Shown here: positions 1-64,000 of the stretch, one piece after another
How the letters are laid out: each line of letters begins with the position of its first letter
Numbering within the stretch: position 1 is the stretch's first letter
Assembly: GCA_937916085.1 (NCBI GenBank)
Contig: CALGGO010000060.1
Span: forward strand, 1,602 to 65,601
Length of the DNA: 64,000 nucleotides
Source of the DNA: an uncultured Prevotellaceae bacterium
GTDB lineage: Bacteria; Bacteroidota; Bacteroidia; Bacteroidales; Muribaculaceae
Reading direction: 5' to 3'
Notes under the pieces: model-generated
Seen by the model: the letters and a program-made list of their open reading frames with translations, nothing else
Told to the model about the DNA's origin: nothing
The model's database searches: none
Position numbers and translations under genes: made by a program

Positions 1-1
1 G

Positions 2-367
2 CTCACCACCTACAAGGGCGACGGTCTGGTGATAAGCACCCCCACAGGCTCCACAGCCTACAACATGAGCGTGGGAGGACCCATCATCAACCCCTCGACG
101 AGCTGCTTGGTGCTCTCACCCATCTCGCCTCACTCGCTCACCATGCGACCCATAGTGGTGAACGAAGACTCCTTGATAGAAGTCACTATCAACACCCGTG
201 CGAAATGGATACAAGTCAGCGTTGACGGCATGGCGATGACACTGCCCAGCGGCACCACAGTGAAGATAGCGCGCGCCCCTTATCGCCTTACCGTGCTCCA
301 AAAAAACGAACACAACTTCGCCAGCACCCTCCGCGAAAAACTCCTCTGGGGCGCCGACCAACGGTGA
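2..367 (+). CDS. nadK: NAD kinase, C-terminal part (5' end lies outside the window)
   Basis: The frame is open from the window edge. The translation LTTYKGDGLVISTPTGSTAYNMSVGGPIINP carries the NAD-kinase GDG...STPTGSTAY signature. Stop TGA at 365-367. Confidence 0.85.
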   Translation, partial: LTTYKGDGLVISTPTGSTAYNMSVGGPIINPSTSCLVLSPISPHSLTMRPIVVNEDSLIEVTINTRAKWIQVSVDGMAMTLPSGTTVKIARAPYRLTVLQKNEHNFASTLREKLLWGADQR

Positions 368-671
368 TGCTTATTTAATGCATAATTCACAATTGATTAA
401 GTGCAAAGATTATTTTCATTTAAATTCTTTTAATTCCTTTAGTCATTGGCAGAATTGCGCAACACCAAATCACGAAAAATCAACTATAAGTGATTTTTTA
501 CACTGATTTATTAACAATTTAAATCTGCCAATGGGCAACTCTAATCAATTATCAACCTCAAATCCGTTATAGGATTGAGGCTGTTTTATATAAATTTACC
601 TAAAACACAAAACCTTTTCCTAATTTGTTATATTTTTCTTCAAAAAGCACCTAAACTTAGATTATTTTCAT

Positions 672-679
672 TATCTTTG
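672..679 (+). promoter_or_regulatory. Bacteroidota -7 box candidate (TATCTTTG) for the XRE gene
   Basis: Exact match to the TAnnTTTG consensus, 34 nt upstream of the ATG at 713. Confidence 0.4.
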
Positions 680-690
680 TATCCACATTA

Positions 691-709
691 ATTATATAAA
701 ATTATATAA
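691..709 (+). promoter_or_regulatory. Tandem ATTATATAA x2, candidate operator between the -7 box and the start codon
   Basis: attatataaa/attatataag direct duplication at 691-699 and 701-709, immediately upstream of the XRE gene. Confidence 0.3.
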
Positions 710-712
710 GAT

Positions 713-931
713 ATGACAAGAGACATGAATCGCCTCAAAGTGGTGCTTGCAGAAACAAAACGCACCAACAGATGGTTAGCAGAACAACTGGGCAAGGACG
801 AAGCAACAGTCTCCAAATGGTGTACAAACACAAGCCAGCCGAGCCTTGAAACATTGTTTCAAATAGCAGAATGCCTTGACGTTCATGTTCAAGAACTTAT
901 TAGCAAGGATAAGAAATATGATTCAGAATAG
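713..931 (+). CDS. XRE/Cro-C1 family helix-turn-helix regulator (R-M controller-like)
   Basis: 72 aa. RTNRWLAEQLGKDEATVSKWCTNTSQPSLETLFQIAECL is a typical HTH_3 pattern. Its 3' end overlaps the next gene. Confidence 0.8.
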   Translation: MTRDMNRLKVVLAETKRTNRWLAEQLGKDEATVSKWCTNTSQPSLETLFQIAECLDVHVQELISKDKKYDSE

Positions 932-3900
932 TTTCATAACAAACAAAGATAAACTACTGTCAGATATCATCAACGGCATTCTTCCAAAGAGTCAATCATT
1001 GGATGTCCTCGTTGGGTATTTCTTCTTCTCAGGCTATAAACTGATTTCTGAGAAGTTGATAGACAAGCACGTGCGCATTCTTGTTGGGCTTGACATTGAC
1101 ACGCGGATTACGAAATACATCCATGAGATTGATACTTTAGCCGATTACAACAAGTCTCGTAGTCAGCTCAAGGATGATTACTATAACCATTTCGTTAGGC
1201 TGTTCAATGACACCGATTTCCTTGATAGCCAACCCAAATTGGAATACTTCAAGTTATTTTATGACAAGATTAAGGCCGGCTCTTTGGAAATCAGAAGAAC
1301 AGATGAACCTTGTCACGCCAAGATGTATATATTTGAATATAAGGATGAGATCAACGAGGAAGGCGAAGACCCAGGTTCTGTTATTACAGGTTCCAGCAAT
1401 CTTTCTTATGAAGGTTTGGCGGGAAGAGTTGAAATCAATGCCCGTTTCAACGACAAAGGTTCCTATATAGATGCCAAAACTATTTTCGAAGAACTTTGGG
1501 AAAAGTCAATTGTCATTGCCGACAAAGATCATATTGATGATTTCGACACAAAGGTCATGGACCGTATATGGTATGAAAAGTTATATAGTCCTTACAAGAT
1601 GTACCTCCGTGTGCTCAAGGAGTACTTCGCCATTCCCACATCGGAAAATCTACTTACGCCATACGACATTACAGATGGTAAGTTCTCAAATCTAAAATAT
1701 CAAACGGATGCCGTGCAAATGGCCATTAATGCCATCAAGAATCATAATGGTGTGATAGTGGCCGATGTGGTAGGACTGGGCAAGAGTATCATTGCCTCTA
1801 CCGTTGCCCGCAATCTTAGATTAAGAACACTGGTGGTTTGTCCGCCTCATTTGGAAGAGCAATGGCGCAGTTATCGTGATGACTTTGGTTTTACTGCATC
1901 TATTTACACGACGGGAAAACTAGAGGATGCTTTGAATTACTACGAACGAATAGTAAAGGCCGACGAGCAGTATCTGATCGTTGTTGATGAGGCACACCGC
2001 TACCGAAACGAATACACAATTGACTACACAATTCTGCATCAACTTTGTTCTGGCAATAAGGTGATACTTTTGACAGCAACCCCATTCAATAATAAACCAG
2101 ACGATATCTATGCGATGCTGAAACTGTTCCAGATTCCAACCAAATCTACCTTGAAGACTGTTGATAATCTGGGTGCAAAGTTCAAAGACTTGATAGCCAC
2201 GTATAAACAACTTCAAAAGGATCAGCGCAATGGAAAAGTAACGGATGCCGAAGTAACCAAAGAAGCAGGAAGGATAGCTAACGAGATACGTTCTATCATC
2301 AGCCCACTTGTGATTCGACGCTCTCGTATTGATTTGAAGGAAATACCAGAGTACGCCGAAGACTTAAAACAGCAGAATATCCAGTTAGTCATCCCCAACG
2401 ATCCCATTGAGTTGGATTACGACCTAAGGAGTCTAAAAGACCTGTATCTTGAAACGCTTGACCGCATTAGCGAGGATGATGATAAGAAAAAGAACAACGG
2501 GAAATACCGATTCAAAGCTGCCCGATATTCTCCAGTCTTATATCTGAGAGAAGAATTAAAGCAGGAACTATCAGATTTGTTGGAAGAAAAGACTGGCGTA
2601 GAACTGAATCTGTTGTTTGGACGACAGGCCAATGTCGCAAAGTTTATGCGTCGCTTGTTGGTGCGTCGTTTTGAGAGTTCTGAATATGCTTTTCGTATGT
2701 CACTTGAATATATGATAGGCAGTTCTCGTAAAATCCTGAAATGGATAAAAGAAAAGGGAAAGATGCCTGTCTATAAGAAAGGAAATCTTCCTGACGTTGA
2801 TGACTTTTATAAGACAAACGATGATGGTAACAACCTCATTACAGAAACCTACGAAAAGTATGAGAAACGTGGATTCTTTGAAATAGACATGAAGTATATC
2901 AAGGAATCCTTTGTAGAAGACATCAAGGCGGACATGGCTCTGCTTTTAGAGATACAAAAGAAATGGTTCGGAGAGGACGGAACTATCATGAGCGACCCCA
3001 AGTTGGAATCGTTCAAGGGCATTTTAGACAAGCAAATTGCCAAGGAACCTCAGCGCAAAATCATTGTGTTTACAGAGTTTGCCGATACTGCCGACTATCT
3101 TGGCAAGGCATTACAGGCATACGGGCTTCCAGTATTCAAATACACCTCTGCCGATGCTTCCCAAACCAACAAAAACACCATCAACGCTAACTTCAATGCG
3201 GGAGAGAAAAAGGAGTATCAGCGGGATGACTATAAAATACTCGTTGCTACCGATGCAATCTCTGAAGGCTACAACCTGCATCGTGCAGGAACGGTTATCA
3301 ATTATGACATTCCATACAACCCCACTCGTATCATCCAGCGAATAGGGCGTATCAACCGCATTAACAAGAAAGTCTTCGACCAGTTGTATATCTACAACTA
3401 CTTCCCAACGGATGTAGGCGAATCAGAAACGCGCACCAAGGAAATCTCTACCTTGAAGATGGCTATGATTCATGCCATCATGGGAGAAGACACAAAAGTG
3501 CTAACCAAAGATGAGGAAATACAATCTTATTTTTTAGAACAGTATCGCAAAGAAATGGCAAAGAGCGAGGAAATATCCTGGGACGTTAAGTACCAGAAAC
3601 TGCTAAACGCAGCCAAGGGTACTGAGATTTATGAAGAAGCATTGCAGTTGCCTCATCGTGCTCGTACAGGCCGTTCTGGTGAAAAGCCTAGAAGCGGTGC
3701 CCTCATGTTTGGCAAGAAGGGCAACGATTTTGTCTTTAAGATAGGAAACGAAGAAGGCTTGGTCATTCAATTAACCGCAGAAGAAGCCATTGGCCTATTT
3801 GAGGCAGAAACAAGCGAACAGCCCACAGCACTTTCCGAATCTTTCGAGTCTGCTTATCAGTTAACCAAATCACATCTGTTCAGTAGTGATGTGAAGGACA

Positions 3901-4175
3901 AGAACGAGAAAGCACGAATAGAAGCCATGCAGAAGGTGAAAGTGATGCTGAATCGCAAGGTGCTACCAACTGACTATCTGAAAGACTTGATAAAGGTCAT
4001 TCAGAGCGATGGCCTTTCTGGCTATGAAATTCGTTATATAAACAAACTGAAACCTGCCGACTACAATAAGTTGCCCGACCAAATTGATGAATATTATATC
4101 AATCGCATCATAGAAACATGCAATCATGTGGATGATGGCGAGGAATTAATCATTTTAGCAGAGGAATTAAAATGA
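918..4175 (+). CDS. PLD-family nuclease domain fused to an SNF2/SF2 helicase
   Basis: N-terminal single HKD motif: CHAKMYIF...GSSNLS (about 1311-1400). Helicase motifs: ADVVGLGKS (I), DEAHRYRN (II), LLTATPFNN (III), ATDAISEGYNLH (V), QRIGRINR (VI). Start taken at ATG 918; the ORF is open from 876. Confidence 0.85.
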   Translation: MIQNSFITNKDKLLSDIINGILPKSQSLDVLVGYFFFSGYKLISEKLIDKHVRILVGLDIDTRITKYIHEIDTLADYNKSRSQLKDDYYNHFVRLFNDTDFLDSQPKLEYFKLFYDKIKAGSLEIRRTDEPCHAKMYIFEYKDEINEEGEDPGSVITGSSNLSYEGLAGRVEINARFNDKGSYIDAKTIFEELWEKSIVIADKDHIDDFDTKVMDRIWYEKLYSPYKMYLRVLKEYFAIPTSENLLTPYDITDGKFSNLKYQTDAVQMAINAIKNHNGVIVADVVGLGKSIIASTVARNLRLRTLVVCPPHLEEQWRSYRDDFGFTASIYTTGKLEDALNYYERIVKADEQYLIVVDEAHRYRNEYTIDYTILHQLCSGNKVILLTATPFNNKPDDIYAMLKLFQIPTKSTLKTVDNLGAKFKDLIATYKQLQKDQRNGKVTDAEVTKEAGRIANEIRSIISPLVIRRSRIDLKEIPEYAEDLKQQNIQLVIPNDPIELDYDLRSLKDLYLETLDRISEDDDKKKNNGKYRFKAARYSPVLYLREELKQELSDLLEEKTGVELNLLFGRQANVAKFMRRLLVRRFESSEYAFRMSLEYMIGSSRKILKWIKEKGKMPVYKKGNLPDVDDFYKTNDDGNNLITETYEKYEKRGFFEIDMKYIKESFVEDIKADMALLLEIQKKWFGEDGTIMSDPKLESFKGILDKQIAKEPQRKIIVFTEFADTADYLGKALQAYGLPVFKYTSADASQTNKNTINANFNAGEKKEYQRDDYKILVATDAISEGYNLHRAGTVINYDIPYNPTRIIQRIGRINRINKKVFDQLYIYNYFPTDVGESETRTKEISTLKMAMIHAIMGEDTKVLTKDEEIQSYFLEQYRKEMAKSEEISWDVKYQKLLNAAKGTEIYEEALQLPHRARTGRSGEKPRSGALMFGKKGNDFVFKIGNEEGLVIQLTAEEAIGLFEAETSEQPTALSESFESAYQLTKSHLFSSDVKDKNEKARIEAMQKVKVMLNRKVLPTDYLKDLIKVIQSDGLSGYEIRYINKLKPADYNKLPDQIDEYYINRIIETCNHVDDGEELIILAEELK

Positions 4176-6130
4176 AAACTGCACAAGAACTTTTCGACCA
4201 ATTGAATTCTATTGACGAGAATGTCAGAATCGATGCAAAAAAAGCATCTGAGATAGATAAGAGCATTATGGAAACCGTATGCGCTTTTGCCAATGAGCCA
4301 GGCTTGGGCGGTGGATATCTGTTATTAGGCGCAATCAGAACGGGTTTTAAGGATGGGCTTCCAGTATATGTGCCCGAGAACATTGAGAATCCTGATAAAA
4401 TACAGAATGATTTTACTACCCAGTGTAGTTCTATGTTCAATGTACGCATCCGTCCACAGATAGAAACTGAGGTCGTAGAGGGGAAAACGGTACTTGTTGT
4501 TAAGATTGACGAAGCTCCTGAAGCCCAAAAACCTATATATATAGTTAACCGTGGACTACCTCAAGGGGCTTTTCGCAGAATAGGTCCTTCTGACCAAAAA
4601 TGTACCGAAGACGATATGAGGGTTTTCTATTCTTCTGCCGAGAGTTTCGACAGCACCATTGTAAAGGGTGCTACACTTGATGATATAGACGACAATGCAG
4701 TAGAATACTATAGGAGACTACGTTCCAAGGTAAACCCCAATGCAGAGGAATTGTCATACGATGACAAAGATCTTCTCATGGCATTAAGGGCATGCGAAAA
4801 GGAAAAAGATGGCAACTATGTCTTGACTTATACGGGACTCGTCGTATTTGGAAAATCTATGTCACTACGCCGTTTGTTGCCAGCATTAAGAGTAGATTAC
4901 ATTCGTGTATCTGGCAACAGATGGATAGAAGACCCCGATAAACGTTTCGAGACTACCATTGATATGCGTGGGCCACTTATTCTATTAGTCAACCGTGCTC
5001 TCAATGCAATCATAGACGACCTGCCAAAAGGCTTTGAACTGAAAAAAGGCAATATTCAATCCAATACACCATTTGACTTACCTAATGATGCACTTCGTGA
5101 GGCTTTGGTCAATGCTTTCATCCATTGTTCATTCCGACTTAATCAGCCTATACAGATTATTAGATACTCTAATCGCTTGGAAATAATCAATCCTGGTTTT
5201 TCTTTAAAATCCCCCGAGACTTTAGGCGAGCCAGGATCAGTGCAACGTAATCCATTTATCAGTACCATATTCCATGATACGAACTTAGCAGAAACTAAAG
5301 GTTCGGGCATAAGGTCTATGCGAGGACACATGAAGAAAGCGGGTATGATGCCTCCTACTTTTGAATCAAATCGCTCTGCCAATCAGTTCACTGCGCGATT
5401 ACTATTGCATCACTTCTTGGATAAAGAAACCATTCAGTGGCTTTCATACTATACAGACTATTCATTAAACAACGAGCAAAGGCTAGCCCTGGTCTTTGTC
5501 CGCGAAGTCGGGGCAATAGACAATATAACCTATCGACAGCTAAATAGTGATATTAATAATCAAAAAGCTTCTTTTGATTTGCACGACATGTGTGCCAAAG
5601 GATTATTGGAACAGAAAGGGCAAAGCAGAAGTACATACTACATTGCAGGTACAAACTTTGTTAATAGTAGAGCTGACGGAGAAAATAGTAGAGCTGACGG
5701 AGAAAATAGTAGAGCTAACGAAGAAAATAGTAGAGCTAACGAAGAAAATAGTAGAGCTATTGGAGAAAATAGTAGAGCTGACGGAGAAATGAGTAGAGGT
5801 AACTATCCTCTTAATAGTAGAGGTGACGCCCTTAATAGTAGAGCTAACAAACCCCTTAATAGTAGAGCTAAACAATTTCCCGTAGAATTACAAAAGAAGA
5901 TTTCTAAAATTGGGAGACGCTCTAAACCTGAAGCCATGAAAGAACTTATAATAGAACTTTGTAGTTTGTGTCCGCTAAGTTTACAGGAGTTAGCAAGTAT
6001 ATTAAAGAGAAAACCTTCATCATTAAGGTATCTATATATTAATTCATTAATAGGCAACCACCAGCTTTTCTATACTATTCCAGAGATGCTAAACCATCCT
6101 AATCAAAAATATACAACTGTCAAAAAATAA
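4172..6130 (+). CDS. AlbA_2 (Schlafen-like) plus HATPase_c_4 'RecG-like' putative DNA-binding protein with C-terminal wHTH-like region
   Basis: N-terminal ETVCAFANEPGLGGGYLLLGA (AlbA_2 pattern). Central REALVNAFIHCSFRLNQPIQIIRYSNRLEIINPG (HATPase_c_4 pattern). The start overlaps the helicase stop (ATGA). Confidence 0.7.
   Translation: MKTAQELFDQLNSIDENVRIDAKKASEIDKSIMETVCAFANEPGLGGGYLLLGAIRTGFKDGLPVYVPENIENPDKIQNDFTTQCSSMFNVRIRPQIETEVVEGKTVLVVKIDEAPEAQKPIYIVNRGLPQGAFRRIGPSDQKCTEDDMRVFYSSAESFDSTIVKGATLDDIDDNAVEYYRRLRSKVNPNAEELSYDDKDLLMALRACEKEKDGNYVLTYTGLVVFGKSMSLRRLLPALRVDYIRVSGNRWIEDPDKRFETTIDMRGPLILLVNRALNAIIDDLPKGFELKKGNIQSNTPFDLPNDALREALVNAFIHCSFRLNQPIQIIRYSNRLEIINPGFSLKSPETLGEPGSVQRNPFISTIFHDTNLAETKGSGIRSMRGHMKKAGMMPPTFESNRSANQFTARLLLHHFLDKETIQWLSYYTDYSLNNEQRLALVFVREVGAIDNITYRQLNSDINNQKASFDLHDMCAKGLLEQKGQSRSTYYIAGTNFVNSRADGENSRADGENSRANEENSRANEENSRAIGENSRADGEMSRGNYPLNSRGDALNSRANKPLNSRAKQFPVELQKKISKIGRRSKPEAMKELIIELCSLCPLSLQELASILKRKPSSLRYLYINSLIGNHQLFYTIPEMLNHPNQKYTTVKK
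5663..5875 (+). repeat. In-frame 21-bp tandem repeat (6 near-perfect plus about 4 degenerate units)
   Basis: aatagtagagctgacggagaa repeats from 5663 in exact 21-nt steps. It encodes NSRADGE/NSRANEE/NSRAIGE heptads, then LNSRGDA/LNSRANKP/LNSRAKQ. Confidence 0.95.
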
Positions 6131-6142
6131 GCATTAGCCAAT

Positions 6143-9100
6143 ATGGAGTTTAACAGAGCATATAACCGTGACGAATTTCTCTCATTCCTGAGAGTTAACT
6201 TCCTCCCAGAGGATTTCCGACAGGAAATAAGCAGTGTAGAGAATCCTGTCCAGTTCCAATACACCCAGCAAGTGACACGTCTCGGAGAATGTGAGTCGCT
6301 GGGGTTGGTGGTCTATGAAGTGCACCATAGTTCAAAACACGATGCACGTGTAGGTCTCACCAAAGAAGCTTTCCGTCTGTTGGCTGACGAATTCTGCGAA
6401 CGCGCTTTGGTGTTCTTTGTGCCAAAGGATGATTACAGCAACTATCGTTTCTCGCTGATTGAGATCACGCTCGACCAATCAGAAGAATCCTCACGCATCA
6501 GCCGCCGATACTCCAATCCTCACCGCTATTCTTATTACCTTGGCAATGGCATCGCTTACTATACCCCAAACAAATACCTGAATGAGAATGGCCGAGTAGT
6601 TAACATTGATGACTTGCGCAGCCGTTTCTCGGTGGAGGTACTTACCAAGGCCTTCTATCAGGAACTCAGCGACTGGTATGCCTGGGCAATTATGGTTGTA
6701 CAATTCCCTAATGACTTGACGATGCCGGAGGATAAACAGAAGTATAACTCTGAGGCGATGATTCGCCTGATAACCCGTCTTATTTTCGTCTGGTTCCTCA
6801 AACAGCGTCACTTGGTGCCCGACGAATTCTTTGATGAGAATTTTATCGCTTCTGAATTAATAGAAGGCTTTTCCCCTCATGCAATAGAGAACCTTTTCGG
6901 AAAGTCTTATGAGAGCAAGTACTATAAAGGTGTACTGCAAAACCTCTTCTTCGCCATGCTCAACAGTCCCATCACGCCAGAAGGTAAGGACACCATTTCT
7001 GAACGTCGTTTCCGCAATGGGCGTGGCGACTATGACAACAACAAATTGATGCGTCATGAGGATTTATTTATCAATCCCGATAAGTTTGTGGAACTGGCTA
7101 ACAAGTATGTACCATTTCTAAATGGTGGTTTGTTCGACTGCTTGGACGACAAGGACAAAGGCATTTATATTGATGCTTTCACAGACCGCAAGGCCATCAG
7201 CGACCAGTTGGTGATACCCGACTTTCTATTCTTTGGTGACGAGGTAGGCAAAAACATCGACCTCTCCGATTGGTATGGCGACAAGAAGAAAAAGAAGGTT
7301 AGTGCACGGGGTATTATTGACATTCTGAAGCGTTATAACTTCACCGTTGAAGAAAACACGCCTTTCGACCAAGAAGTATCACTCGACCCAGAGCTATTGG
7401 GAAAAGTGTTTGAGAACCTTTTGGCTGCCTACAACCCAGAGACGCAGACGACTGCCCGCAAGCAGACAGGATCGTTCTATACCCCTCGTGAGATTGTGCA
7501 GTACATGGTGGACGAAAGCCTGATAGCCCATCTAAAGCGAACAGTAGGCGAAGCGTTAGAACCAGAATATCGGAAGTTGGTGCAATATACTGATGAGGAA
7601 CTGAATCTAACCGATGATCAGAAACGCCAGATAATGCAGTCGCTCTATGAATGTAAGGTGCTCGACCCCGCCTGTGGCTCAGGTGCATTCCCAATGGGTA
7701 TGCTCCAACAGATGGTGCATATCCTAGGACAACTTGACCCCAACAACGAGCAATGGAAGAATATGATGCTCAACAATGCCATCAGCGAGACATCTGACGC
7801 CTACCACAACGCAACAGATGAAGAACGTTCGGAAATCGTTGCCGACATAGAGCGCAGTTTCAACGAGAGTATAAATCGCCCCGACTATGCCCGTAAACTC
7901 TACCTGATAGAGAACTGCATCTATGGCGTGGATATCCAGCCCATTGCTATCCAAATCAGCAAACTCCGTTTCTTTATTTCCTTGGTGGTTGACCAGAAGA
8001 CAAACAACAATCCTGTTGACAACTTCGGCATACGTCCTTTGCCAAACCTCGAGGCAAAGTTTGTAGCGGCAAACACCTTGGTTGGATTAGAGAAACGCGA
8101 AACAAACCTCTTTGACTCCGAAACTATCCGCGAAAAAGAAAAGGAAATGAAAGAGGCGAAGCATCGCATATTTGGAGCAAAAACGGTAAAAACAAAACGT
8201 AAATATAAGGAGAAGGTTGAAAGTCTTCGTAATGAAATTACACTAATGTTGAAAGAAAGTGGAGCGATTGGTAATATTGAAGCCCGCCAACTTTCAGAAT
8301 GGGATATGTTTGACCAGAACGCTTCTTCACCATTCTTTGATAGCGAATGGATGTTTAGTATTAAAGATGGATTTGATATTATTGTAGGTAATCCTCCATA
8401 CCATCAATTGTCTAAAGACAAATCTGCCCCATTGGCATATAGAGCCTACTTAAAAAGGAGATACAACACTTCTGGAGGAAGACAAAATACGTTTATTTAT
8501 TTCACTCATCTTGGTATTGAACTTACGGCTAATAATGGAGTTCTTTCTTATATTATTCCCAATACGATACTGACGCAAGAATACTATAAGGATACTCGTA
8601 AACTATTACTTAAAGAGACATCTCTTCTTAAAGTTGTGTTTTACGATAAAATGCCATTCGAAAATGCTGTAGTGGAGAATGTTACCTTTATTGTTTCTAA
8701 ACACAAACAACCCGATTACGAAATATCGTATTATATTAGTGATGTACACTCTGTTGATTATAATTGTACTAAGCAAAAGAGTGAATTTATGACATCACCT
8801 ATATTTGCTTTTAGCTTCAAGTCAAATAATTTAAATAGCAAGGTCGCTCTTGACTCCATAAAGCTTAAAGATCTATGCAATATAAATCAAGCTATTGCAT
8901 TAAAGGGTGACAAGTCACTATCTGTAAAACGAGATAATCCATCAGGAAAGTACTATAGATTATTAGATGGAAGAAATATAAATAAATATTCAGTAACTTG
9001 GACTGGGGAGTATCTTGATTATTGTTTAGAAAGAATTCATTCATGCAAAACAAAAACGATTTTCGAAGTTCCTGAAAAACTATTATTTAGAAGAGTATCT

Positions 9101-9523
9101 GCAAATTTGATATTCACCTATGACAACAACCAATATTATGCTTTAAACACTATTGTTGTTGTTACGTTAAAAGGAGAGAAATATATTTCACTAAAATATC
9201 TTCTCGCCCTTCTTAACTCAAAACTTTTGAATTTCTACTATGTAACAGAACACAAATCAACAAAGAAAGTTTTTTCTGAGATACAAGCACGTAGCGTTGG
9301 AGAACTTCCTATAAAACATGTCTCCCAGAATAAACAACAGGGATTCATTTCTTTGGTAGACAAAATCCTAATATCCAAAGAAGAGAATCCACAGGCAGAC
9401 ACAAGCACATTAGAAAACGAGATTGACAAGAAAGTCTATCACCTCTACGGCCTGACCTACGATGAAGTCCTCATCGTTGATCCAGAGACTCCGATAACAA
9501 GAGAAGAATACGAAAAATGTTAA
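6143..9523 (+). CDS. Eco57I-like (gamma-class) N6-adenine DNA methyltransferase with long N- and C-terminal extensions
   Basis: 1126 aa. AdoMet motif VLDPACGSGAFPMG (about 7661-7700) and catalytic GNPPY (NPPY at 8390-8401). The C-terminal region resembles a type IIG/TaqI-like specificity domain. Confidence 0.85.
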   Translation: MEFNRAYNRDEFLSFLRVNFLPEDFRQEISSVENPVQFQYTQQVTRLGECESLGLVVYEVHHSSKHDARVGLTKEAFRLLADEFCERALVFFVPKDDYSNYRFSLIEITLDQSEESSRISRRYSNPHRYSYYLGNGIAYYTPNKYLNENGRVVNIDDLRSRFSVEVLTKAFYQELSDWYAWAIMVVQFPNDLTMPEDKQKYNSEAMIRLITRLIFVWFLKQRHLVPDEFFDENFIASELIEGFSPHAIENLFGKSYESKYYKGVLQNLFFAMLNSPITPEGKDTISERRFRNGRGDYDNNKLMRHEDLFINPDKFVELANKYVPFLNGGLFDCLDDKDKGIYIDAFTDRKAISDQLVIPDFLFFGDEVGKNIDLSDWYGDKKKKKVSARGIIDILKRYNFTVEENTPFDQEVSLDPELLGKVFENLLAAYNPETQTTARKQTGSFYTPREIVQYMVDESLIAHLKRTVGEALEPEYRKLVQYTDEELNLTDDQKRQIMQSLYECKVLDPACGSGAFPMGMLQQMVHILGQLDPNNEQWKNMMLNNAISETSDAYHNATDEERSEIVADIERSFNESINRPDYARKLYLIENCIYGVDIQPIAIQISKLRFFISLVVDQKTNNNPVDNFGIRPLPNLEAKFVAANTLVGLEKRETNLFDSETIREKEKEMKEAKHRIFGAKTVKTKRKYKEKVESLRNEITLMLKESGAIGNIEARQLSEWDMFDQNASSPFFDSEWMFSIKDGFDIIVGNPPYHQLSKDKSAPLAYRAYLKRRYNTSGGRQNTFIYFTHLGIELTANNGVLSYIIPNTILTQEYYKDTRKLLLKETSLLKVVFYDKMPFENAVVENVTFIVSKHKQPDYEISYYISDVHSVDYNCTKQKSEFMTSPIFAFSFKSNNLNSKVALDSIKLKDLCNINQAIALKGDKSLSVKRDNPSGKYYRLLDGRNINKYSVTWTGEYLDYCLERIHSCKTKTIFEVPEKLLFRRVSANLIFTYDNNQYYALNTIVVVTLKGEKYISLKYLLALLNSKLLNFYYVTEHKSTKKVFSEIQARSVGELPIKHVSQNKQQGFISLVDKILISKEENPQADTSTLENEIDKKVYHLYGLTYDEVLIVDPETPITREEYEKC

Positions 9524-9544
9524 AAACCATTTATTCACTTATTT

Positions 9545-10453
9545 ATGTTAGATAGAGAAATTATTATCCGTCGATTAGCAATAATTAAATACCTCCATAA
9601 TATTGGCGTGCAACAGTCAATGCAAGTAGAAACTGTTGCTGGTTTTTCTGTTCTAGCTTTCCATGATTGTGCTGAAATGTTTCTACTGCTTGTTGCTGAA
9701 AATAAAGGTGACAATTGTGAGAAGTGGTCTTTTATGGAATTTTGGAACAAATATCCAGAACTGTCATTAAAAGAATCCATGAGAAATCTTAAGGACAGAC
9801 GTGTAAGTGTAAAACATAAAGGTCAATTCCCTTCAAAAACCGATATTGAAATTAGTCGAGTAACTATTGCAGATTTCTTGGAGCAGAACACTCCGATTCA
9901 ATTTGGTATAGAATATAAAGACATCTCAGTTTCTGAACTTATTTCATACAATAACGTTAAAGAATATGTAAGCAAAGCAGAAGTCTTTTATAATGAAAAC
10001 AAATTATATGAATGTCTGTCTAACTGTAAGATAGCTTTTCTTGAACTTATGTACACATATGAATCAAGTAAGCATAATCGATTTGGAATTGATAGTTCTA
10101 TAAGTATTGGAGATAAAATTGGCAATGATTATCAGCTACTTGTAGGAAATGATGACAGACAGGGCGCAAGATGGTTCAAGGAGGTTACTGAAACTACAAA
10201 CAAGATGCGTGATTTATTGAAGATAGTTGCCCTTGGTATAGATTATAAAAGATATACATATTTTGAAACGATAACTCCCGAAGTTAATGTTTGGTGGGAT
10301 GAAAGAGGTAAAGAATATGAACCATATCCTCAGGAGTATTATAAAAATAGCAATCACATACGAGGAGAGGATTGTAGATCTTGTATTAGTTTTGTAATAG
10401 ATAGCGCTCTTAAGTTACAAGAATTGGATTATGATATTAATATTATTAAGTAG
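9545..10453 (+). CDS. Hypothetical protein, no recognised family (contains one R-x4-H motif)
   Basis: 302-aa AT-rich ORF on the same strand, 21 nt after the methyltransferase. RRVSVKH near residue 85. No other motif recognised. Confidence 0.55.
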   Translation: MLDREIIIRRLAIIKYLHNIGVQQSMQVETVAGFSVLAFHDCAEMFLLLVAENKGDNCEKWSFMEFWNKYPELSLKESMRNLKDRRVSVKHKGQFPSKTDIEISRVTIADFLEQNTPIQFGIEYKDISVSELISYNNVKEYVSKAEVFYNENKLYECLSNCKIAFLELMYTYESSKHNRFGIDSSISIGDKIGNDYQLLVGNDDRQGARWFKEVTETTNKMRDLLKIVALGIDYKRYTYFETITPEVNVWWDERGKEYEPYPQEYYKNSNHIRGEDCRSCISFVIDSALKLQELDYDINIIK

Positions 10454-10563
10454 ATATTATGTCACGACTCAGCGATTTATACAAGGCAATGGAAACGTTG
10501 CGGAAAGAAGGTCTCTCCTTGAATGAAGATTTGGAGCGGCATATAAGCTAACTGGAATAAGAA

Positions 10564-11265
10564 ATGTTTTATCTCGACGACAAGGAATTTGGCAGGGTGT
10601 TCATCTCGGTGCGCAGCAATATGCGCAACGTCACCATGCGGTGGAAGGGTGGCAGCCTGTATATGAATGTGCCTCCTGGAGTATCAAAGGAGCATTTGGA
10701 ACAGGTGCTCGACGAGATGCGGCCTAAACTGCGTCAGGGGCAGACTAAAGACGAACTGTCCTACCACATCGGGCAGGAGATAGAGTGCTACGGTTTCAAA
10801 ATAGTGATTGGCGAGCAGGCAAGGTATCACGACAAGATAATTTTCAGCAAGAGCGATAATGTGGTGACAGCCAGTGTGCCACATGGCATTGACCTCACCA
10901 CCCGCAGCAGCAAGCAGTGGATATCAAGAGCTTTGAAAACAGTGGCTCACAACGAAGCCGCAAGGCTGCTGTCGCTGGCACAAAGTGTAACAGCGCGGCT
11001 GGGCGTGGCTCCCGAACGGTTTGAGATAGGGCGCGGGCTGCGCAAACTAGGACACTGCACTCCCAAGCGCGTCATCCAGCTCTCGGCAAACCTTGTGTTC
11101 CTGCCCAAAGAGCTTATTGAATACATTATCTGCCACGAACTCGCCCACCTTACCCACATGAACCACTCCCCGCAATTCCACGCACTTGTTAATAAATACG
11201 TCAACGGCCAAGAAAAAGCCCTCGAACGTAAGTTGAGAGCTTTTCAATGGCCTGTGATAAGGTAG
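10564..11265 (+). CDS. YgjP/DUF45-like (M48-related) zinc metallohydrolase
   Basis: 233 aa. CHELAHLTHMNHSPQFHALV is the HExxH...NHS..F signature of DUF45. GC-rich native composition. Confidence 0.75.
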   Translation: MFYLDDKEFGRVFISVRSNMRNVTMRWKGGSLYMNVPPGVSKEHLEQVLDEMRPKLRQGQTKDELSYHIGQEIECYGFKIVIGEQARYHDKIIFSKSDNVVTASVPHGIDLTTRSSKQWISRALKTVAHNEAARLLSLAQSVTARLGVAPERFEIGRGLRKLGHCTPKRVIQLSANLVFLPKELIEYIICHELAHLTHMNHSPQFHALVNKYVNGQEKALERKLRAFQWPVIR

Positions 11266-11383
11266 ATAGTTCACAGTTAAGAGTTCTGCATTGAGTTCTT
11301 TTTTCACTATATCCTGCCGCAAACGGCAAAAAACACCCCTATTCGGCAGAATATACACCATTTCGTAATGAAAGATTTGGGGT

Positions 11384-14221
11384 TTAGTGTGCGTCGAGCC
11401 AGTTGGTGGCGGTGCCGTGGCTGGCGGTGAGGCGCACACGGCCGTGGTAGGCGTTTTCCATCTCGCTGACAACGATTTGAGTCACTTTCTCGAGTTCGTT
11501 GGGAATTACGTCAAAGTTCAACTCGTCATGCACTTGGAGTATCATTTTTGATCGGATGCCCTCCTGCTCAAAGCGGCGATAGATGGCTATCATGGCAATC
11601 TTGATGACGTCGGCAGCGGTGCCCTGGATAGGGGCGTTGACGGCGTTGCGCTCGCTGAAGCTGCGCACCACAGCGTTGCGCGAGTTGATGTCGGGCAGCA
11701 TGCGTCGGCGGCCAAATAGCGTGGTCACATAGCCTTTCTCCCTAGCCTGCGCCACACTCCGCTCTATATATTCCTTCACCTTGGGGAAGGTCTCAAAATA
11801 TCCGTCAATCAGCATCTTAGCCTCGCTGCGAGGGATGTTGAGCCGCTGACTCAACCCGAATGCCGAGATGCCGTAGAGGATGCCGAAGTTGGCGGTCTTA
11901 GCCTTGCGGCGCTGGTCGCCAGTCACCTTGTCGAGGTCCTCATGATAGATTTTAGCGGCGGTGATGGCGTGGATGTCCTCATCGTGGGCAAAGGCGTCGA
12001 GCATGGTGGTGTCGTTGCTCAGGTCGGCAACGAGGCGCAGCTCAATCTGCGAGTAGTCGGCGCTGAAGAACACATTGCCGTCGGCAGGGATGAAGGCGCG
12101 GCGTATCTCCTTGCCGTCGTCACTACGCACGGGGATATTCTGCAAGTTAGGATTGGTGGATGAGAGGCGCCCTGTGGCGGTGACGGTCTGGTTATAGGTG
12201 GTGTGGATGCGTCCTGTGCGGGGATTTACAAGTGCCGGCAGGGCATTGACGTAGGTAGAGAGGAGTTTGCGCAGTCCTCGCAACTCCAAAATTTTATCAA
12301 CCAACGGATGCCGGTCGCGCAGCTTCATCAGCACCTCCTCGGTAGTGGAGTACTGACCTGTCTTAGTCTTCTTGGCTTTGGCATCGATTTTCAGATGCCC
12401 GAACAGCACCTCACCCACCTGTGCCGGCGAAGCGGTGTTTAACTCCATTCCCGCCAACTCGTGGCACTCATGGTCGAGGGCGTTGACCTGCTCGGAGAGT
12501 TTTACCGAATACTCGGCGAGCGCTTTCTCGTCGATGCGCGCGCCCGCCAGCTCCATGCTCGCCAACACTCTCACGAGTGGCATCTCAATGTCGGTGAGCA
12601 GATGCGTCATACCCTTGTCTTCCAGGCGTTTGTCGAGCTTGGGTTTCAGAGCGAGGGAGAGGTCTGCCATCTCGCATGCCCAGTTGATTAGCTTCTCGGG
12701 TTTTACCTCTGCAAACTTCCTCTGCTTTTTGCCCTTTGCTCCTATCAGGCTCTCCATGTTGATAGCCTGATAGTTGCATATTTCCTCGGCGATAAAACGG
12801 GTGCTGTGACTGCGCTCGGGCTGGAGCAGATAGTGGGCAACGGCGGTGTCGTAGTAGTCGCCACGATAGTTGATGCCCACATTGCTGAGCATCACGATGT
12901 CGCGCTTGATGTCGTTGCTCACCAGCTGCACCCTGCCGTCGAAGAGCGGCGACACGGCGCTCATCATCCATCCCATGTCGTCGAGGGGCATAAAGGCGGC
13001 ATGATAGCGCTCGCTGCTCACAGCAATGCCCACGAGGTGGGCGCGCATGGCTTCCTCGCCGTCGGCGACGAGGCACACGCCCACTGGCTCGCCAGCGGCA
13101 ACGAGTTTCTCCACAAGCTGTGCTGCCTCGCTGTCATCGGCAACAAGGCGGTAGTCATGCTCATGCGAGTCGATGTTGTCCATCTCCAGCACTGGCGGCT
13201 CCTGCTCGGCGATGTCTTTGGTGTCGAGGTCGTCGAAGAGCGACGGAAGCAACGGGTTCTTCTTGGGATGGTTCAAAATCTCAAGCTCGGCTCTCGACAC
13301 ATCTTTCAGGGCCTCGGCAGGCGCTGGCGCGTTCTTTACTCCCACATTGGCCTCGCCATGCTCGATGATGCGCACCGCCAGGGTGCGGAATTCCAATTCC
13401 TTAAACACCTTAGCCAACGCATGCATATTGGCAGGCTTGCGTCGCAGCAGCTCCTCGTCCCACTCCACCGGCACATCGGTCTTGATAGTGGCAAGGAACT
13501 TCGAGAACTTGATTTGCTCCACATTCTCGGTGACCTTGCGCTGTAATGCACCTTTGAGTTGGTCGGTATTGGCGAGAAGGTTCTCCACCGAGCCAAACTC
13601 GTGCACCAGCTTCTTGGCGGTTACCTCTCCCACGCCTGGGCAGCCAGGGATATTGTCAACGGCATCGCCCTGAAGAGCCAACAAGTCAATGACTTGCAGT
13701 GGACTGGTGAAGCCATATTTCGCATTTATCTCCTTGATGCCTAAGATTTCAGCCTCACCGCCTCGGCGTGCGGGATGGTAGATTTTCACCTTCTCGTTGA
13801 CGAGCTGCCCAAAGTCCTTGTCGGGAGTCATCATGTAGGTCTCAAAACCCTGCTCGCTAGCCACATGTGCCAGGGTGCCTATAACGTCGTCGGCTTCATA
13901 GCCTGGCACCTCAATCACGGGGATGTTGTAAGCCTCGATGATGCGCTTGATGTAGGGCACAGCGGTTTTGATGTCTTCGGGAGTCTCGTCACGGTTGGCT
14001 TTATACTCTTTATATGCCTCATGGCGGAAGGTGCCGCCTGGCGGGTCGAAGCACACGGCGATGTGCGTGGGTTGCTCCTTCTTGAGGACATCTTGCAGCG
14101 AGTTGACAAACCCGAAGATTGCCGACGTGTTAATGCCACTGGACGTAAACCGCGGGTTGCGCATGAGAGCATAATAAGCCCTGAAAATCATTGCGTAAGC
14201 ATCAAGGAGAAAAAGCTTCAT
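11384..14221 (-). CDS. polA: DNA polymerase I
   Basis: 945 aa. Has the 5'-3' exonuclease N-terminus (MKLFLLDAYAMIFRAYYA), and the family-A polymerase motifs DYSQIELR, RRKAKTANFGILYG and QVHDEL. Confidence 0.95.
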   Translation of the reverse strand: MKLFLLDAYAMIFRAYYALMRNPRFTSSGINTSAIFGFVNSLQDVLKKEQPTHIAVCFDPPGGTFRHEAYKEYKANRDETPEDIKTAVPYIKRIIEAYNIPVIEVPGYEADDVIGTLAHVASEQGFETYMMTPDKDFGQLVNEKVKIYHPARRGGEAEILGIKEINAKYGFTSPLQVIDLLALQGDAVDNIPGCPGVGEVTAKKLVHEFGSVENLLANTDQLKGALQRKVTENVEQIKFSKFLATIKTDVPVEWDEELLRRKPANMHALAKVFKELEFRTLAVRIIEHGEANVGVKNAPAPAEALKDVSRAELEILNHPKKNPLLPSLFDDLDTKDIAEQEPPVLEMDNIDSHEHDYRLVADDSEAAQLVEKLVAAGEPVGVCLVADGEEAMRAHLVGIAVSSERYHAAFMPLDDMGWMMSAVSPLFDGRVQLVSNDIKRDIVMLSNVGINYRGDYYDTAVAHYLLQPERSHSTRFIAEEICNYQAINMESLIGAKGKKQRKFAEVKPEKLINWACEMADLSLALKPKLDKRLEDKGMTHLLTDIEMPLVRVLASMELAGARIDEKALAEYSVKLSEQVNALDHECHELAGMELNTASPAQVGEVLFGHLKIDAKAKKTKTGQYSTTEEVLMKLRDRHPLVDKILELRGLRKLLSTYVNALPALVNPRTGRIHTTYNQTVTATGRLSSTNPNLQNIPVRSDDGKEIRRAFIPADGNVFFSADYSQIELRLVADLSNDTTMLDAFAHDEDIHAITAAKIYHEDLDKVTGDQRRKAKTANFGILYGISAFGLSQRLNIPRSEAKMLIDGYFETFPKVKEYIERSVAQAREKGYVTTLFGRRRMLPDINSRNAVVRSFSERNAVNAPIQGTAADVIKIAMIAIYRRFEQEGIRSKMILQVHDELNFDVIPNELEKVTQIVVSEMENAYHGRVRLTASHGTATNWLDAH

Positions 14222-14225
14222 AATT

Positions 14226-14498
14226 AGTTCATAGTTAAGAGTTAAGAGTTCACAGTTGTCAGTTAAGAGTTCACAGTTGTCAGTTAAGAGTTCACAGTTG
14301 TCAGTTCAGAGTTCACAGTTGTCAGTTCAGAGTTCACAGTTAAGAGTTCAGAGTTCATAGTTAAGAGTTAAGAGTTCACAGTTGTCAGTTCAGAGTTCAC
14401 AGTTAAGAGTTCAGAGTTCACAGTTAAGAGTTCAGAGTTCATAGTTCATAGTTAATAGTTAAGAGTTCAGAGTTCACAGTTGTCAGTTCAGAGTTCAA
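14226..14498. repeat. 39 consecutive heptamers AGTTNNN (NNN = CAC, GTC, AAG, CAG, CAT, AAT, CAA) with no phase slip
   Basis: Parsed by eye unit by unit. Fills the deoC-polA intergenic spacer, beginning 5 nt from the polA start codon. Confidence 0.95.
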
Positions 14499-14507
14499 AG
14501 CAACTAA

Positions 14508-14539
14508 AAACTATGAACTCTGAACTATAAACTGTGAAC
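14508..14539. repeat. Four heptamers of the same family in inverted orientation (AACT-type); can pair with the end of the array; candidate deoC terminator stem
   Basis: aactatgaactctgaactataaactgtgaact is the reverse complement of agttcac/agtttat/agttcag/agttcat words. It lies 3 nt downstream of the deoC stop on the minus strand. Confidence 0.7.
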
Positions 14540-14541
14540 TT

Positions 14542-15438
14542 TTAAAACACATTCTTGTCGGTGCCTGTGAAGGACTGGAAGAGGGCGTTGGCGAGGCTGG
14601 AAGCGCCGATGCGGAAGTAGCGGTTGTCGAGCCATTTCTCGCCGAGCACCTCTTTCACGATGGTGTAGTACTTCACTGCGTCCTCGGTGGTGCGGATGCC
14701 GCCTGCCGCCTTGAAGCCCACCATCACGCCATGCTTCTCGTAGTACTCCTTGATACACTGGCACATCACGTAGGCGGCCTCGAGCGAAGCGCCGGGATAA
14801 ATCTTGCCGGTAGAGGTCTTGATGAAGTCGGCGCCCGAGTACATCGCCAGGATTGATGCCTTCTTGATGTTGGCGGCAGTCTCCAGGCAGCCAGTCTCGA
14901 GGATCACCTTGAGCATCTTGCCGTGGCAAGCGTGCTTAATCTCGCTGATCTCGTCGCACAGCTCCTCGTAGGCCTCATCGAGGAAGTAGCCCATATTGAT
15001 GACGATATCCACCTCGTCGGCGCCGTCGGCAACGGCAAGGGCGGTCTCGGCGATTTTGGTCTCCAGATGTGCCTGCGAAGCGGGGAAGCTGGCGCTGCAC
15101 ACCACCACATCCACGTCGCTCACCTCAAGGTTAGCGCGCACCACCTGGGCGAAGTTGCTATACACGCATATTCCCGCCACGTTCTTGTAGTCGGGATAGT
15201 TGCGCCAGTATTCGTTCACCTTTTGGGTGAAAGCTGCCACGCTGCGCTCGCTGTCGGTAGTGCTCAATGTGGTGAGGTCCACCGTGTTAAGCAGGAACTC
15301 CTGCACCTCGCGGGTGTTGTTCTCGGCGGCGTGCTCCTCGATGATTTTTGCCACTTCGGCCTTTACCTTAGCGTCGTCTTCAGTCACGTTGCTGCCATTG
15401 ATAGCAGCCAAATACTTGTTTTCAATTTTTTCTGCCAT
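14542..15438 (-). CDS. deoC: Deoxyribose-phosphate aldolase (long form)
   Basis: 298 aa. GADFIKTSTGK Schiff-base lysine motif and DEVDIVINMG. Confidence 0.9.
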   Translation of the reverse strand: MAEKIENKYLAAINGSNVTEDDAKVKAEVAKIIEEHAAENNTREVQEFLLNTVDLTTLSTTDSERSVAAFTQKVNEYWRNYPDYKNVAGICVYSNFAQVVRANLEVSDVDVVVCSASFPASQAHLETKIAETALAVADGADEVDIVINMGYFLDEAYEELCDEISEIKHACHGKMLKVILETGCLETAANIKKASILAMYSGADFIKTSTGKIYPGASLEAAYVMCQCIKEYYEKHGVMVGFKAAGGIRTTEDAVKYYTIVKEVLGEKWLDNRYFRIGASSLANALFQSFTGTDKNVF

Positions 15439-15453
15439 AATAGTTGTTTTTTT

Positions 15454-15493
15454 CTAGACTTTCTAGATTATCTAGATATTCTAGACTTCTAGG
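15454..15493. repeat. 9-nt word array CTAGAYNNN x4
   Basis: ctagacttt/ctagattat/ctagatatt/ctagacttc, between the mazG-like stop and the deoC start. Confidence 0.85.
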
Positions 15494-15497
15494 GTTA

Positions 15498-15833
15498 CTA
15501 TTTCTGCTTTATTAATTTGTCATTCTCAATGTGGCGAGAGGCGTCGCGGGCGGTTTTCTTGGCGAAGTTGCGTTGCAGAGCCTCGTCGAGGTTGATGCCC
15601 GTCTGGTTGGCGAGGCACATCACCACCCACAGCACGTCGGCGAGCTCGTCGCCCAGGTCACGGTCCTCGTCGCTGGGTTTGCACGACTGCTCGCCATAAC
15701 GCCTGGCGATGATGCGCGCCACCTCGCCCACTTCCTCGCTGAGTATTGCCATGTTGGTCAACTCATTGAAGTAGCGCACCCCGTAGGTCTTAATCCACTG
15801 GTCCACGCGCTCCTGCGCCTCGTTAATAGTCAT
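15498..15833 (-). CDS. MazG-like nucleotide pyrophosphohydrolase (small single-domain form)
   Basis: 111 aa. EEVGEVARIIARRYGEQS...LGDELADVLWVVMCLANQTGINLDEAL is the EExxE...DxxD all-alpha NTP-PPase pattern. Confidence 0.8.
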   Translation of the reverse strand: MTINEAQERVDQWIKTYGVRYFNELTNMAILSEEVGEVARIIARRYGEQSCKPSDEDRDLGDELADVLWVVMCLANQTGINLDEALQRNFAKKTARDASRHIENDKLIKQK

Positions 15834-15867
15834 CAGTTGTCAGTTATCAGTTGTCGGTTTCTTGATG

Positions 15868-15903
15868 AACAAGCTGACGCTTGCACTACAGAACACGACA
15901 GAT
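15868..15903. repeat. 36-nt intergenic element with a CAAGC-TGAC-GCTTG hairpin (copy 1 of 2)
   Basis: aacaagctgacgcttgcactacagaacacgacagat. The near-identical copy is at 51666-51702. Confidence 0.8.
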
Positions 15904-15909
15904 TATATT

Positions 15910-16263
15910 TTACTTCACAACTTTAGTCGCCGAGGTGGTGCCGTCGTCCGACAACTCGCCCTGCACCCACACTCCAGTGCCCTCGCCGTAGGCCAGAGGG
16001 TCGAGAAGATAAACGGTCTTATTGTCGGCGGCGTAAGTGATCTTCATCTGTCCGGTCTGCTGTGTGGCGTCATATCCATAGAGGCTTGCTGTCATGTACT
16101 CGCCCGAGCGGGTGTAGGACACCACGTTTCCCTCGGGTTGCTCGGTGATAATCTCCACATTGGCAGTTGCTTTGCCAGCAGGTTTACTCATGGTGTGGAC
16201 TGGTTGGGCGCCAGCACACATTGCCATTGACGCCACAGCGGTAAGTAGTAATAATTTCTTCAT
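15910..16263 (-). CDS. Hypothetical secreted/lipoprotein-like protein
   Basis: Start taken at MKKLLLLTAVASMAMCAGAQP (signal-peptide-like); the ORF is open up to 16317. No family recognised. Confidence 0.5.
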   Translation of the reverse strand: MKKLLLLTAVASMAMCAGAQPVHTMSKPAGKATANVEIITEQPEGNVVSYTRSGEYMTASLYGYDATQQTGQMKITYAADNKTVYLLDPLAYGEGTGVWVQGELSDDGTTSATKVVK

Positions 16264-16499
16264 ATTTCCAAATGTCGCAGCACTTTGGTTTAACAATATT
16301 AGAGGGTTCTTTTGCAAGTTGGTGTTAGCCTGAGCCGCTCATTAGGATTTAACAAAACGTCGCTCAGATTTTTGTCACATTTGATTTTACTTATCCCAGT
16401 GCCGCATTTCAAGAAAAGGAAATCAGCAATGACATTGCAAAGATAAGATTTTCTTTTTATTCAAAGAAATATTTTAAAGATATTATGATAGTGAGTACT

Positions 16500-16826
16500 T
16501 CGTGGTTCTCGCCGTAGGCGACCATCTCGCATATTTGACCTCTCGCAAAGTTGCACCTGTCGGCGAAAGCAAAGCCGCGCAAGCGCGGTGTTTTTGTCAC
16601 ACGGAAAAAATCCTGCGTGAGCAGGCTTTGTGACGAGCTCCGCTCGCAGCTTTAGATAAAATGCTCACGCTCGCAAGGCTTTGTGCAAGCACAAACTTTG
16701 TCTCGCTTAATCGCATTTTTGTGAGATTATAATGCTGGTATACTGGGACTAATTTTAATTCCAATTTTCAATTAATTTTAAGCGCGTAGCGCGCCCCCTC
16801 GAGTGTATAACGCCACTGTGCCGGGT
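16500..16826. repeat. Mosaic mini-hairpin array, copy A
   Basis: A string of short stem-loops (cgcc-gta-ggcg, ccgcgc-aa-gcgcgg, cctgc-gtga-gcagg, ttgtgc-aa-gcacaa, gcgc-gta-gcgc) joined by linkers shared with copies B and C (gataaaatgctcacgctcg, tctcgcttaatcgcattttt). Confidence 0.8.
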
Positions 16827-16829
16827 GTG

Positions 16830-17282
16830 TCACTCACGCAGGCGTGAGTCGATGATGATGGTGACGGGGCCGTCGTTGATGAGCGACACCTGCATGTCGG
16901 CGCCGAAGACGCCACGCTGCACGGGCTTGCCCATTAATTGCTCCACCTCCTGGCAGTAGAGCTCATAGAGCGGCACGGCGAGGTCGTGGCCTGCGGCATG
17001 GATGTAGCTGGGGCGGTTGCCCTTGCGGGTGCTAGCGTTAAGGGTGAACTGGCTCACTGCCAGCACCTCGCCGCCGGCATCTACGATGTTGCGGTTCATC
17101 ACTCCAGCGTCGTCGTCAAAGACGCGCAGGTTCACCGTCTTCTGCGCCAGCCACCGCACGTCGTCCTCGGTGTCGCCCTCGCGCACCCCCACCAGCACCA
17201 TGTAGCCGCCGCCTATCGCACTATGCACCTCGCCGCCAATGGCTACCGATGCCTCTCTCACTCGTTGTATAACTATTCTCAT
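16830..17282 (-). CDS. dtd: D-aminoacyl-tRNA deacylase
   Basis: 150 aa. MRIVIQRV...SQFTL...GNRPSY...DGPVT is the canonical Dtd pattern. Confidence 0.9.
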   Translation of the reverse strand: MRIVIQRVREASVAIGGEVHSAIGGGYMVLVGVREGDTEDDVRWLAQKTVNLRVFDDDAGVMNRNIVDAGGEVLAVSQFTLNASTRKGNRPSYIHAAGHDLAVPLYELYCQEVEQLMGKPVQRGVFGADMQVSLINDGPVTIIIDSRLRE

Positions 17283-17339
17283 ATCAGTTGTCAGTTATCA
17301 GATGTCAGATGCAAAGTTACTATTTTTTTAGACATACTG

Positions 17340-17708
17340 ACGTGAGAAAAGAAGATTTCTGCGCCCTGCGGGCGAAATTAGAGCACTTCGTGCTAAAAAA
17401 TGCGATTAAGCGAGAGAAGACAAGAACTTGTTCTTTGTATTCCGAGCGTGAGCATTTTATCCAAATTGATGTTGCGCCCAAGGGCGCTAAAATTATTTTA
17501 AAATAAAATTTTAGTGCGAAGCACCACAATAATGTTAGAGCCAAAGGCTCTTTAATTTCCATGTGCTGTGGCACATGGCGACCGTTCCTGCGTAAGCAGG
17601 CTTTGCTTTCGCCTACAGGTGCAACTTTGCGAGAGAACAAATGTGGATTTTGATTTAATTTTAAGCGTGTAGCGCACCCCTTCGAGTGTCAAAAGCCACT
17701 GTTGGGAG
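17340..17708. repeat. Mosaic mini-hairpin array, copy B (contains the 140-nt core 17361-17500)
   Basis: The reverse complement of 17361-17500 is identical base for base to 23559-23698. 17575-17625 is inverted relative to 16530-16580. 17656-17708 repeats 16772-16825 in direct orientation. Confidence 0.9.
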
Positions 17709-17856
17709 CCCTTGCTGCTTGGGGGTTACCGAGCTTCATACTTGCAACCATTTTCACTGCTGGGATTTTGTTTAAGAAACAATCCGTTTCGTTGGTTTTT
17801 ATTTCTTATTTATTGAAAAGCAGCGATTTATTTTTTGCTTGTATATTTATAATGTA

Positions 17857-17864
17857 TAATTTTG
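17857..17864 (+). promoter_or_regulatory. Bacteroidota -7 box candidate (TAATTTTG)
   Basis: Matches TAnnTTTG, 132 nt upstream of the ATG at 17996. Confidence 0.35.
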
Positions 17865-17995
17865 CTTGCTTAATTATGCTAATTTTGACTTATCAAGCCT
17901 ATTACAATTAGTGGTTTCAAAGTTTGAAATTGAATTAAAAACAGCTGATTTAAATAGAGACAAACAATATATTTATTAACTAAACTTATCAATTT

Positions 17996-20900
17996 ATGTT
18001 CAAAAAAATTTATCTAAAATTACTGATGGGCTTGCTGCTCACGGCACTCTCCGTGCCGCTAGCAAAGGCTGCTGAAGAAGTATTTGACTTTACTTCTAAC
18101 CATTATGGTTATAATACTGGAGACGAATTAACCACTATAATTGGTAGTGATATTTCTATAAGCTTCTCAGGTGATGGTAGTTCTACTATAAGTTCAAATT
18201 ACATCAATTTTGTTAAGAACTCAACTATGACTTTTAGCTTCTCGAACAATATCACTAGCATTCTTTTTGAGGGTGTCAGACTTCAAGGAAATGGAAATAC
18301 TACTACATCAAACATTTTTATGTATGTTATTAATGGAGGAGGTTATACAACAGGGTCTTGGACAAGTTCGACAGGCAAAGCAACGTGGACTGGTTCTTCC
18401 AATTCTCCTTATTTTAAAAACTATGACAGTGATGGTGCTTATCCAATTCGTATTTCCAAAATCACTGTTACATATGATGGTAGTGGCAACAAATATGAGG
18501 CTACCCCATCACCTGCATCAATTGCTTTTGGTGCAGTAAATAAGGGAGAGGAATCAACTCAAACCATCGTATTGAAGAATACTGGTACAGGCGACGCTGA
18601 CTTTACCCCCGTTCCATCAATTACCGATGATGCATCAGGTGTTTTCTCAATAGAAAGCGGTTATGAGACTGGAGTGCTTGAAGTTGGAAACACTCGAAAC
18701 TACAATATTGTTTTCAATCCAAATGCAGAAGGCAGTTTTACTGGAAACTTAGTCTTCACTATGACAGGTGAGGATGGTAATGAAAGGACATTAACCGTTC
18801 CTCTCTCTGGTACCGGCAACAAGGCTCTCTATGATGCCTCTGTTACTCCTGATGAGGGTCAGCTTGACTTTGGAAAGATTATCGTTGGCAGGACTGCCAC
18901 TAAGAAGGTGAAGATTACCAGCCTTGGCACACAGCCCATTGCTCCAACAGTATCAATAACTGGTACTGGCTTTGACGTGAACTATACCACCACTACTCTC
19001 AACCTTAATGAGAGTAACGAGATTACTGTAACATTCACCCCTACTGCCGCCAGCACCATTTACACTGGCCGCTTGACAATCACCGCCTACGACGGCAAGA
19101 CCTTTAACTTCACCCTTAAGGGCGAGGGCAAGGACGCAAGCGAAGCCACAGACTTCGACAACGGCACCTACAAGTGGCCTATCAACGCCGATGAGGCTGA
19201 CCAAGTGACATCTTACTATTCAGAGATTGCCACCGACCCCGACCAGATGATAGCCTTGATGCGTGCCGTGTATATGGACACATCGCTTCCTGGCAGCATT
19301 ACGCGCGGTTACAGCAGTGCTGGTGTAGGTGATGGCACGGTAGATTACCCTGCAATAGGTACAATGACAGGCTCATACGCCAATCCGTCTTATAATGATG
19401 CTTATGGTTGGAATATCCCGTCAAAGAGCATCATTACAGCACAATCATTCTCTAACAAGAATCTGAATTATTTTAACCGCACAGATTACACTCCAGAAAC
19501 AGAAGGTCTTACTCTTTTGTTGGTTGAGGTGAAAGACGGTGTAGATGCTTCTAAGACCAATGGCATAGTTTCACAAAGTTCTACTGACTATGCTAGTTTG
19601 CGTAACATTTTTGAAAAGACATTCAGTAGTGTTCGCATTATAAGCTCTTCTAAGGAGCTTGATGATGACACAAACCCAGGCACCCTGTTTAAGATTGACT
19701 GCGACCGCATGAACCGCTTCTTCCTTCTGGGCAAGGGACGTCTGCGCCAGTATGGAAGCTATATTGGTACTGGAGATAACATTTTCTATGGTTCTTACTG
19801 GCAAAATGACATATCATCATTTACAGAGATGGAGAATGGACCCTTCTACCAGATGTTTGAGCAATTCAGCCCTGTATCACTCACTGGTAGTTCAGCATAC
19901 GCTACTGATATCTACCAATCCCTTGTAAACGGTGACACCTATGGTGTAGAGCACGACTGTGAAGCAATTCCTTGGGCAAACGACGGTTACGGCATTATTG
20001 GCCACGAGTTCAACCTCTATGGACGTGACTCTTACGCCTCCGACTGCCAGGACATTCGCGACCTGTTGCTTTTTATTCCCAAATACCGCATGAAATGGTG
20101 GTATAGTAGCGGTAGTGGCCGTGACGGCAAGTCAACTGAGGAGCCATCTGTCGATATGTACAAGAACTACAACAAGGACTATGAGCCAACAATGGGACTG
20201 TTTGTAATCAATCAGAATGAGATTACAGGCAAGAAGGTTGAGAATGCAAGGAAATATAACCTGCATTTCAGCTGGACTTCCAACTTGGCTAAGTTCTTGC
20301 CTGGCGCCAATGGCAAATACACCCTCTATCAAGTAATTACCACCACCAATGCCGATGGCACTGTTACCAAGAATTATGTTGAAGTGGATAATGCCGTGGT
20401 TGATGCCAACACGCTTAAGTTTGACTGGAATAACGTGCCAATGGAAGCTAACGGCCGTGAGATGACTTTCGTTGTTCGCGGACAAGATGCCGATGGTTTC
20501 TTGACGCTACAATACTCCAACGAGCGCAGCTTCTATATCCCTGGTTATGAGAATAAAGAGCAGTTGAAGCTTGCGATGAATGTTGACAGCTACTTCAGCC
20601 GCTTTGACCCACAGCTGGTTCAGAACAACTACTCCAACTCCCTCACCATCGACAATGCTGGCACATCGTTGCTTAGCACTTATCTGTCGGACGGCACTGA
20701 CGGCGACGCTACGGTGTTCCACATTTGGCGCGTTCCCAATGGCAACTACGACAATAAAGTTGAGGTAGCTACCGCAACTGTCACCAGCAAGACTACAAGT
20801 GATGGCACTATGAATCTTGTGGTGGTTCCCGCTACTCAAAGTGAGTTTACCTATGGCTATCATGCTAATCCTGATGTTATAAACACCACATTCAGCATTA

Positions 20901-22615
20901 ACAGCAATGATGTGGTGACATTCAGCAATTTCAGCTTCTACGACAACTTCAGCGAAGCTATTCCTGCCGATAACAGTCACCCTAGCAATTATGTTTACTA
21001 CGTGACCTTTACCGCAGCCACACCATTCACAACCTATAATCCCGAAGGCATCCCCGACATTGCTACTTGGCAAGAAGGCAAGATTTTTGCTTACTTTGAG
21101 AGAAAGTATAATGAATGGAATGAAGTTAGAGCTTACGCATGGAATGGTGACGTTAAATTTGCTGGAGAATGGGCTGGAACCGAACTCACCCCGCTTAAAA
21201 ATGACAACAATGAAGATACTAATGTATATCTCTGGAGTATTGATGAGCGTTCTGATGATCTTATCCCCGAATATATAATATTTAGTTATAGAGATGGTTA
21301 TGGTAATTGGCACAAGACTCAGGATATGGCATTTACCAATGGTGGCTATTATACTATTACCAGTTACAATGATGGTGGTGAGCAAGTTACTGGAGGTATG
21401 GTTGGCACTGTCAGCGAAAGCAGCACAGATGCGACAAGTAACACCGTTACCGTTCCAGTTTACAAGACTGCAATGGCTATGAGTCCTATCAGTCAAACTG
21501 CTGTTGATGAAGACCTTCTCCATCAGGCACCTGCCAACACTCAGTTCACTATCAACGTACAAAGTTCCGCGAGGAGCGAGATTCTGCGTTACGACGCTTA
21601 CCGTTGGGCAGATAGTGAATATGGCACCACACAGAATCCACGCATGATTCTTGACCCGAATAATAGTGGAGAGACAACGCAAGATGAGGAGGACGTTGAT
21701 CCAGCAGGACAAGCCAATAATGAGAGTGACCACTACACTACCAAGATGAATAATGACTATACAGGTTCAGTTTCATTTGTCAATGGTAATAACTCAGCAT
21801 GGGCCCCATTTGAGGATAACTTCATGCTTCAAAAAAATCCAGCACCAGCAGCCGACACTTACACCTATGCGCCAGTAGTTGAGTTGTGCCCACCAGCAGG
21901 CTCTTATTACTCTGGAACTACGCCTCGTGTTGACTACAACACCTACGGTGCTCCATTGCAGGCTGCTGCCGGCGGTGAGTTGAATATTGTAGAGGTTGAG
22001 AAGAAAGCCAGCAATTATACTTGGCCTGTTGATAACCCAACTTACAGATACTATAATGTATTCTTGACTATTAATTCCGACAAGATTATTGTTCCTGCAG
22101 GATATGAGATTTATAAGGTTCGCATTTGGCGTCAAATCAACGAAGACTATCTTGGTGAGCAAGAAGGCAAGGGCTATGAGGACCGCTTGGATCTTGACGA
22201 AAATGGAGAGTATCTGTTTGAGGATATTGAGGCATGCCAGCCTGGCGGCTCTTTAGGCAGCACAGAACTCGGCACCAGTGGCAATGGTCCAGTTTATGCC
22301 GGCACCTTTGGCGCTAAGATTGTAGAAGGGACTGAAGTGATTCCAATGAAGTTTACTGTTCGCGTTTACTTCACCAAGCCTTCAAGTGCCAAGGCAGGTG
22401 AGCAGCCTTACTACATCGCAGAGACCGTTATTGAGGACGAGCTCACTAGCGATGTTCCCACCAGCATCTTTGGTGTTGAGGCTTCTCGCAATGTCACTGG
22501 CGTGAAGTACTACAACATGGCTGGTATTGAGAGCGACGTTCCATTCAATGGTGTAAACATCATGGTTACCACCTACGACGATGGCTCACGCTCAACTACT
22601 AAGATCTTGAAATAA
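17996..22615 (+). CDS. Large secreted cell-surface protein with Ig-like (choice-of-anchor-D-like) repeats and a T9SS C-terminal sorting domain
   Basis: 1539 aa. Signal peptide MFKKIYLKLLMGLLLTALSVPLAKA. Repeats of the type FGAVNKGEESTQTIVLKNTGTGDADF and DFGKIIVGRTATKKVKITSLG. A CBM-like module, FAYFERKYNEWNEVRAYAWNG...WAGTEL. C-terminus GVKYYNMAGIE...VNIMVTTYDDGSRSTTKILK. Confidence 0.75.
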   Translation: MFKKIYLKLLMGLLLTALSVPLAKAAEEVFDFTSNHYGYNTGDELTTIIGSDISISFSGDGSSTISSNYINFVKNSTMTFSFSNNITSILFEGVRLQGNGNTTTSNIFMYVINGGGYTTGSWTSSTGKATWTGSSNSPYFKNYDSDGAYPIRISKITVTYDGSGNKYEATPSPASIAFGAVNKGEESTQTIVLKNTGTGDADFTPVPSITDDASGVFSIESGYETGVLEVGNTRNYNIVFNPNAEGSFTGNLVFTMTGEDGNERTLTVPLSGTGNKALYDASVTPDEGQLDFGKIIVGRTATKKVKITSLGTQPIAPTVSITGTGFDVNYTTTTLNLNESNEITVTFTPTAASTIYTGRLTITAYDGKTFNFTLKGEGKDASEATDFDNGTYKWPINADEADQVTSYYSEIATDPDQMIALMRAVYMDTSLPGSITRGYSSAGVGDGTVDYPAIGTMTGSYANPSYNDAYGWNIPSKSIITAQSFSNKNLNYFNRTDYTPETEGLTLLLVEVKDGVDASKTNGIVSQSSTDYASLRNIFEKTFSSVRIISSSKELDDDTNPGTLFKIDCDRMNRFFLLGKGRLRQYGSYIGTGDNIFYGSYWQNDISSFTEMENGPFYQMFEQFSPVSLTGSSAYATDIYQSLVNGDTYGVEHDCEAIPWANDGYGIIGHEFNLYGRDSYASDCQDIRDLLLFIPKYRMKWWYSSGSGRDGKSTEEPSVDMYKNYNKDYEPTMGLFVINQNEITGKKVENARKYNLHFSWTSNLAKFLPGANGKYTLYQVITTTNADGTVTKNYVEVDNAVVDANTLKFDWNNVPMEANGREMTFVVRGQDADGFLTLQYSNERSFYIPGYENKEQLKLAMNVDSYFSRFDPQLVQNNYSNSLTIDNAGTSLLSTYLSDGTDGDATVFHIWRVPNGNYDNKVEVATATVTSKTTSDGTMNLVVVPATQSEFTYGYHANPDVINTTFSINSNDVVTFSNFSFYDNFSEAIPADNSHPSNYVYYVTFTAATPFTTYNPEGIPDIATWQEGKIFAYFERKYNEWNEVRAYAWNGDVKFAGEWAGTELTPLKNDNNEDTNVYLWSIDERSDDLIPEYIIFSYRDGYGNWHKTQDMAFTNGGYYTITSYNDGGEQVTGGMVGTVSESSTDATSNTVTVPVYKTAMAMSPISQTAVDEDLLHQAPANTQFTINVQSSARSEILRYDAYRWADSEYGTTQNPRMILDPNNSGETTQDEEDVDPAGQANNESDHYTTKMNNDYTGSVSFVNGNNSAWAPFEDNFMLQKNPAPAADTYTYAPVVELCPPAGSYYSGTTPRVDYNTYGAPLQAAAGGELNIVEVEKKASNYTWPVDNPTYRYYNVFLTINSDKIIVPAGYEIYKVRIWRQINEDYLGEQEGKGYEDRLDLDENGEYLFEDIEACQPGGSLGSTELGTSGNGPVYAGTFGAKIVEGTEVIPMKFTVRVYFTKPSSAKAGEQPYYIAETVIEDELTSDVPTSIFGVEASRNVTGVKYYNMAGIESDVPFNGVNIMVTTYDDGSRSTTKILK

Positions 22616-22643
22616 AAATTTTAGATAAGTTTTTATTGACGAG

Positions 22644-22680
22644 GAGGGCGACAAAAATTTTGTCGCCCTCTTCTTGCTTT
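22644..22680 (+). terminator. Rho-independent terminator candidate
   Basis: gagggcgacaaaa-a-ttttgtcgccctc forms a 13-bp near-perfect palindrome followed by ttcttgcttt, 29 nt after the stop at 22615. Confidence 0.7.
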
Positions 22681-22702
22681 GAGAGCCCGCCAAGGCGGGC
22701 GG

Positions 22703-22783
22703 CGGACAGGTCGGACAGGTCGGACGGGTCGGACAGGTCGGACGAGTCGGACGGGTCGGACAAGTCGGACGGGTCGGACAAGG
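22703..22783. repeat. 9-nt tandem array CGGACRRGT x9
   Basis: cggacaggt/cggacaggt/cggacgggt/cggacaggt/cggacgagt/cggacgggt/cggacaagt/cggacgggt/cggacaagg in exact 9-nt steps. Confidence 0.95.
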
Positions 22784-22792
22784 CGTTACTGA

Positions 22793-22827
22793 AACTAAGA
22801 ACTGAGAACTATTAACTATAAACTATT
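22793..22827. repeat. Heptamer array AACTNNN x5 (complement orientation of the AGTT family)
   Basis: aactaag/aactgag/aactatt/aactata/aactatt. Confidence 0.9.
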
Positions 22828-23005
22828 TAGTTTTGGCACGTTTTTTGCAATTTGTGTTGTGAAAAGCTATGATTTTTGCCAATTGTGTTGATGGTGTGTG
22901 ATTTTTTCACTACTTTTACGCACTAATTCACGGTAACAGCAACTATTGCCTTGTGAGCTTGTTTACTTGTGAGCTTGTTTACTAATTAAATAAAACCATA
23001 CAATT

Positions 23006-23458
23006 ATGATTGATTATTTTAGTAGCCATTTGTGGCAGTTTTGGACGTTGGTAGGTTTCATCTGCCTGATTTTGGAGTTGACCTCTGGCGACTTTTTCAT
23101 CATGTGTTTCTCGATAGGCGCTTTTATCGCAGCGCTAGCCTCGGCTTTTGTGCCGAGCTTCACGGTGCAGATTCTCATCTTTGCTGTGGCATCGCTGCTG
23201 TGTCTGCTCTTTGTGAGGCCGCTGGCGCTCAAGTATTTCCACCGCAAGGGTGAGGACCGTCCCAGCAATGTCGATGCCATGATAGGCCGCAAGGGCGTGG
23301 TGACCGACGCCATCGCTGCCGGCGGCTATGGCCGCGTGAAGATTGACGGCGACTCGTGGAAGGCTTGCGGCGTGAACGACGAGCCCATCGACAAGGATGC
23401 CCGCGTGGAGGTGGTGTCGATGGCAAGCACCATCATCACCGTGCGACCCTTGAAATAA
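23006..23458 (+). CDS. NfeD family membrane protein
   Basis: 150 aa. Three N-terminal hydrophobic helices, then the C-terminal OB-like GRKGVVTDAIAAGGYGRVKIDGDSWKA...ARVEVVSM. Precedes an SPFH gene, as is usual for NfeD. Confidence 0.8.
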   Translation: MIDYFSSHLWQFWTLVGFICLILELTSGDFFIMCFSIGAFIAALASAFVPSFTVQILIFAVASLLCLLFVRPLALKYFHRKGEDRPSNVDAMIGRKGVVTDAIAAGGYGRVKIDGDSWKACGVNDEPIDKDARVEVVSMASTIITVRPLK

Positions 23459-23481
23459 TGCAGAATGCTGAATGCAGAATC

Positions 23482-23698
23482 TTTGCCACTCTAAGAGTGG
23501 AAATTAGAGAGCCTGCGGCTCTAATATTATTGTGGTGCTACGCACTAAAATTTTAATTTAAAATAATTTTAGCGCCCTTGGGCGCAACATCAATTTGGAT
23601 AAAATGCTCACGCTCGGAATACAAAGAACAAGTTCTTGTCTTCTCTCGCTTAATCGCATTTTTTAGCACGAAGTGCTCTAATTTCGCCCGCAGGGCGC
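23482..23698. repeat. Mosaic mini-hairpin array, copy C (contains the 140-nt core 23559-23698)
   Basis: Stem-loops: ccactc-taa-gagtgg, agagcc-tgc-ggctct, gtgc-tac-gcac, gcgccc-tt-gggcgc, caagaac-aa-gttcttg, agcac-gaa-gtgct, cgccc-gca-gggcg. Inverted copy of array B. Confidence 0.9.
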
Positions 23699-23754
23699 TT
23701 GTCTCGGCATCTAGAACTTCTACAAAATCTAGATATTATAGAATGTCTAGAAAG

Positions 23755-23796
23755 AACTAAGAACTGATAACTCTAAACTTATAACTTATAACTATT
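23755..23796. repeat. Heptamer array AACTNNN x6 ending exactly at the SPFH start codon
   Basis: aactaag/aactgat/aactcta/aacttat/aacttat/aactatt, then ATG at 23797. Confidence 0.9.
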
Positions 23797-24759
23797 ATGG
23801 ACTCAGGACAAATTTCTCTTATTGTGATTATTGCACTCGTAGTGCTGGTGCTCATTTTCATCAAGATGAGCCTTGTGATCATCTCGCAGAGCGAGACTAA
23901 AATCGTGGAGCGATTGGGTAAGTACCACGCCACGCTCAAGCCAGGTATCAACATCATCATCCCGTTCATCGACCGCGCCAAGACCATCATCTCGCTTGCC
24001 AACGGACGATATGTATATACCAACAAGATAGACCTCCGCGAACAGGTCTATGACTTCGACAAGCAGAACGTTATCACCAAAGACAACATCCAGATGCAGA
24101 TTAACGCGCTGCTCTATTTCCAGATTGTAGATCCTTTTAAGGCGGTGTATGAAATCAGCAACCTCCCTAACGCTATCGAGAAGCTCACACAGACCACCCT
24201 GCGTAACATCATCGGTGAGCTGGAGCTTGACCAGACTCTCACCTCGCGCGACACCATCAACAACAAGCTGCGCGCCGTCCTCGACGAGGCTACCGACAAG
24301 TGGGGCGTGAAGGTGAACCGCGTGGAGCTGCAGGACATCATGCCACCGGCAAGCGTGCTGCAGGCTATGGAGAAGCAGATGCAGGCCGAGCGTAACAAGC
24401 GCGCCACCATCCTCACCAGCGAGGGCGACAAGGCTGCCGTGATCCTCCAGTCGGAGGGCGAGAAGACGTCGGTCATCAACCGTGCCGAGGCCGCCAAGCA
24501 GAAGGCTATCCTCGCCGCCGAAGGTGAGGCCGAGGCTCGCGTGCGCCGCGCCGAGGCCGAGGCTATCGCCATCGAGAAGGTTACCGAGGCTGTGGGCAAG
24601 AGCACTAATCCCGCCAACTACCTGCTCGCCAAGAACTACATCGAGACTTTGCAGACCATCGCTGGCGGTCCCGCCACCAAGACGGTTTATCTGCCCTACG
24701 AGGCAAGCAACCTCATGGGCAGCATAGGCGGTATCAAGGACATGTTCAAGATGGAGTGA
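23797..24759 (+). CDS. SPFH/band-7 (stomatin/paraslipin-like) membrane protein
   Basis: 320 aa. N-terminal TM helix, then IISQSETKIVERLGKYHATLKPGINIIIPFIDR and an Ala/Glu-rich coiled-coil tail. Confidence 0.85.
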   Translation: MDSGQISLIVIIALVVLVLIFIKMSLVIISQSETKIVERLGKYHATLKPGINIIIPFIDRAKTIISLANGRYVYTNKIDLREQVYDFDKQNVITKDNIQMQINALLYFQIVDPFKAVYEISNLPNAIEKLTQTTLRNIIGELELDQTLTSRDTINNKLRAVLDEATDKWGVKVNRVELQDIMPPASVLQAMEKQMQAERNKRATILTSEGDKAAVILQSEGEKTSVINRAEAAKQKAILAAEGEAEARVRRAEAEAIAIEKVTEAVGKSTNPANYLLAKNYIETLQTIAGGPATKTVYLPYEASNLMGSIGGIKDMFKME

Positions 24760-24786
24760 TACAATGCAGAATGCGGAATGCTGAAA

Positions 24787-26793
24787 TTAAGCGCCTTTTG
24801 GGGCGCTTTTTTCGTCTGCGGTGAGGCGGTTGCCGTTCATGCGGTCTATGTATTGCTGGATGAGTGCTTTGAGGTTGCGCTCCATAGCGGCTTGCTCGGG
24901 GACTTTTCCCACGAGGTTGTCGCGGAGCATCGTGTCGGTCTTGAAGCGGTAGATGGCTTTAGTCTTTTCGCCGTCATGCTGCAACAAGAAGTCGCCTTTT
25001 ATATATTGGTAAATGCCGTTACTGTAGTTGAAAGCCCAAGTGTGGTGGGCAGGAGTGTTGACGATATCGCATCCAAAGGCGAGATAGGGCTTGTCATATC
25101 CCAGCATACCCATGATTGTGGGCATAATGCTCGCCTGCTGCATCACCACGTCGTCGCGCATGGCGGGCGCCAGGCTGCCGTCGGGGGTGAAGAAGATGAT
25201 GGGGATGGAGTACAGACCGAGATCGGTCTGATACTCGGCGTGCGAGGTTTGGTTGGTGTGGTCGGCGACGATGACAAAGAGCGTGTTGCTGTACCACGGC
25301 TGGCGGGCGGCGTTCTCAAAGAAGTGGCGCAGCGCCATGTCGGTGTAGCGCACGCATTTGTGGATGGGTTGTCCACCCTCGTCGGGGTACTGTCCCTCGA
25401 GTTGCTCGGGCACCTTGAAGGGGTGATGCGACGAGGCGGTGAACACCGTTGCCAGGAACGGTTGCCGGTAGCCATTGAGCTTCTTGAGCATGAATTGCAG
25501 GAACGGCTCGTCCCATATCGCCCACATCCCGTCGTAGTCTTTGTCGCCACCGAAATGCGGATCTTGGTTGTACTCGTCGCGCCCTAAATAGTGCTGATAG
25601 CCTGTGGCGCGCGCAAATGCCTGGAAACCCATCGACCCGTTGTTGGCGCCGTGGAAGAAGGCGGTGCTGTAGCCCTTACCGTCGAGCTGGCGGGCAATGC
25701 CGCTCAGGTCGTTCATCGACGCTGGTGTGAGGAAGAACGGTTCTATCATCATGGGTATTCCCGATAGCACGCTGGGCATGGCGTCGATGCTCTTGCGCCC
25801 GTTGGCGTAGCTGTATTTAAAGGTGAGCGAGCGAGTGAGCAGCGAGTCAATAAACGGCGTGTAGCCTCGGTAGCTGCCGCCGTCGAGGTCGCGGTTGAAG
25901 GTGCCTATGTATTCCTTTCCCAAACTCTCCACGATAATCACCACCACATTCTTGGGAGTGAACACGGCGGTGCTGTCGGGCTGATGCACTGGCGTGTAGA
26001 TGGCTTCGAGCTGGGCTTTGTCGTCGAAATAATGCGGGTTGGCAAACACGTTCTTGCCCAGTGTGCGCAAGATTGAGAACGGTGTGTTGAGCACTAAGGC
26101 GGCATCGATGGGGCGGTCAACATACTGGTTGGCATTGCTCACCGTGATGGGGCGCACCGAGTGCGCCAAGCCACCGCGCATGCCGCCAATCACTGCGGGC
26201 ACCATAGCCACAAGGCTCAGCACCATCACCACATAATATCGCCAGTTGCGGCATTTGCCAGCCTCCAGGCGTGGTGTGACATAGAGTTTCCACATCAGCC
26301 ACACTAGCACTACTGCCAGCAGCACAAAATACCAGTGCTTGAGCACTTCAATGCCCATAATACCCGCCAAGTTACCCTCGTTGCCAAACTCGCTGAACAC
26401 TGTGCTGGTGGTGCGACGGCTCGTATATTGGAAATACACGGCATCCATCAAGTTCATCGCCAGGGCGATGCTGTTGATTGCGACAAACACCCACTTGCAC
26501 ACTTTGTGGTAGGTGCTTCGCTCCTTGAGGTGCAGCGGCAGCAGCATCATGATGATGTAGAGGGCGCAGGTGTACATGATTGCCGACGCGTCGAAGGTCA
26601 TGCCACCGGCAAAGGCATCGGTCAACGCCTTTCCGTGCAAGCCTTGCGAGAAGATGCTGTAATTCTCAAGGTAGTAGGCGACGCGGGCTATGAAATAGAT
26701 GACGAAAGCGATGAGCAGGTTGCACAGCACCGCCACCAGCGGTGCCAGCGGCGAAGTCATCACTTTGTGCTTTATATCCTTAAGGCGTCTCAT
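24787..26793 (-). CDS. LTA-synthase/sulfatase-family membrane protein (phosphoglycerol- or phosphoethanolamine-transferase-like), paralog 1
   Basis: N-terminal multi-TM region plus an extracytoplasmic sulfatase-fold domain (VVIIVESLGKEY, FFHGANNGSMGF, FVIVADHTN). Start taken at MRRLKD; the ORF is open to 26856. Confidence 0.8.
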   Translation of the reverse strand: MRRLKDIKHKVMTSPLAPLVAVLCNLLIAFVIYFIARVAYYLENYSIFSQGLHGKALTDAFAGGMTFDASAIMYTCALYIIMMLLPLHLKERSTYHKVCKWVFVAINSIALAMNLMDAVYFQYTSRRTTSTVFSEFGNEGNLAGIMGIEVLKHWYFVLLAVVLVWLMWKLYVTPRLEAGKCRNWRYYVVMVLSLVAMVPAVIGGMRGGLAHSVRPITVSNANQYVDRPIDAALVLNTPFSILRTLGKNVFANPHYFDDKAQLEAIYTPVHQPDSTAVFTPKNVVVIIVESLGKEYIGTFNRDLDGGSYRGYTPFIDSLLTRSLTFKYSYANGRKSIDAMPSVLSGIPMMIEPFFLTPASMNDLSGIARQLDGKGYSTAFFHGANNGSMGFQAFARATGYQHYLGRDEYNQDPHFGGDKDYDGMWAIWDEPFLQFMLKKLNGYRQPFLATVFTASSHHPFKVPEQLEGQYPDEGGQPIHKCVRYTDMALRHFFENAARQPWYSNTLFVIVADHTNQTSHAEYQTDLGLYSIPIIFFTPDGSLAPAMRDDVVMQQASIMPTIMGMLGYDKPYLAFGCDIVNTPAHHTWAFNYSNGIYQYIKGDFLLQHDGEKTKAIYRFKTDTMLRDNLVGKVPEQAAMERNLKALIQQYIDRMNGNRLTADEKSAPKGA
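24789..24812 (+). terminator. Rho-independent terminator of the SPFH gene
   Basis: aagcgcc-ttttgg-ggcgctt followed by a T-run. Overlaps the last codons of the convergent gene ending at 24787. Confidence 0.7.
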
Positions 26794-26840
26794 TTGAACA
26801 TAATTAGCTCGAAAACGCTGCAAAATTACATAGAAAATAT

Positions 26841-26848
26841 TATCTTTG
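26841..26848 (+). promoter_or_regulatory. Bacteroidota -7 box candidate (TATCTTTG)
   Basis: Exact TAnnTTTG match, 17 nt upstream of the ATG at 26865. Confidence 0.4.
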
Positions 26849-26864
26849 CAAAACAAATAAGAAG

Positions 26865-27539
26865 ATGACAGAGAGTTTTGGCATAGAAATATTGAAGCAC
26901 TTTGTCCTCGACGGCTGCGAGGTGAAAGTTGCCGATGTCACGCCGCTGGCGGCTCCAGGGGCGCTCGACGATGCCCTGCGGCGGCTGTCTAAGCAGCGCC
27001 GTGACAAGACGTTGCGCTACCGCTTTGAGCGAGGCAAGCTGCTCAGTGCCGGCGCGGGACTGCTGCTCGACAATATGCTCGCTAAATATGGCTTGCGTGA
27101 GCGAGATATGCGTTATATAGAAGGTGAGCATGGCAAGCCGGCAATTGAGGGGTATCCCGAGCTGCACTTCAGCCTCTCGCATAGTGGCAACTTTGTGGCA
27201 TGCGCCATTGGCGAGATGCCTGTGGGCGTGGATGTGCAGACCATCGTCACCGCTCGCGACAGCCTCGTAAACTACACCACAAGTGAGAGCGAGAAGGCGA
27301 AGCTGCAATCTCTTGAAGCCCCTGCCGAGCGAAACGCCTATTTCACCCAGCTATGGACCCTCAAAGAATGCTACGTCAAGGCCACCGGCACAGGGCTTGG
27401 GCACGACTTCCCGTCGTTTGAGATTGTTGCCAATGAGGTTAAGGCCTTGTCGTCGCTCGTTCCCCCAGCCCGCTTTTTTACCTTCTCTCTTGACGGCGCA
27501 CGAGGAGCAGTGGCTATGATTGATGCAAAAAAATATTAA
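26865..27539 (+). CDS. Sfp-type 4'-phosphopantetheinyl transferase
   Basis: 224 aa. GKPAIEG, FSLSHSGNFVACAI, VGVDVQ and WTLKECYVKATGTG motifs. Confidence 0.8.
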   Translation: MTESFGIEILKHFVLDGCEVKVADVTPLAAPGALDDALRRLSKQRRDKTLRYRFERGKLLSAGAGLLLDNMLAKYGLRERDMRYIEGEHGKPAIEGYPELHFSLSHSGNFVACAIGEMPVGVDVQTIVTARDSLVNYTTSESEKAKLQSLEAPAERNAYFTQLWTLKECYVKATGTGLGHDFPSFEIVANEVKALSSLVPPARFFTFSLDGARGAVAMIDAKKY

Positions 27540-27579
27540 GTTTTTAAGGATAAAAGTCCTGATTTCTTGCAATAATAGT

Positions 27580-27587
27580 TATCTTTG
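27580..27587 (+). promoter_or_regulatory. Bacteroidota -7 box candidate (TATCTTTG)
   Basis: Exact TAnnTTTG match, 15-21 nt upstream of the ATGs at 27602 and 27608. Confidence 0.4.
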
Positions 27588-27601
27588 TAATTCAAAATAA
27601 T

Positions 27602-28435
27602 GTGCTCATGGAATCACAGCCAGTAAGAATAGACGTTGATAGCGTGATAAGGCAGCGCCTGCCTCGTCACTACAGGTATATTCCACGGTTTATTATAAGG
27701 TGGCTGGAGCGCATCATCAAGCAGGATGAGCTGAACAAGATTCTCACCGACATGAGCGCCGAGAAAGGTGTAGGAGCTGCCGACATCGCTCTCGCCGACC
27801 TCAACGTGGCGTATAATGCCATAGATGAGGACAATATTCCCGACGAGGGGCGATTTATCTTTGCCAGCAACCATCCGTTGGGAGGGCTCGACGGCATGGC
27901 GCTGATTTCACTGATAGGCCACCATTATGGCGGCGACAACATCAAGTTTATCGTCAACGACCTGCTCATGGCTGTCAAGCCCCTCGACACCGTGTTCATG
28001 CCCGTCAATAAGCATGGCAGGCAGTCGCGCCAGAGCGCGCAGGAGATAGAGGCCGAATACAACGGCGACAAGCAGATGATCACCTTCCCTGCCGGGCTGT
28101 GCTCCCGCAAGCTCAAGGGCGGCAAGATTGGCGACCTGCGGTGGCAGAAGTTTGTCGTCTCACAAGCCATCAGCAGCCAGCGCGACATTATACCGGTGTA
28201 TTTCGACGGTCGCAACAGCAAGTTTTTCTACCGCTTCGCCAAGCTCCGTGAACGGCTGGGCATCAAGTTCAATATCGAGATGATTTTCCTGCCGCGCGAG
28301 ATGTTCAAGTGTTCGGGACAGAAGTTTGACGTGTATTTTGGCTCGCCCATAAAATGGCAGGATCTCGATGCCAAGAATGTGCGTGGCGAGGCCGAGAGAA
28401 TACGTGAATTGGTATATACTCTGAAAAAATCCTAA
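27602..28435 (+). CDS. glsA: Lysophospholipid/1-acylglycerol-3-phosphate-type O-acyltransferase (glycine-lipid GlsA-like)
   Basis: 277 aa. Acyltransferase HX4D-type box FASNHPLGGLDG and FPAGLCSR. Adjacent to an OlsB-like N-acyltransferase, as in the Bacteroides glycine-lipid locus. Confidence 0.6.
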   Translation: MLMESQPVRIDVDSVIRQRLPRHYRYIPRFIIRWLERIIKQDELNKILTDMSAEKGVGAADIALADLNVAYNAIDEDNIPDEGRFIFASNHPLGGLDGMALISLIGHHYGGDNIKFIVNDLLMAVKPLDTVFMPVNKHGRQSRQSAQEIEAEYNGDKQMITFPAGLCSRKLKGGKIGDLRWQKFVVSQAISSQRDIIPVYFDGRNSKFFYRFAKLRERLGIKFNIEMIFLPREMFKCSGQKFDVYFGSPIKWQDLDAKNVRGEAERIRELVYTLKKS

Positions 28436-28441
28436 TGTGAT

Positions 28442-29371
28442 ATGGTACAGGATATTATTGACAAGGTTGATGTCAAGCTCATCACTCAGGAACTGACTCC
28501 AGAGCGACTGTTGCGCACCACCAACAAGGCGGGCAACGAGATTTATGTAGTTGATGCTCACAACTCACCACACGTCATGCGCGAGATAGGTCGCCTCAGA
28601 GAGGTGGCGTTTCGTCAGGCGGGCGGCGGCACTGGCAAGGACTGCGACATCGATGAGTTTGACCTCATGGAGCCGGCGTGCCAGCAGCTGCTGGTGTGGA
28701 ATCCCGACGCTCAGGAGATAATAGGCGCCTATCGTTACATCGTGGGCAAGAATATGCGCTTCAACGAGGATGGCACCCCTAACATCGCCATGTCGCACAT
28801 GTTCCATTTCTCGCAACAGTTCCTAGAGGACTATCTGCCCTATACCATTGAGCTGGGACGCTCGTTTGTAAGACCCGAATACCAGTCTAGCCGAGTGGGA
28901 GCAAAAGGCATCTTCGCCCTCGACAACCTGTGGGACGGATTGGGGGCATTGACTATCATTAATCCCGAAATCAAGTACCTCTTTGGCAAGATGACGATGT
29001 ACACCAACTATCCCGTTGACTGCCGCAACCTGCTGCTGAGCTTTCTGTACCTCTATTTCCCTGACCATGACAAACTTGTGACTCCCATCACGCCCCTCAA
29101 CATAGGTAGCGACATGAAAAAACTGGCTTCTTTCTTCGAGGGCAATAATTTCAAGAAAGACTATCTGCTCCTCAACAGCTACATCCGCAGCAAGAACATC
29201 AACATCCCGCCGCTCATCAGCGCCTACATGAGTCTCTCGCCCACCATGCGCATGCTAGGCACCGCCATCAACCACGAGTTTGGCGACGTGGAAGAGAGCG
29301 GCATCCTCATCAGTATCGATGAAATCACCGACTCCAAAAAAAGCCGTCACATCGACACCTTCGTGGGGTGA
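28442..29371 (+). CDS. glsB: GNAT-fold OlsB-like N-acyltransferase ('hemolysin-like'; glycine-lipid GlsB-like)
   Basis: 309 aa. REVAFRQAGGGTGKDCDIDEFD...YRYIVG...ELGRSFV is the pattern of OlsB/GlsB-type lipid N-acyltransferases. Confidence 0.6.
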   Translation: MVQDIIDKVDVKLITQELTPERLLRTTNKAGNEIYVVDAHNSPHVMREIGRLREVAFRQAGGGTGKDCDIDEFDLMEPACQQLLVWNPDAQEIIGAYRYIVGKNMRFNEDGTPNIAMSHMFHFSQQFLEDYLPYTIELGRSFVRPEYQSSRVGAKGIFALDNLWDGLGALTIINPEIKYLFGKMTMYTNYPVDCRNLLLSFLYLYFPDHDKLVTPITPLNIGSDMKKLASFFEGNNFKKDYLLLNSYIRSKNINIPPLISAYMSLSPTMRMLGTAINHEFGDVEESGILISIDEITDSKKSRHIDTFVG

Positions 29372-29428
29372 GAGACCAGTCAAGGATAAACAATAGAGGC
29401 TTTGTCAAAATGTTGAATCTAATGAAAA

Positions 29429-29453
29429 CTCCCCCTCTATCTTAGAGGGGGAG
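29429..29453. terminator. Hairpin between convergent genes (candidate bidirectional terminator)
   Basis: ctccccctct-atctt-agagggggag forms a 10-bp perfect stem. The T-run is only on the minus-strand side (agttttc). Confidence 0.5.
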
Positions 29454-29520
29454 CTGCTAACGCAATGATTATCAAGTAACAAATTCTTCGAACTCACGTT
29501 GTTACTACTAGGCAAGTGGC

Positions 29521-29874
29521 TTATTGTCTAGACTTTATCAGGGAGTAGAGTACACCTATGTAGATGAGCAATATCAGTCCCAGCACGATGAAGTAGATCG
29601 TGAGCTTGCTTGGCGTGCTGAAGCACACGATGAAATTCACTATGAGCACCAATACTGCGAAAATAGTGCTCACTAAGCGCAAATTGACATTGAGGGGGCT
29701 GTTGTCGGTCCTGATGGCAAGTATGGGAAGCAGTGTCACGGCAAGCGAGACACCAGTAGCGATGCCAATGACAGTGTCGTTTCTCGACTCGCACAGTGTG
29801 CCCACCAGCAATCCTATCAATGCCGCCACGGCTACCGCGATGATTGCGGGTATCAAGTTCACGTTGGTTTTCAT
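29521..29874 (-). CDS. Small integral membrane protein (about 4 TM), hypothetical
   Basis: 117 aa, almost entirely hydrophobic helices. Last gene of the GYF/SPFH operon, starting 5 nt after the upstream stop. Confidence 0.5.
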   Translation of the reverse strand: MKTNVNLIPAIIAVAVAALIGLLVGTLCESRNDTVIGIATGVSLAVTLLPILAIRTDNSPLNVNLRLVSTIFAVLVLIVNFIVCFSTPSKLTIYFIVLGLILLIYIGVLYSLIKSRQ

Positions 29875-29879
29875 AATGC

Positions 29880-30239
29880 TCAGCTATTCATTGGAGGTGG
29901 TGTCAAAGCTATAATCTTAAGAATCTCAGGCACTTGCTCTATGGGTTTCCAGGCAGGCATGTCCGGCATCCATGCGAGGGTGTCTTTGTTGATGCGTCGG
30001 TTATTGACAAGGGAGATAATCTCGCTCTCGTTGAGCGGACCCACCTGCTGGCCGTCGATGCCTAGATAGATGATGTTAGACTGTTGCTGTGGTCTAGGTT
30101 GTGGCATAGACTGTATAGAGCCAGGGACATACATTTGCTGCATGCTCTGGTTCATCATTTTCACCATCTGTTGTGCCATTGACATACCCATGCCAAACTC
30201 AACGAGGCGATCTACCGAAAAGAAATTGTTGTCGTTCAT
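29880..30239 (-). CDS. GYF_2 (DUF4339) domain protein
   Basis: 119 aa. IYLGIDGQQVGPLNESEIISLVNNRRINKDTLAWMPDMPAWKPIEQVPEI matches the GYF_2 pattern. Confidence 0.65.
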   Translation of the reverse strand: MNDNNFFSVDRLVEFGMGMSMAQQMVKMMNQSMQQMYVPGSIQSMPQPRPQQQSNIIYLGIDGQQVGPLNESEIISLVNNRRINKDTLAWMPDMPAWKPIEQVPEILKIIALTPPPMNS

Positions 30240-30269
30240 AATATTTGAGTTTTTGTTTGTTGTTGTGAT

Positions 30270-30983
30270 TTACACTATAGGCATCTGTGGCATTGACGGC
30301 CCAAAGAGTTTTGCCAGCTCTTCAACATTGCCGGCGGTTTGCCACTCGGGCATGCCTTCGCACCACACCCACATCTGCTGGGTGAACTCGCCGGTCTGCG
30401 CAAAATGCTGCAGCTGCTGCGTGGTGAACGGTCCCACCATCTGGTTGTTGAGGTTCACATAGTAGGCGTTTTGCTGTGGCATAGGCGGCGCGGCGGGAGC
30501 AGCTTGAGCTTGCGGTGCCGGTTGTTGGGCTTGTGCCTGTGGTGCACTCTGCGGCGAGAAGATGTGTTCCATCATCTCCACTTGCCCTGCCGGTTTCCAC
30601 TCGGTCATGCCTTCTTTCCACACCATGGTGGTAGCACTGGCGAGGTCGTTATCTACCAGTCGCTTGAACTGTATCTCGTTGTAAGGCCCGTGCTTCACGC
30701 CCTCGATGATAGCATAGAACGAGAAAACAGGGGCTGCTGGTGCCGCAGTGCTCACTGCCGGCGCTGGTGGCGGAGTGCCCTGTGGCATTTGTGGATAGCC
30801 TTGAGGATAAGCTGCGGGATAGGGCTGGTTATTGTTCATGCCTCGCATCATAGCCGCCCCTGCCAGTCCGGCAGCGACGGCGGTGCCTATGTTGCCTGCT
30901 GTTCTCGCAAGCTTCCTGCCGTTGGTCAGCTCATCGGTGGCATCCTCGATAATGCCTTTGGCGATATCTAGTATAAAACCCAT
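30270..30983 (-). CDS. Protein with two GYF_2 (DUF4339) domains and Pro/Ala/Gln-rich linkers
   Basis: 237 aa. Two modules: FYAIIEGVKHGPYNEIQFKRLV...MVWKEGMTEWKPAGQVEMM and YYVNLNNQMVGPFTTQQLQHF...WVWCEGMPEWQTAGNVEEL. Confidence 0.65.
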   Translation of the reverse strand: MGFILDIAKGIIEDATDELTNGRKLARTAGNIGTAVAAGLAGAAMMRGMNNNQPYPAAYPQGYPQMPQGTPPPAPAVSTAAPAAPVFSFYAIIEGVKHGPYNEIQFKRLVDNDLASATTMVWKEGMTEWKPAGQVEMMEHIFSPQSAPQAQAQQPAPQAQAAPAAPPMPQQNAYYVNLNNQMVGPFTTQQLQHFAQTGEFTQQMWVWCEGMPEWQTAGNVEELAKLFGPSMPQMPIV

Positions 30984-31027
30984 TTCTGCTTGATTAATGA
31001 AAAGTTGTTACTGAATTACAGCAAGGT

Positions 31028-32371
31028 TCATTCAGGCATTTGTGGCATTGGTGGCATAGCGGGAGCAAAGAGGTTTTGCAGCTCTTCGACCTGTCCTGCG
31101 TGTATCCATTGTGGCATGCCTTGCTTCCACACATAGCTCTGTGCCGTCACTTGTCCACTCTGTACCATCTGCATGAGCTGCTGCACCGAGAATGGTCCTG
31201 CCTGCTGGTTGTTGATATTGACGAAGTACATCGACTGCGGCATAGCCGGTGGCTGCTGCATGCCCATCTGCGCGTTCTGGCCCATCTGGCCCATCATGCC
31301 GCCCATCTGCTGGCCCATAGCGCCGCCCATTGCCATGCCAACCATCATTCCAGCGGGGTTCATGCCGCCACCCATGCCGCCACCCATGTTGCCCATGGTT
31401 CCAAGGCTTGCCATGCCGGTCTTGAGCACTTCGGCCTGCTGGTCGAGGGCGTGGGTGCCAATGAAGTTGGTCTCGGTCTGTAGTCTCTGTGCGCGTTGTG
31501 CCTCTTCGCGCTGTATGCGCAGCGTCTCTTCCATGTTCTCGCGGTTGAGGGCTTGCATATCTTTCATGTTCTGGATGTTGATGTCGGTCTGCGCATTCAT
31601 CGTGCGGCCTGTGTTGCCGGCGGTGAGCTGGCGCAGCTCCTTGTAGTAGGGACTGTCTTTGTCAACATCTATGGCATCGATATCTACTGCCTTGAGGTTC
31701 ACGCCGAAGTCTTCTCCGAGCCTGTTGCGGAGCTTCGACTCCACGCGCTCGTTGATGGTGTCGATTTTGCGCTCCATCTGCACCAGTGGTATGCCAGCCT
31801 CATCAGGGAGGTTCATGATGATGCCCTTCACGCAGCGTGCCACAGCAGCTTGAATCTGGTTGCTGAACTGGCTAAGGTTGAAATTGACGAGGCGGTTGAG
31901 CTTGATGAACGAGCGATAGTCGGTGAGGTTAAAGGTGATGGTGCCTCGCACCGCCACGGGCACGCCGTGGTCGGGCAAGCGCGGGTCGAAGACATCAAAA
32001 TAGGGCACTCCAAATCTCACTTGGTTGTTGCCTTGCAGGTTGATGAAATAGACTTCGGCCTGGAATGGCGAGTTGCCACCGAACGCCAAGCCCACGATGC
32101 TCGCCAGCACGGGGAAGTTGGCGGTCTTGATAGTGTCGTCGAAGGGACCCATGATAAAGTCCTGCATGGTGCCGTCCTTCTGCTTATATACAAAGACCGC
32201 GAGCTCGCCATCTTTCACCCTGAGACTGCTGCCGTAGCGTATGCTGTTCTCACGACTTGTGGTGTTGGCCTCCTGTCCTAGCGGGGTCCACTTCCACACG
32301 AGGTAATTTACTTCGTCGCAGCGTATTACGTTCATCGCACCGCCGCTTTTTCCTTTTCCAAATACTCCCAT
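31028..32371 (-). CDS. YdjI-like SPFH-domain protein (COG4260-type) with Met/Gly/Gln-rich linker and C-terminal GYF_2 domain
   Basis: 447 aa. VIRCDEVNYLVWKW..., SSLRVKDGELAVFVY and GGNSPFQAEVYFINL match the YdjI/'T7 gp14-like' SPFH family. The C-terminus is YFVNINNQQAGPFSVQQLMQMV...YVWKQGMPQWIHAGQVEEL. Confidence 0.65.
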   Translation of the reverse strand: MGVFGKGKSGGAMNVIRCDEVNYLVWKWTPLGQEANTTSRENSIRYGSSLRVKDGELAVFVYKQKDGTMQDFIMGPFDDTIKTANFPVLASIVGLAFGGNSPFQAEVYFINLQGNNQVRFGVPYFDVFDPRLPDHGVPVAVRGTITFNLTDYRSFIKLNRLVNFNLSQFSNQIQAAVARCVKGIIMNLPDEAGIPLVQMERKIDTINERVESKLRNRLGEDFGVNLKAVDIDAIDVDKDSPYYKELRQLTAGNTGRTMNAQTDINIQNMKDMQALNRENMEETLRIQREEAQRAQRLQTETNFIGTHALDQQAEVLKTGMASLGTMGNMGGGMGGGMNPAGMMVGMAMGGAMGQQMGGMMGQMGQNAQMGMQQPPAMPQSMYFVNINNQQAGPFSVQQLMQMVQSGQVTAQSYVWKQGMPQWIHAGQVEELQNLFAPAMPPMPQMPE

Positions 32372-32377
32372 ATCACT

Positions 32378-33172
32378 TTATTTATTAAGTTTCAATTCTT
32401 TTTCTATATCTCTGATGGTGTTCATCGCGCTGGCGTCTTCCCTAAGGATGAATTTGGCCTTGGTTATCACCTGCTCGCACTTATTGCGCCACACCTCAGC
32501 CATCTTGTTCTGGTCGCGGATGGGCTCCACTTTCTTTTTCAGAGCAAAATGCCCTATCAATGCCGCTGGCACTCCAAAGAAAATTCCGAGCACCACACCT
32601 CCACCTGCCGCTTCGGCTAACGACTCGCCATTGGTGACGGTAAGCAGTCCTAAAATGAAGAATATCACAAACACTATCAAGCCCATTGTCAATGCCGGTC
32701 CCAGAGTGCCCAGGAAGCTTTTTTTCTTCTTGGCGTTAGGGGCGGCAAGGAACAGAAACTCCATAATATCTTCTTTGGTGGTGGGTACCGGGAAGCTTGT
32801 GATGGCGTTTTTTATTCTCGCTTGGCGTTTCTCTTTTATCAACTCGGTGGCACTGATCTCGTTAATCATGTCAGAGAGCTTCTGCACCGATTTTGTGGCG
32901 CCCACGTTGGTGATTTCGGTGCCGCACTGCGGGCAGCGAGTCTGCATATAAGAGATGATGGCACCGCAGGCGGGGCATTTCCTCACCTTGGCGACAGCAC
33001 CCTGGGCGTCAATCTGCATCTGCTGAAGCCGCGAGTTTATGTAGATATCTACTTCGTCGGGGTCGTAGCCCTCGAGCAGCGCGCGCTTCTTGATAACAGC
33101 GCGTTCCTGATCGGTAATCACGCCGTCGGTTAAAGAAGCGTCTATCAAACTGTTAAGTTCGGGAGATAACAT
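32378..33172 (-). CDS. Zinc-ribbon membrane protein, hypothetical (YdjG-like position)
   Basis: 264 aa. CPACGAIISYMQTRCPQCG zinc ribbon and two hydrophobic helices (TLGPALTMGLIVFVIFFILGLL, GGVVLGIFFGVPAALIGHFAL). First gene of the operon. Confidence 0.55.
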   Translation of the reverse strand: MLSPELNSLIDASLTDGVITDQERAVIKKRALLEGYDPDEVDIYINSRLQQMQIDAQGAVAKVRKCPACGAIISYMQTRCPQCGTEITNVGATKSVQKLSDMINEISATELIKEKRQARIKNAITSFPVPTTKEDIMEFLFLAAPNAKKKKSFLGTLGPALTMGLIVFVIFFILGLLTVTNGESLAEAAGGGVVLGIFFGVPAALIGHFALKKKVEPIRDQNKMAEVWRNKCEQVITKAKFILREDASAMNTIRDIEKELKLNK

Positions 33173-33255
33173 AGCTTTTATCGTTTTTTATAGGAACGAG
33201 GCGTGCCTCGTCAGTTATTTTGAGAAAAAATATTACATAACACACGATTAATTTG

Positions 33256-33263
33256 CAAAAATA
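33256..33263 (-). promoter_or_regulatory. Bacteroidota -7 box candidate (minus strand TATTTTTG)
   Basis: The plus strand reads caaaaata, 84 nt upstream of the start at 33172. A hairpin acgaggc-gtg-cctcgt (about 33195-33213) lies in the putative leader. Confidence 0.35.
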
Positions 33264-33564
33264 CAAAAAAAATGGTTTTAAACAATAGCCGATCTTTATT
33301 TTAACGAAAAAAGCCAAGCAATAATGCTCTTTTTCTTTGTCATTAAGCAAAAGACGTGCCAAAAGTGAGAACTAACAAAAGACTAATGGTGGCATATTGA
33401 AATATTTACTGTAAAATAGTTTTTTTAACATTAGTAGACTTGATTTTTGCTCGTTTTGATGTTTATCTTTGCATTAAAAACTCAAATTATTTTTACGTCA
33501 TTATTAAGTAATGTGAACGAAAATGATTATTTTTGCAATTTAATAATACTTTATCTCACTATTC

Positions 33565-33732
33565 ATGGCAAAAGAAAAAGAAATCCCAAACTATAATACA
33601 TTTTCAGATATAATTGCAGCAGAGTCAATTATTCCAATAATGTTCCCTGCTGAACGTGAGACAAATGGTTCATTAAGAGTGCTATCTTTGTTCTCGGGTT
33701 GTGGCGGTATGGATCTAGGTTTTTGCATATGA
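33565..33732 (+). pseudogene. N-terminal fragment of a C5-cytosine DNA methyltransferase (ends just after motif I)
   Basis: The 55-codon ORF MAKEKEIPNY...LRVLSLFSGCGGMDLGFCI* contains the Dcm motif I (FSGCGG.DLGF), then stops. A TATTTTTG box at 33528-33535 is retained. Confidence 0.55.
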
Positions 33733-33890
33733 TAATTTTTGATAATATGATTGTTAATAGTGAATATCACCAGTGGTTTGTTGCGCTGAAGAATAGTATT
33801 CGTCAGTGTCAAATTAAAGCGGCATTGAACGTCAATAGGGAACTCCTTTCATTGTATTGGCAATTAGGAAAAGAGATTGTGTTAATTTCG
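33729..33890 (+). pseudogene. N-terminal fragment resembling DUF1016/YhcG (PDDEXK nuclease family)
   Basis: YHQWFVALKNSIRQCQIKAALNVNRELLSLYWQLGKEIV matches the conserved DUF1016 N-terminus. The frame then degenerates. Its ATG overlaps the preceding TGA (ATGA). Confidence 0.4.
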
Positions 33891-34049
33891 TGGGTTGCGA
33901 GTTGGCGTTGTCTTGGCAATCTATGGGCAAGGTAGAAAGGTATTTGTTTGCCAAGACTGCGAGAACTTGTTATGTTGCCAAGTGACCGAGTTGGGCATGA
34001 TAGACCTCGGAAAAAACCAAACAATTTTGTTTTTTCACTCAACTTGCAC

Positions 34050-34057
34050 TAATTTTG
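34050..34057 (+). promoter_or_regulatory. Bacteroidota -7 box candidate (TAATTTTG) for metG
   Basis: TAnnTTTG match, 34 nt upstream of the ATG at 34091. Confidence 0.45.
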
Positions 34058-34090
34058 CAAAAAATTTCACAAAAACAGAAGATATAAGTT

Positions 34091-36136
34091 ATGGAAGAGA
34101 AGAAGAAATATGCACGCACTCTCGTGACAACGGCGTTGCCTTACGCCAACGGCCCAGTCCACATTGGTCACCTGGCCGGAGTTTATGTACCTGCCGACAT
34201 CTACGTCCGCTATCTGCGCCTCAAGGGCGAGGACGTGATAATGATTGGCGGCAGCGACGAGCACGGCGTGCCCATTACCATCAAAGCACAGAAGGAAGGT
34301 GTTACACCACAAGACATTGTTGACCGCTATCACAAGATAATAAAGGACTCGATGGAAGGGTTGGGCATCTCGTTCGACATCTATGGCCGCACCACCAGCG
34401 AGACGCACCGCAAGACCGCCAGCGAGTTTTTCAAGACGCTCTACGACAAGGGAGAGTTCATTGAGAAGACCAGTATGCAGTTCTATGACGAGGAGGCCGA
34501 CCAGTGGCTAGCCGACCGTTATATCACCGGCACCTGCCCGCACTGCGGCAACGAGGGAGCCTACGGCGACCAGTGCGAGGTGTGCGGCACGTCGCTCAAC
34601 GCCACCGACTTGATTAATCCCAAGAGTGCCATCACCGGCAACGTGCCAGTGCTCAAGGAGACCAAGCATTGGTACATGCCTCTCGACAAGTGGGAGCCTC
34701 GTCTGCGCCAGTGGATTCTCGAGGAGCACAAGGAATGGAAGACCAACGTCTATGGCCAGTGCAAGTCGTGGCTCGACGCCGGGCTGCAGCCCCGTGCCGT
34801 GACGCGTGACCTCGACTGGGGAATCCCCGTGCCTATCGAGGGTGCCGAGGGAAAGGTGCTTTATGTGTGGTTTGACGCGCCTATTGGCTACATCAGCAAC
34901 ACTATAGATTTGCTGCCAGAAGACTGGGAGAAATACTGGAAAGACCCCGATTCTCGCATCATTCACTTCATAGGCAAGGACAACATTGTGTTCCACTGCC
35001 TTATCTTCCCTGCTATGCTTATGGCGGAGGGCTCTTACCAGATACCCGATAATGTGCCTGCCAACGAGTTCCTCAACCTCGAGGACGACAAGATTTCTAC
35101 CAGCCGCAACTGGGCGGTGTGGCTGCATGAGTATCTCGAGGACTTCCCCGGCAAGCAGGACGTGCTGCGTTATGTGCTCACTGCCAATGCTCCCGAGACC
35201 AAAGACAACAACTTCACTTGGAAAGACTTCCAGGACCGCAACAACAACGAGCTGGTGGCTATCTTGGGCAACTTCGTGAACCGTGCCATCGTATTGACCA
35301 ACAAATACTTCGACGGCGTGATTCCCGAGGCGCATGAGCTCACCGACTACGACCGCGCCACCATCGAGGAGTTTAAGGGCGTGAAAGACGAACTTGGCAA
35401 GGCTCTCGACACCTTCCATTTCCGCGCCGCTCTCGCCGAGGCGATGAAACTGGCGCGCATCGGTAACAAGTATCTTGCCGACACCGAGCCTTGGAAACTC
35501 GCTAAGACCGACATGGCGCGCGTGGAGACTATCATGAACATTGCTTTGCAAATCACCGCCAATCTCGCCATCGCCTTCGAGCCATTCCTGCCCTTCAGCG
35601 CCGAGAAGCTGCGCAAGATGATAAATCTTGAGAGTGCCGACTGGAACAAACTCGGCTCTATCGACATCCTCAGTGCCGGTGACCGTGTTGAAAAGCCTGT
35701 ACTGCTCTTCGAGAAAATCGATGACGAGACTATCAAGGTTCAGACCGACCGCCTAGAGCGCATCAAGCAGGAGAATATCCTCAAGAACTTCACGCCTAAG
35801 GCCGTGGCGCCTACAGTGTCGTTCGACGACTTCCAGAAACTCGACATACGCGTGGGCAAGGTGCTCACCTGCGAGAAGGTGAAGAAAGCCGACAAGCTTC
35901 TCAAGTTCACCATCGACGACGGCATGAAGGGACGCACCATTGTTTCGGGTATCGCCAAGTTTTACAACCCCGAGGACCTCGTGGGCAAGGAAGTGTGCTT
36001 CATCGCCAACTTCGCACCCCGCACCCTCAAGGGCATTGAGTCGCAAGGCATGATTCTCAGCGCCGAGGACGCCGACGGCCGCCTAGTGGTCATTGGCCCC
36101 CACGGAGAAGTCCGCCCCGGCGTGCAAGTGGGATAA
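34091..36136 (+). CDS. metG: Methionine--tRNA ligase (with C-terminal tRNA-binding/EMAP-like domain)
   Basis: 681 aa. [12 protein letters not shown] (HIGH), the zinc knuckle [25 protein letters not shown] (KMSKS-type) and a C-terminal LDIRVGKVL...GIESQGMIL domain. Confidence 0.95.
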
Positions 36137-36153
36137 CATCAATGCACAATTAA

Positions 36154-36214
36154 CCCGAATCGGTCATTAGGATTTATACAAAAAAACTCATAATCTCCTA
36201 ATGACCGATTTGGG
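36154..36214. terminator. Long hairpin between convergent metG and MFS genes (bidirectional terminator candidate)
   Basis: cccgaatcggtcattagga (36154-36172) pairs with tcctaatgaccgatttggg (36196-36214), with one G-U pair. The loop is A/T-rich. Confidence 0.6.
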
Positions 36215-36215
36215 T

Positions 36216-37391
36216 TTAATCTTTTTGGGGTGGCAGACTCTGGAAATGACGAGTTGCCCACACCTGCAACAAGAACACAACGCTTAATATGCAGCCCACT
36301 TTGTAAGGCCCAGTGATATCGTCACCAAACAAGCCTTTCGACATTGGCATCACAATCAGTGGCGACACAAATTGTCCTAAGTATAGCGCCGCCGAGAGCA
36401 ACGGCATGACGGTAGAGACCGAGTCACGACCGCCCTTGATGCTGGCAATGGTGTTGAGATAAGGAACTCCCACTCCTGTGGCAATGCCCACCAGCATCGA
36501 GCCTATCAAGACCATCAGCAATGAGCCATTAATATATGAGGCATAGCCAAGCAGGAAGCAAAGCGGTGCGAAATATTTTATGATCATGCGAAACCTGTGC
36601 ATCAGTCCGCCAAAGGCGAGTCCAACGAAGAATGCAACAACATCAAGCCCTACCATAATCATCGTGATGGCATTTGAAGAAAGCGCAGTCTGCTTGCTGG
36701 CGATTATAGCAAAATTGGTTGGAAAGATGAAAAAAAGAATCATCAGCAGCAACATGCCTGTCACCGACGGGTGGAACTTAAGAAGTTGGCGTGGGTGGAA
36801 CGGAACGCCGTGCTTGTTAGAGGCACCCAATTGTGCGTCAGGAAGCCATAGCCAAACCATCACTACGGCAATCAAGCCAATAAGATATACCAGGAAAGCA
36901 TAATTCCACTGAACGGTAGCCAATATTCCAGCAAGGAGTGTGGCAACCACACCGCCCATCTGGTTCATAGCCGCCGAGAGCCCCATAAGGCGCGCCTGTT
37001 CTTCAGGCGGGAAATAGTAGGCAAGCAGACCTGTTGACAACGGCATGATTAATCCCACACTGATTCCCAAAACAGCACGCATCAACAGCAGGATGTAGAT
37101 GTTATCAACAAAAAAACACCCTGCACCCGCAGCCACATAGAGCAGCAGTCCAGTTGTTGCGATGGTGCGTGTACTAACACGTCGGCTAAATTGCAAAAAC
37201 AAGATGTTGGTAATGATGATAAATAGGGCAGGCATGCTGACGATGAGTTGTACCAGCATTTCGGATGCCGACGAGAAATGATTCTTGATAATGCCCAGTG
37301 CAGGTGCTATAGCAGCTCCTGCCATCACGGTGAGCAGCGACATAGAAAGGATGGTAGCTGTCACCCGTTTAGATACTTTATTCTGTTTCAT
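36216..37391 (-). CDS. MFS transporter
   Basis: 391 aa with about 12 hydrophobic segments. Typical MFS N-terminus KRVTATILSMSLLTVMAGAAIAPALG. Confidence 0.8.
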   Translation of the reverse strand: MKQNKVSKRVTATILSMSLLTVMAGAAIAPALGIIKNHFSSASEMLVQLIVSMPALFIIITNILFLQFSRRVSTRTIATTGLLLYVAAGAGCFFVDNIYILLLMRAVLGISVGLIMPLSTGLLAYYFPPEEQARLMGLSAAMNQMGGVVATLLAGILATVQWNYAFLVYLIGLIAVVMVWLWLPDAQLGASNKHGVPFHPRQLLKFHPSVTGMLLLMILFFIFPTNFAIIASKQTALSSNAITMIMVGLDVVAFFVGLAFGGLMHRFRMIIKYFAPLCFLLGYASYINGSLLMVLIGSMLVGIATGVGVPYLNTIASIKGGRDSVSTVMPLLSAALYLGQFVSPLIVMPMSKGLFGDDITGPYKVGCILSVVFLLQVWATRHFQSLPPQKD

Positions 37392-37546
37392 TTAAAAATC
37401 GGGAGTTTCAGCTCTACCAAGCTTTTTGTTCGTTAAAAAATCGGATGCAAAAGTACAAAAAATTACCAATAGCAATAGGTTGTACAGCCAGTTAAAAAAA
37501 CAAAAAAACTCGATTATACAAAGCTCTCATAGAAACTTTTTTTGAC

Positions 37547-37554
37547 TATTTTTG
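37547..37554 (+). promoter_or_regulatory. Bacteroidota -7 box candidate (TATTTTTG)
   Basis: TAnnTTTG match, 44 nt upstream of the ATG at 37598. Confidence 0.4.
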
Positions 37555-37597
37555 CAGTAAATCACTTAATTATTATATAATTAAACACAACAAGATT

Positions 37598-37906
37598 ATG
37601 TCAAAAACAGTTGAAATTCAGATTGAAAAAAGCAGCAATTTGGTCGATGGATTGCGCAAGCACTTAAATGCAAATGGTACAGGCGTGACAAGCGCCGAGA
37701 TTGCCAGCATGGAACAGAATGTGAAAGAACTGGCAGCCGCTAACGAGGAGGTAGAACGCCTGCGTGCCGAACTCGCTCCTAAAGTGAAACGCATGAGTGA
37801 AATCATGGCAAAAGTGAAGGCTGCCTATGCCGAGAAGAAAAAGATGCTAAAAGCATGTTATTCGCAAGAGCAATGGGCTAATTACGGCATACCCGACAAG
37901 CGATAA
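37598..37906 (+). CDS. Hypothetical coiled-coil protein
   Basis: 102-aa ORF with a promoter box upstream. Helical, charged sequence; no family recognised. Confidence 0.45.
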   Translation: MSKTVEIQIEKSSNLVDGLRKHLNANGTGVTSAEIASMEQNVKELAAANEEVERLRAELAPKVKRMSEIMAKVKAAYAEKKKMLKACYSQEQWANYGIPDKR

Positions 37907-38176
37907 AAATTATTACTATCCTTTTTCGTTTGTCACTACAACATGCTTGTGGCGATCATCACATCGCCATTCAAGTAACAATCTCAACCTCGTCATCGGT
38001 GACCGTCACGATGGCGAGGTTGCTGATTAGTGATGAATGAACTTTTGCAGCAAAAATTCCCTCCATCCTCTTCTCCGGCAAAAAACAACCTATCGCCGCC
38101 TAATTGGGTGGCAAACCCGATATAATTGCTATCTTTAGTTTTGGATTTAGAGGCTAAATAACAATTAACGAACAAA

Positions 38177-38476
38177 CTATCTCTCTTTGAATTTATCCTT
38201 ATATTGTGAGAACAGGTTGTAATAAGCTTTCATGTTGCCTAATTCATACCACTGGCTCACCAGCGACGGATGTGAGTCTAAATCTATAATGTGCGCATCC
38301 TTTATCTGGTGGTCCTTGTTCTGATGCAAGTCAAGCTCGCGGTAAGGCAGAGTGATGCCGCCATACTCATAATAACCAGCCGAGTAATAGTCCACCTTGT
38401 CGGTCTGCGCCATCACATCGGCAGCAGTCAGCAAAAACACGATAAAATATAGTAAGACGTTGAAAATCTTTGTCAT
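38177..38476 (-). CDS. Hypothetical small secreted protein
   Basis: 99 aa with the signal-like N-terminus MTKIFNVLLYFIVFLLTAADVMAQ. No family recognised. Confidence 0.4.
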   Translation of the reverse strand: MTKIFNVLLYFIVFLLTAADVMAQTDKVDYYSAGYYEYGGITLPYRELDLHQNKDHQIKDAHIIDLDSHPSLVSQWYELGNMKAYYNLFSQYKDKFKER

Positions 38477-38611
38477 AATTAATTCATATTTTGTGGCAAA
38501 GATAGTGAAAAAGATTAATAAAACACAAATAATTAACGATATAAGTGTTGCAAAGTCAATGCTTTTTTCAAAAAACTAGCAACTACAAACTAATAACTAA
38601 AAACTATTTTG

Positions 38612-38619
38612 TACCTTTG
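38612..38619 (+). promoter_or_regulatory. Bacteroidota -7 box candidate (TACCTTTG) for leuS
   Basis: TAnnTTTG match, 45 nt upstream of the ATG at 38664. Confidence 0.45.
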
Positions 38620-38663
38620 CACCTTGAAATAAATAATAAATATAATATAACTCAATAGGTAAT

Positions 38664-41435
38664 ATGGAATATAATTTCAACGAGATTGAGAAGAAGTGGC
38701 AACAGTATTGGAAGGAAAACGACGTCTATAAGGTAGATATCGACGAGAGCAAGCCCAAGTTCTATGTTCTCGATATGTTTCCTTATCCCAGTGGCGCGGG
38801 ACTGCATGTGGGGCATCCGCTGGGCTACATCGCCAGCGACATCTATGCGCGCTACAAGCGTCACAAGGGCTTTAACGTGCTGCACCCCATGGGCTACGAC
38901 GCTTACGGTCTGCCAGCCGAGCAATATGCCATCCAAACCGGTCAGCATCCCGAGGTGACTACTAACGAGAACATCGCCCGCTACCGCGAGCAGCTCGACA
39001 AGATAGGATTCAGCTTTGACTGGGACCGCGAGGTAAGAACTTGCGAACCAAAATATTACAAGTGGACTCAATGGGCATTCCTACAGATGTTCAAGAGCTA
39101 CTACAACACCGCTCTCGACAAGGCGCGACCCATTACCGAACTCGTGGAATACTTCGAGAAAAACGGCAGCGAGGGTTGCAACGCCCACACTAATGCCAAA
39201 ATGGAGTTTACCGCCGACGAGTGGCGTGCCATGACCGATGCCGAGAAGAGCCAGGCGCTGATGAACTACCGCATCGCCTACCTGGGCAATACTATGGTGA
39301 ACTGGTGTCCTGAGTTGGGTACCGTGCTCGCCAACGACGAGGTGAGCGAGGGACTTTCCATTCGTGGTGGTTATCCGGTGGAGCAGAAGGTGATGCGCCA
39401 GTGGTGCCTGCGCGTGAGTGCCTACGCCGGCCGCTTGCTGCGCGACCTCGACACTATCGAGTGGAGCGACTCTATCAAAGAGACTCAGAAGAACTGGATA
39501 GGCTACAGCGAGGGTGCCGAGATGCTCTTCCCCATCGTGGGCAGCGACGAGCAGTTGCTCATCTTCACCACCCGCGCCGACACTATCTTTGGCGTGACTT
39601 TCATGGTGCTGGCGCCCGAGAGCGAGTATGTAGATCAGGTGGTTACCGCCGAGCAGCGCGCTGCCGTTGATGCCTACCTTAACGAGGTGAAGCACAAGAC
39701 CGAGCGCGAGCGTCTCATCGAGAAGAAGGTGAGCGGTGTGTTCAGCGGCAGCTATGCCGTCAACCCCGTCACTGGCAAGGAGATACCCATCTACATCAGC
39801 GACTATGTGCTGGCTGGCTACGGCACTGGTGCCATCATGGCGGTGCCTGCTCACGACAGCCGCGACTATGCCTTTGCTAAGCATTTCGACCTGCCTATCA
39901 TCCCATTGATTGAGGGTGCCGACATCAGCGAGGAGAGCTTCGATGCCAAGGACGGCATAATGATGAACTCCAGCAACGAGCGGTTGCAGCTCAACGGACT
40001 CCAAGTGAAGGACGCTATCGCCAAAACCAAAGAATATATCGAAAAGGCGGGAATAGGCAAGGTGAAGGTGAACTACCGCCTGCGCGACGCCATCTTCAGC
40101 CGTCAGCGCTACTGGGGCGAGCCGTTCCCCATCTACTACGACGAGGACGGTCAGCCACAGCCTCTCGACGAGAGCGAGCTGCCATTGCAGCTGCCCGAGG
40201 TTGACAAGTTCCTGCCCACCGAGACTGGCGAGCCTCCACTGGGACGCGCCAAGAACTGGGTGGCAGCCAACGGCCGTCCGCTGGAGCTGAACACCATGCC
40301 AGGCTTTGCCGGCTCGAGTGCCTACTATCTGCGCTACATGGACCCCCACAACGACGAGGCTCTCGTGAGCAAGCGCGCCGATGACTATTGGCGTCAGGTT
40401 GACCTCTATGTGGGTGGTACCGAACACGCTACAGGTCACTTGATTTACAGCCGTTTCTGGAACAAGTTCCTCTACGACTACGGTTATGTGTGCGAGGCCG
40501 AGCCGTTCCGCAAGTTGGTCAACCAGGGAATGATTCAGGGTCGCTCCAATTTCGTTTACCGCATCAAGGACACCAACAAGTTTGTGTCGTTCAACCTCAA
40601 GAAAGACTATGACACCACTCCCATTCATGTGGATGTGAATATCGTGAGCAACGACGTGCTCAATATTGAGAAGTTCAAGGCTTGGAGACCCGAGTTTGCC
40701 GATGCTGAGTTCATCTTTGAGAATGACAAGTACATCTGCGGATGGGCGATTGAGAAGATGTCGAAGTCGATGTTCAACGTGGTGAACCCCGACGACATCG
40801 TGGAGCGCTATGGTGCCGACACTCTGCGTCTCTATGAGATGTTCCTGGGTCCTGTTGAGGCAAGCAAGCCTTGGGACACCAACGGTATCGACGGCGTGAA
40901 TCGCTTCCTCAAGCGTCTGTGGGGACTCTTCTTCAAGGGCGACGAACTTCAACTCATCGACGAGAAGCCTAGTGCCGAGGCGCTGAAGTCGATTCACAAG
41001 CTCATCAAGAAAGTGAGTCAAGACATTGAGCAGTTCTCCTATAACACCAGCGTGGCGGCGTTCATGATTTGCTCTAATGAGCTTAAAGACATGAAATGCA
41101 AGACCAAGAGCGTGTATCGCGACTTCGTGGTGCTCCTTGCTCCATTTGCACCTCACATCGCCGAGGAGCTGTGGCACCAGTTGGGCGAGCAGGGTACCGT
41201 GTGCGACGCCCAGTGGCCCACTTGGAACGAGGAATACCTCAAGGAGAGTATGGTAAAATATACAGTGCTCTTCAACGGCAAGCCCCGCTTCAACATCGAG
41301 GTTCCTGCCGGCACTCCCAATGATGAGGTGCAGAAGGTTGCCCTCACCCACGACGGCGCTGCCCGCTGGCTCGACGGCAAGCAGCCCAAGAAGGTCATCG
41401 TAGTGCCCAACAAGATTGTGAATGTGGTAGTATAG
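38664..41435 (+). CDS. leuS: Leucine--tRNA ligase
   Basis: 923 aa. [18 protein letters not shown] (HIGH region), KMSKSMFN (KMSKS) and an editing domain in the centre. Confidence 0.95.
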
Positions 41436-41525
41436 CCGACAAGCTGACGAGGAACAAGCTAACGAGGCAAAAGAATTATCCTCTACCATTGCCTTGTTTA
41501 CTCGTCAGCTTGTCAGCTTGTTAGC
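41436..41525. repeat. Inverted ACAAGCT/AGCTTGT word arrays after leuS (terminator-like long hairpin)
   Basis: The left arm ccgacaagctgacgaggaacaagctaacgaggcaa is opposed by the right arm ttgccttgtttactcgtcagcttgtcagcttgttagc. Confidence 0.6.
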
Positions 41526-41532
41526 AAAAATA

Positions 41533-42534
41533 ATGAAAAAAGAGCGACTTCCCTGGCTTGACTATGTGAGGTTTTTCAGTATCTTCCTGGTGATACTGTT
41601 TCACACGCCTCCACAAACGCCAATCATGGATGGCAAGATTATCATCAACTTGCGCATCCCGCTCTTCTTTTGCATCTCAGGGTTCCTGTTCAACATTGGC
41701 AAATACAGCTCATTCGGGCAGTTCTTCAGCCATCGTGGCAAGCAGATTTTAGTGCCTTATTTCACATTTTTCATAGTTTTCTATGCTCTGTGGCTGCTGT
41801 TTGGCAAGAGTCTGGGTGATGCCGACGTATCGTGGTGGCAGCCGCTCGTCGATTTCGTCAAGGGCGAGCCGCACACCGTGCTGGGCACCTTCTGGTATCT
41901 CTCGTGCCTGATAGTGATGCAGATTCTCTACTACTTCATGCAGCGGTGGCTGCCTAGCCAGTGGCTCTTCCCGGCAAGCATACTGCTCTCGGTGGCGGCT
42001 ATCAACTGTCCGCTAGAGAACTACTGGCACGTGTGGAACGCGATGGTCTATATGCCGTTCTACGCCTTTGGCAACAGCTTCAAGAACTATATCTCAAAGG
42101 TGGAATTTTCCACACCGCGGCGCACTGCCAGCCTCATAGCCTTGGGCATAATCTCGCTCGTGATAATGGCATTTAGCATCTACATCGAGGAGAAGAACAG
42201 CATGAACGCCATCAAGATAGCCTGTGGCGTGATGGTAATCCCTACCTATATCGCCCTCGCCAAGTGGCTTGCCAGCCGCTACGGCCGCAACCGCGTCATC
42301 GAGCTGGTGGTGATGAACGGCACTGTCTATCTCGCCTTCCAGAACCACACCATAGGCTTTATCAAGGTGATGCTCGAGCGAGCCTTCTACACTGGTGTCA
42401 TGGACGAGAACATTTGGATAAAGTTTCTATTGCCGTTCCTTGTTATGGCAGCCATCTTCCCCTTTGCCTGGCTCATCCATAACTACGCCCCCTGGATGCT
42501 AGGCAAGAAAAAAGAAGAGACGCTGGGGTACTAA
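41533..42534 (+). CDS. Acyltransferase family 3 integral membrane protein
   Basis: Start taken at MKKERLPWLDYVRFFSIFLVILFH, the typical acyltransferase_3 N-terminus. About 10 TM segments. Confidence 0.75.
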   Translation: MKKERLPWLDYVRFFSIFLVILFHTPPQTPIMDGKIIINLRIPLFFCISGFLFNIGKYSSFGQFFSHRGKQILVPYFTFFIVFYALWLLFGKSLGDADVSWWQPLVDFVKGEPHTVLGTFWYLSCLIVMQILYYFMQRWLPSQWLFPASILLSVAAINCPLENYWHVWNAMVYMPFYAFGNSFKNYISKVEFSTPRRTASLIALGIISLVIMAFSIYIEEKNSMNAIKIACGVMVIPTYIALAKWLASRYGRNRVIELVVMNGTVYLAFQNHTIGFIKVMLERAFYTGVMDENIWIKFLLPFLVMAAIFPFAWLIHNYAPWMLGKKKEETLGY

Positions 42535-42718
42535 CAGCTAACAAGTTACAAGCTAACAAGTAAACAAGACAATAGAAAAAGAGTATACTCGGATATGAAA
42601 TTTTTATAATAAAATTATTATATTTTTAAGCGCAGCTCCAATCAAGTGGCAAGACTTGTTCATTAAGTTACCATTGTCTCGTTAGCTTGTTTGCTCGTCC
42701 GCTAGTAAATTAAAAAAT

Positions 42719-43303
42719 ATGAAAGATATAGTATTCGCTACCAACAATGAGCATAAGCTCAGTGAATTGCGCCAGATTATGGCTGGCAAGTATAACGTGT
42801 TGAGTCTTGCCGATATAGGCTGCCACGACGACATCCCTGAGACGGCGCCGAGCATCGAGGGAAACGCCATGATTAAGGCGCAGTGGGTGAAGGAGCATTA
42901 CGGCTATGACTGCTTTAGCGACGACACAGGGCTGGAAATTGATGCCCTCGGTGGCGAACCAGGGGTTCACTCGGCACGATATGGCGGCGTGGCGCACGAT
43001 AGTGAGCGCAACATCGACAAGGTGCTGCGCCTGCTCGACGGTGTGCCTATGGAGCAGCGCACCGCACGCTTCCGCACTGCCATCGTCCTAATTATGGATG
43101 GCGACACACATCAGTTTGAGGGCAAAGTGGAGGGACACATCCTCACCGAGCGTCACGGTGCCAGCGGCTTTGGCTACGACCCCATCTTCAAGCCCGACGA
43201 GGTCGACTGCGCTTTCGGCGAAATGACCGCCGAGCAGAAGAACCGCATCAGCCACCGCGGCCGCGCCGTAGCACAACTCACCGCCTTCCTCTCAAAGCTC
43301 TAA
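42719..43303 (+). CDS. rdgB: Non-canonical purine NTP pyrophosphatase (dITP/XTPase, RdgB/HAM1)
   Basis: 194 aa. FATNNEHKLSEL, DDTGLEIDALGGEPGVHSARY, GFGYDPIF and ISHRGRA motifs. Confidence 0.9.
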   Translation: MKDIVFATNNEHKLSELRQIMAGKYNVLSLADIGCHDDIPETAPSIEGNAMIKAQWVKEHYGYDCFSDDTGLEIDALGGEPGVHSARYGGVAHDSERNIDKVLRLLDGVPMEQRTARFRTAIVLIMDGDTHQFEGKVEGHILTERHGASGFGYDPIFKPDEVDCAFGEMTAEQKNRISHRGRAVAQLTAFLSKL

Positions 43304-43316
43304 TAAAGAGTTAAGG

Positions 43317-43388
43317 CACACGAATTAAACGAATTGAAACGAATGGCTGCGCATGCCAAAATTCGTTCTAATTCGTGTAATTCGTGTG
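43317..43388. terminator. Inverted CGAAT/ATTCG word arrays after rdgB (long hairpin, terminator candidate)
   Basis: cacacgaattaaacgaattgaaacgaatgg is opposed by aaaattcgttctaattcgtgtaattcgtgtg. Confidence 0.55.
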
Positions 43389-43407
43389 CTTCTTTTATCG
43401 ACTACTG
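43379..43407. repeat. 29-bp direct repeat, left copy (brackets the ATPase cassette)
   Basis: aattcgtgtgcttcttttatcgactactg is identical to 44884-44912. Confidence 0.9.
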
Positions 43408-43415
43408 TGAAACGC

Positions 43416-43447
43416 TATTTACTTTTTTTGCGTAAATACGCATTTTT
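43416..43447. repeat. 32-bp element, copy 1 (TGCGTAAATACGCA core)
   Basis: tatttactttttttgcgtaaatacgcattttt. Also at 44736-44767 and 44811-44842. Confidence 0.9.
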
Positions 43448-43474
43448 TGTTAATGTATTGTCGGGTAGCATCTT

Positions 43475-44731
43475 TTAATTCTCGTTTAGACTATTGGGAT
43501 TAGTAAGGAATTCGTAAATATTTAAGTATATTATACCATTATCGTCTTGATACCGGCTTATAAGATCATCGGTTATGACAAATTTCTTGAAATTATCGTT
43601 GATGTTATTCAAACTCCTTACTTCTTGTTCTCGCTTTTCAGCGGTTGGCAGTCTAAAAGCTGATTGGATATAATACTTGTGGCTTCCTTTATTGCACACA
43701 AAATCCACCTCAAGTTGCTTGCGCATGCTCACACCATTAGAATTTTTTGCGTTAACAATCACAACTCCCACGTCAACAGCAATATCTCGATAACGAAGTT
43801 CATTATATATAAGGTTTTCCATGAGGTGTGTCTCCTCAAATTGACGGAAATTTATACGAGCATTTCGCAACCCTAAATCATTAAAGTAGTATTTTGCTGG
43901 AGTGTCAATGTATTTTTTGCCTTTGATGTCGAAACGGATGGATTTTTCTACCAAAAACACATCTTGGAGCATATCAAGATATGACTTTATAGTGGTGTGC
44001 GAAATGTCGCTGTGCTTTACCGAATGGAAAGTCCTCTCAAGTTTTGAAGGGTTGGTAAGACCGCCTATCCCTGAGGCTATAATGTCAATCAACTCATCTA
44101 AATCATCGTCATTCTTAATCTTGTAGCGTTCTTTTATGTCGGTGATATAGGTCTTTGCAAATATAGTCCGCAGATAATCCATTTTCTTCTCTGCGTTTGG
44201 CAATGTAGCCACCTTAGGTAAGCCACCATACAGCATATACTCTTCTAGAGCTTTTTCTTTACTACCATTCCACACCGACAAGAATTCCTCAAAATTCAGA
44301 GGTCTCATGCTTATCTCATCACCGCGCCCCCGAAATTCAGTGATGATGTCGGTAGAAAGGAACTTTGAGTTGCTGCCAGTGACATAAATATCCACATTAT
44401 CGATTTTCAGAAAGCTGTTCAGCACATCTTCAAAGTCTATAACATGCTGTATCTCATCAAGTAAGAAATAATGCATCTTGTCATCTTTGATGTGGTTGTC
44501 CATATAGTAAAGCAAGGCGTCTGGGTCTCGCAACACTTGGTTTCTTCTATCTTCCAAGTCTATTTTTATTATATGGTTTTTGTCAACACCACATTCCAGT
44601 AAATGCTTATAGAAAAGAACAAATAGCATATAAGACTTTCCGCACCGTCTCATTCCAGTGATGATCTTTATCATGCCATTATGCTTGCTCGATATCAGTT
44701 TTTGTAATTGACTTTCACGCTTTATTTCCAT
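43475..44731 (-). CDS. AAA-family ATPase with DUF4143-type C-terminal domain
   Basis: 418 aa. Walker A ITGMRRCGKS, Walker B YFLLDEIQ, and a C-terminal EVDFVC restriction-endonuclease-like pattern typical of AAA_14/DUF4143 proteins. AT-rich relative to the flanks. Confidence 0.8.
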   Translation of the reverse strand: MEIKRESQLQKLISSKHNGMIKIITGMRRCGKSYMLFVLFYKHLLECGVDKNHIIKIDLEDRRNQVLRDPDALLYYMDNHIKDDKMHYFLLDEIQHVIDFEDVLNSFLKIDNVDIYVTGSNSKFLSTDIITEFRGRGDEISMRPLNFEEFLSVWNGSKEKALEEYMLYGGLPKVATLPNAEKKMDYLRTIFAKTYITDIKERYKIKNDDDLDELIDIIASGIGGLTNPSKLERTFHSVKHSDISHTTIKSYLDMLQDVFLVEKSIRFDIKGKKYIDTPAKYYFNDLGLRNARINFRQFEETHLMENLIYNELRYRDIAVDVGVVIVNAKNSNGVSMRKQLEVDFVCNKGSHKYYIQSAFRLPTAEKREQEVRSLNNINDNFKKFVITDDLISRYQDDNGIIYLNIYEFLTNPNSLNEN

Positions 44732-44735
44732 AGTG

Positions 44736-44767
44736 TATTTACTTTTTTTGCGTAATTACGCATTTTT
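44736..44767. repeat. 32-bp element, copy 2; contains the perfect 14-bp palindrome TGCGTAATTACGCA (44749-44762)
   Basis: Lies between the candidate -7 box (44774-44781) and the ATPase start codon (44731), an operator-like position. Confidence 0.85.
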
Positions 44768-44773
44768 TGTTTG

Positions 44774-44781
44774 CAAAGATA
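44774..44781 (-). promoter_or_regulatory. Bacteroidota -7 box candidate (minus strand TATCTTTG) for the ATPase gene
   Basis: The plus strand reads caaagata, 43 nt upstream of the start at 44731. Confidence 0.4.
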
Positions 44782-44810
44782 TATGTTTGTGTTGGAATGC
44801 GCAAGTTTTT

Positions 44811-44842
44811 TATTTACTTTTTTTGCGTAAATACGCATTTTT
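44811..44842. repeat. 32-bp element, copy 3
   Basis: tatttactttttttgcgtaaatacgcattttt, identical to copy 1. Confidence 0.9.
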
Positions 44843-44883
44843 AGCAACTTGCTCCATTCTGTGCTGGCTCAGCCATTCGTTTC

Positions 44884-44912
44884 AATTCGTGTGCTTCTTT
44901 TATCGACTACTG
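44884..44912. repeat. 29-bp direct repeat, right copy (includes the stop codon of the LTA-synthase paralog)
   Basis: Identical to 43379-43407. The stop TAG is on the minus strand at 44907-44909. Confidence 0.9.
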
Positions 44913-46871
44913 CGGAATGGTGAGGCGGTTTTCGTTCATGCGGCTCATGTATTGTTGGATGATGGCTTTGAGTTCGTGTTCCATGGCGGCTTGCTCGGGG
45001 GCTTTGCCGAGGAGGTTGTCGCGGAGCATGGTGTCGGTCTTGAAGTGGTAGATGGCTATCACTTTCTCGCCGTCGAACTGCATCATCAGGTCTCCCTTGA
45101 GGTACTGGTAAATGCCGTTGTTGTAGTTCACCGCCCAAGTCTGCTCGGCGGGTGTGCTGAGCAGGTCGCAGCCGAAGGAGACGTAGGGCTTCGTGTAGCC
45201 TAGCCAGTGTAGCAGGGTGGGAGAGATGTCGGTCTGCTGCGCCAGCACATCGCTGCGCACGCCGGGTGCTATGCTGCCGTCGGGGGTGAAGAAGATGATG
45301 GGGATGGAGTACAGACCTAGATCGGTCTTGTAGAACGGATGCGTCGATTGGTTGGTATGGTCGGCGACGAGGACAAAGATGGTGTTGTTGTACCACGGCT
45401 GCTGCGAGGCACGCTCGAAGAATCGTCGCAATGCCATATCGCTGTAGCGCACGCATTTGTGGATAGGGTTGCCGCCCTCGTCGGTGAAGGTGGATTCATA
45501 TTTCTCAGGCACATTATAGGGGTGGTGGCTCGATGCCGTGAAAGTGGTGGCGAGGAATGGCTCGCGCATGGTGTTAATGTTGTCGAGGGTGAATTGCAGG
45601 AACGGCTCGTCCCATATCGCCCACTTGCCGTCGAAGTCGTCCATGCCGCCATATTTCTTGCTGGCGCAATACTCGTCGAGACCATAGTAGGTGTCGTAGC
45701 CTATGGCGTGGGCAAAAGCGCTGAACCCCATCGAGATGTTGTGTCCGCCGTGGAAGAACGCGCTGCTGTAGCCCATCTGCTTGAGATGCCACGGCAGACC
45801 GTGAACCTCGTTGAGCGACGCGGGAGTGAGGAAGAACGGCTCGACAAACATAGGGATTCCCGCCAATATCGCCGGCATGGCATCCATGCTGATGCGGCCG
45901 TTGGCAAAGCTATACTCGAAAGTGAGCGAGCGGGTGAGCAGCGAGTCGAGAAATGGCATATATCCCTTATAATCCTCGCCAATGTTACTGTGGTTCAGGC
46001 TTCCCACATATTCCTTGCCCATGCTCTCCACGATGAGAATCACCACATTCTTCTTGCCCAGACAGTTGGTGCTGTCGGTGGCTGTAGCAGGGCGGATAAT
46101 GGGTTGATACACCCGCTCCATCTCGTCACGGCTCATATAGTCGGGGGTGATATATGGCTTCTTGCCTATGCTCCTGATGAGCGAGAACGGCGTGTTGAGA
46201 ACCAGGGCAGCCTCCACAGGTCGAGAGATATACTGGTTGGCGTTGCTCACCGTGATGGGGCGTGTGCCGGCAGTGGCACTGCCGCGCACTCCGATGATGA
46301 GCAACGGAGCGGCGACGAGCAGCGACACTGCCTGAGCGGTGTAGTAGAGCCATCGGCGCTTGCCATAGACGCTGTAGTCGCTGCGCGTGAAGCATCGCCA
46401 CATCAGGAACACTATTGCCGCCATCACAAGAACTAAGTACCAGTGGCTTAGGAACTCGCCTAAGATGATTGACATGATATTCCCTTCGTTGGCAAACTCC
46501 GAGAACACCGTCACCGTGCTGCGGCGACCAGTGTATTGGAAATAGACCGCGTCGCACAGGTTGCTCGCCACCGCTAAGCCGTTGGTCACCACATATAGCC
46601 ACCGCAGTCCGCTGGTCCACTTGCGGCGTTCCTTGAGGTGCAGCGGCAGCAACTCTAGCAGCAGGTAGAGGGCATTGACATATAGCAGTGCCGAGGTGTC
46701 GAAGACCAGCGCTCCTTGCAGAAGTTGCCCCGCGCCCTTCCATGTGAGGTAGGGGCTATATACGCTCCAGTTCTCGGCAAGGAACGCCACTCGCGAGAGC
46801 ATAAACACCAAGTAGGCGAGCAGCACGTTCATCACTGCTGCTCCAGCATTGCTATGTAAGAATTTCTTCAT
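44907..46871 (-). CDS. LTA-synthase/sulfatase-family membrane protein, paralog 2
   Basis: Collinear with 24787-26793, for example WYNNTIFVLVADHTNQSTHPFYKTDLGLYSIPIIFFTPDGS versus WYSNTLFVIVADHTNQTSHAEYQTDLGLYSIPIIFFTPDGS. Start taken at MKKFLHS; the ORF is open to 46940. Confidence 0.8.
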   Translation of the reverse strand: MKKFLHSNAGAAVMNVLLAYLVFMLSRVAFLAENWSVYSPYLTWKGAGQLLQGALVFDTSALLYVNALYLLLELLPLHLKERRKWTSGLRWLYVVTNGLAVASNLCDAVYFQYTGRRSTVTVFSEFANEGNIMSIILGEFLSHWYLVLVMAAIVFLMWRCFTRSDYSVYGKRRWLYYTAQAVSLLVAAPLLIIGVRGSATAGTRPITVSNANQYISRPVEAALVLNTPFSLIRSIGKKPYITPDYMSRDEMERVYQPIIRPATATDSTNCLGKKNVVILIVESMGKEYVGSLNHSNIGEDYKGYMPFLDSLLTRSLTFEYSFANGRISMDAMPAILAGIPMFVEPFFLTPASLNEVHGLPWHLKQMGYSSAFFHGGHNISMGFSAFAHAIGYDTYYGLDEYCASKKYGGMDDFDGKWAIWDEPFLQFTLDNINTMREPFLATTFTASSHHPYNVPEKYESTFTDEGGNPIHKCVRYSDMALRRFFERASQQPWYNNTIFVLVADHTNQSTHPFYKTDLGLYSIPIIFFTPDGSIAPGVRSDVLAQQTDISPTLLHWLGYTKPYVSFGCDLLSTPAEQTWAVNYNNGIYQYLKGDLMMQFDGEKVIAIYHFKTDTMLRDNLLGKAPEQAAMEHELKAIIQQYMSRMNENRLTIPQ

Positions 46872-46879
46872 TATTTTTC

Positions 46880-46914
46880 GTTTATCGGGGATCGGGGATC
46901 GTTGTTCGTTTATC
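46880..46914. repeat. Heptamer array NNNNATC x5 just upstream of a minus-strand start codon
   Basis: gtttatc/ggggatc/ggggatc/gttgttc/gtttatc. Confidence 0.9.
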
Positions 46915-46945
46915 GAAGACAGTGAAGTGATTAATGGCAACGCAC

Positions 46946-47006
46946 TCTCTAATCGCTAATCGCGCTTTGCGCAACTAATCTCTAATCACTAATCGCGCGA
47001 AGCGCC
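46946..47006. repeat. NCTAATC heptamer words interleaved with GCGC-NNN-GCGC mini-hairpins
   Basis: tctaatc gctaatc gcgc-ttt-gcgc aactaatc tctaatc actaatc gcgc-gaa-gcgc. Confidence 0.9.
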
Positions 47007-47008
47007 CT

Positions 47009-48328
47009 CTACTCTCTACTGAAAACATCTCCTGTGCCGTTGCAGTGCTCGCATTGGTAGTAGCCGCGCCCGTTGCACTCGCTGCAGTTGACATATCCGT
47101 GTCCTTCGCAAAGCGCGCACTCCATGTAGTCATCGATACTGAAATTATACTCTTTGCCACTGCCGCTGCAGTTGCTGCAACTGGTGTGGCCTTCACCCAA
47201 ACAAGATAAACAATACTCTTTACCTGAGCCGTCGCAGTAGCTGCAACGTCCTGCCTGGATAACGGTCAATGTTCTTTCTTCGGTGCCACTACTGAGGGTG
47301 ATATTGCATTCTCGGGGATAAGGATAAATGTTTTGGTCGATGACTACGGTGAATCCCGATGTTGTCCTGTCGGTAAGGCTGCACATGTAAGGGTCATCAA
47401 TTTTGTAATAGATTGAAGACGGGTCTCCATCGGTGTCAAGTTCGATAACCACCTCATCGCCGTCATGTCCAGTTCTGATAAGATCTTGCGAGAGGCTGAA
47501 ATAGGTGGCATTGGCGCTTTGCTTGACGGTAATTTTTGCTTGCAGGTCGCCAGCCTTCAGTTTGATGATGCCCTCACGGTCTTCGTAGGAGCCCATAGGC
47601 TCGCACTTAATGGTGATTTCTCCGTCACCAGTGGTGACGTTCACCCAATCGGGATGTTTTGCCACTTCTATCTCTTTAGCGTCGGTGTCGATGATAACCG
47701 TTTTCTCGCCGCCTTTGCGTGTGAACGTCACCACCTCGTCGTCGGGACGGAGTTTTGTCACTTTGTTGTAGAAAAAGAAGTAATAGGCAGCTCCGCCCAG
47801 CACGCCCAGCAGCAATAGTGTAACTAGAGTGACGGCTAATCCCGACAGTCCTTTCTTTTGGGGCTTTTGGTAGTTTTGAGAATTGTTCGGTCTTTGTGCG
47901 GAAGGCATGGGCGTGCGGGAATATCTCTGATATTGCTGGTTTGGAACAACAAAGGCGCATCGGCAATGAGGACAGAAAGCCGAGTCGGTAGGTATCATGC
48001 TTCCGCAATCGGGGCATTGCATCAATTTGTCGGTGGCAGCCGCGTTATCAGCGACAGGCCGCTGGGGAACGGTATTCACGCTTTGCGAACTGGCGTGATT
48101 TTGAGCCGTTTCTTCGCCAGTCGTGTCGCTTGGCGATGGTGGCGGTGGCGTCAGCGACTGGTTATCAGCTTGCTGCAGCGTGAGCGGCGAATGATTATCG
48201 TTGCCCGTTGCAGTATTGGGTTCGTGACGCTCACTCTCGTAGGCATCTCGGTCTATGGGCTGCATAATGCCGCAAAAGTTGCAGAACTTGTTATTGCCTA
48301 TCTCTCGATAACACTTGATGCATTTCAT
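47009..48328 (-). CDS. Membrane protein: 2 N-terminal zinc ribbons, 1 TM helix, 2 BACON-like modules, six CxxCxGxG (DnaJ-CR-like) motifs
   Basis: 439 aa. MKCIKCYREIGNNKFCNFCG and CPDCGSMIPTDSAFCPHCR. TM helix LAVTLVTLLLLGVLGGAAYYFFF. Modules ending ...AKITVKQ and ...RTLTVIQ. CSYCDGSG, CLSCLGEG, CSNCSGSG, CALCEGHG, CSECNGRG, CEHCNGTG. Confidence 0.6.
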   Translation of the reverse strand: MKCIKCYREIGNNKFCNFCGIMQPIDRDAYESERHEPNTATGNDNHSPLTLQQADNQSLTPPPPSPSDTTGEETAQNHASSQSVNTVPQRPVADNAAATDKLMQCPDCGSMIPTDSAFCPHCRCAFVVPNQQYQRYSRTPMPSAQRPNNSQNYQKPQKKGLSGLAVTLVTLLLLGVLGGAAYYFFFYNKVTKLRPDDEVVTFTRKGGEKTVIIDTDAKEIEVAKHPDWVNVTTGDGEITIKCEPMGSYEDREGIIKLKAGDLQAKITVKQSANATYFSLSQDLIRTGHDGDEVVIELDTDGDPSSIYYKIDDPYMCSLTDRTTSGFTVVIDQNIYPYPRECNITLSSGTEERTLTVIQAGRCSYCDGSGKEYCLSCLGEGHTSCSNCSGSGKEYNFSIDDYMECALCEGHGYVNCSECNGRGYYQCEHCNGTGDVFSRE

Positions 48329-48332
48329 TTTA

Positions 48333-48420
48333 GTTTATCGGTTATTGGTTATCGTTTATGGAAGATCGGGGATCGGGCTCTTCCACTAATCACTAATCTC
48401 TAATCAGCGCGAAGCGCTCT
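48333..48420. repeat. Heptamer arrays (NNNNATC, then NCTAATC) ending in a GCGC-GAA-GCGC hairpin
   Basis: gtttatc/ggttatt/ggttatc/gtttatg/gaagatc/ggggatc/gggctct ... actaatc/actaatc/tctaatc/agcgcgaagcgct. The hairpin encodes the last codons of the gene ending at 48404. Confidence 0.9.
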
Positions 48421-49156
48421 CCCCTCCAACAGGTTGCTGGATGTGCTTGATGTCCTTCACTTGGTGGTCCTTGATGGTGACCACGGCAATGGGTTTGATG
48501 TCTCTAGCATCTATATTCTCACGGGTGGAGTGGCTGCTCTTGAAGTACCCTACTTTGTAGATGAAGGACTTGTTGCCCACTTTGAGCTTTGCGCTACATT
48601 CACCAAAACGGCCATTATTGTAGTTATGGATGCCGAATTCATAGTCGCCATCGGCGAGCTGGTTGGCACTGGGCCAAGCGATGTTCTCCACACCTCTGTC
48701 TCGCGGACTTTGCATATCCACATCGAGCTGACCGCCACAGCGTGTGCGCCTGGGAGCCCGGTATTTCTGGAAGTAGATGTGCGCTCCAGTTGGTTCCTCG
48801 GCATGAGCGTCGAGATCCACGATGTCACGGCCGTTTTCGTTCCACATGATGGTAAATCTCATAAAGGCGTCGGTGTCACCGCCTTCTTCTTCCACTGCTT
48901 CGTCGATTTCGTCGCTCACTTCCTCACTAGGTTCCTCGTGAGTGATTCTTCGCTCGATGATAGTGGTATCGTTAACGACAGTAGTGTCGTTGCCGCCTCG
49001 GTCGTAGGTTCCTGTGCAGTTATAGGGCAGCAAGATGAGCAGTGCCAGCGCAATGAGGTTGAGCAAGCCCAGCACGCCACACATCCACGCCAGTCGGCGC
49101 TTGCGTCTCTTCTCATCGGTCGTTGGTTTGACCGGTTTAGGTGTATTTTTTGTCAT
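48404..49156 (-). CDS. N-terminally membrane-anchored protein, weak resemblance to the YfaP/DUF2135 domain
   Basis: 250 aa. TM helix LAWMCGVLGLLNLIALALLILL. The VDLDAHAEEPTGAHIYFQ...CGGQLDVDM...GVENI pattern is reminiscent of DUF2135 (by memory only). Confidence 0.45.
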   Translation of the reverse strand: MTKNTPKPVKPTTDEKRRKRRLAWMCGVLGLLNLIALALLILLPYNCTGTYDRGGNDTTVVNDTTIIERRITHEEPSEEVSDEIDEAVEEEGGDTDAFMRFTIMWNENGRDIVDLDAHAEEPTGAHIYFQKYRAPRRTRCGGQLDVDMQSPRDRGVENIAWPSANQLADGDYEFGIHNYNNGRFGECSAKLKVGNKSFIYKVGYFKSSHSTRENIDARDIKPIAVVTIKDHQVKDIKHIQQPVGGESASR

Positions 49157-49215
49157 ATTTGTTTATTGTTTAATTTCTTGATATTTTAGAAGTTCTAGCA
49201 AAAGAGGAATGATCT

Positions 49216-50178
49216 TTATCTCTCATCTCTCACCTCTTCCCTCTCTCCTCTCTCTTGAAAATAGGGCTGAGCCTCAACAGTTTTATTGTTTTTGCTGCTT
49301 TGTTTGCTAGAAATTGTCTCTAAGTTGATGCCTGGGTTTTCGTTGTTTACGGTTGCCGTGTCGGTGACCTCGGTGGCAGGGGTTTGTTCAGTCGTCTCGT
49401 TGCCGCCTTTGTCCTTGACCACCATCAAAGTGACAACACTAGCAATTGCCGCGCCAAGTAGGAAGGAAAGAATAGGTATGAGCCACTTGAGATGTGTAGC
49501 GTGAGAGGTGGAAGATGGAACGTGAGTGGTGGATTGCGAAAGGTGTGAGGAGGAACGTGAGATAGGTGAAGTAATCTGTTCCACGCCTGGCACCTCATTG
49601 TTGCACCAAAACTTGTTGATGAGAAACACTTCGCCATACTGCTCCTGCACCGATTGCTCTGGATACTGGAAGATGTCGTAGAGTTCCTCGTTGGAGCCAT
49701 ACACGCGGAATGCCTGCTGGCTGAGGTTCTGCACTGGTGTAATGACTGGTGTAGCAACGTTGAGGGTAGGCATCTGGCAGGCGACAAGGCAGTGTTCTAC
49801 CGCAGTGGCAGTGATGTTGTCGGTGTCGAGGACGTTAGTCTTGAGCTGATTGAGGAGGTCGAAAATCGCCTTGCCGTCAATGACTGAGTCATATTGTGCG
49901 CCTATCATCACCGTGATGGCTACATATCCTTGTCGCGCGTCACGCTCATAGCGTGTGAGCAAGGAATAGTAGGTGCCGTTGGCGTCGCAGTGAATCTTGT
50001 AGCCATATTTCGCCATGGGGAACAGAGTCCTGATGGCTCGCGGGTCGGTAATGGGGTTGAGCCACTGCAGCGACGAGGTGTCCATGGGGTTGAAAGGCTC
50101 GGGATAAGTGAGCTTGTGTATGGTGTCGTCGTTAAACTGTCCGTAGAAGTCGATTTTGAGATAGTTGTAGTTTGACAT
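49216..50178 (-). CDS. Hypothetical protein with a C-terminal TM helix
   Basis: 320 aa. TM helix WLIPILSFLLGAAIASVVTLMVV near the C-terminus, then a Ser/Thr-rich segment and a charged tail. No family recognised. Confidence 0.5.
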   Translation of the reverse strand: MSNYNYLKIDFYGQFNDDTIHKLTYPEPFNPMDTSSLQWLNPITDPRAIRTLFPMAKYGYKIHCDANGTYYSLLTRYERDARQGYVAITVMIGAQYDSVIDGKAIFDLLNQLKTNVLDTDNITATAVEHCLVACQMPTLNVATPVITPVQNLSQQAFRVYGSNEELYDIFQYPEQSVQEQYGEVFLINKFWCNNEVPGVEQITSPISRSSSHLSQSTTHVPSSTSHATHLKWLIPILSFLLGAAIASVVTLMVVKDKGGNETTEQTPATEVTDTATVNNENPGINLETISSKQSSKNNKTVEAQPYFQERGEREEVRDER

Positions 50179-50225
50179 AGTTATCTGTTATCAGTTGCCA
50201 GTTCTAAGATTGAGCATTAATCAAG

Positions 50226-51638
50226 TTACATTCTCAAAAAAATATTCTTTTTCAAGCTAGGCGTTTTGGCGAGTAGCACGTCAACCACGTCATCGATGAA
50301 ACTGTCGTCGTAGCAGCAAATCTTGCCGGCAAATACCTCGCCTATGGAGAATGGGATGATTTTGAAGTCTTTGATGCCAGCGTCGTCGCACGCCCATTGC
50401 AGGTTGTTGTAGAATGAAGACAGGTTGTTCTTCACAAATTGCTCGGCATTGTCAACGATCAACTCGTCGGGGCATTGCATCTTGTCGCACTTAGTGACAA
50501 GGATATACACGCCAGTGGAGTTTTTCAGAATCTTGTTTTCCTTGATGTAGAGCGAGCAGGCATGCAGATAGTCGCGCATATATAGCCCCTCCCATTGAGT
50601 GGCCTCGCCGCCATATTCCACCACAAAGAAGTGGATTTTGGGGTTGCTGTTGTCGGCGAGGAACTTCATCACGTGGGCGAGAGTCTCCTTGTGCTCCTGG
50701 TCGAGGAACATGTCGTTCATGTCGTAGTATATGGAACGGAAAATCTCGCCGGCGATATCGATGAAGGTGGCGCGGTGCAGCTTGTTCTTCGCGTCGGTGA
50801 TGGTGAAGATCATCTCCTGTATCACATTGACGATGGTGCTTGGTGGCAGGCTGCAATACTTGTGGTGGGCGTCAAACACGTTGCGCAACTGCGTCATGTA
50901 GTGATAGCCCTGGCACTTTTGTGGCTCAAGGTTGTAGTTGTTCATCGCCCCACACAATATTGAGCCTATAGCGCAGGTTTTTCCCGATGACGGCGTACCC
51001 CAGAAATATACCTCGGTAGAGTCTTGAGTCAAAGCCTCAGGGACTTTAGGGTTGGGCTGGATATCCCGCTCAACAAAGTCCTTGATGGCCTGGGCGCGCT
51101 CAGAGCCGTAGGCCATCGTAACATCATTCCATGTGATGATATTGCCGGCGACAGCTTTCTGTATCTCGTCGGCATTCTTGAGGTCGCTGCTCATGTCGGC
51201 GATAAACGCGTCGGGACCTTCAATCATCTCTTGGCACTCATTGATGTGCGCTCCACCTAGTGGCTCATAAAACTCAAGATATTGCTTTAGCAAGGATTTT
51301 GAGCCGCTGTGCAGGATATTTTTCCAAAGGTGCTCTTCACCCGAGACGAGTGCCTGTCGGCAGGGCTCGGCAAAGGCTCCGTCGGGATAGGTTTTGAGAT
51401 ACCTGAAAAAGTCGGCGGCATTTCCTGTTTGGCATGCTTTGGACCACAGCTGGTTCTCGTTGTCTTTGAGTTCTTGCTCAATGACATCGAGTCTTTGCTC
51501 AATTACCTTGAGTTTCTCGGGCGCTAGTTGTATGCGCCTCAACTCATCGAGGGTGATGATGCCTCGCTGAATCGACGTGATGAGACTCGACACTGGCACG
51601 CCATGAGCTATTCCTAATACTTGTTCTTTAGTGGGCAT
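50226..51638 (-). CDS. Predicted GTPase (TRAFAC-like G1/G3/G4 motifs) with a helical N-terminal domain
   Basis: 470 aa. G1 GTPSSGKT (nt 50976-50999), G3 FIDIAGE, G4 LVTKCDK. Confidence 0.6.
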   Translation of the reverse strand: MPTKEQVLGIAHGVPVSSLITSIQRGIITLDELRRIQLAPEKLKVIEQRLDVIEQELKDNENQLWSKACQTGNAADFFRYLKTYPDGAFAEPCRQALVSGEEHLWKNILHSGSKSLLKQYLEFYEPLGGAHINECQEMIEGPDAFIADMSSDLKNADEIQKAVAGNIITWNDVTMAYGSERAQAIKDFVERDIQPNPKVPEALTQDSTEVYFWGTPSSGKTCAIGSILCGAMNNYNLEPQKCQGYHYMTQLRNVFDAHHKYCSLPPSTIVNVIQEMIFTITDAKNKLHRATFIDIAGEIFRSIYYDMNDMFLDQEHKETLAHVMKFLADNSNPKIHFFVVEYGGEATQWEGLYMRDYLHACSLYIKENKILKNSTGVYILVTKCDKMQCPDELIVDNAEQFVKNNLSSFYNNLQWACDDAGIKDFKIIPFSIGEVFAGKICCYDDSFIDDVVDVLLAKTPSLKKNIFLRM

Positions 51639-51665
51639 TATTTTGTGTTGTCATTTTTATGGGCT

Positions 51666-51702
51666 AACAAGCTGACGCTTGTACTACAATAACACTACAG
51701 AT
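51666..51702. repeat. 36-nt intergenic element with a CAAGC-TGAC-GCTTG hairpin (copy 2 of 2)
   Basis: aacaagctgacgcttgtactacaataacactacagat. Compare 15868-15903. Confidence 0.8.
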
Positions 51703-51729
51703 GCTTGTTGAGGCTCTGTTTTCAGTTGA

Positions 51730-54288
51730 TTAACTATTTCGTTGTCGGGCTTTATTCACCGCTTTGTCGGCCTGAATTGCCGGGCCGGTCTCTTTGCCGT
51801 TGCGAATGCTCACGCCAGTGGATGTCAACGCCGAGAGGGCTTGGCTAACGGTGACATTCTTGTTTACCGATTTCATCAGTGCCACCACACCAGTGACGAT
51901 GGGTGCCGCCATGCTAGTGCCGTCTTGTGCCTGATAGCGGTTGCCGGGCATGGAGCTGTAGATGCCCTCGCCAGGTGCCGAGACATAGACGGTGCTGCCA
52001 AAGTTGGACCATTCGGTGCGGGTGTTGTTCTTGCCAATAGCCCCCACGTTGATGGTGCTTTTTGACCTCAATTGTGGCTGCATGGCTGCCAGCAGGTTGC
52101 TGTTTCCTGCGGCAAACACGATGATGGTGTTCTTCTTGCCTGCTTGCTCAAAGACCCATTTCCACACGTCCTCGGCGGGCTTGAAATAGCTTCGTGCCAC
52201 CTCTTTCTGTTCCTCGATGGGCACGATGTCGCCTAATTGCACAGGATAGGCGGTGCCTATTGAGACGTTCACCACGTCGGCGTTGTTGCGAATGGCATAC
52301 ATGATGCCGCGTATTACCCCCGAGATGGTACATTGACCGTTGTCAAACACCTGCACAGGCATGATTTTGCAGTTGGGGGCTACTCCCGCGGCCCCCTGGC
52401 TCACATGAGTGGTGTTGCCGGCGGCGAGACCTGCCACATGAGTGCCGTGTCCTATTCCTGAGCTCAGGTGGTCGTCGCAGCGAAACACGTTGTAGGGCTT
52501 GGTGATGCGCCCTGAGAACATCTCGTGGTTGAGGTCAAGACCATCATCAACAACGGCTACCGTTACGTTGGCATTGCCCTTAGAGATTTGCCAAGCCTGC
52601 TTGATGTGTGCAGCCTCTAGATGCCACCCTTTAGGCAGGGTGGAACGTGAGGCGCCAGGTTGCTGTCCGCCAGCCATAATCACCTCATCAACCACTTTAA
52701 ACTTCATTGAAGGAATCTTCGACGGTAGCTCGTCGCGGATTTTAGGGCGTTCCTCAGGCGGGACCTGCACCAGCAGCCAGCGTGTGTTCTTGTCTTTGCC
52801 TATGATTTTGTATTGCTCGCCGGGGTAGTTGCGCTTGAACTCGGTGGCAAACTTCTGGAAATCGGGGTTGTCGTTGTCGAAGAAGATGTTGAGCCTGTCG
52901 CTCATCACCTCGGGGCTGTTGGGGTCGTCGGGGTTGAGGCGACCTCGGTCGGAGATGGGGTCGCCGTTGTCATCAACCAGCGGTGGAGCCACCTCGTCGT
53001 CACCGTCCAAGTCATCGGAGATGTCTCTGATGCCACGGCGGTTGCCGTTGTCGTCGATATAGTCGCCGTCGTCGGTGCGTATGCGCTCAATGACTCGCTC
53101 ATCGTGGATGATGACGCGCGTGCGCCCTTGTATCGTGTCGGTAGTGTCGGCGCCAACAATGTTGTCGTGAATACCGCGCACGCAGCCTCCTAAGGTTCCG
53201 GAGCACGAAGTGCAGCGGGTGAGCACGATGGCAAGGAGCAAGAACAGCAGCAGCGCGAGCAGTGCCATCAGCAGCCAGCGCAGGCAGCCGTCGCCAAACC
53301 AGCGTTTCCACCAGGGCAACCGGGAATATAGTGCCACAAAGGTGGTGTCGCTGGTGATGGGCTTCTCTACTGCCTTGTCCCACCCCAAGAAGGAATAGCC
53401 TTTGAGCGGTGTGACGAGAGGTATCATCTCTGGCGTGAGCACGGTGCCTGGGGGCACGGTCATCGCTGGCGACGTGCCACTCAGGGTGCCATAACCGCCG
53501 TTCTCAAATTTCACCTCGCATTCCTGTGGGCTAGGCACGGGTGGTGGCAGCTCGGGCTGATAGGGTGGAGGAGTTGCTTCCTTCTCGCACTGCGCCACAA
53601 AGTGTAGGTCGCCGTTGACTTGTGCATTGTTGGGGTCAAAAGGCATCCAGCTCACGAAGACGAAGCCCTCGTCGGGGATCACCTTAGGAACATCGATGCC
53701 TGGGTGCAGCTTGTAGCCGTGTCGGCGCATGAACGATGTGGTGCCTTTCAGGGTGGCGTTGTTGGTCTCAAACGATACCCTGTGCAGACGATTGTCATCG
53801 ACAACGGTGACTATCGAGGTGTTCATGCTCTGCCCAGGCATGGGCATGATGCCCCACACGCCCAAAATCACTTGTGACTCGGTGACAAACGCCATCTCGT
53901 CGATATCGGTAGAGTCGATATACTTGATGAGGCAGTTAAAGTAGGGCTTCGCGTCGTCGCTCACTTGCGTGGCGAGGTTGCGGAAGTGGGCGGTGGCGTC
54001 GGCAATATATTGCTTGGCAGCAAAATATTGCTGAGTGCCAGCCAGGGAGGAGAGTTTTACAGCATGAGCAAACTCTGGGTCAACATGCCACTCCAGCCCG
54101 TGTAGAGCTGGTTCAAAATAGGGCATGGCGAAGAATTTCTTGTAGCGTGGCTCGGTGACATACTTGTCGAGCAATCTCTCGAAGTCGTCTCGCCTGTTAT
54201 AGAACGGAGTGCCGCCCAGGTTCTCCACGATGAAAATGCTCATGGGAGACGTGGTACACAGCCGTACTTTATTTTTCACGTTTGGCAT
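51730..54288 (-). CDS. Membrane-anchored S8 (subtilisin-family) serine peptidase with an N-terminal domain containing Listeria-Bacteroides-type repeats
   Basis: 852 aa. Catalytic triad contexts VAVVDDGLD, HGTHVAGLAAGN and GTSMAAPIVTGV. TM helix WLLMALLALLLFLLLAIVL around residue 340. Asp-rich stretch DDGDYIDDNGN...DDLDGDDE. Repeat-like GYSFLGWDKAVEKPITSDTTFVALY. Confidence 0.8.
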   Translation of the reverse strand: MPNVKNKVRLCTTSPMSIFIVENLGGTPFYNRRDDFERLLDKYVTEPRYKKFFAMPYFEPALHGLEWHVDPEFAHAVKLSSLAGTQQYFAAKQYIADATAHFRNLATQVSDDAKPYFNCLIKYIDSTDIDEMAFVTESQVILGVWGIMPMPGQSMNTSIVTVVDDNRLHRVSFETNNATLKGTTSFMRRHGYKLHPGIDVPKVIPDEGFVFVSWMPFDPNNAQVNGDLHFVAQCEKEATPPPYQPELPPPVPSPQECEVKFENGGYGTLSGTSPAMTVPPGTVLTPEMIPLVTPLKGYSFLGWDKAVEKPITSDTTFVALYSRLPWWKRWFGDGCLRWLLMALLALLLFLLLAIVLTRCTSCSGTLGGCVRGIHDNIVGADTTDTIQGRTRVIIHDERVIERIRTDDGDYIDDNGNRRGIRDISDDLDGDDEVAPPLVDDNGDPISDRGRLNPDDPNSPEVMSDRLNIFFDNDNPDFQKFATEFKRNYPGEQYKIIGKDKNTRWLLVQVPPEERPKIRDELPSKIPSMKFKVVDEVIMAGGQQPGASRSTLPKGWHLEAAHIKQAWQISKGNANVTVAVVDDGLDLNHEMFSGRITKPYNVFRCDDHLSSGIGHGTHVAGLAAGNTTHVSQGAAGVAPNCKIMPVQVFDNGQCTISGVIRGIMYAIRNNADVVNVSIGTAYPVQLGDIVPIEEQKEVARSYFKPAEDVWKWVFEQAGKKNTIIVFAAGNSNLLAAMQPQLRSKSTINVGAIGKNNTRTEWSNFGSTVYVSAPGEGIYSSMPGNRYQAQDGTSMAAPIVTGVVALMKSVNKNVTVSQALSALTSTGVSIRNGKETGPAIQADKAVNKARQRNS

Positions 54289-54291
54289 AAT

Positions 54292-54415
54292 AGTTAAGTT
54301 TCAAGTGTTAAGTTTTAAGTGTTAAGTAGTGGAGAGAGCGCTACGCGCGATTAGCGATTAGTTGCGCTACGCGCGATTAGAGATTAGAGAGGTTCTCGAT
54401 CCTCGATTCTCCATA
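54292..54415. repeat. About 125-nt spacer made of heptamer words (NNNTAAG, GATTAGN, TCGATYC) plus two GCGC-TAC-GCGC hairpins
   Basis: agttaag/tttcaag/tgttaag/ttttaag/tgttaag ... gcgctacgcgc gattagc/gattagt tgcgctacgcgc gattaga/gattaga/gaggttc/tcgatcc/tcgattc. Confidence 0.9.
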
Positions 54416-54417
54416 AA

Positions 54418-57231
54418 TTAGTTAGCGTCAATCTCGTTGATGATTTCTCCTAGTCGCTTGTTGGCGGCGATGTCGTAGTCGGGGAGGTCGCACGAGAGGA
54501 TGTAGCCCACTTTCAGATACTCTAACCAGGTCCACTTGAAGCCGTAGCGTGGCAAGCGGATGAGCGCCTTGCGGTCGTTGGGGTTATAGCCTTTCTCCCG
54601 CAGCTTGCGGTTGGCATGGTCGAGTTCTTCTAGCAGTTTCACTCCCGAGAGTCCATTGTGTGACGTGAGCATCTCCTCGCTGATGTTAAGCTTCAACCTG
54701 GCATTCTTCTCGAGGATGTTGCTCAGATGCTTGCTGTCGATGTAGTCAAACCCAAAGGTGGTGATAAAGTGGTTAAACTCCATCGCCAGATAGTCGGCGA
54801 TGATAGCCACGGCACTATCTTTGTCGAAGGACGTGAGATACTGGTCGATGCGCTTGGTGATGCGGTCGTGCATTCCCAGGAAGCGGTAAAGTCTGATGAG
54901 GTTGGTGGTCATGTCGCTCACGGCGGGGATGACGTCTTTGCACTTGGGCACCACATATTGTGTGAGGTATTCCTCTATCCAGTATTTCTCTACCATCGTC
55001 GCCACCTGTTCGGCTTGCGAGTTCACCATGCGGTTAGAGTTGAGCAGCTTGTTGATGTCGATGCCTTCGGCGGCAAGCATCTCGTTGCACTCCTCCTCGG
55101 TATCTACTCCTAGCGAGTCACACAGTTTCTCGAGGTTTTGTGCCCTCGACGCCTCAGTGCTGAGTCCAAACTGCATGAAGAGAGCTTTCTCGGAGTCGGG
55201 TTGCGATGTGGTGGTCACCGTGTTGTTGAGGGCGTTGTGGATTTTTTCATACAGGTGTGGCTCGTCAATCATCATGATGTCGAGCATCTTGCCAAAGGCG
55301 GCAGGGTCGGTGCCTTCGATTTTGCCTAGCTGCAGGTTGGCCTGTGCCGCTTGGCGTTTAGCTTTCTTGATTTCGTCGTCGGGCGAGCCGCTGTGGTAAT
55401 ACTTGGAAAGCAGGCTCTTGAGCATTGCCACGAGACGTGTTATCTCATCGCCAAACATGTTGTCTCTTGCCTGTTTCACGCGTGGTGCTAGCTGGTTGAG
55501 GGCGGCGATGATGGGCTTGGTGCCGTCGTTGTTGAGTGTCGCCGCGCTGTCCCAAGCTTGGTTGGCATCGACAAAGTGCTGCTGCACGAAGTCGTAATGC
55601 ACGAAGGAGTCCTTGAGGCACTGCATGAAGTTGGGGAACGCCGCTGGGATGATTTCCTCGGTCTCGGGCGACTTGGTGTTGGGGTTGTAGCCAGTGAACG
55701 ACTTTGTGGAATACTTGAAGTCGCGTAGCATGAAGATGCTGCGGAAGGGGTGTCCCGTAGTCCACTGGTTGAACCAGTGCGTCTGGTCTTCGTCGGTGTT
55801 GGCTCGCAGCACTTCTTTCTCGAGCACAATCTTGAAGCGGTTGTCCCAGCGTCGGCGCAGCTCTTCGAGTTTGTTGGGGGAGTCGTTGGTCTGGTATTCC
55901 AGGTCGAGGTTGAAGAAAGTGCTGATGATGAACAATGGCGACATCTGTGTGTCGTGCATGAAGGTGTCGCGCTGTGCCGCTGTCTCACCCACGTTGTTCT
56001 TCACCCATTGCTCGAGGACGATGCCCATCTTGCTCTCGGCACTCTGCATATTGTTGTGGCAGAGCATGAGGGAGCTGATGCGCTTGGTGTCGCTGTAGCG
56101 GTTGAAGAGGTAGGTCACCTTGCCGCGTCGCAGCACTACCGAGAGGTTCTTGCCGTTGGTTATCTTCTCCGATGCCATGTTTTCGGGACGGCGCTCGCCG
56201 GGGAAGTCGAGGATGTCGAGGCAGGAGAGGAAATTGCGGGTCTCGCTCTCGAGAGTGGGCAGCGACATATATAGCTCGGCGACGAGAGCGCTGAGCTCGC
56301 CCTTGCGCATCTCTACCGACATGTTCTGCTGGGTGGTGACAATCGTGGTGGGACGATAGTCGGGAAGTTCTATCTCGCTCTCGTCATAGATCTCGTCGAG
56401 GCGTGCCACGTCGAGCAGCGTGCCATGCTTCTTGAGCACCGCGTCGAAGGGCACATACACCGTGGAGTTGAACCTGATGGAGCGGTAGGCGGTGATGAGG
56501 GTGTCGAAGAGGCGGTTGATGGATGGGTTGTCGAACCACAGCAGCTTTATTGCCGAGAGGAGCTGGTCGTCGGTAAGGCGGTTCACGTTGAACAGCAAGA
56601 ATGAGAACAGCCCTGATTCGGGGTCGGTGAGATTTGCGACCCGCTGCTTCATGGTGGAGTTGCGCAGGTAGTCATAGATGTCCATCACGTCGTCCTGGGT
56701 GAGGATGGGTGAGGGGTTGGGCACCGACGACACCTCAATCGAGTCGCAGTAGTGACGTATGTAGTCAATTTTCTTGATTTCGGAGTTGTCGTAGTCGGTC
56801 TGCGTGTGATAAGCCTCACACAAGACTAGGATGATGTCGGCAACCGACAGCAGGCGTGCCTTGAGGTAGCCCTCGGGGACGGCGGGGTCGGTGTTGGAGG
56901 TAAATCGTGTCACCACGCCGGTGGCCTCTACGCGCGAGTTGGGGTTGCTGGGGTTTATCTCGTCGATGAAGTTGTATTCGCGGCGGCCGTCGGTGACGGT
57001 GAAGGGCTTGCCGGGGTCGCTCATCAGCGCGCTCACGAGGTAGGACTTGCCCATCTGGCTCTCGCCGAAGGCTGCGGTGGAGCACCGCTCATCGGCGGCA
57101 AACTGAATCTTCTTGAATGCGCGTCGCAGGTTTACCAACTGCTCGAGGTAGTTCTGTCTTTCGCTATCGGGGACATTCAACTGCCATGAAATGGCTTTCT
57201 CTACGATGTGAAGATATTGGTTGATATTCAT
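54418..57231 (-). CDS. SrfC-like large P-loop NTPase (dynamin-like G motifs)
   Basis: 937 aa. Walker A/G1 GESQMGKS (nt 57043-57066), ATGVVTRF, DILDFPGE (DxPG as in dynamins). Lies directly downstream of a SrfB-like gene. Confidence 0.55.
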   Translation of the reverse strand: MNINQYLHIVEKAISWQLNVPDSERQNYLEQLVNLRRAFKKIQFAADERCSTAAFGESQMGKSYLVSALMSDPGKPFTVTDGRREYNFIDEINPSNPNSRVEATGVVTRFTSNTDPAVPEGYLKARLLSVADIILVLCEAYHTQTDYDNSEIKKIDYIRHYCDSIEVSSVPNPSPILTQDDVMDIYDYLRNSTMKQRVANLTDPESGLFSFLLFNVNRLTDDQLLSAIKLLWFDNPSINRLFDTLITAYRSIRFNSTVYVPFDAVLKKHGTLLDVARLDEIYDESEIELPDYRPTTIVTTQQNMSVEMRKGELSALVAELYMSLPTLESETRNFLSCLDILDFPGERRPENMASEKITNGKNLSVVLRRGKVTYLFNRYSDTKRISSLMLCHNNMQSAESKMGIVLEQWVKNNVGETAAQRDTFMHDTQMSPLFIISTFFNLDLEYQTNDSPNKLEELRRRWDNRFKIVLEKEVLRANTDEDQTHWFNQWTTGHPFRSIFMLRDFKYSTKSFTGYNPNTKSPETEEIIPAAFPNFMQCLKDSFVHYDFVQQHFVDANQAWDSAATLNNDGTKPIIAALNQLAPRVKQARDNMFGDEITRLVAMLKSLLSKYYHSGSPDDEIKKAKRQAAQANLQLGKIEGTDPAAFGKMLDIMMIDEPHLYEKIHNALNNTVTTTSQPDSEKALFMQFGLSTEASRAQNLEKLCDSLGVDTEEECNEMLAAEGIDINKLLNSNRMVNSQAEQVATMVEKYWIEEYLTQYVVPKCKDVIPAVSDMTTNLIRLYRFLGMHDRITKRIDQYLTSFDKDSAVAIIADYLAMEFNHFITTFGFDYIDSKHLSNILEKNARLKLNISEEMLTSHNGLSGVKLLEELDHANRKLREKGYNPNDRKALIRLPRYGFKWTWLEYLKVGYILSCDLPDYDIAANKRLGEIINEIDAN

Positions 57232-57240
57232 AATTATGTC

Positions 57241-57320
57241 GTTTATCGTTTATCGGAGTTCGGAGTTCGGGAATCGGGGATCGGGATCGGAGAACTCTGA
57301 ACTCTTAACTGAGAACTCCT
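57241..57320. repeat. Heptamer array spanning the SrfB-like stop codon and the 18-nt spacer
   Basis: gtttatc/gtttatc/ggagttc/ggagttc/gggaatc/ggggatc/gggatc/ggagaac/tctgaac/tcttaac/tgagaac. It encodes the C-terminal tail ...SSEFSDPDPRFPNSELR. Confidence 0.9.
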
Positions 57321-60300
57321 TTAAGTCGGTGGTTGCAATATTCAAGTTAAATTCTCCTGAGTCGAGCCAGTAGCATTGTGGGTCGTTGATGCTCTGCACT
57401 TGCAGCATGAAGTCGTCGGCCTTTAGTTCCTCGCCGTCGCTGCCGGTGACCGCGACGATGGTGAGGTGCTCCTTGTCCTCGTCGTAGGCCTCGCGCTCTA
57501 TCTCAAAGGTGAAAGGTCCCTTCTTGAACAACTCCTCGCGGTATTCGCGCAGCATGCGTTGCTGCTGCTCGGGGGTGAGAATCTTGTTCTTGCTGATGCG
57601 CTCCTTGATGCGGCGGTCGTCGATGTCGAGGACGAAGAATGGTCGTAGCGGATATATGTCGATGTCAAACTGCTTGGCACCGATGTAGCACGGGAAGGAG
57701 TTGATGGTGATGCGTCCGTTGTTGACGGTGGGAGTGATGATGCATTCCTCCTTGGGGATGCCGCCCATGCGGTAGAAGCTCTCGGTGGTGGGCACCAGCT
57801 TGTCGCTCAGGTCGCTCAGGTCGAGCGAGAACTCGTTGAGGCCTCCCGCCATCGACGCCAGGTAGCCAATCATGGCACCCACAGGGACGATGCTCTTGGT
57901 GTCGTGCATGTAGCCGTTCTCGTCTTTGAAGGGATACCAGCGCCCTATGCGGTACTTGCCCAGGACAATAAGTCGGTTGGGGCTCACGGGGAAGTACTTG
58001 AGGAAGCAGTCCTTGATGGGCTTGAGCATGGTGGGGCGTCCCGAGAGCACCACGATGTCGCAGTCGTGGGCGTAGAGCAGTGTGGATATCGACTCGATGA
58101 GAGAGTCGAGCGATTTCTCCACATGCTGCGAGAGCACTTTGTGGTCGTAGGTCCACACCACTTCGCTGAGCTCAAAGCCAAAGCGCTCTTTGAAGGCTTC
58201 ACACACTATGTCGCTGGGCTTGCTGCTCTGACCAAACATCTCGTCGTGGCCAATCTCAAGGTAACGCTCGCCCTCGCTCAGCAGGTTGAGGAAGCGGTAC
58301 ATGACGGGCACATTGACCTGCATATTGAAATCTCGGCGCATGATGCGGTCTTTGAAGGTCATCATGTTGTTGTCCTGACCGAAGAAGTGATACAATATCT
58401 TATAGGCTTCCTGGCGGCTCTTGCCCATCTTCTCGGTGAGGTGGCGGTAGAGGATGCCGTTGTCGCTCTCGATAATCACGTTGTGAACCAGCTGCTGCAG
58501 CATGTCGTCGCCCGCCACGTTGAAGCTGTCCCAGTAGATGGGGTCGGGCTTGATTTGCGAGGGGTTGCTCTCGTTGTAGCGATACTGGCACACCATCACG
58601 TCGGTGGTGCCGGCGCCTATATCTACCGACCCCACTCTGAGGGTGTCGCACTCCATGTCGTCGATTTTGCGTTTCTTGCCATAGAGCTTGAAGAAGAGGT
58701 CGCTGCGGTTCTTGTAGCGCTCGCAGAACTGGGCGTAGAGATACACAAACTGCGAGCAGGTGGCCTCGTCGTAGTACCACTGCTTGTGCTCATCGTCGTG
58801 GTAGCGCTGTGGCTGGTTGCCGGGAATCACCTGCATGTGCAGGGCGATGCTGTTGGGGTCCACGATGTGATGATAGGAATTGATGATTTTCACCGCATCG
58901 TCGAAGCTGCTGTAGAGGGCTTGGCGCTCCACCCTCGACATTGCGGTGGGGCAGGTGATGATCACGCGCTCGAGGCGGCGCGGGGTGTTGCGCAGGTCGT
59001 GGCGCTCACGCGACTGGAAGCTGTTGATTTGGGTTAGCGCCTGCTCTATTATCTCGATGAAGGCGAGGGTCATGAGCGAGCGGCGAGAGTAGTGCGCCCC
59101 TATGCCGTAGCCCTCGGCGTTTACTGTGCCGTCGTCGTTGAGGAAGCAGGTGAGGCCCTCGATGATGGGTGGCAGCGAGTAGTTCTCGTCGCCAATGTTG
59201 ATGAATCGCCACTCGTTCTCGGTGCGCTTGCCGTCCCACAGGTAGCGCTTGGGGCTGGAGTTGGTGGAGAGGGTCTCAAAGCCCAGGTTGAGTGCCGTGG
59301 CCTCGTGGTTGAGGTAGCGGGCCTCACGTCCGAGCCTGATGATGCTGGGCCACACAAACTGGTTGCTGCCGGCAATGTTCTTGCCTATGGTGACCTTGCG
59401 GAACGCCAGCCGCATGTCGAAGGTCTCTTCCACGCGGTTAAGGTCGCCGTTAGGGAGCAATATGTGGGTGAAATTCTGGAGTCGCAGCGCATCGACCTTG
59501 GTGAAGTCTTGCGTGAACTTGTTGTTCTCGAAGAGCAGCGCCGAGGTGCGTGAGTTGCCGATGTCGATGATCATCTCCACGTTGACGATGTTCACGTCGC
59601 GGTCGCGCATGAGCTTGACGGTGGGGAAGAAGTCGTCGAGGCTGCTCAGGTACTTGATGAGCATGAGGTAGGTGGCGAGGAACTCATATTTGTGCCTGCC
59701 GTCTTTGAGCTCGAGCACGTCGAAGTTCTTGGCGTCGGGGTAGGCGATTTCCATCAGGTAGTCGCGCACCCAGTTGTTGTTCCAGGTGCAGTAGTCGATG
59801 AGCTGTCGCTCGTTGCCGCACAGCCCAAAGAGTTTCTCGCTCTCGCCGTCGCTCATAAACACGGGGAACTCTTTGTAGGCGTCGAGGGCGTTGTAGCGCG
59901 CCTGGGTGTCGAAGGCGAGCACCACGTCGGCGGTGAGGATGCCGGCATTGGTCTCGCGCGGCACTATCATGAACTTGCACCAGTTGTAGGGACCCTTCTT
60001 GTAGTCGCCGGTGTCGTCCTGCTCGATAAACGGCATGGGCAGCCACACGTTGAAGTAACGGCTCAGGAACTTGTTGTTGGCAGCTAGCTTTGAGAAGAAG
60101 ATGCCTAGAGACTCTTCCTCGCCCGCGCCAACGTTGAACTGCTTGACCTCGGGGTTGGCGAGAATCACCGCCTCGCTGGTGGTGAGCTTGTTGTCATTGT
60201 CGAGATACCCTTTCTCGCGCAGCTGCGAGGTGAGCACCACCACCTGGTTGCTCAGGGTGTAGGCAAACTCGAGTTTCCACTGAAAGCGCTCGTCGTCGAA

Positions 60301-60399
60301 CGACTCGGCAAAGCGGCACTTAAAACCCGCATTGAGGTTGATCTCGATGCGTTTCGACAGTAGCTGAATGCCCGAATTGGCGATTAATGAATGGTCCAT
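57250..60399 (-). CDS. SrfB-like actin/Hsp70-fold (ASKHA) ATPase
   Basis: 1049 aa. Phosphate-binding motifs IIDIGNSRTSALLFE and GSVDIGAGTTDVMVCQY. SSPKRYLWD, ITCPTAMSRVE, VVLSGRPTMLKPI and RIGRWYPF match my recollection of the SrfB family. Confidence 0.6.
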   Translation of the reverse strand: MDHSLIANSGIQLLSKRIEINLNAGFKCRFAESFDDERFQWKLEFAYTLSNQVVVLTSQLREKGYLDNDNKLTTSEAVILANPEVKQFNVGAGEEESLGIFFSKLAANNKFLSRYFNVWLPMPFIEQDDTGDYKKGPYNWCKFMIVPRETNAGILTADVVLAFDTQARYNALDAYKEFPVFMSDGESEKLFGLCGNERQLIDYCTWNNNWVRDYLMEIAYPDAKNFDVLELKDGRHKYEFLATYLMLIKYLSSLDDFFPTVKLMRDRDVNIVNVEMIIDIGNSRTSALLFENNKFTQDFTKVDALRLQNFTHILLPNGDLNRVEETFDMRLAFRKVTIGKNIAGSNQFVWPSIIRLGREARYLNHEATALNLGFETLSTNSSPKRYLWDGKRTENEWRFINIGDENYSLPPIIEGLTCFLNDDGTVNAEGYGIGAHYSRRSLMTLAFIEIIEQALTQINSFQSRERHDLRNTPRRLERVIITCPTAMSRVERQALYSSFDDAVKIINSYHHIVDPNSIALHMQVIPGNQPQRYHDDEHKQWYYDEATCSQFVYLYAQFCERYKNRSDLFFKLYGKKRKIDDMECDTLRVGSVDIGAGTTDVMVCQYRYNESNPSQIKPDPIYWDSFNVAGDDMLQQLVHNVIIESDNGILYRHLTEKMGKSRQEAYKILYHFFGQDNNMMTFKDRIMRRDFNMQVNVPVMYRFLNLLSEGERYLEIGHDEMFGQSSKPSDIVCEAFKERFGFELSEVVWTYDHKVLSQHVEKSLDSLIESISTLLYAHDCDIVVLSGRPTMLKPIKDCFLKYFPVSPNRLIVLGKYRIGRWYPFKDENGYMHDTKSIVPVGAMIGYLASMAGGLNEFSLDLSDLSDKLVPTTESFYRMGGIPKEECIITPTVNNGRITINSFPCYIGAKQFDIDIYPLRPFFVLDIDDRRIKERISKNKILTPEQQQRMLREYREELFKKGPFTFEIEREAYDEDKEHLTIVAVTGSDGEELKADDFMLQVQSINDPQCYWLDSGEFNLNIATTDLKEFSVKSSEFSDPDPRFPNSELR

Positions 60400-60440
60400 C
60401 TTGTTTTATAGTTTGATTTCGTTTTTATCGTGATTTATCG

Positions 60441-60448
60441 CAAAATTA
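60441..60448 (-). promoter_or_regulatory. Bacteroidota -7 box candidate (minus strand TAATTTTG) for the SrfB-like operon
   Basis: The plus strand reads caaaatta, 42 nt upstream of the start at 60399. A second candidate, caaagtta, lies at 60492-60499. Confidence 0.4.
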
Positions 60449-60650
60449 CTTCTAATACTTTCTCTTTCCCTAAATATTGCAAAATCAATGCCAAAGTTAA
60501 TGTTTTTTTGTCATAGACGATACAGATTTCTTTTTTTTAACTAATGTCTTAGAAACCTAGTCAATGTTTTAGAGTTTGTAAAAAACAAAAAGAGACTCAA
60601 GGTCAAGACCCCAAGTCTCAAAAAAATCTTCTTTAACCACTAAACTTACA

Positions 60651-61358
60651 TTATTTGATGTACTTGTCAAACTCGTTGAGGATGATGCACCATTGTTTTG
60701 GGAGGGCCGATTTGCGGTTGGTGTGCTGCTTGCGGTTTTTGGTGACATTCTCGAAGTCGCCGCCGCGGATGACGGTGTATCGGCGCTGCACGCCATACTC
60801 TTCGTGGGCTGTTGGGTCACTGATGTCGATTAGCGACTCGATATCCACCTCTTTGTCGTCGTCCCAGCGAAAGATGGTGTAGTACATTGAGCAGTAGCTG
60901 CTTGACCCAGCGCTCACCCATTGCTTCTTGGCGGGGTTGAGGATGAAGTGGCCGTTAAGGTTGTCGGTCGACACAGCTTGGTAGAACCACTGCTTCTTGG
61001 TGTCCCACAGGTAGAGGTGGCTGTAGTTGCGCGTCGTGGCGGGACCTATGAAGATGTCGTAGTAGCCGTCGAAGTTGGCATCGACAAAGCGCACGTCATC
61101 GGTCGTTGACTCGCATGTGAAAGTATCGACTTGCCGGCCTTTTATGAGAACCTTCACGGCGTAGGAGCCGTTATCGTTTTGTTCTGTTATCACCTCCACG
61201 TCAGGCAGCGACTGTGGGCAGTCGAGCAGGCTGTAATAGCCCTTGGCGTCGGTCTTGGGCTTTAAAGCCTTGAGCACCGAATTATAGTTCTGAGCATCAA
61301 GTGAGACGCCGTTCATGCACACGATAGCAAGCACTAATAATCCAATAATCCGTTTCAT
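60651..61358 (-). CDS. Hypothetical secreted protein
   Basis: 235 aa with signal peptide MKRIIGLLVLAIVCMNGVSLDAQ. No family recognised. Confidence 0.5.
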   Translation of the reverse strand: MKRIIGLLVLAIVCMNGVSLDAQNYNSVLKALKPKTDAKGYYSLLDCPQSLPDVEVITEQNDNGSYAVKVLIKGRQVDTFTCESTTDDVRFVDANFDGYYDIFIGPATTRNYSHLYLWDTKKQWFYQAVSTDNLNGHFILNPAKKQWVSAGSSSYCSMYYTIFRWDDDKEVDIESLIDISDPTAHEEYGVQRRYTVIRGGDFENVTKNRKQHTNRKSALPKQWCIILNEFDKYIK

Positions 61359-61593
61359 AGCAATAATAGTCTATAGGTGTTTATCAGGCACAAAGATAAC
61401 GCTCATTTTTGATAATGGCAAATAGTTTTGCTTATTTCTACGGAACTATGAAACTTCCCACGCGTCAATCTCACAAAAATCACATCGTGATGTAAGAATA
61501 TTAACTACGGATTATTCTGATTGTTTTGATAAAATGCCCCAAATGCCTAATAACCGATCCCATGTATATTTCGTTAATTGATAAAATTGTTCT

Positions 61594-63135
61594 CTACATG
61601 TTAAAATAGCTGCTGCGGTCGAGGTTGCGGTAGCCGATGGCTTCCATGATGTGGTGCTGGCGGACGGTGACGCTGGCGTCGAGGTCGGCGATGGTGCGGG
61701 CGACTTTGAGGATGCGGTCGTAGGCTCTCGCGCTCATGTTCATCTTGGTGATGGCCTCGCGTAGTTTTTCCATTCCTTCGGTGTCGGGTTCGGCGTATTT
61801 GTGGAGCAGGGCTGTCGTCATCTGTGCGTTGCAGTGGATGCCGGGATGGTTCTTGTAGCGCAGGCTCTGGATGGCGCGGGCTTTGATGACGCGTTCCCTA
61901 ATCGCAGAGCTTGGTTCGCCTGGCGCTTTGCTCGACATCTGGTCGAAGTTCACTGGCTGCACTTCGACCTGCAGATCGATGCGGTCAAGCAACGGCCCTG
62001 AAATCTTACCCATATATTGATGCCGCTGATGCGGTGTGCAGATGCACTGCTTGGTGGGGTGTCCGTAGTAACCGCAAGGGCATGGATTCATCGACGCCAC
62101 AAGCATGAACGAGGCGGGATAGTCGATGCTGTACTTGGCTCGGCTGATGTTAATGTGGCGGTCCTCAAGCGGCTGGCGCATCACCTCAAGGACGCTGCGG
62201 TTGAACTCAGGCAACTCGTCAAGAAAGAGTACCCCATTGTGGGCAAGACTAATCTCCCCAGGCGTGGGATAAGTGCCGCCGCCAACCAGAGCCACTGGCG
62301 AAATAGTGTGATGCGGAGCGCGATAGGGTCGCACGGAGAGTAGGGTAGTGCCTTGCGAGAGTTTGCCTGCCACGCTGTGGATTTTGGTAGTCTCGAGAGC
62401 CTCTCCGAGCGTGAGTGGCGGCAGGATTGACGGCAGTCGCTTCGCCATCATCGACTTGCCGCTGCCCGGCGAACCGATAAGCATGATGTTGTGCCCTCCG
62501 GCGCATGCCACCTCAAAGGCGCGTTTCACCATTTCCTGGCCTTTCACCTCGCTGAAGTCGTAGGTGAAAGCGCTTTGCGCGCGTGCAAACTCGGCGCGGG
62601 TGTCAACCACCGTAGGCTCAAGGATTATCTCGTTTTTGAAGAACTGAATCACCTCGGTGATGTTCTCTACTCCATAGACGTTGAGGTTATTGACTACGGC
62701 AGCCTCGGTGGCGTTGAAGCGGGGCAGGATAAAGCCGTCGAGCTGCATCTCGCGGGCGAGGATTGCCATGGGCAGCGCGCCCTTGATGGGTTTCACCGAG
62801 CCGTCGAGCGAGAGTTCGCCCATAATCATATAGCGACCCAGCTTTTCGGTGCCTATTTTTTCGTCGCTGGCGAGGATGCCGATGGCGATGGGCAGGTCGT
62901 AGGCTGAGCCTTCCTTCTTGATGTCGGCGGGCGACATATTGATTACCACCGCCTTATGAGGGAATTTGATCCCCACGTTGGCAATGGCGCACTTCACGCG
63001 TTCAAAACTCTCTTTCACCGCCGCGTCGGGAAGTCCCACGAGCACGTAGCCCGTGCCCCAGTCCACCGAGACCTCAATCTCGACGGCGATGGCGTCAATT
63101 CCCTGCAGTGCGGCACCAAGTATTTTGTTTAGCAT
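61594..63135 (-). CDS. comM: YifB/ComM family Mg-chelatase-like AAA+ ATPase
   Basis: 513 aa. N-terminal Lon-protease-like domain (DLPIAIGILA), Walker A GSPGSGKS, Walker B VLFLDELPEF, and the C-terminal ARAYDRILKVARTIADL. Confidence 0.9.
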   Translation of the reverse strand: MLNKILGAALQGIDAIAVEIEVSVDWGTGYVLVGLPDAAVKESFERVKCAIANVGIKFPHKAVVINMSPADIKKEGSAYDLPIAIGILASDEKIGTEKLGRYMIMGELSLDGSVKPIKGALPMAILAREMQLDGFILPRFNATEAAVVNNLNVYGVENITEVIQFFKNEIILEPTVVDTRAEFARAQSAFTYDFSEVKGQEMVKRAFEVACAGGHNIMLIGSPGSGKSMMAKRLPSILPPLTLGEALETTKIHSVAGKLSQGTTLLSVRPYRAPHHTISPVALVGGGTYPTPGEISLAHNGVLFLDELPEFNRSVLEVMRQPLEDRHINISRAKYSIDYPASFMLVASMNPCPCGYYGHPTKQCICTPHQRHQYMGKISGPLLDRIDLQVEVQPVNFDQMSSKAPGEPSSAIRERVIKARAIQSLRYKNHPGIHCNAQMTTALLHKYAEPDTEGMEKLREAITKMNMSARAYDRILKVARTIADLDASVTVRQHHIMEAIGYRNLDRSSYFNM

Positions 63136-63150
63136 AGCGTCTTATTTTAG

Positions 63151-63182
63151 CTAACAAGTAAACGAGCTAACAAGCAAACAAG
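63151..63182. repeat. Octamer word array NNAACRAG x4
   Basis: ctaacaag/taaacgag/ctaacaag/caaacaag, directly upstream of the comM start on the minus strand. The same word family occurs at 42531-42575. Confidence 0.85.
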
Positions 63183-63217
63183 TCAATAGTTGTCAATGTC
63201 GCTTGTATATTCCTAAT

Positions 63218-64000
63218 TTATAATAAATTTTCTAAAAACTGCCGGGCTTTGACGGGGTCGTCGCCACGATATTGCTGCTGTCCCAGCGAGTCGGTGACGA
63301 TGATGGTGGGCGTGGTGTTCACCTGCAAGCTCATGATTTCGCCATTCATCATTGAGCCAGGCACCCAGTAATGCTTCCATGGGGTGTCGTGCTGGTGGGT
63401 GGCGCAGTACCATCCCGTTGAGTCGATGTCGAGGCTGATGTCCATCACCTGCACCTGAGCGAGGTTAAGCGTCTTCAACTCGTCAAAAATGATTTTGCGG
63501 TTATTCATGCCCAAATCCCTGTCCCAGAAGACGATTACCGACGGTCTATCGCCAGCGATCTTTGCCATTTGGAAGTCGCCTGTGCTTTGCTCAAAAATGT
63601 TGAGTGAGATGATTTTTGTGGCGGGCTTCTTGTTTCTAGCCTTGAGCAGGCTGTAGCTGGCTACTAACGACTCGGGTTTTGCGCTGTCGTCGATTTTCTC
63701 CAGTAGCTTGTCGATTGCGGTGTCATCGCCGGGACTGTAGTCGAGCAGCACGAGCACAGTAGAGACAACGCTCTTGGGGTTATCCTTCACATAGTTCTCA
63801 ATGGCGGTGTTTAGCGCCTGACTATTAGCCGATTTATACTCGGTTTTGTGCTTGACCATAAAGGTGTTATATTGCTCTGCCATCTCCGAGCCTTTCACGT
63901 CAAGTTCATAAGGCTCAAGGATTTTGCCCTTCACCTCCAGCTTGTCGCCGCCAGCGACAACAAGTTTGACAATGGGCACATTCACTTTGTTATACACCAT
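63218..64000 (-). CDS. Hypothetical protein, possibly thioredoxin-like fold without CxxC (5' end may lie outside the window)
   Basis: The ORF is open to the window edge, so the terminal ATG may be coincidental. SVIVFWDRD...TPTIIVTD resembles a TlpA-like fold but lacks the redox cysteines. Confidence 0.4.
   Translation of the reverse strand: MVYNKVNVPIVKLVVAGGDKLEVKGKILEPYELDVKGSEMAEQYNTFMVKHKTEYKSANSQALNTAIENYVKDNPKSVVSTVLVLLDYSPGDDTAIDKLLEKIDDSAKPESLVASYSLLKARNKKPATKIISLNIFEQSTGDFQMAKIAGDRPSVIVFWDRDLGMNNRKIIFDELKTLNLAQVQVMDISLDIDSTGWYCATHQHDTPWKHYWVPGSMMNGEIMSLQVNTTPTIIVTDSLGQQQYRGDDPVKARQFLENLL

Follow-up and report, generated by a model that had tools for sequence, protein, structure and literature searches.

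A low-GC island encoding a probable minimal ATP-dependent restriction-modification system composed of a methyltransferase and a PLD-Swi2/Snf2 nuclease-translocase

The window analyzed here, a 64,000-nucleotide stretch of DNA from an uncultured Prevotellaceae bacterium, contains an AT-richer block between nadK and the YgjP-like/DUF45 and polA genes, as the initial annotation had described (GC 31–47% over positions 501-10500; flanks, 49–60%). The period-7 tandem arrays, which occupy many intergenic sites of the native sequence (14226-14497, 15833-15859, 17284-17311, 46884-46994 and 54293-54390, among others), are missing from 672-10453, in line with that annotation's remark that the island lacks heptamer word arrays. 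Its five genes, all co-directional on the plus strand and overlapping or abutting, carry the domains originally named, as judged by Pfam and by the junctions: a 14-nt overlap between the HTH and helicase genes, a 4-nt overlap between the helicase and AlbA_2 genes, and then gaps of 12 and 21 nt. GC content differs from module to module (0.416 in the helicase, 0.395 in AlbA_2, 0.451 in the conserved part of the methyltransferase and 0.319 in its target-recognition domain or TRD, 0.323 in ORF302, 0.255 in intergenic 368-712, 0.521 in DUF45 and 0.564 in polA). The features are as follows.

29-367: nadK, left flank
673..680, plus strand: TATCTTTG, candidate Bacteroidetes-type -7 promoter element 5' of the HTH gene, from reading the sequence
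690..709, plus strand: two tandem AATTATATAA units, candidate operator (tandem repeat, 100% match)
713..931, plus strand: 72-aa XRE/HTH_3 regulator, candidate controller (C) protein (HTH_3 1.3e-9, HTH_26 2.5e-8)
918..4175, plus strand: 1085-aa PLD(HKD)-Swi2/Snf2 nuclease-translocase, predicted restriction subunit (Pfam PLDc_2, SNF2-rel_dom, Helicase_C, ResIII), with the PLD domain at about 993-1499, the SNF2 N-lobe at about 1692-2360, Helicase_C at about 3024-3365 and a family-specific C-terminal region at about 3573-4172
4172..6130, plus strand: 652-aa Schlafen/AlbA_2 and HATPase_c_4 protein, putative passenger (auxiliary) gene (SLFN_AlbA_2 4.5e-14, HATPase_c_4 1e-16)
5642..5875, plus strand: in-frame 21-nt tandem repeat within the AlbA_2 gene, encoding an NSRADGE-like heptad (TRF period 21, score 212)
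6143-9523, plus strand: 1126-aa gamma-class N6-adenine methyltransferase, whole gene (Eco57I, TaqI_C, N6_Mtase)
6143..8400, plus strand: conserved N-terminal three quarters of the methyltransferase (Eco57I 1.1e-32, N6_Mtase)
8401..9433, plus strand: swappable target-recognition cassette (TaqI_C 1.9e-26)
9434..9523, plus strand: conserved C-terminal tail of the methyltransferase, where homology resumes
9545..10453, plus strand: ORF302, 302 aa, from a Bacteroidales family of ~300-aa proteins without assigned function (233 homologues)
10459..10565, plus strand: remnant of a 213-aa gene (its 5' end)
10564-11265: YgjP-like/DUF45, right flank, with polA next

At the right border, blastn homology with related loci L085, L086 and L087 continues to 10565, and 10459..10565 corresponds to L086 9918-10024, within the 213-aa gene of that locus. 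The intact 213-aa gene follows ORF303 in relatives, and its remnant marks the right edge of the island. At the left end, the octamer TATCTTTG, which we take to be a -7 box from the Bacteroides consensus TAnnTTTG, is conserved ahead of the HTH gene in L084, L087 and L002. Each AATTATATAA unit contains the palindrome TTATATAA, and the units end 4 nt 5' of the HTH start codon; the TTATATAANNTTATATAA pattern occurs once in the 64 kb, versus zero occurrences expected by chance. These repeats are identical in L084 and are not conserved in L087, L002 or L077, and for this reason we speak only of a putative operator. A small HTH gene holds the same position in L002, L077, L084, L087, L090, L099 and L105 and is absent from loci outside Bacteroidales. 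The 72-aa protein, whose gene overlaps the start of the helicase gene, could be a controller governing when the toxic subunit is made.

The helicase gene had been listed as an open reading frame starting at 876 (876-4175). Its true start is almost certainly the ATG at 918, which gives the 1085-aa length that matches homologues and the public gene call. The protein carries only one HxK motif (H133, K135), followed by GSSN, and the motor motifs GLGKS (286), DEAH (357) and QRIGRINR (807). The HxK, GSSN, GLGKS, DEAH, TATP and QRxGRxxR motifs are invariant among 25 helicases of 31–64% identity, drawn from a family of 1030 clusters at 50% identity (E<=1e-30). The nearest solved motors are DDM1, Fft3, RapA and Rad54-like SNF2 proteins, and the motor is genuinely Swi2/Snf2, of the double-stranded DNA translocase type. 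Pfam searches of this protein detected no sequence-reading or modification-reading domain.

The methyltransferase comprises a family-specific N-terminal region (residues 1 to ~440), a catalytic core (GSFYTP at residue 443, DPACGSG at 508, NPPY at 750), the TRD and a short tail. DNA homology to L084, L085, L086, L087 and L002 breaks each time at nucleotide 8400, directly after NPPY, and picks up again at 9329 or 9434. Identity to relatives is 83–92% in the conserved part and 20–29% in the TRD, GC falls to 0.319 in the TRD versus 0.451 in the remainder of the gene, and the ...VYHLYGLTYDEVLIVDP...REEYE tail is kept among relatives whose TRDs differ. The recognition domain is a discrete cassette swapped between relatives, and a swapped TRD on a conserved body is the hallmark of restriction systems that diversify their specificity. 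The catalytic half and TRD match CamA, BseCI, BrxX/PglX, TaqI and MmeI. By contrast, the first ~360 profile positions of the N-terminal region match nothing in the PDB or Pfam; R102, S104 and R128 are invariant there in the homologue alignment.

We surveyed 80 loci from >15 phyla, each encoding a homologue of the PLD-Swi2/Snf2 protein. A same-strand Eco57I/TaqI_C methyltransferase with the same N-terminal region is present in 58 of these, and in 25 of the 26 in which both flanks extend at least 5 kb; look-ups anchored on methyltransferase homologues also find the helicase adjoining. Contig ends cut most of the 22 loci without a methyltransferase; L033, L045, L049, L061 and L064 have 7–10 kb of downstream sequence without one and little upstream sequence. 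Where the helicase gene precedes the methyltransferase gene, the junction measures -23 to +23 nt in 38 of 49 loci and is most commonly -4, sizes that are approximate because the longest open reading frame was used. The two genes appear translationally coupled. No further partner is conserved among the neighbors, no neighbor cluster occurring in more than 8 of the 80 loci, and PADLOC families among the 50 largest neighbors each match at most two. Unrelated defense genes lie near the loci singly (GajB, a type I REase, Cas10, DRT, mad3), and this scatter points to a defense-island setting. Of the trio highlighted by the initial annotation, the helicase and methyltransferase are co-conserved, whereas 8 of 80 loci (~10%) have an AlbA_2 homologue, at varying positions. 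The conserved unit, as far as comparative sequence data indicate, is the pair (plus the HTH gene in Bacteroidales) rather than the trio.

We propose that the island is probably a minimal two-protein ATP-dependent restriction-modification system. The 1126-aa methyltransferase would supply specificity and modification, with its TaqI_C cassette reading a short, probably asymmetric site at which host DNA is modified. The 1085-aa PLD-Swi2/Snf2 protein would be the restriction subunit. Because it has no recognizable sequence-reading domain, it would be recruited or licensed by the methyltransferase, presumably through physical interaction, at unmodified sites, so that unmethylated rather than methylated DNA is restricted. 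It would then translocate on double-stranded DNA with ATP and cleave with one PLD active site built from two protomers, since each chain supplies one HxK...GSSN half-site. The AlbA_2/Schlafen-HisKinase gene and ORF302 would be separate passengers lodged in the operon, not core parts. The initial annotation had assigned modification and specificity to the methyltransferase and translocation-coupled cleavage to the PLD-SNF2 protein. This division of labor is well supported comparatively, because the pair is co-conserved and coupled, its catalytic motifs are invariant, no nuclease motif is conserved in the methyltransferase and only the TRD is swapped; cleavage and protection themselves are what we infer.

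The leading alternative, itself unlikely, is that the methyltransferase is an ordinary type IIG enzyme that acts autonomously through a divergent nuclease in its N-terminal region, and the PLD-SNF2 protein an independent defense neighbor, a SauUSI-like modification-dependent or stand-alone helicase-nuclease. Type IIG models (REase_MTase_IIG, 6e-60) are the best PADLOC matches of the methyltransferase, REBASE-style annotation names related Prevotella genes Type IIG, and PLD-helicase fusions such as SauUSI are able to work by themselves. Moreover, residues 1-125, the only stretch of the N-terminal region modeled with moderate confidence, have an alpha-beta3-alpha-beta topology with an endonuclease-like order of secondary structure, which is compatible with a restriction-endonuclease-like fold, and a non-canonical nuclease may therefore exist in the methyltransferase. 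Nevertheless, as originally noted, no nuclease domain is recognizable: Pfam and the PDB give no nuclease match, and acidic residues are not conserved across 44 homologues, which share neither a D...(D/E)XK motif nor any other acidic or acidic/lysine triad. The two genes also occur together in 25 of 26 loci, across >15 phyla and with 4-bp overlaps, an association far tighter than expected of a defense-island neighborhood. Finally, no modification-reading domain was detected in the PLD-SNF2 protein, and a modification-dependent nuclease sharing an operon with an active methyltransferase would be directed against its own host.

It is quite improbable that the pair is instead a piece of a larger BREX, DISARM, ARMADA or MANTIS-type system, either incomplete or complemented in trans and needing an AAA+ loader, YprA helicase or PglZ encoded at another site, or that it excludes phage without cutting. 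A Swi2/Snf2 helicase with a PglX-like methyltransferase is a module common to DISARM class 1, ARMADA, BREX type 3 and BR systems, and DrmD models are the best family matches of the helicase. In MANTIS and BREX the methyltransferase requires an AAA+ loader, MtsC being unable to methylate without MtsA and MtsB, and the absence of a loader from the island counts against our preferred explanation. However, no DISARM, BREX or MANTIS partner gene is present in the island or recurs in the 80 loci, and the scores fall far under the curated cutoffs (DrmD, 171.6 versus 610; PglX, 70.8 versus 500). The label ‘Type ISP/DISARM-like’ in the initial annotation fairly describes the logic, but all membership tests for those families were negative. 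The invariant fused PLD site argues for cleavage. In addition, P. intermedia 17F has a 1117-aa ‘Type IIG’ gene with a SNF2/RAD54 helicase upstream, and the enzyme expressed alone in E. coli deposits m6A at GGYGAB, which is an asymmetric site (PMC5608340); this enzyme is probably a member of the same methyltransferase family.

The AlbA_2 protein had been left without a role. Its architecture is that of Schlafen-HisKinase(-HTH) proteins, which have been reported in one study as auxiliary effectors embedded in BREX and BREX-related loci (PMC12839542) and in another as a family of anti-phage tRNases (PMC13056530). We regard it as a likely Schlafen-HisKinase-type passenger, one of several interchangeable ones that also include DUF1016/YhcG, AbiEi/AbiEii, Bro-N, ORF6N and DUF4268. 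That this lineage needs it as a third, integral subunit (sensor, regulator or effector), making the trio the functional system, seems very unlikely. At least seven independent contigs of the Prevotella lineage, with differing TRDs, keep the helicase-AlbA_2-methyltransferase order together with the 4-nt overlap and the 12-nt gap, and AlbA_2-like genes recur in the 8 distant loci. By contrast, close relatives lack the gene (S. bryantii L002, with a 93% identical helicase, and L099), and its placement may be upstream, as in P. distasonis, between or downstream, being stable between helicase and methyltransferase only in a Prevotella sub-lineage. Unrelated passengers, among them DUF1016, AbiE and Bro-N, occupy the same slot elsewhere, and the same architecture is auxiliary in at least 1017 BREX and BR loci. 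The 21-nt repeat within the gene has nine copies, and near-identical homologues of 623, 630, 632, 638, 639, 645, 652 and 659 aa differ largely by multiples of 7 aa. ORF302, previously called an orphan, has 233 homologues, including a 91% identical gene in L086 and a 63% identical one in the equivalent position in P. distasonis. The family also occurs behind a different Eco57I-type enzyme and alone in integrative elements. ORF302 is mobile cargo that is not tied to this system and sits in a variable slot behind the methyltransferase. The AF2 model of ORF302 is all-alpha (pLDDT 90.6), and a fold search with it gave no significant match.

An epigenetic regulator (a phase-variable methyltransferase) with a DNA-repair or remodeling helicase and no defense role is hardly credible: Cj0031 and other related Eco57I-type methyltransferases change gene expression by phase variation, and RapA and other Swi2/Snf2 proteins serve housekeeping functions, but here the motor is fused to an invariant PLD nuclease site, strains exchange TRD cassettes, the island is low in GC and patchily distributed over phyla, and the loci have defense-gene surroundings and toxin-antitoxin and Abi passengers.

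More broadly, the two-protein restriction-modification system proposed here follows a logic like that of Type III and MANTIS systems; in MANTIS, targeting of a PLD-SF2 effector can rely on a BREX-like methyltransferase. Two papers already mention the pairing of a PLD-helicase with a methyltransferase, but it is never characterized in the literature searched. Our survey shows that this module is widespread.

Two of the five genes in the island, those for the PLD-Swi2/Snf2 helicase and the Eco57I/TaqI_C methyltransferase, probably form a two-protein, ATP-dependent restriction-modification system with a logic resembling that of MANTIS and Type III enzymes. The domains named in the initial annotation were recovered by our ORF and Pfam calls, and five plus-strand genes fill the block:

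Genes of the island, with window coordinates and Pfam domains
713-931, plus strand, gene 1, small HTH gene: HTH_3
918-4175, plus strand, gene 2, helicase: PLDc_2, SNF2-rel_dom and Helicase_C
4172-6130, plus strand, gene 3, AlbA_2 gene: SLFN_AlbA_2 and HATPase_c_4
6143-9523, plus strand, gene 4, methyltransferase: Eco57I, TaqI_C and N6_Mtase; its swappable recognition cassette (TRD) spans 8401-9433
9545-10453, plus strand, gene 5, ORF302, a 302-aa protein: no family matches in Pfam, PADLOC or NCBIfam

The pairing recurs widely. A helicase-anchored scan using one genome per species gave 80 loci from Bacteroidota, Planctomycetota, Elusimicrobiota, Ignavibacteriota, Cloacimonadota, Patescibacteria, Bacillota, Chloroflexota, Spirochaetota, Deinococcota, Aquificota, Pseudomonadota and other phyla, and 58 of these carry a same-strand methyltransferase homologue, its family-specific N-terminal region included. 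Where at least 5 kb is available on both sides, the methyltransferase is present in 25 of 26 loci, 19 times downstream of the helicase and six times upstream. The helicase-to-methyltransferase junction lies between -23 and +23 nt in 38 of 49 downstream cases, most commonly as a 4-bp overlap (gaps are approximate, as starts were taken from the longest ORF), and reverse look-ups from methyltransferase homologues find the helicase adjoining there too. Clusters of other neighbours reach at most 8 of the 80 loci. Among the 50 largest neighbouring ORFs, BrxC, PglZ, DrmA, DrmB and DUF499 do not recur, and no PADLOC family matches more than two. The helicase loci sit in defence islands, as shown by single GajB, type I REase, Cas10, DRT, mad3 and PsyrT genes among the neighbours; other genes between or beside the pair include DUF1016/YhcG, AbiEi/AbiEii, Bro-N, ORF6N, DUF4268 and AAA_14-DUF4143. 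The initial annotation had named the co-occurrence of a trio of helicase, AlbA_2 protein and methyltransferase as a point to check. The pair survives this survey, but AlbA_2-like genes occur in only 8 of the 80 loci, where they lie upstream of, between or downstream of the pair.

Individual loci add further observations. A gene for S-adenosylmethionine synthetase lies directly upstream of the helicase in two related loci (L006, 8604-9857; L032, 1331-2329) and, in a third (L037, 4942-6153, minus strand), on the other strand some 4 kb before the helicase; it could supply methyl donor locally or counter phage SAM-degrading enzymes. L100 (2186-6936) comes from a Bacteroidales genome of 2.2 Mb, and here ~15 small ORFs stand in place of an intact helicase gene and the front half of the methyltransferase gene, followed downstream by intact ORF304, Trypsin_2 and RhuM genes; the fragmentation reflects either decay of restriction genes or frameshift errors in assembly.

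The helicase belongs to a family of 1030 clusters at 50% identity (E ≤ 1e-30), with many end-to-end alignments at 31-45% identity, and is matched by the PADLOC 'HKD+Snf2' model. In 25 diverse helicases, the HxK and GSSN elements of the PLD site are invariant, as are GLGKS, DEAH, TATP and QRxGRxxR. The nearest solved motors, DDM1, Fft3, RapA and a Rad54-like SNF2 protein, are translocases of double-stranded DNA. Because each chain carries one HxK half-site, we expect two helicase chains per active site, by analogy with Nuc, BfiI, SauUSI and MtsD, which provide precedent for two chains sharing a PLD active site. Pfam searches detected no DNA-reading domain in the helicase.

The methyltransferase has a gamma-class layout, with GSFYTP (443), DPACGSG (508) and NPPY (750) followed by TaqI_C (Pfam: Eco57I, 1.1e-32; TaqI_C, 1.9e-26). 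A profile built from 24 diverse homologues matches CamA (8e-52), BseCI, BrxX/PglX (9ewz, 1e-24), TaqI and MmeI (5hr4, 1e-14) in the PDB. These matches are confined to the catalytic half and the TRD. For profile positions 1-360 the PDB yielded nothing, neither the nuclease domain of MmeI nor the N-terminal domain of BrxX. Residues 1-390 likewise have no nuclease-family match in Pfam, PADLOC or NCBIfam. Across 44 homologues, R102, S104, R128 and several aromatics stay invariant in the N-terminal region, and D96/D97, E107 and E59 are unconserved. We considered VPKDDYSNYRFSLIEIT as a degenerate MmeI-type D-x10-E-x-K motif and dropped this reading because D96/D97 and E107 are unconserved in distant homologues; the acidic residues look MmeI-like among close relatives only. 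A structure prediction for residues 1-460, based on a 25-row alignment of close homologues only, has a mean pLDDT of 48.6, with moderate confidence in residues 1-125 alone (element order alpha-beta3-alpha-beta), and a Foldseek search of this poor model against the PDB gave TM scores of about 0.1 and nothing with E under 0.001. The earlier statement that the methyltransferase has no recognisable nuclease domain is upheld by the family and profile searches and by the lack of conserved acidic residues. There is no evidence of a nuclease in this protein; a non-canonical one is conceivable.

Variation among close relatives is concentrated in one segment of the methyltransferase. Identity is 83-92% over residues 1-752, 20-29% over residues 753-1085 and 63-98% over the last 41 residues. 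In DNA comparisons of the window with five related loci, homology ends at nt 8400 every time, at residue 752 inside the NPPY motif, and resumes at 9329 or 9434. Switching of TRDs by inversion has been reported for related loci (PMC9881135), and a 305-aa inverted gene after Pin17FIII, a Prevotella intermedia 17F enzyme annotated as Type IIG, is suggestive of similar switching. A search of the window for an invertible or silent TRD cassette found only short, chance-level repeats. Short TRD-like ORFs lie just downstream of the methyltransferase in two related loci (L021, 7167-7532, minus strand, inverted; L023, 15958-16665, direct) and may act as silent donors from which the TRD is switched. What follows the methyltransferase gene varies independently of the TRD:

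Occupants of the slot downstream of the methyltransferase in the window and related loci
ORF302, ORF303 or ORF304: the window, L085-L087, L099 and P. distasonis
482/499-aa gene: L084 and S. bryantii, with 99% identity between the two
377-aa and 357-aa genes: L101 and L105

Because the helicase has no detected DNA-reading domain and TRD swaps are confined to the methyltransferase, recognition would be supplied to the helicase by the methyltransferase. In the mechanism that we propose, the methyltransferase TRD would read a short site, at which host DNA would be methylated. At an unmodified site, the methyltransferase would recruit or license a PLD-Swi2/Snf2 dimer, which would translocate on double-stranded DNA with ATP and then cut via its single composite PLD site. 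We infer that the two proteins interact, that DNA is cleaved and which DNA, self or non-self, is spared. P. intermedia 17F has a 1117-aa 'Type IIG' gene with a SNF2/RAD54 helicase upstream, and this enzyme, expressed alone in E. coli, produced m6A at GGYGAB (PMC5608340); by description rather than by sequence, it is a probable relative of the window methyltransferase.

The locus falls outside Type IIG, Type III, Type ISP, DISARM, BREX and MANTIS. By analogy, the pair would work most like a MANTIS system without a loader, or like a Type III enzyme in which a PLD-Snf2 protein takes the place of 'Res' and a type IIG/PglX-like enzyme that of 'Mod'. The effector of MANTIS (Gao_RL, BREX-related type 2; MtsABCD) joins an SF2/Swi2-Snf2 ATPase to an HKD/PLD nuclease at its N-terminus, and a small repressor gene sometimes accompanies the system; the window helicase has the corresponding order of PLDc_2, SNF2 and Helicase_C, with a methyltransferase adjoining in the 58 loci noted. 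In MANTIS, both activities take their specificity from MtsC, with MtsD acting as a dimeric PLD-SF2 protein, and we propose the same logic here. By contrast, MtsA (the DUF499 AAA+ loader) and MtsB (DUF3780/3870) are neither in the window island nor recurrent in the 80 loci, the window methyltransferase has its own family-specific N-terminal region, and its probable relative needs no helpers to methylate DNA. Against the NCBIfam PLD anti-phage model NF042964 (cutoff 1100), the helicase reaches 131.5 bits, the score of a distant relative only. Cleavage by the MANTIS PLD-helicase has not yet been reconstituted in vitro.

The likeness to Type III (EcoP15I-like Mod/Res) enzymes would lie in a methyltransferase that carries recognition and a specificity-free SF2 ATPase-nuclease that depends on it. 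Type III Mod can methylate alone; by this analogy, asymmetric sites would be expected for the window pair. The parts themselves differ, however. The window methyltransferase is gamma-class (motifs X, I and IV, then a C-terminal TRD), whereas Mod is beta-class with an internal TRD, and the window nuclease is an N-terminal PLD domain with a Swi2/Snf2 motor, whereas Res has its SF2 helicase at the N-terminus and a PD-(D/E)XK nuclease at the C-terminus.

Class 1 DISARM shares a DrmD-like SNF2 helicase (best NCBIfam match, 2.8e-50), a PLD nuclease with DrmC-like function and an N6A methyltransferase (DrmMI match, 7e-23), but in the window PLD is fused to SNF2 and all scores lie far below cutoffs (171.6 bits against 610 for the DrmD model NF038317; 105.4 against 950 for NF038318). 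The DrmA helicase and DrmB (DUF1998) are absent from the island and do not recur across the 80 loci. Type IIG enzymes (MmeI, Eco57I) and BREX PglX/BrxX are built on the same Eco57I/TaqI_C methyltransferase-TRD chassis, in which TRD exchange changes specificity, and in the window protein, too, a single chain carries the gamma-class N6A methyltransferase and the TRD. It has no MmeI-type nuclease domain or motif and, at the N-terminus, no endonuclease of PD-(D/E)XK or another type with conserved catalytic residues, however, and is paired instead with a dedicated nuclease-motor partner. It scores 70.8 bits against the PglX model NF033452 (cutoff 500), and PglZ and BrxC/PglY are absent from the window and do not recur in the loci. 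Type ISP enzymes (LlaGI, LlaBIII) are also ATP-driven machines of nuclease, SF2 translocase, gamma-class methyltransferase and TRD, but they are single polypeptides with an Mrr-family nuclease, whereas the window has two polypeptides and a PLD nuclease. The Type ISP/DISARM-like label suggested at first is a fair description of the logic but fails for membership: there are two ORFs with an unrelated gene between them, and no Mrr, DrmA or DrmB.

SauUSI (type IV) and CglI/NgoAVII also couple a PLD nuclease to an SF2 ATPase, and the single HKD per chain in SauUSI/CglI-type enzymes implies a dimeric active site. SauUSI has its own modified-cytosine reader and attacks methylated DNA, neither of which is seen in the window, and CglI has separate PLD and helicase proteins, a DNA-reading PLD subunit and a C5-type methyltransferase, none of which the window has.

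The gene between helicase and methyltransferase may have a separate role. Its product matches SLFN_AlbA_2 (53.4 bits, cutoff 25.3) and HATPase_c_4 (61.1 bits, cutoff 26) in Pfam. A Schlafen plus HisKinase-like architecture is embedded as an auxiliary effector in at least 1017 BREX and BREX-related loci in a 2026 survey (PMC12839542), and the same Schlafen plus HATPase_c_4 architecture is the commonest composition among anti-phage prokaryotic Schlafens (PMC13056530). E16 and D21 of the AlbA_2 protein are spaced like the RorSlfn5 catalytic pair E15/D20 and, compared by spacing rather than alignment, may be its counterpart. In a Prevotella sub-lineage, contigs that differ in their TRDs all keep the AlbA_2 gene between helicase and methyltransferase; it is absent from S. 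bryantii (helicase 93% identical) and from the related locus L099, and P. distasonis instead has a distant AlbA_2 homologue upstream of the helicase. Within the AlbA_2 gene, an in-frame 21-nt tandem repeat (window 5642-5875) encodes NSRADGE-like heptads; its copy number varies among strains, as near-identical homologues differ in length (623, 630, 632, 638, 639, 645, 652 and 659 aa). PrrC in the EcoprrI type I locus and Schlafen-HisKinase-wHTH genes in BREX and BREX-related loci are latent RNase genes inside restriction operons, as the AlbA_2 gene may be. The PrrC anticodon nuclease is a precedent for a latent RNase released from a restriction complex, and the AlbA_2 protein might be likened to it.

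The 302-aa protein was initially called an orphan, a description that its 233 homologues of ~300 aa overturn. Like the HTH gene, ORF302 occurs only in Bacteroidales relatives; some homologues follow this methyltransferase, others stand alone in integrative elements, and one follows a different 970-aa Eco57I-type enzyme in a mobilisable element with a Trypsin_2 partner. Often an ORF302-family gene is followed, after a 3-8 nt gap, by a ~283-aa Trypsin_2 serine-protease gene:

ORF302-family and Trypsin_2 gene pairs in related loci
L097, 9001-10768
L098, 667-2434
L099, 9001-10769

This pair occurs in three contexts, one of them without the PLD-SNF2 system, which suggests a separate two-gene module. 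The protease is absent from the window. The predicted ORF302 structure is all-alpha (pLDDT 90.6). R86 and K90 are invariant in the family and at least 90% of its sequences have H91, giving an Rx4H motif, and the sole compact fold matches are HEPN proteins, at non-significant scores (E=3-6). The motif and weak fold matches come without Pfam or PDB profile support, and ORF302 is at most a candidate HEPN RNase. We set aside a reading as a TRD-like fragment, by analogy with the gene that follows Pin17FIII, as ORF302 has no similarity to the TRD. In L090 (P. distasonis NZ_OY725763.1), which is circular, 63 kb long and classed by typing as a non-mobilisable plasmid, the gene order is HTH, AlbA_2-like, SNF2, methylase and ORF304, followed by genes for a TIR-domain protein and a large AAA-domain protein (16654-17571 and 18329-21037), a further layer of defence-type cargo.

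A bolder, rather unlikely proposal would tie these elements together. The pair would be a self-sufficient, unnamed class of ATP-dependent restriction-modification system, a minimal form of the helicase-methyltransferase module of DISARM, ARMADA, BREX type 3 and MANTIS, and in Prevotella it would be guarded by a latent Schlafen tRNase, and perhaps a HEPN-like ORF302, freed as PrrC is when phage anti-restriction proteins attack the complex.

Expression of the pair may be controlled from the first gene. A length of 1084-1085 aa, seen in homologues and in the public gene call, makes ATG 918 the most likely start of the helicase and not TTG 876, and with this start it overlaps the 72-aa HTH_3 gene by 14 nt, an arrangement that recurs in Bacteroidales relatives. 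Restriction controller (C) proteins are classically encoded in this way, by a small HTH gene that runs into the start of the nuclease gene. Upstream of the HTH gene, an TATCTTTG element (673-680) is kept in four loci and is followed in the window by two TTATATAA palindromes (692-709), which are unique in the 64 kb and, as a candidate operator, unconserved beyond the nearest relative. By analogy, the HTH protein may be a restriction controller, a step that we only infer because the operator sequence differs between lineages.

The island stands out from its surroundings as first described. GC is 0.31-0.47 across 501-10500, compared with 0.49-0.60 in both flanks, and the block is itself a mosaic (helicase, 0.416; AlbA_2, 0.395; conserved part of the methyltransferase, 0.451; TRD, 0.319; ORF302, 0.323). 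Period-7 arrays, reported earlier as heptamer arrays marking native gene boundaries, do occur at many native intergenic sites and at none within the island. They lie at window positions 14226-14497, 14509-14540, 15833-15859, 17284-17311, 22788-22827, 23457-23480, 23762-23793, 24763-24785, 38571-38606, 46884-46994, 48335-48406, 54293-54390 and 57239-57318; one example, AGTTCAC/AGTTAAG/AGTTCAG, is a 21-nt super-unit in 13 copies. Far from the island, at 22703-22780, is a 9-nt tandem repeat, CGGACAGGT, in 8.7 copies with a 27-nt super-unit.

Housekeeping genes bound the window island itself, with nadK on one side and a YgjP-like/DUF45 gene and then polA on the other. At the right end, ~107 nt correspond to the 5' part of a 213-aa gene that elsewhere follows ORF303, a remnant that marks this edge of the island. 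Only short, chance-level repeats were found in a search of the window for flanking direct repeats. An empty-site test with the DUF45 protein found the exact protein in the window's own contig only and no insertion-free allele. The related locus L084 also has the island between nadK and DUF45. Identity between the two is 95.9% over the left flank and the island to nt 8400 (1-8400) but 82.8% over the right-flank DUF45 gene (10458-11263), a contrast that points tentatively to recombination across the island or to a recent sweep on its left. A search of 50,697 phage records gave one weak partial match, and on this evidence the system is not phage-borne.

The pair has been noticed in passing before: a table of programmed-inversion loci includes a type II methyltransferase CDS next to a PLD + SNF CDS (PMC9881135), and the P. 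intermedia work mentions the upstream helicase (PMC5608340). We found no paper in the searchable literature that names or tests it. Under current annotation the methyltransferases are labelled type IIG and the helicases 'SNF2-related protein', so that censuses of defence systems miss the system, and the family is large, with its 1030 clusters and more than 15 phyla. More broadly, pairs of a Swi2/Snf2 helicase and a PglX-like methyltransferase are central to DISARM class 1, ARMADA, BREX type 3 and BREX-related systems, and a two-protein family without an AAA+ loader or YprA would offer a simpler model of how a target is handed over from methyltransferase to motor-nuclease. The TRD boundary at NPPY suggests a way to re-engineer specificity, and the pair occurs commonly among gut Bacteroidales, Prevotella included, in which barriers of this kind restrict the use of genetic tools.

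Follow-up and report, generated by a model that had tools for sequence, protein, structure and literature searches.

Phased word arrays at the gene junctions of an uncultured Muribaculaceae bacterium: transcript-shaped repeats or a dedicated spacer system?

In a 64,000-nt stretch of DNA from an uncultured member of the Muribaculaceae (Bacteroidales), hereafter called the window, the spacers between many genes contain short words of 7, 8 or 9 nt repeated in phase. The original prediction made from this sequence saw in these arrays a genome-specific process that generates or selects phased spacers. The question is whether a dedicated process of this kind has to be assumed.

Arrays and hairpins in the window

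The phased word arrays do exist, in numbers well beyond chance expectation. With an array defined as at least three units with at least 72% lag identity, a lag-match detector found 20 period-7 arrays in 12 of the 40 non-coding spacers of the window, whereas dinucleotide-preserving shuffles (n = 200) gave 0.54 ± 0.75 and never more than 3, which is the excess over composition that the original prediction called for. At the two other lags that it had proposed for autocorrelation the counts were 3 vs 0.65 expected (lag 8) and 4 vs 0.44 (lag 9); at lags 5, 6 and 10–12 they were near chance. The intergenic lag-match profile has maxima at 7, 14 and 21 (0.330 vs a background of about 0.28), and that of coding sequence has a period-3 signal only. 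By TRF and shuffles the arrays are head-to-tail repeats of a 5–11-nt unit with lengths above chance, as is characteristic of heptameric intergenic simple-sequence repeats (SSRs). They cover 15% of the spacer bases and, when spacers of at least 18 nt are counted, occur in 18 of 34. In the window and 19 close relatives together, 130 of 142 lag-7 arrays are non-coding. Units vary in number and at variable positions in the manner of tandem repeats, multi-unit duplications proceed in steps of 14 and 21 nt, and in arrays of the AACT/AGTT type a 4-nt core is invariant while the remainder varies. The features are:

11268–11288 (unstranded), three AGTTNNN units directly 3' of the stop of a YgjP-like gene (10564–11265, +), in the convergent spacer with polA
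14226–14497 (−), about 39 AACTNNN units (TRF, lag-match detector), the polA leader, abutting ATG 14221
14502–14540 (−), five AGTTNNN units directly 3' of the DeoC-family stop (14542), forming an inverted pair with the first AACT units
15454–15493 (−), four to five TCTAGANNN 9-mers filling the 59-nt spacer from the MazG-like stop to the DeoC-family ATG (15438)
15835–15855 (−), three AACTGAN units abutting the ATG of the MazG-like gene (15833)
17286–17313 (−), four CATCTGA/AACTGAN units, the whole stretch from the −7 box TAACTTTG to the dtd ATG (17282)
22703–22783 (+), nine CGGACRRGT 9-mers 3' of a GC hairpin at 22685–22700 (family D5)
22793–22827 (+), five AACTNNN units (TRF; family D7)
22950–22983 (+), two copies of the 16-mer CTTGTGAGCTTGTTTA (two 8-mers CTTGTKNN), 22 nt 5' of ATG 23006
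23457–23481 (+), 3.5 AATGCNG units overlapping the TAA stop of an NfeD-like gene (beginning TAATGCAG)
23755–23796 (+), six AACTNNN units ending at the ATG of an SPFH/Band-7 gene (23797)
24763–24783 (+), three AATGCNG units directly 3' of the SPFH stop
38574–38608 (+), five AACTNNN units directly 5' of the leuS −7 box TACCTTTG (family D7)
41436–41525 (+), inverted octamers ACAAGCTN and NAGCTTGT, a single hairpin filling the leuS–acyltransferase junction
42531–42575 (+), five CTAACAAG octamers beginning at the acyltransferase stop
42672–42706 (+), inverted octamers CTYGTTNG, 13 nt 5' of a Ham1/RdgB-like ATG (42719)
43317–43388 (unstranded), three ACGAATTNN words plus inverted copies, a hairpin with a U-run on both strands (I17)
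46880–46914 (−), five GATNNNN units (GATAAAC, GATCCCC), 8 nt 5' of the likely ATG of a sulfatase-family gene (46871)
46945–47000 (−), GCGC-N3-GCGC mini-hairpins, each followed by two to three GATTAGN units, a composite element
48333–48381 (−), seven GATNNNN units ending 4 nt short of ATG 48328, unpaired in the fold
48384–48405 (−), three GATTAGN units at a stop codon (48404), beside a GCGCTTCGCGC hairpin
50179–50213 (−), four AACNGNN units abutting ATG 50178
54293–54327 (−), five ACTTAAC/ACTTGAA units, 5 nt 5' of a subtilase ATG (54288)
54338–54391 (−), GATTAGN plus GCGC-hairpin composite, in operon-relative orientation opposite to 46945–46998
54391–54415 (−), three units GAGAATC, GAGGATC or GAGAACC, 2 nt 3' of stop 54418
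57241–57288 (−), seven GATNNNN units 5' of ATG 57231
57289–57316 (−), four AGTTNNN units within the SrfB-like ORF, at its 3' end
63151–63182 (−), four CTTGTTNN octamers in the 82-nt junction 5' of a Mg-chelatase-like ATG (63135)

The arrays listed by the original prediction all exist within a few bases of where it placed them (TRF, direct reading, lag-match detector), and direct reading bears out that the array at 23755–23796 has its last base directly before the ATG. The one at 11268–11288 is borderline, since with 10 of 14 lag-7 matches it lies slightly below threshold. New are those at 38574–38608, 54293–54327 and 22950–22983, the last with a 100% match in TRF (score 68). The polA array has higher-order periods of 21 and 63 nt, with families D1 and D2 spaced 21/14 nt.

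Arrays adjoining an ATG remain unpaired in folds, and inverted copies near the preceding stop are predicted to form strong hairpins. For example, the RNA of 14400–14545 (−) between DeoC and polA folds with −50.7 kcal/mol (z −9.2); this hairpin is kept in 5 species with hardly any sequence variation among the copies, and therefore gains no support from covariation. The leuS–acyltransferase hairpin at 41436–41525, behind which the true ATG of the acyltransferase gene is at 41533, reaches −40.5 kcal/mol (z −6.9), and the 9-mer array at 22703–22783, downstream of the gene for a 1539-aa Ig-like surface protein, −53.8 kcal/mol (z −3.65). The AGTTNNN units at 57289–57316 pair weakly with GAACTCC units (z −1.4), and for 42531–42575 with 42672–42706 no significant pairing emerges from the fold of the first 146 nt (z −0.2). 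Intrinsic terminators are GC-containing hairpins directly before a U-run at the 3' end of a gene. Among the array hairpins only that of 43317–43388 is of this form: with −42 kcal/mol (z −8.2), followed by CUUCUUUUAU and likewise T-rich on the other strand, it is predicted to be a bidirectional intrinsic terminator between convergent genes. Its right arm is duplicated at 44884–44917 (D20). Neither the polA nor the leuS junction hairpin has a U-run, and behind each comes the next gene. The array at 24763–24783 is succeeded by a hairpin plus T-run at 24791–24812, a classic predicted terminator.

Spacer type, strand and composition

The original prediction placed arrays at almost every native gene boundary and found them absent from AT-rich islands. 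They are indeed tied to gene ends, but 16 of 28 native spacers (at least 18 nt) carry one, so that "almost every" was overstated. Inside the island blocks they are indeed absent; these blocks, however, contain merely about 1.9 kb of non-coding DNA, and the contrast with native spacers is not significant (Fisher p = 0.39). The block 368–10560 is an insertion, as predicted: the genes at 876–10453 are present only in the window and in a contig of the same strain (L001), and the empty site is found in L003, L004, L005 and L022. Native promoter-bearing spacers are also without arrays (16318–16829, 37392–37597, 60400–60650, 61359–61593).

Spacer type, i.e., operon-internal junction or promoter-bearing, is a better predictor of arrays than native or foreign status. 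Spacers without TAnnTTTG, the −7 promoter box of Bacteroidetes, have arrays in 12 of 14 cases and those with a box 22–91 nt from the ATG in 2 of 10 (Fisher p 0.0027), which is the correlation with operon structure that had been proposed for examination. Arrays are thus found in stop-to-start spacers within operons, in short 5' leaders (the −7 box of dtd is 37 nt from the ATG) and at 3' ends, in keeping with heptameric SSRs, which prefer junctions of co-oriented ORFs and are depleted in divergent or promoter regions. In the 8-gene SrfB/SrfC-like operon, read from 60399 to 44907, five of the seven internal junctions have clear arrays, whereas those of the remaining two are weak. Exceptions are 38574–38608, which lies directly upstream of the −7 box and therefore inside the leuS promoter rather than in a leader, and 57250–57316 in the tail of the SrfB ORF, where the GATNNNN array (57241–57288) also supplies the final codons together with the TAA stop. 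SSRs of phase variation lie in an ORF or between promoter elements of surface or virulence genes, where changes in unit number switch expression. Most arrays of the window are outside ORFs and promoters and adjoin housekeeping genes; those at 38574–38608 and 57250–57316 are located otherwise.

The orientation of the arrays is governed by the mRNA. In non-redundant arrays at most 30 nt 5' of a start, C exceeds G on the sense strand in 28 and G exceeds C in 2 (p 9e-7); after stops the bias is weaker (G over C in 17 vs 9, p 0.17). Per 100 nt there are 0.27 AUGs in sense vs 1.03 in antisense, and the mean number of stop-closed reading frames is 2.45 vs 1.68. Arrays before starts resemble the ordinary leaders of the organism, only more extreme: A/C-rich, G-poor, AUG-poor and stop-rich. 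Leaders with arrays contain A.46, C.18, G.07 and T.29, those without A.41, C.17, G.11 and T.30. Only 5% of the ORFs in the clade have a Shine-Dalgarno-like motif. All this fits the published rules of initiation in Bacteroidetes, which are low structure, upstream A and AUG depletion near starts (PMC6847099).

Turnover and known repeats

The arrays are strongly enriched in one lineage, as well as non-random and associated with gene ends, and in this the original prediction was right: the density of lag-7 arrays per kb of spacer is 1.89 in the own clade (polA identity of 80% or more), whereas the sister group has 0.21 and more distant relatives have 0.32. Among 80 polA loci compared, the words AATGCA, TCTAGA, ACACTTA and GATAAAC are almost confined to the own clade. 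The proposed comparison across species revealed that both word family and copy number differ at orthologous junctions of sister species. Depending on the species, the DeoC–polA spacer is filled with AGTT/AACT, with AATGCAN followed by CTAGANNN and ACACTTA, with GAGGATC followed by CCCTCTC, or with TCAGANN, although the flanking genes are 80–98% identical; this indicates fast turnover. The TCTAGANNN word is met again in this spacer of L005, L009, L011, L016 and L022, and ACACTTA, as at 54293–54327, upstream of polA in L002, L003, L005, L006 and L033. At the site of the polA array L004 and L040 have about 8–10 units vs about 39 in the window, a number that may be uncertain because independent assemblies break inside this array (L001; Logan contigs). 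Across 19 species the DeoC–polA and NAD-kinase–YgjP spacers vary in unit number and sequence between close relatives, as heptameric SSRs do. The leuS–acyltransferase spacer in a transcript-derived contig of a relative is 15 nt instead of the octamer hairpin.

The arrays are of a kind already described, namely 7-base tandem repeats filling the spacers of same-direction genes, which are known from cyanobacteria, Xanthomonas, Beggiatoa and some Bacteroidetes (PMC4692102, PMC4679880, PMC2670836) and which here densely populate the spacers of an uncultured Muribaculaceae lineage of rumen/gut. In Xanthomonas and Nostoc, Rehm et al. (2015, PLoS One) described heptameric SSRs with the unit GGGNATC, whose G-rich strand is sense after stops and antisense before starts (PMC4692102). 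GGGGATC and GGGAATC occur literally in the window (46884–46901, 48365–48378, 57267–57288), and the strand rule is the same: the arrays at 46880–46914, 48333–48381 and 57241–57288 are C-rich on the sense strand 5' of an ATG, and GAGGATC units are on the sense strand after stop 54418. Shared are also the overlap with stop codons, the variation in length and sequence among close species and inverted pairs that can form stem-loops. The window differs in its many coexisting word families, of which the G-rich one is a minority, and in a Bacteroidales host without Shine-Dalgarno use. The repeats of Rehm et al. can form a G-quadruplex from at least four consecutive G-tracts, with four units preferred. 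The window has at most two to three G3+ tracts in a row and none with four or more, so that a G-quadruplex reading is unsupported here; longer runs occur only in L022 and L033.

MacGregor (2015, Front Microbiol) reported direct TAACTGA repeats in marine Beggiatoaceae, cyanobacteria and five Bacteroidetes, the latter with 2–14 sets per genome (PMC4679880). As there, the window has an intergenic heptamer with an AACT core, forward a few nt 5' of starts (ATGs 14221, 15833, 17282, 23797 and 50178 are abutted by sense-orientation arrays) and reverse after stops, in Shine-Dalgarno-poor contexts and with no functional theme among downstream genes. TAACTGA itself is found as single units within the AACTGAN arrays (15835–15855, 17286–17313) and as true tandems of 2–4 in the relatives L004, L033 and L040. 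In the window, however, the last three positions are free, many other families stand beside it, and density and whole-junction filling are higher than in MacGregor's Bacteroidetes. Since the same words and orientation rules have been published for other phyla and are present in tailed phages, the process is not specific to this genome, contrary to what was predicted.

According to PMC4679880 and PMC4692102, Mrazek et al. (2007) observed a sporadic, lineage-specific excess of 5–11-nt repeats in which heptamers dominate, proposed polymerase slippage with a footprint of about 7 nt as their origin, and are not summarized there as naming Bacteroidales or Muribaculaceae among the rich genomes. The window arrays are likewise lineage-specific with heptamers as the main class. 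Cyanobacterial STRRs are 7-bp intergenic repeats that form hairpins in intercistronic spacers, e.g., hupS-hupL, with proposed roles in transcript stability or translational coupling (PMC2670836). The window units are also 7 nt long, intergenic and hairpin-capable, but the host, a Muribaculaceae/Bacteroidales species and not a (heterocystous) cyanobacterium, belongs to another phylum and its units differ from the canonical STRR units, for which reason STRR in the strict sense was rejected. A contig from a viral collection (L243) combines TTGGTCN heptamers of cyanobacterial type with ATGCATT arrays. CRISPR arrays, with repeats of 23–50 nt and unique spacers of similar length between them, were rejected as well because the window units are 7–9 nt, head-to-tail and without unique spacers.

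Slippage, selection and the alternatives

We consider it reasonably probable that the arrays belong to the type of the cyanobacterial STRRs and of Mrazek's "long SSRs", i.e., heptanucleotide simple-sequence arrays plus some of 8 and 9 nt, and that they are mostly self-propagating filler shaped by constraints of translation and transcript rather than the product of a machinery dedicated to making spacers in this genome. They would be created, and resized in steps of 7, 14 or 21 nt, by replication slippage or unequal recombination, and template switching or inverted duplication may give rise to the inverted arms. Selection would then retain only those arrays and orientations that the mRNA tolerates or profits from: unstructured, A-rich, AUG-free leaders for the Shine-Dalgarno-independent initiation in Bacteroidia, and hairpins that could help to form 3' ends or to stabilise the upstream cistron. 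This explanation does not account for the AATGCAN arrays directly after stops, which are AUG-rich (3.97 per 100 nt). Arrays of this family were found in at least 120 metagenome contigs (GC 0.34–0.70) and at least 119 viral contigs, true tailed phages included, where they begin at stop codons in sense orientation. That a small vocabulary is reused at unlinked loci and across species, phyla and even phages is not an obvious outcome of random slippage followed by a loose filter on composition; a reader that recognises the words, or a mechanism that copies them, could be behind it.

A reader, which we think rather improbable, would be a protein that binds single-stranded RNA or DNA sequence-specifically, with a footprint of about 7 nt per domain (ribosomal protein S1, a cold-shock/OB-fold or an RRM protein), for which the arrays would be multimeric sites in a post-transcriptional regulon, each word family having its own reader and place (after the stop, in the middle, before the start). 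Indeed, MacGregor discussed TAACTGA as such a regulon and proposed S1, Csp or CsrA-like readers (PMC4679880). Invariant 4-nt cores with a variable remainder, the strict strand rule relative to the mRNA, the recurrence in several species of the order AATGCAN, CTAGANNN, ACACTTA, ATG, and the presence of these words in phages and in distant lineages all fit this proposal. Unrelated word families at one orthologous junction of sister species with unchanged flanking genes are, however, difficult to explain if the site serves to regulate a particular gene. In addition, the genes that bear arrays have no function in common (polA, dtd, mazG-like, SPFH, sulfatase, SrfB), array composition is that of ordinary leaders, and the analysis found no candidate protein.

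Copying, in turn, would mean that the arrays are, wholly or partly, small mobile or copy-pasted elements of the REP/BIME, MITE or cyanobacterial SDR type, distributed among spacers by gene conversion or a transposase. Both the shared vocabulary and the replacement of whole spacers would then be explained; as a general account this too seems unlikely to us. REP/BIME of enterobacteria lie between cistrons or at 3' ends in operons, and their hairpins may stabilise the upstream mRNA or terminate transcription. The window arrays have the same locations, and the GATTAG+GCGC composite is REP-like: 54-nt inverted copies at 46945–46998 and 54338–54391 (83%; I2) and a partial one at 48384–48418 make 2.5 copies in both orientations, the sole feature that behaves as a discrete dispersed element. 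A 201-nt repeat, a REP-like hairpin cluster, is present at 17361–17561 and 23498–23698. Array depth in metagenome contigs is 10–90x that of the flanks, which are many and different, and spacer type does not follow polA similarity: L002 (95%) is unlike the window, and L010 and L012 (86%) share its type. REP, however, are palindromic units of fixed sequence, whereas the window has tandem 7-mers with variable positions that vary in tandem-repeat fashion, and MITEs have terminal inverted repeats and a target duplication. Most arrays are without terminal inverted repeats, target duplications or fixed length, no RAYT gene was seen in the window, and no transposase is associated with its arrays; nor were the repeats of Rehm et al. 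connected with mobile elements (PMC4692102).

It is hardly credible that base composition produced the arrays by chance or that short-read/MAG assembly created them artificially: contigs do break inside arrays, so that exact copy numbers may be wrong, but 20 arrays vs 0.5 in dinucleotide shuffles rule out chance, strand and position follow rules, and the same arrays recur at the same positions in further assemblies of this strain as well as in 19 species that were assembled independently.

Arrays in the spacers of the window

The arrays are genuine and far from random, and it is the mRNA that governs them. They are listed by TRF and recovered by a lag-match detector, and direct reading confirmed an invariant core with free positions, as in the original prediction. 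Base identity at lag 7 in the non-coding spacers is 0.330 vs. approximately 0.28 at the adjacent lags, with echoes at lags 14 and 21; the lag profile of the coding DNA of the window contains a period-3 signal alone. With 200 dinucleotide-preserving shuffles per spacer as the null, 0.54 ± 0.75 arrays are expected at lag 7 and 20 are found, in 12 spacers, so that the lag-7 excess within the window is not one of composition. The excesses at lag 8 (3 observed, 0.65 expected) and lag 9 (4 observed, 0.44 expected) are smaller, and at lags 5, 6 and 10–12 the counts in the window spacers are at chance level. Approximately 15% of the spacer bases lie inside arrays.

It should be noted, however, that the proposed occurrence at almost every native gene boundary has to be reduced to many boundaries, namely 18 of the 34 spacers of at least 18 nt (16 of the 28 native ones). 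The proposal that arrays distinguish native from island DNA did not hold either, since the difference between island spacers (2 of 6) and native spacers (16 of 28) is not significant (p = 0.39). Non-coding DNA is scarce in the three AT-rich blocks (368–10560, 33173–34090 and 43408–44883), and native promoter regions are without arrays, too.

Genes of the window (Pfam)
NAD kinase, C-terminus
876–10453, low-GC defence-type island in the block 368–10560: SNF2/PLD helicase, SLFN-AlbA_2 ATPase, Eco57I-type enzyme and one unknown gene
YgjP-like protein; PolA (11384–14221, − strand); DeoC-family aldolase; MazG-like protein; Dtd
Ig-like surface protein of 1539 aa, then NfeD and SPFH proteins
Two paralogous sulfatase-family genes; MetRS; LeuS; acyltransferase; Ham1
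43475–44731, AAA_14/DUF4143 ATPase gene, in an insert of approximately 1.5 kb
44907–60399, − strand, eight-gene run: SrfB-like, SrfC-like (Virul_Fac), subtilase, three unknowns, BACON-domain protein, sulfatase

Position, orientation and predicted folding

The consensus of the −7 promoter box of Bacteroidetes is TAnnTTTG, for which every upstream spacer was searched. The box was found 22–91 nt from the ATG in ten spacers, of which two have arrays: in the dtd spacer the array is the entire stretch from box to ATG, and in the leuS spacer the box is preceded by an AACT array. Among the box-less spacers of at least 40 nt, by contrast, arrays fill 12 of 14 (Fisher p = 0.0027). For example, the eight-gene cluster (60399 to 44907), which is apparently a single transcription unit, has one promoter-like box, which precedes the SrfB-like gene, and clear arrays at five of its seven internal junctions, the other two (49157–49215 and 51639–51729) having weak ones only. 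Arrays are found in box-less junctions and rarely together with a box; what they mark, therefore, is not "native DNA" as such but junctions inside operons, short leaders and 3′ ends.

One ORF ends in an array. The last 22 codons of the SrfB-like ORF (ending in …KEFSVKSSEFSDPDPRFPNSELR) and its TAA stop are array sequence, AGTTNNN followed by GATNNNN (57250–57316), and gain or loss of units would therefore alter both the C-terminal tail and the stop. A short hairpin word, GYRCAAGCGTCAGCTTGTT, akin to the AACAAGCT octamer family, is present in two unrelated − strand junctions (15858–15885 and 51676–51700).

The orientation of the arrays was analyzed in the window and 19 close relatives, which together have 142 lag-7 arrays, 12 of them coding. 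Fifty of the 142 are at most 30 nt 5′ of an ATG, with a sense strand of 43% A, 23% C, 26% T and 8% G and with the words AACTNNN (including literal TAACTGA), ACACTTA, GATAAAC and GATCCCC; another 55 are near a stop only, at most 30 nt 3′ of it, with the words AGTTNNN, AATGCAN, GAGGATC/GGGGATC, GGTTTAT and GATTAGN. After removal of arrays sharing 16-mers, C exceeds G in 28 upstream arrays and G exceeds C in 2 (p = 9e-7); after stops, G exceeds C in 17 and C exceeds G in 9 (p = 0.17).

Array-built leaders (A.46, C.18, G.07, T.29) are very close in composition to array-free ones (A.41, C.17, G.11, T.30). Upstream arrays are poor in AUG (0.27 per 100 nt in sense vs. 1.03 in antisense) and have more frames closed by stops (2.45 vs. 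1.68), and after-stop arrays owe their richness in AUG (3.97 per 100 nt) to the word AATGCA. A Shine-Dalgarno-like motif is found in just 5% of the long ORFs of the clade (polA at least 80% identical). Composition, AUG depletion and the rarity of Shine-Dalgarno motifs all fit what has been published for Bacteroidetes, which do not use Shine-Dalgarno sequences, in which low structure and upstream adenines tune initiation, and in which AUG is depleted near starts (PMC6847099).

Where an after-stop array is the reverse complement of the next pre-start array, strong RNA folds are predicted, as at the DeoC-polA junction (−50.7 kcal/mol, z −9.2) and the leuS-acyltransferase junction (−40.5 kcal/mol, z −6.9). 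At 43300–43400 the predicted hairpin (−42 kcal/mol, z −8.2) is followed by a U-run on both strands and is thus a putative bidirectional terminator between convergent genes. Arrays of a single orientation adjoining an ATG are unpaired in the predicted folds, and the junction at 63130–63220 has no significant structure (z 0.15). The DeoC-polA hairpin is retained in five species, with one compensatory change in 26 pairs among sequences that are too alike for a covariation test. One long hairpin formed by 42531–42575 and 42672–42706 is unsupported (z −0.2 over the first 146 nt), and for G-quadruplexes from GGGGATC arrays the consecutive G-tracts in the window are too few.

In a gut poly-A metatranscriptome, a contig of a relative at 90–95% identity has only 15 nt between the end of leuS and the acyltransferase gene instead of the 101-nt hairpin array (41434–41536), so that a near relative can dispense with the array at this junction. 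The contigs of relatives in this metatranscriptome are short and, at 90–95% identity, unusable for 3′ ends; no RNA runs holding 46000–55000 were found.

Turnover among relatives, occurrence elsewhere and origin

The translated ORFs of the window are Bacteroidota-like. A scan of the PolA protein against one genome per species yielded 80 loci, the top ones from uncultured Muribaculaceae, "Prevotellaceae" and Bacteroidales MAGs from rumen, gut and bioreactors (80–95% identity), followed by a tier at 60–69% that includes Sodaliphilus and then by remoter Bacteroidota. An identical PolA is encoded on a bioreactor-metagenome contig in ENA (L001, same strain), and the region is present in DNA runs of gut, bioreactor, wastewater and bovine metagenomes. 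A cyanobacterial origin, our first guess from the STRR-like look of the arrays, is ruled out by the proteins and the 80 polA loci. Rfam gave no match at the gathering threshold in the whole window and none up to E 1 in 16300–18000, and a search of the window for tRNA and tmRNA found none.

The genes flanking the DeoC-polA spacer are 80–98% identical in 19 species, and the word family in the spacer varies, independently of polA similarity.

Word families in the DeoC-polA spacer of the window and of loci from relatives (L-numbers)
AGTT/AACT: window, L004, L040, L010, L012
AATGCAN, then CTAGANNN, then ACACTTA: L005, L009, L011, L016
AATGCAN, 14 units: L013
GAGGATC, then CCCTCTC, then ACACTTA: L033
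TCAGANN/TCTGANN: L014

The AACT tract at polA has approximately 39 units in the window vs. approximately 8–10 in L004 and L040, with duplication steps of 14, 21 and 63 nt. Words turn over likewise at the NAD-kinase-YgjP junction. The 19 sisters, with conserved flanks and wholly different arrays at one junction, are a natural experiment on translation tuning vs. tolerated filler in bacteria not relying on Shine-Dalgarno pairing. In relatives at 60–69% polA identity the DeoC-polA spacers are ordinary, and arrays per kb of spacer number 1.89 in the clade, against 0.21 for the sister tier and 0.32 for more distant loci. Rich lineages occur sporadically elsewhere (Parabacteroides sp. PF5-6, L047; L067; L030; L077) with different words in the same layout, a G-rich arm after the stop and a C-rich arm before the start.

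In four metagenomes examined for array length within species, contigs end at arrays, within which the depth is 10–90 times that of the many different flanks; the words must therefore be highly multi-copy there. Short-read assemblies break at arrays and the calling of starts and stops is misled; MAG pipelines will have to reckon with this in the clade.

The arrays had been ascribed to a genome-specific process, which is contradicted by the same words and strand rules in unrelated metagenome and phage contigs and in published phyla. (AATGCAN)x4 was found in at least 120 loci of metagenome contigs (GC 0.34–0.70) from soil, peat, termite gut and other sources, and (AATGCAN)x3 in at least 119 loci of IMG/VR, among which portal, capsid and tape-measure genes identify L242 and L275 as true tailed phages. 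Scored against ORFs of at least 80 codons, arrays in AATGCA sense begin at a stop in 29 of 101 and 59 of 161 cases, those in the opposite sense in 5 and 9, among the matches listed. As a taxonomic hint, the frequency of Shine-Dalgarno motifs in these metagenome and viral contigs, approximately 20%, is confounded by spurious high-GC ORFs. In many contigs from soil, peat and termite gut (within L082–L201) and in both phages (approximately 61% GC) the arrays run from stop codons in sense orientation; L242 has 12 AATGCAN arrays in 14 kb, and in L251 an inverted AATGCAA/TTGCATT hairpin module is present approximately nine times. This orientation rule is the one aspect that may merit a survey of its own.

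The window arrays belong to the heptamer repeats already described. GGGNATC heptamers of Xanthomonas and Nostoc, which at stops and starts follow the strand rule of the window arrays, are biased to intergenic regions, prefer co-oriented ORFs and are depleted between divergent ones; they overlap stop codons, are transcribed, vary between species and form inverted pairs, their function being unknown (Rehm et al., 2015, PMC4692102). In Beggiatoaceae, cyanobacteria and five Bacteroidetes, TAACTGA repeats directly precede start codons, with one reverse set after a stop, and S1, Csp or CsrA-type proteins have been proposed as readers (MacGregor, 2015, PMC4679880). The cyanobacterial STRR hairpins between hupS and hupL have been credited with transcript stability or translational coupling (PMC2670836). 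New are the host lineage, the density and the many coexisting word families, and also the tie to promoter-less junctions and the match in leader composition in a bacterium not using Shine-Dalgarno sequences. The Muribaculaceae, abundant in gut and rumen, join the few groups that fill operon junctions with heptamer arrays.

Heptamers dominate among long prokaryotic SSRs, which are attributed to polymerase slippage (Mrazek, 2007, as quoted in PMC4679880 and PMC4692102). Most probably, the window arrays are heptamer SSRs generated by slippage and filtered by constraints on leaders and 3′ ends; we have high confidence in this classification and moderate confidence in the mechanism. Less probably, the arrays would serve a sequence-specific reader or spread by copy-paste, a possibility that the reuse of few words across phyla sustains. 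On a further reading, which we consider improbable, a small heptamer "grammar" common to Bacteroidales, cyanobacteria, Beggiatoaceae, Xanthomonas and tailed phages would mark junctions, with AATGCAN running from the stop, AACTNNN, GATNNNN and ACACTTA running up to the start and G-/C-rich complements forming hairpins between them; rather than slippage filler, it would be read by a conserved machine or written by an undiscovered repeat-copying activity. If so, an OB-fold protein or S1 with a 7-nt register could couple termination with re-initiation where there is no use of Shine-Dalgarno pairing.

Inserts and other repeats

The defence-type island is found only in the window and in the same-strain contig L001. 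Its site is empty in four relatives (L003, L004, L005 and L022), in which the spacer from the NAD kinase to the YgjP-like gene is 66–108 nt long and filled with arrays. Within the island gene 4172–6130 there is a tandem repeat of 21 nt (7 codons; 6.7 copies, 90%) at 5663–5871, which is part of the coding sequence and has no relation to the arrays in spacers.

The AAA_14/DUF4143 insert is bounded by a 34-nt direct repeat (94%) at 43379–43412 and 44884–44917. Since this repeat corresponds to the right arm plus U-run of the terminator hairpin made of ACGAATT words, the insert either went into the terminator or duplicated it. Three copies of a 36-nt repeat (TATTTACTTTTTTTGCGTAAATACGC...) are present at the edges of the insert.

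An inverted repeat of 201 nt, 97% complementary (17361–17561 and 23498–23698), encloses 5.9 kb with the gene of the Ig-like surface protein and nfeD. The Ig-like gene is missing between dtd and nfeD in three relatives (L003, L004 and L022), and the segment could be invertible or mobile. Small GC hairpins in a chain (REP/BIME-like) make up the repeat, which has no Rfam match and partial copies of which lie at 16530–16576 and 16764–16819.

The truncated ORF 33565–33730 within 33173–34090 encodes …LSLFSGCGGMDLGF before its stop, which resembles motif I of a cytosine-5 DNA methyltransferase; the AT-rich 918-nt "spacer" thus seems to contain the remnant of a restriction-modification gene. The SrfB-like and SrfC-like proteins, both of "virulence factor" Pfam families, are encoded together with the subtilase in a commensal of the rumen and gut. 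Two paralogous genes for sulfatase-family membrane proteins (24787–26856 and 44907–46871, both − strand) are 20.1 kb apart and 71–79% identical in DNA.

Follow-up and report, generated by a model that had tools for sequence, protein, structure and literature searches.

The window, that is the whole 64,000-nucleotide stretch of DNA that was analysed, contains a rumen Muribaculaceae operon of seven intact open reading frames, all on the minus strand and within positions 47009-60399. The spacers between the seven frames are, in order, 18, 129, 91, 47, 59, and 75 nt. The genes and the signals around them are the following:

60592-60619, minus strand: terminator-like hairpin with a 12-bp stem and a TTTTTGTTTT T-run, closing the upstream XAC2610-like gene
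60492-60499, minus strand: second promoter box, TAACTTTG, from the TAnnTTTG pattern scan; a consensus match alone
60441-60448, minus strand: promoter box TAATTTTG of the Bacteroidetes -7 type, 41 nt 5' of the SrfB ATG; a consensus match alone
57250-60399, minus strand: P1, SrfB (Pfam SrfB), 1049 aa, soluble
54418-57231, minus strand: P2, SrfC (Pfam Virul_Fac), a soluble dynamin-like NTPase of 937 aa
54338-54391, no strand assigned: repeat element in the 129-nt SrfC/P3 spacer, one arm of a 54-nt inverted repeat
51730-54288, minus strand: P3, a SrfA-like bitopic protein fused to a subtilase, 852 aa
50226-51638, minus strand: P4, a helical-repeat (TPR-like) domain plus a TRAFAC GTPase, 470 aa, soluble
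49216-50178, minus strand: P5, a bitopic protein of 320 aa; from the TM prediction, a cytoplasmic N-domain of 229 aa, a TM segment (230-255) and a short outer tail
48404-49156, minus strand: P6, a type-II anchored protein of 250 aa
47009-48328, minus strand: P7, a zinc-ribbon/BACON/CxxCxGxG membrane protein of 439 aa
46945-46998, no strand assigned: the other arm of the 54-nt inverted repeat, directly 3' of the P7 stop codon

The first-pass annotation had described seven minus-strand genes with spacers of 18-129 nt; re-checking of the open reading frames gave an exact match, and every motif quoted there was located in the translated frames. The two promoter boxes are the only minus-strand TAnnTTTG boxes in 47009-60650, and the pattern scan found no such box on this strand inside the operon (60399 to 47009). 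The hairpin at 60592-60619 marks the 5' boundary of the unit, and the sequence is consistent with a single transcript for all seven genes. The arm in the SrfC/P3 spacer is composed of two CTAATCNCTAATCGCGC(N3)GCGC units and has an RNA folding energy of -27.6 kcal/mol (z -2.2). The arm behind P7 (-28 kcal/mol, z -2.6) contains a 17-bp hairpin without a U-tract, and this hairpin may mark the 3' end of the transcript. One hydrophobic segment each is predicted in P3 (331-364), P5 (230-255), P6 (21-49), and P7 (159-186), with positive-inside flanks seen for P3 and P6, and the earlier claim of bitopic membrane proteins is thus confirmed for these four. The same type of scan found no TM segment in SrfB, SrfC, or P4.

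When it comes to SrfB, residues 3-1017 of P1 align with positions 12-991 of the 992 in the Pfam SrfB profile (PF07520; 594.6 bits, E 4.9e-178). Five motifs, IIDIGNSRTSALLFE at 277, SSPKRYLWD at 381, GSVDIGAGTTDVMVCQY at 590, VVLSGRPTMLKPI at 783, and RIGRWYPF at 817, are all kept in the SrfB proteins of Klebsiella, Rahnella, and Runella. The actin/Hsp70-type motifs comprise a phosphate-1 motif DIGNSRT (D279), a phosphate-2 motif DIGAGTTD (D593), and an adenosine-like LSGRP (785-789). Searches for an ASKHA fold in Pfam and the PDB using hmmscan, phmmer, and hmmsearch gave nothing significant, and the hhalign match to Hsp70 (HscC) is weak (14.7% probability). Judged from its motifs, SrfB is a putative ASKHA ATPase.

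P2 matches Pfam Virul_Fac (SrfC, PF10139) with 334.6 bits and E 1.9e-99, and the SrfB and SrfC assignments of the first-pass annotation are both supported by these profile scores. SrfC contains a G1 motif, GESQMGKS, at 56 (K62), and DILDFPGE at 339, which includes the G3 motif DFPG (342-345). The G4 guanine-specificity motif [NT]KxD is absent from all 937 residues, and Pfam gives no Dynamin_N match. In the AF2 model (pLDDT 85.8, pTM 0.78) the C-terminal half forms a helical stalk. The top PDB matches of this model in Foldseek are exclusively dynamin-family proteins, namely SynDLP (3.7e-8) and BDLP (1.8e-5), followed by Drp1, Fzo1, LeoA, MxB, Mgm1, and mitofusin. Differences in multi-domain conformation keep the TM-scores to these structures low, at about 0.2. 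SrfC is accordingly modelled as a dynamin-type fold with a helical stalk, in agreement with what had been proposed from its motifs. The two proteins had also been thought to occur in Proteobacteria only; this does not hold, as RefSeq annotates both in Runella and PF10139 is found in hundreds of Bacteroidales proteins.

The third protein, P3, is composed of the following parts:

Residues 3-152 (53833-54282, minus strand): SrfA-N-like domain, from hhalign
Residues ~170-322 (minus strand): two InlB-B-repeat-like beta modules; Flg_new_2 is sub-threshold in Pfam
Residues 331-364 (53197-53298, minus strand): TM segment, from hydrophobicity and positive-inside flanks
Residues 366-560 (minus strand): Asp-rich linker between the TM segment and the S8 domain
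Residues 574-824 (51817-52569, minus strand): S8 domain with D581, H614, and S792

An hhalign comparison of 33 P3 N-termini with SrfA from Klebsiella and Rahnella gave 96.4% probability (E 1.1e-9, 143 columns), placing P3 residues 3-152 on SrfA residues 3-156, and the two share FAxP...W and VxxWG motifs. By BLASTP the P3-SrfA match is 7.9e-5. The relationship must be remote, since an NCBIfam search at E<=0.01 reported no SrfA model for P3. From the alignment, the N-terminal domain of P3 is a homologue of SrfA-N and P3 the SrfA equivalent; since P3 opens with such a domain, the operon represents a complete yet rearranged SrfB-SrfC-SrfA' set. This homology, and hence the full SrfABC set, was overlooked in the first reading of the locus. 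The C-terminus of P3 was also considered as the four-Cys lipocalin-like domain of SrfA, and this was rejected, as Peptidase_S8 is found there and the hhalign alignment ends at residue 152.

The S8 domain of P3 matches Pfam Peptidase_S8 with E 2.8e-46 and displays the signatures DDG at 581, HGTH at 614, and GTSM at 790, with Asp, His, and Ser in S8 order, so that the complete triad claimed earlier is indeed present. By analogy with subtilisin, the Asn of AAGN at 726 is probably the oxyanion-hole Asn. The subtilase is predicted to be periplasmic and catalytically intact. An S8 domain with the triad motifs is found in 39 of 47 P3 proteins from Bacteroidales loci. Two loci have a short P3 and a separate papain-like C1 peptidase, and a short P3 is seen in five loci, with the operons of L016, L017, and L019 additionally encoding a PG_binding_1 protein. 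The periplasmic output thus appears to be swappable, while the cytoplasmic platform stays constant, across these loci and in Proteobacteria, where the output is lipocalin-like.

P4 has an N-terminal helical-repeat domain (1-~190), with a weak likeness to CpoB/BamD, and a TRAFAC GTPase domain (~205-470; AF2 pLDDT 91.7). Its motifs are G1 GTPSSGKT at 214 (K220), a Walker B DIAGE at 294-298 (E298), and G4 TKCD at 382. Among 31 sequences of the family G297 and E298 do not vary at all and D294 hardly does, and a second alignment, of 36, has all three invariant. Foldseek places the model close to G-alpha, EF-Tu, and SR-beta at about 1e-5. P4 is therefore, as far as the model goes, a TRAFAC GTPase, which agrees with its earlier description as a second GTPase. 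Membership of DO-GTPase1/DO-GTPase2 was considered for P4 and rejected, its 11.9 bits (E 0.14) falling short of the Pfam DO-GTPase1 cut-off of 27. P4 homologues reach 24.8-27.9 bits, confined to the first ~100 profile positions.

P5 belongs to a core family but is shortened, the usual length being 540-690 aa, with a TM segment near residue 400 in the relatives. This family is counted in 42 loci, a figure that treats the homologous fam6 and fam7 (hhalign 99.7%) as one. No Pfam match was obtained for P5 at E<=10 or for its long relatives at E<=0.01, and Pfam detected no GAP1 or GASH domains in any of them. In GCA_045112115.1 (L052) a fam4-P4-P5-fam5-fam9 module is found with no SrfB, SrfC, or P3 within 10 kb. 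P4-P5 is thus a separable module that also occurs without SrfBC, a point that the first-pass annotation missed.

The last two genes are lineage-specific, P6 being found in five loci only and P7 in four only, both limited to close relatives. The TM segment of P6 (21-49) is followed by a predicted periplasmic domain of ~200 aa, for which no family match was found. P7 is built from two cytoplasmic zinc ribbons, the TM segment (159-186), two BACON modules, and six CxxCxGxG motifs at 362-433; its cysteines also include four N-terminal CxxC pairs. In Pfam, BACON is matched at 3.9e-14, while Zn_Ribbon_1 and DnaJ_CXXCXGXG are sub-threshold.

SrfB, SrfC, P3, and P4 are collinear in all of the 47 Bacteroidales loci where the contig reaches far enough, and the core genes are thus co-conserved. 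The order SrfB-SrfC-SrfA' is the same in the window, all 47 Bacteroidales loci, and Runella, and in each Bacteroidales SrfBC locus extending far enough P4 follows directly on the same strand, the spacers being short. The system is conserved in Bacteroidota more widely; the same core is encoded by Runella plasmid pSP2_1, adjoining a BREX system. The seven genes are not, however, a general block; the full set is limited to the window and a few close relatives. Most relatives have two additional conserved membrane genes, fam4 and fam5, missing from the window. The window operon is thus a cut-down form of a more extensive conserved operon, and since it is without these two genes it may not be fully functional. 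This reduced status, too, had gone unnoticed. Gene content shifts even among relatives that are >90% identical, with fam4, fam5, P6, and P7 variably present. The identity to close relatives drops along the operon, from 89-97% for SrfB/SrfC through 81-94% for P3 and 77-89% for P4 to 58-78% for P5-P7. Around the 47 loci lie mostly housekeeping genes (MreB, RodA, the ribosomal protein S2 gene, MutS, Rnf, D-Ala-D-Ala ligase) rather than defence islands, and the upstream flank is different in nearly every locus. In the window, L002, and L006 the operon is flanked by LeuRS and an acyltransferase, a stable chromosomal position among the closest relatives.

Taken together, the operon probably encodes a nucleotide-driven cell-envelope machine; what the analysis shows directly are the domain identities, the topology signals, the SrfA-N homology, the co-conservation of the genes, and their modularity. 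The first-pass description as a membrane-associated, NTP-driven, multi-component machine holds up as a fair one. The explanation we prefer, with a probability of roughly 0.45, is an ATPase/GTPase complex anchored in the inner membrane and controlling periplasmic hydrolases, most likely in response to envelope-level attack. By analogy with an AF3 model of SrfA-SrfB-SrfC, the N-domain of P3 would dock SrfB and then SrfC on the inner face of the cytoplasmic membrane, and the single TM helix and acidic linker would join this platform to the periplasmic subtilase. P4 and the bitopic P5 may form a second, separable switch-and-anchor pair, and P6 and P7 are candidate periplasmic or surface accessories specific to the lineage. 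The cytoplasmic NTPases might undergo nucleotide-dependent assembly or remodel the membrane, and this would be passed on via the bitopic proteins, so as to deploy, position, or activate periplasmic hydrolases on envelope targets. That the proteins physically form a complex, which way the signal runs, what the protease acts on, and that there is a role in conflict are inferred from these parts, the likeliest attackers being phages or competitor toxins.

A defence role, as had been suggested, is plausible. The pointers are circumstantial: the falling identity along the operon with its fast peripheral genes, the BREX neighbour in Runella, one locus where the operon is followed by a bpMoxR ATPase, and the marginal DO-GTPase1 likeness of P4 homologues all hint at a conflict role, while most flanks speak against it. 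DO-GTPase1 is a GTPase of predicted conflict systems, often with zinc-ribbon and TM partners (PMC7159879). A search of PADLOC-DB v2.0 gave no match for SrfB, SrfC, or P4-P7 and only generic subtilase or partial IetS matches for P3, and the earlier statement that no named defence system is matched is supported. Most accessory proteins of the relatives had no match either; two coiled-coil ones matched long coiled-coil defence models weakly (E 1.7e-4 and 8.5e-3). A bolder version, which we consider possible yet doubtful, is that gut and rumen Bacteroidota widely carry an envelope-level immunity system that is new to science. In it, an actin-like ATPase would assemble with a dynamin-like NTPase and a DO-like GTPase on bitopic sensors, and a periplasmic protease would be let loose on, or positioned against, components of incoming phages or toxins injected by competitors. 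If true, this would for the first time give the SrfABC 'virulence factor' family, known for 25 years, a mechanistic role.

Several observations are counted against the preferred explanation. There is no PADLOC system match, the flanks are mostly housekeeping genes, and no phage genome carries SrfC. The phenotypes reported for srf genes belong here too: Salmonella srfABC is FlhDC-controlled and loss of srfB or srfC impairs swarming only (PMC4219756), Xenorhabdus SrfABC is reported to be a cytotoxic, insecticidal tripartite toxin (PMC6950479), and silencing of Serratia srfB gives phage resistance, not sensitivity (PMC11797060). SrfC is without NKxD, the ASKHA fold of SrfB is a putative one, read from motifs, P4 has 11.9 bits to DO-GTPase1, no GAP1 domain was detected, and fam4 and fam5 are missing from the window.

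The same parts could also make up a vesicle or toxin-export machine, where SrfC and SrfB bud or pinch the membrane and vesicles carry the anchored protease and the BACON protein outward; such a system would be offensive or secretory, not defensive. ETEC LeoABC has reportedly been viewed in this way, and so has the export of SrfABC via outer-membrane vesicles. Bacteroidales shed many hydrolase-loaded vesicles, BACON modules are typical of Bacteroidales surface proteins, and SrfC is structurally dynamin-like with LeoA among its Foldseek matches. A recent preprint further argues that membrane-anchored SrfA is exported by OMV or O-IMV (10.64898/2026.09.18.752743), and the Xenorhabdus toxin (PMC6950479) would fit, although its activity was recorded after crude co-expression in E. 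coli, and no mechanism was given. However, P3, P5, P6, and P7 are predicted inner-membrane bitopic proteins and not lipoproteins with an export signal, the five loci with a short P3 do without the periplasmic domain, and P7 is found in four loci only; this reading is considered unlikely.

A similarly low probability is assigned to envelope homeostasis without any conflict role, i.e. membrane repair or remodelling, periplasmic protein quality control, or surface behaviour, with membrane repair by DynA or IniA and the Salmonella srf swarming phenotype as analogues. Bacterial dynamin-like proteins repair membranes, and the mostly housekeeping flanks, the stable position beside LeuRS and the acyltransferase, and the peptidoglycan-binding and peptidase outputs of some variants, aimed at the cell wall, are what would be expected, as is the swarming-only defect of the Salmonella srfB and srfC mutants (PMC4219756). 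On the other hand, the gain and loss of fam4, fam5, P6, and P7 even among close relatives, the variable upstream flank, the plasmid copy adjoining BREX in Runella, and the fast divergence of the peripheral proteins are unusual for a core housekeeping function. The operon might also be two independent neighbours, one the SrfB-SrfC-SrfA' trio, the other a GTPase/membrane module (fam4-P4-P5-fam5) that serves a function of its own. This would agree with the Srf-free module in GCA_045112115.1, with the size of the P4 family (692 representatives at E<=1e-30, far above the sampled Srf-linked set), and with the lack of any P4 or P5 homologue in proteobacterial srfABC, whose accessories are a vWA protein, an ABC transporter, and an FGE-type protein, but is very unlikely given that P4 follows directly 3' in every sufficiently long Bacteroidales locus, that the linkage holds in distant Runella too, that three of four sampled P4 homologues sit in Srf operons, and that the window operon has no internal minus-strand promoter box.

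The preferred reading, the envelope-attack complex, can be compared with several known systems. SrfC resembles bacterial dynamin-like proteins (Nostoc BDLP, SynDLP, B. subtilis DynA, ETEC LeoA, mycobacterial IniA) in its G1 GxxxxGKS, its G3 DxPG, and its long helical stalk, but differs in being without an NKxD G4 and a Pfam Dynamin_N match. SrfC is paired with an ASKHA-motif ATPase and would, by analogy with SrfA, be docked through SrfA-N instead of reaching the membrane by a paddle of its own. P3 shares with the T7SS mycosins and with IetS (IteS) of the IetAS anti-phage system an S8 domain tied to a membrane machine. Mycosin is the best NCBIfam match of the subtilase (8.9e-38), but with 130 bits against a cut-off of 279, and the PADLOC IetS match is partial (3e-9), the IteS score being 34 against a 900-bit cut-off. 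Furthermore, the TM segment of P3 is N-terminal to the protease and the locus is without the IetA ATPase and ESX genes.

The DO-GTPase 'GTPase-centric' conflict systems (Kaur, Burroughs, Iyer and Aravind 2020, PMC7159879) are similar in having a TRAFAC GTPase with the Walker B glutamate (DIAGE in P4) that is followed at once by the gene of a partner. They likewise include zinc-ribbon and TM components, keep their core constant while the periphery varies, and, in some described cases, have an Hsp70-superfamily partner. They have a zinc-ribbon-fused GTPase pair, in contrast to the single GTPase with an N-terminal helical-repeat domain found here; no GAP1 or GASH domain was detected in P5 or its relatives, and none of the effector domains of PMC7159879 is present in the window operon.

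The closest relationship is to the SrfABC of Proteobacteria (Salmonella STM1593-1595, the Xenorhabdus stockiae 'SrfABC toxin', Klebsiella IncFIB/HI1B plasmids). Both have full-length SrfB and SrfC (25-27% identity between the window and Klebsiella proteins), a SrfA-N-like domain heading a bitopic membrane protein with a single TM after the domain, and the three genes within one operon. In an AF3 model the bitopic SrfA binds SrfB and then SrfC, and its periplasmic domain is lipocalin-like (preprint 10.64898/2026.09.18.752743). Apart from the host phylum, Bacteroidota here and Proteobacteria for classic SrfABC, the systems differ in gene order, which is A-B-C there and B-C-A' here, and in the C-terminus of SrfA, a disulfide-bonded lipocalin-like barrel, where the Bacteroidota P3 has an S8 protease, or none, or a neighbouring C1 peptidase. 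P3 also has two InlB-B-repeat-like modules inserted ahead of the TM segment, and the accessories are a GTPase and bitopic proteins as opposed to a vWA protein, a Lol-like ABC transporter, and an FGE-type protein. The SrfB/SrfC "virulence factor" pair is here joined to a membrane-anchored protease with a SrfA-like docking domain, and the window operon is a Bacteroidota variant of SrfABC, a known but mechanistically unexplained system, joined to a second GTPase module.

The seven genes read on the minus strand from 60399 to 47009 encode SrfB (P1), SrfC (P2), a subtilase protein (P3), a 470-aa GTPase (P4) and three membrane proteins (P5-P7). The positions given in the first-pass annotation were reproduced exactly by an ORF check, every motif quoted there was found at a defined residue, and the spacers are indeed short (18, 129, 91, 47, 59, and 75 nt). 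The observation is thus real, and its component assignments are largely right. P1 matches SrfB in Pfam over nearly its full length (E 4.9e-178), and P2 matches Virul_Fac/SrfC (E 1.9e-99). The minus strand has a TAnnTTTG-type box, TAATTTTG, at 60448-60441, the gene upstream of the operon ends in a terminator-like hairpin with a T-run (60619-60592), and a pattern scan of 47009-60399 found no minus-strand TAnnTTTG box inside the interval. These features are consistent with one transcription unit. A hydropathy scan placed one transmembrane segment in each of P3 (331-364), P5 (230-255), P6 (21-49), and P7 (159-186), in agreement with the single-pass topology proposed for the last three, and none in SrfB, SrfC, or P4.

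The main new point of the analysis is that P3 is, as judged from sequence comparison, a homologue of SrfA. Proteobacterial SrfA is bitopic, with a cytoplasmic N-domain (SrfA-N), one transmembrane helix and a periplasmic lipocalin-like domain, and in an AF3 model it is the platform that binds SrfB first and SrfC next (10.64898/2026.09.18.752743). Using srfABC sequences from Klebsiella and Rahnella plasmids, residues 20-142 of Rahnella SrfA were found to match the N-termini of the P3 family (BLASTP E 7.9e-5), and a profile-profile comparison of 33 P3 N-termini with two SrfA sequences gave a probability of 96.4% (E 1.1e-9, 143 columns). Residues 3-152 of P3 align to residues 3-156 of SrfA, with the motifs FAxP...W and V..WG in common. 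A homologue search with the N-terminal domain of P3 alone found just three proteins. Past this domain P3 contains two β-rich modules weakly resembling Listeria-Bacteroides/InlB B-repeats, the transmembrane helix, with positive charges more numerous on its N-terminal side, an acidic linker (Asp+Glu = 20%) and, at residues 574-824, a Peptidase_S8 domain (Pfam E 2.8e-46), which bears out the S8 protease first read there by eye. NCBIfam searches with the seven proteins gave sub-threshold subtilase families, the best being mycosin, and two weak sub-threshold matches, to P5 and P6. Since the N-terminal domain of P3 is homologous to SrfA-N, the operon encodes the whole SrfABC set in the order B-C-A', where A' is P3; while proteobacterial SrfA ends in a lipocalin-like domain, P3 has a subtilase in its place.

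SrfB displays three actin/Hsp70-type motifs (DxGxS.T at 279, DIGxGTxD at 593, and LxGRP at 785), and all three are kept from Bacteroidales through Klebsiella. None of the comparisons with solved ASKHA proteins (PDB phmmer, profile hmmsearch, lenient Pfam searches, and hhalign with HscC) reached significance, and an ASKHA fold is suggested at the motif level. For SrfC an AlphaFold2 model built with 40 homologues as input (pLDDT 85.8, pTM 0.78) combines an N-terminal α/β NTPase domain with a C-terminal half that is long and helical. Its top Foldseek matches in the PDB are dynamin-family proteins only: SynDLP (3.7e-8), BDLP (1.8e-5), Drp1, Fzo1, LeoA, MxB, Mgm1, and mitofusin. The model thus supports the earlier suggestion that SrfC is a dynamin-like NTPase. 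A motif scan found no NKxD motif, so GTP remains a putative nucleotide. A homologue search retrieved 1635 relatives of SrfC at E<=1e-5.

The host is a rumen member of the Muribaculaceae. Its nearest relatives come from yak, buffalo, and cattle rumen MAGs (SrfC identity 93-97%), and exact-sequence look-ups gave no contig matching the P4, P5, and P7 of the window. When species-representative genomes were scanned with the SrfC alignment (two peptide patterns), 47 loci, one per species-level genome, were obtained. All are from Bacteroidales, comprising Muribaculaceae, Prevotellaceae-labelled MAGs, Bacteroidaceae, Alistipes, Barnesiella, Paludibacteraceae, and Cryptobacteroides. Of the seven genes, SrfB, SrfC, P3, and P4 are on the same strand and collinear in each locus that extends far enough; P6 and P7 are found in only five and four close relatives, respectively. 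Clustering of every ORF in the relatives' loci (fam numbers denote the clusters) gave a typical operon with the following order.

Gene 1: SrfB
Gene 2: SrfC
Gene 3: P3
Gene 4: fam4, ~330 aa, four transmembrane segments, 42 loci
Gene 5: DUF805 protein, in some loci
Gene 6: P4, usually ~545 aa
Gene 7: P5 family, 540-690 aa, 42 loci with fam6 and fam7 merged (hhalign 99.7%)
Gene 8: fam5, ~286 aa, N-terminal anchor, 36 loci
Gene 9: secreted coiled-coil protein (fam9, fam10, and fam14, homologous to one another)

The operon in the window is a reduced variant of this arrangement. The genes for fam4, fam5, and the coiled-coil protein are missing, P4 is two helical repeats shorter (470 vs. 543 aa), and P5 retains only the first ~210 residues, the transmembrane segment, and a short tail. 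All its ORFs are intact, and the shortened P4 and P5 recur in other assemblies, so that the operon looks like a variant occurring in nature and not like one in obvious decay, though it may not be fully functional. The periplasmic part also varies: 39 of the 47 P3 proteins have an S8 domain with all three triad signatures, while five loci encode a complete but short, protease-free P3. Every one of these five has a second P4 paralogue. A PG_binding_1 protein is encoded in three short-P3 loci (L016, L017, and L019), and in two loci the short P3 is followed by a separate papain-like C1 peptidase. Outside Bacteroidales, plasmid pSP2_1 of Runella (Cytophagales) carries the same core, with SrfB, SrfC, and an S8-containing P3 along with proteins resembling fam4, P4 (a GTPase), and P5.

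The model of P4 (pLDDT 91.7) has an all-helical repeat domain (residues 1-~190), weakly resembling CpoB/BamD, and then a Rossmann-like NTPase domain that matches G-α, EF-Tu, and SR-β at ~1e-5 in Foldseek. Invariant in the family are G219 and K220 of the P-loop, G297 and E298 of Walker-B, and T382, K383, and D385 of TKxD, and D294 is nearly so. DO-GTPases are TRAFAC GTPases with a Walker-B glutamate, belonging to predicted "GTPase-centric" conflict systems (PMC7159879). A precomputed PF19975 match is present in 10 of the 120 P4 homologues listed; homologues re-scanned with Pfam DO-GTPase1 scored 24.8-27.9 bits against a cut-off of 27, and the window's P4 scored 11.9 bits, suggesting a remote relationship to the DO-GTPases, not membership. 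The P4 family is large, with 692 cluster representatives at E<=1e-30; relaxing the threshold to E<=1e-10 raises the number to 4373, part of the weaker matches being due to the helical repeats. No Pfam family matched P4, P5, or P6. The proposals that P5 is GAP1, a partner domain in the DO-GTPase systems, and that P6 is DUF2135/YfaP-like, a by-eye impression, were both rejected as Pfam gave nothing for either protein even at E<=10. P7 contains BACON modules (Pfam E 3.9e-14), and its zinc-ribbon and DnaJ-type Cys-repeat matches are sub-threshold.

A 54-nt inverted repeat, 83% complementary, encloses exactly P3-P7, one arm (54338-54391) being in the SrfC-P3 spacer and the other (46945-46998) directly after the P7 stop codon. 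Each arm contains two CTAATCNCTAATCGCGC(N3)GCGC units and folds as a hairpin (z -2.2 and -2.6), and a partial copy is found at 48386-48405 in the P6-P7 spacer. The core motif occurs seven times in the window against 0.25 expected and is confined to three operon spacers. The repeat is absent from all 51 loci searched, those of the relatives included, and the 7.3-kb P3-P7 segment has the same orientation in 47/47 relatives, none with the repeat. Neither the native nor the inverted P3-P7 junctions were found in JGI metagenome contigs. A Pfam search of 30 of the window's ORFs revealed no recombinase, and the 64-kb window has no tRNA genes. The repeat could be a REP-like insertion, an attenuator or stabiliser hairpin, or a recombination/inversion site. 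Two relatives have unrelated long palindromes, GGTGGAAGG...CCACGTTCC, in the SrfC-P3 spacer (L002:12815-12934 and L009:12815-12940; very stable folds, z -4.5 and -5.0). Such palindromes are present in some relatives only. Insertions that form hairpins seem to gather in this spacer. A leader rich in A, 'ACTTAAAACTTAACAC', is repeated upstream of several operon genes.

Directly upstream of the operon, the gene at 60651-61358 has a signal-anchored product related to XAC2610 (NCBIfam 39.5 bits, cut-off 35), a family that includes an immunity protein against a peptidoglycan-hydrolase effector. Close relatives (L003:884-3940 and L009) have two or three tandem XAC2610-related paralogues at the same site, an arrangement resembling an orphan-immunity array. 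After P7, two same-strand genes (43475-46940) encode an LTA-synthase-like sulfatase-family membrane protein, whose gene has no TAnnTTTG box of its own, and an AAA_14/DUF4143 ATPase. A conserved flank (a 195-aa ORF and an acyltransferase, then LeuRS in L002, L006 ending earlier) directly adjoins the end of the operon in L002 and L006, so the two genes are an insertion specific to the window's genome. On the lower-GC stretch 876-11265 (GC 0.34-0.45 over most of its length) are genes for a PLD-SNF2 helicase fusion (1099 aa), a Schlafen AlbA_2/HATPase_c_4 protein, a 1126-aa methyltransferase of the Eco57I/TaqI_C type, an unknown protein, and a YgjP-like metallopeptidase. Lying ~36 kb from the operon, this stretch has the look of a restriction or defence island. 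The window also encodes a 1539-aa protein with ASH/HYDIN/Cep192-type Ig-like domains (17996-22615) and two SPFH/Band-7 proteins (23797-24759 and 31028-32371), one of which ends in a GYF_2 domain. Proteins with GYF_2 are also found beside the Srf operons of L053 and L054 (as a CD225 fusion) and among the flanking families.

The best explanation, to which we give a probability of roughly 0.45, is an inner-membrane-anchored ATPase/GTPase complex that would control periplasmic hydrolases, most likely in response to attack on the envelope. It would be docked at the membrane through SrfA-N, the N-domain of P5 probably being a second docking point. Several observations lean towards a conflict role. 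On the 93-kb Runella sp. SP2 plasmid pSP2_1 the SrfB-SrfC-S8 operon comes right after a BREX-1 cluster (BrxC, methylase, AAA ATPase, restriction endonuclease, PglZ, and BrxL; L048:1-12730), and the first gene downstream of another, 10-gene Srf operon (L055:18922-19917) encodes a bpMoxR-type AAA ATPase (PF20030, of MoxR-vWA-beta-propeller ternary conflict systems). Accessory genes differ between relatives more than 90% identical, and identity to close relatives drops along the operon, from 89-97% for SrfB/SrfC through 81-94% for P3 and 77-89% for P4 to 58-78% for P5-P7. The architecture also resembles that of the predicted DO-GTPase systems, which likewise combine soluble NTPases, zinc-ribbon and transmembrane partners, and a variable periphery.

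Against a conflict role are the Bacteroidales flanks, the phage records, and the published Srf phenotypes, which are a swarming defect in Salmonella (PMC4219756), reported toxin activity in Xenorhabdus (PMC6950479), and phage resistance upon srfB silencing in Serratia (PMC11797060). The 138 non-redundant flanking proteins (Pfam and PADLOC, pooled family counts) are mostly housekeeping, with a few scattered PDC, TIR, and RecD-like proteins, and do not back a defence-island context. A phage-borne element was rejected, as SrfC is in no phage record; the sole viral-collection contig with SrfBC (IMG/VR UViG_3300045988_173203, L051:432-5893) has a truncated SrfC of 792 aa followed by opposite-strand genes, and may represent either a broken copy or an artefact at the edge of a prophage. 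As first noted, the operon matches no named defence system, PADLOC v2 giving nothing for its proteins beyond generic subtilase similarity, and with three window neighbours and ten accessory proteins of relatives included only generic S8 and coiled-coil noise appeared. A literature search found no paper describing the Bacteroidota operon. Envelope homeostasis without a conflict role, which has the housekeeping flanks and the swarming defect on its side and the BREX-1 neighbourhood and the varying accessory genes against it, is considered unlikely. A vesicle or toxin export machine, for which the Xenorhabdus report speaks, is given the same low weight. That two independent systems merely lie side by side is more doubtful still: fam4-P4(741 aa)-P5-fam5-fam9 stand alone at L052:9061-15696 (GCA_045112115.1), where none of SrfB, SrfC, and P3 is encoded within 10 kb, so the GTPase half is separable from the SrfBC half, but the three other P4 homologues sampled are in full Srf operons of 11-12 genes.

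SrfABC has been called a virulence factor or toxin ever since its discovery, yet without a mechanism. Bacteroidales of the rumen and gut commonly carry the system, coupled there to a large unannotated GTPase family, and its mutable residues and separable two-module design allow direct tests of function in cultivable Bacteroides or Muribaculaceae. SrfA-N, SrfB, and SrfC would form a conserved cytoplasmic platform whose attached periplasmic domain changes with lineage, being a lipocalin-like barrel, a subtilase, or nothing, and some operons of the last kind encode a papain-like peptidase or a peptidoglycan-binding protein separately. This constant trio with varying periplasmic domains argues for a generic nucleotide-driven engine across the membrane over a simple secreted toxin. 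In Klebsiella plasmids srfABC is followed by genes for a hypothetical protein, a vWA protein, an ABC transporter, and an FGE-type protein; neither the gene after SrfC nor the vWA protein gained BLAST or hhalign support as an equivalent of fam4, P4, or P5. Proteobacterial srfABC lacks homologues of P4 and P5, and the Bacteroidota system can be described as a variant of SrfABC in which SrfA bears a protease and a separable GTPase module has been added.
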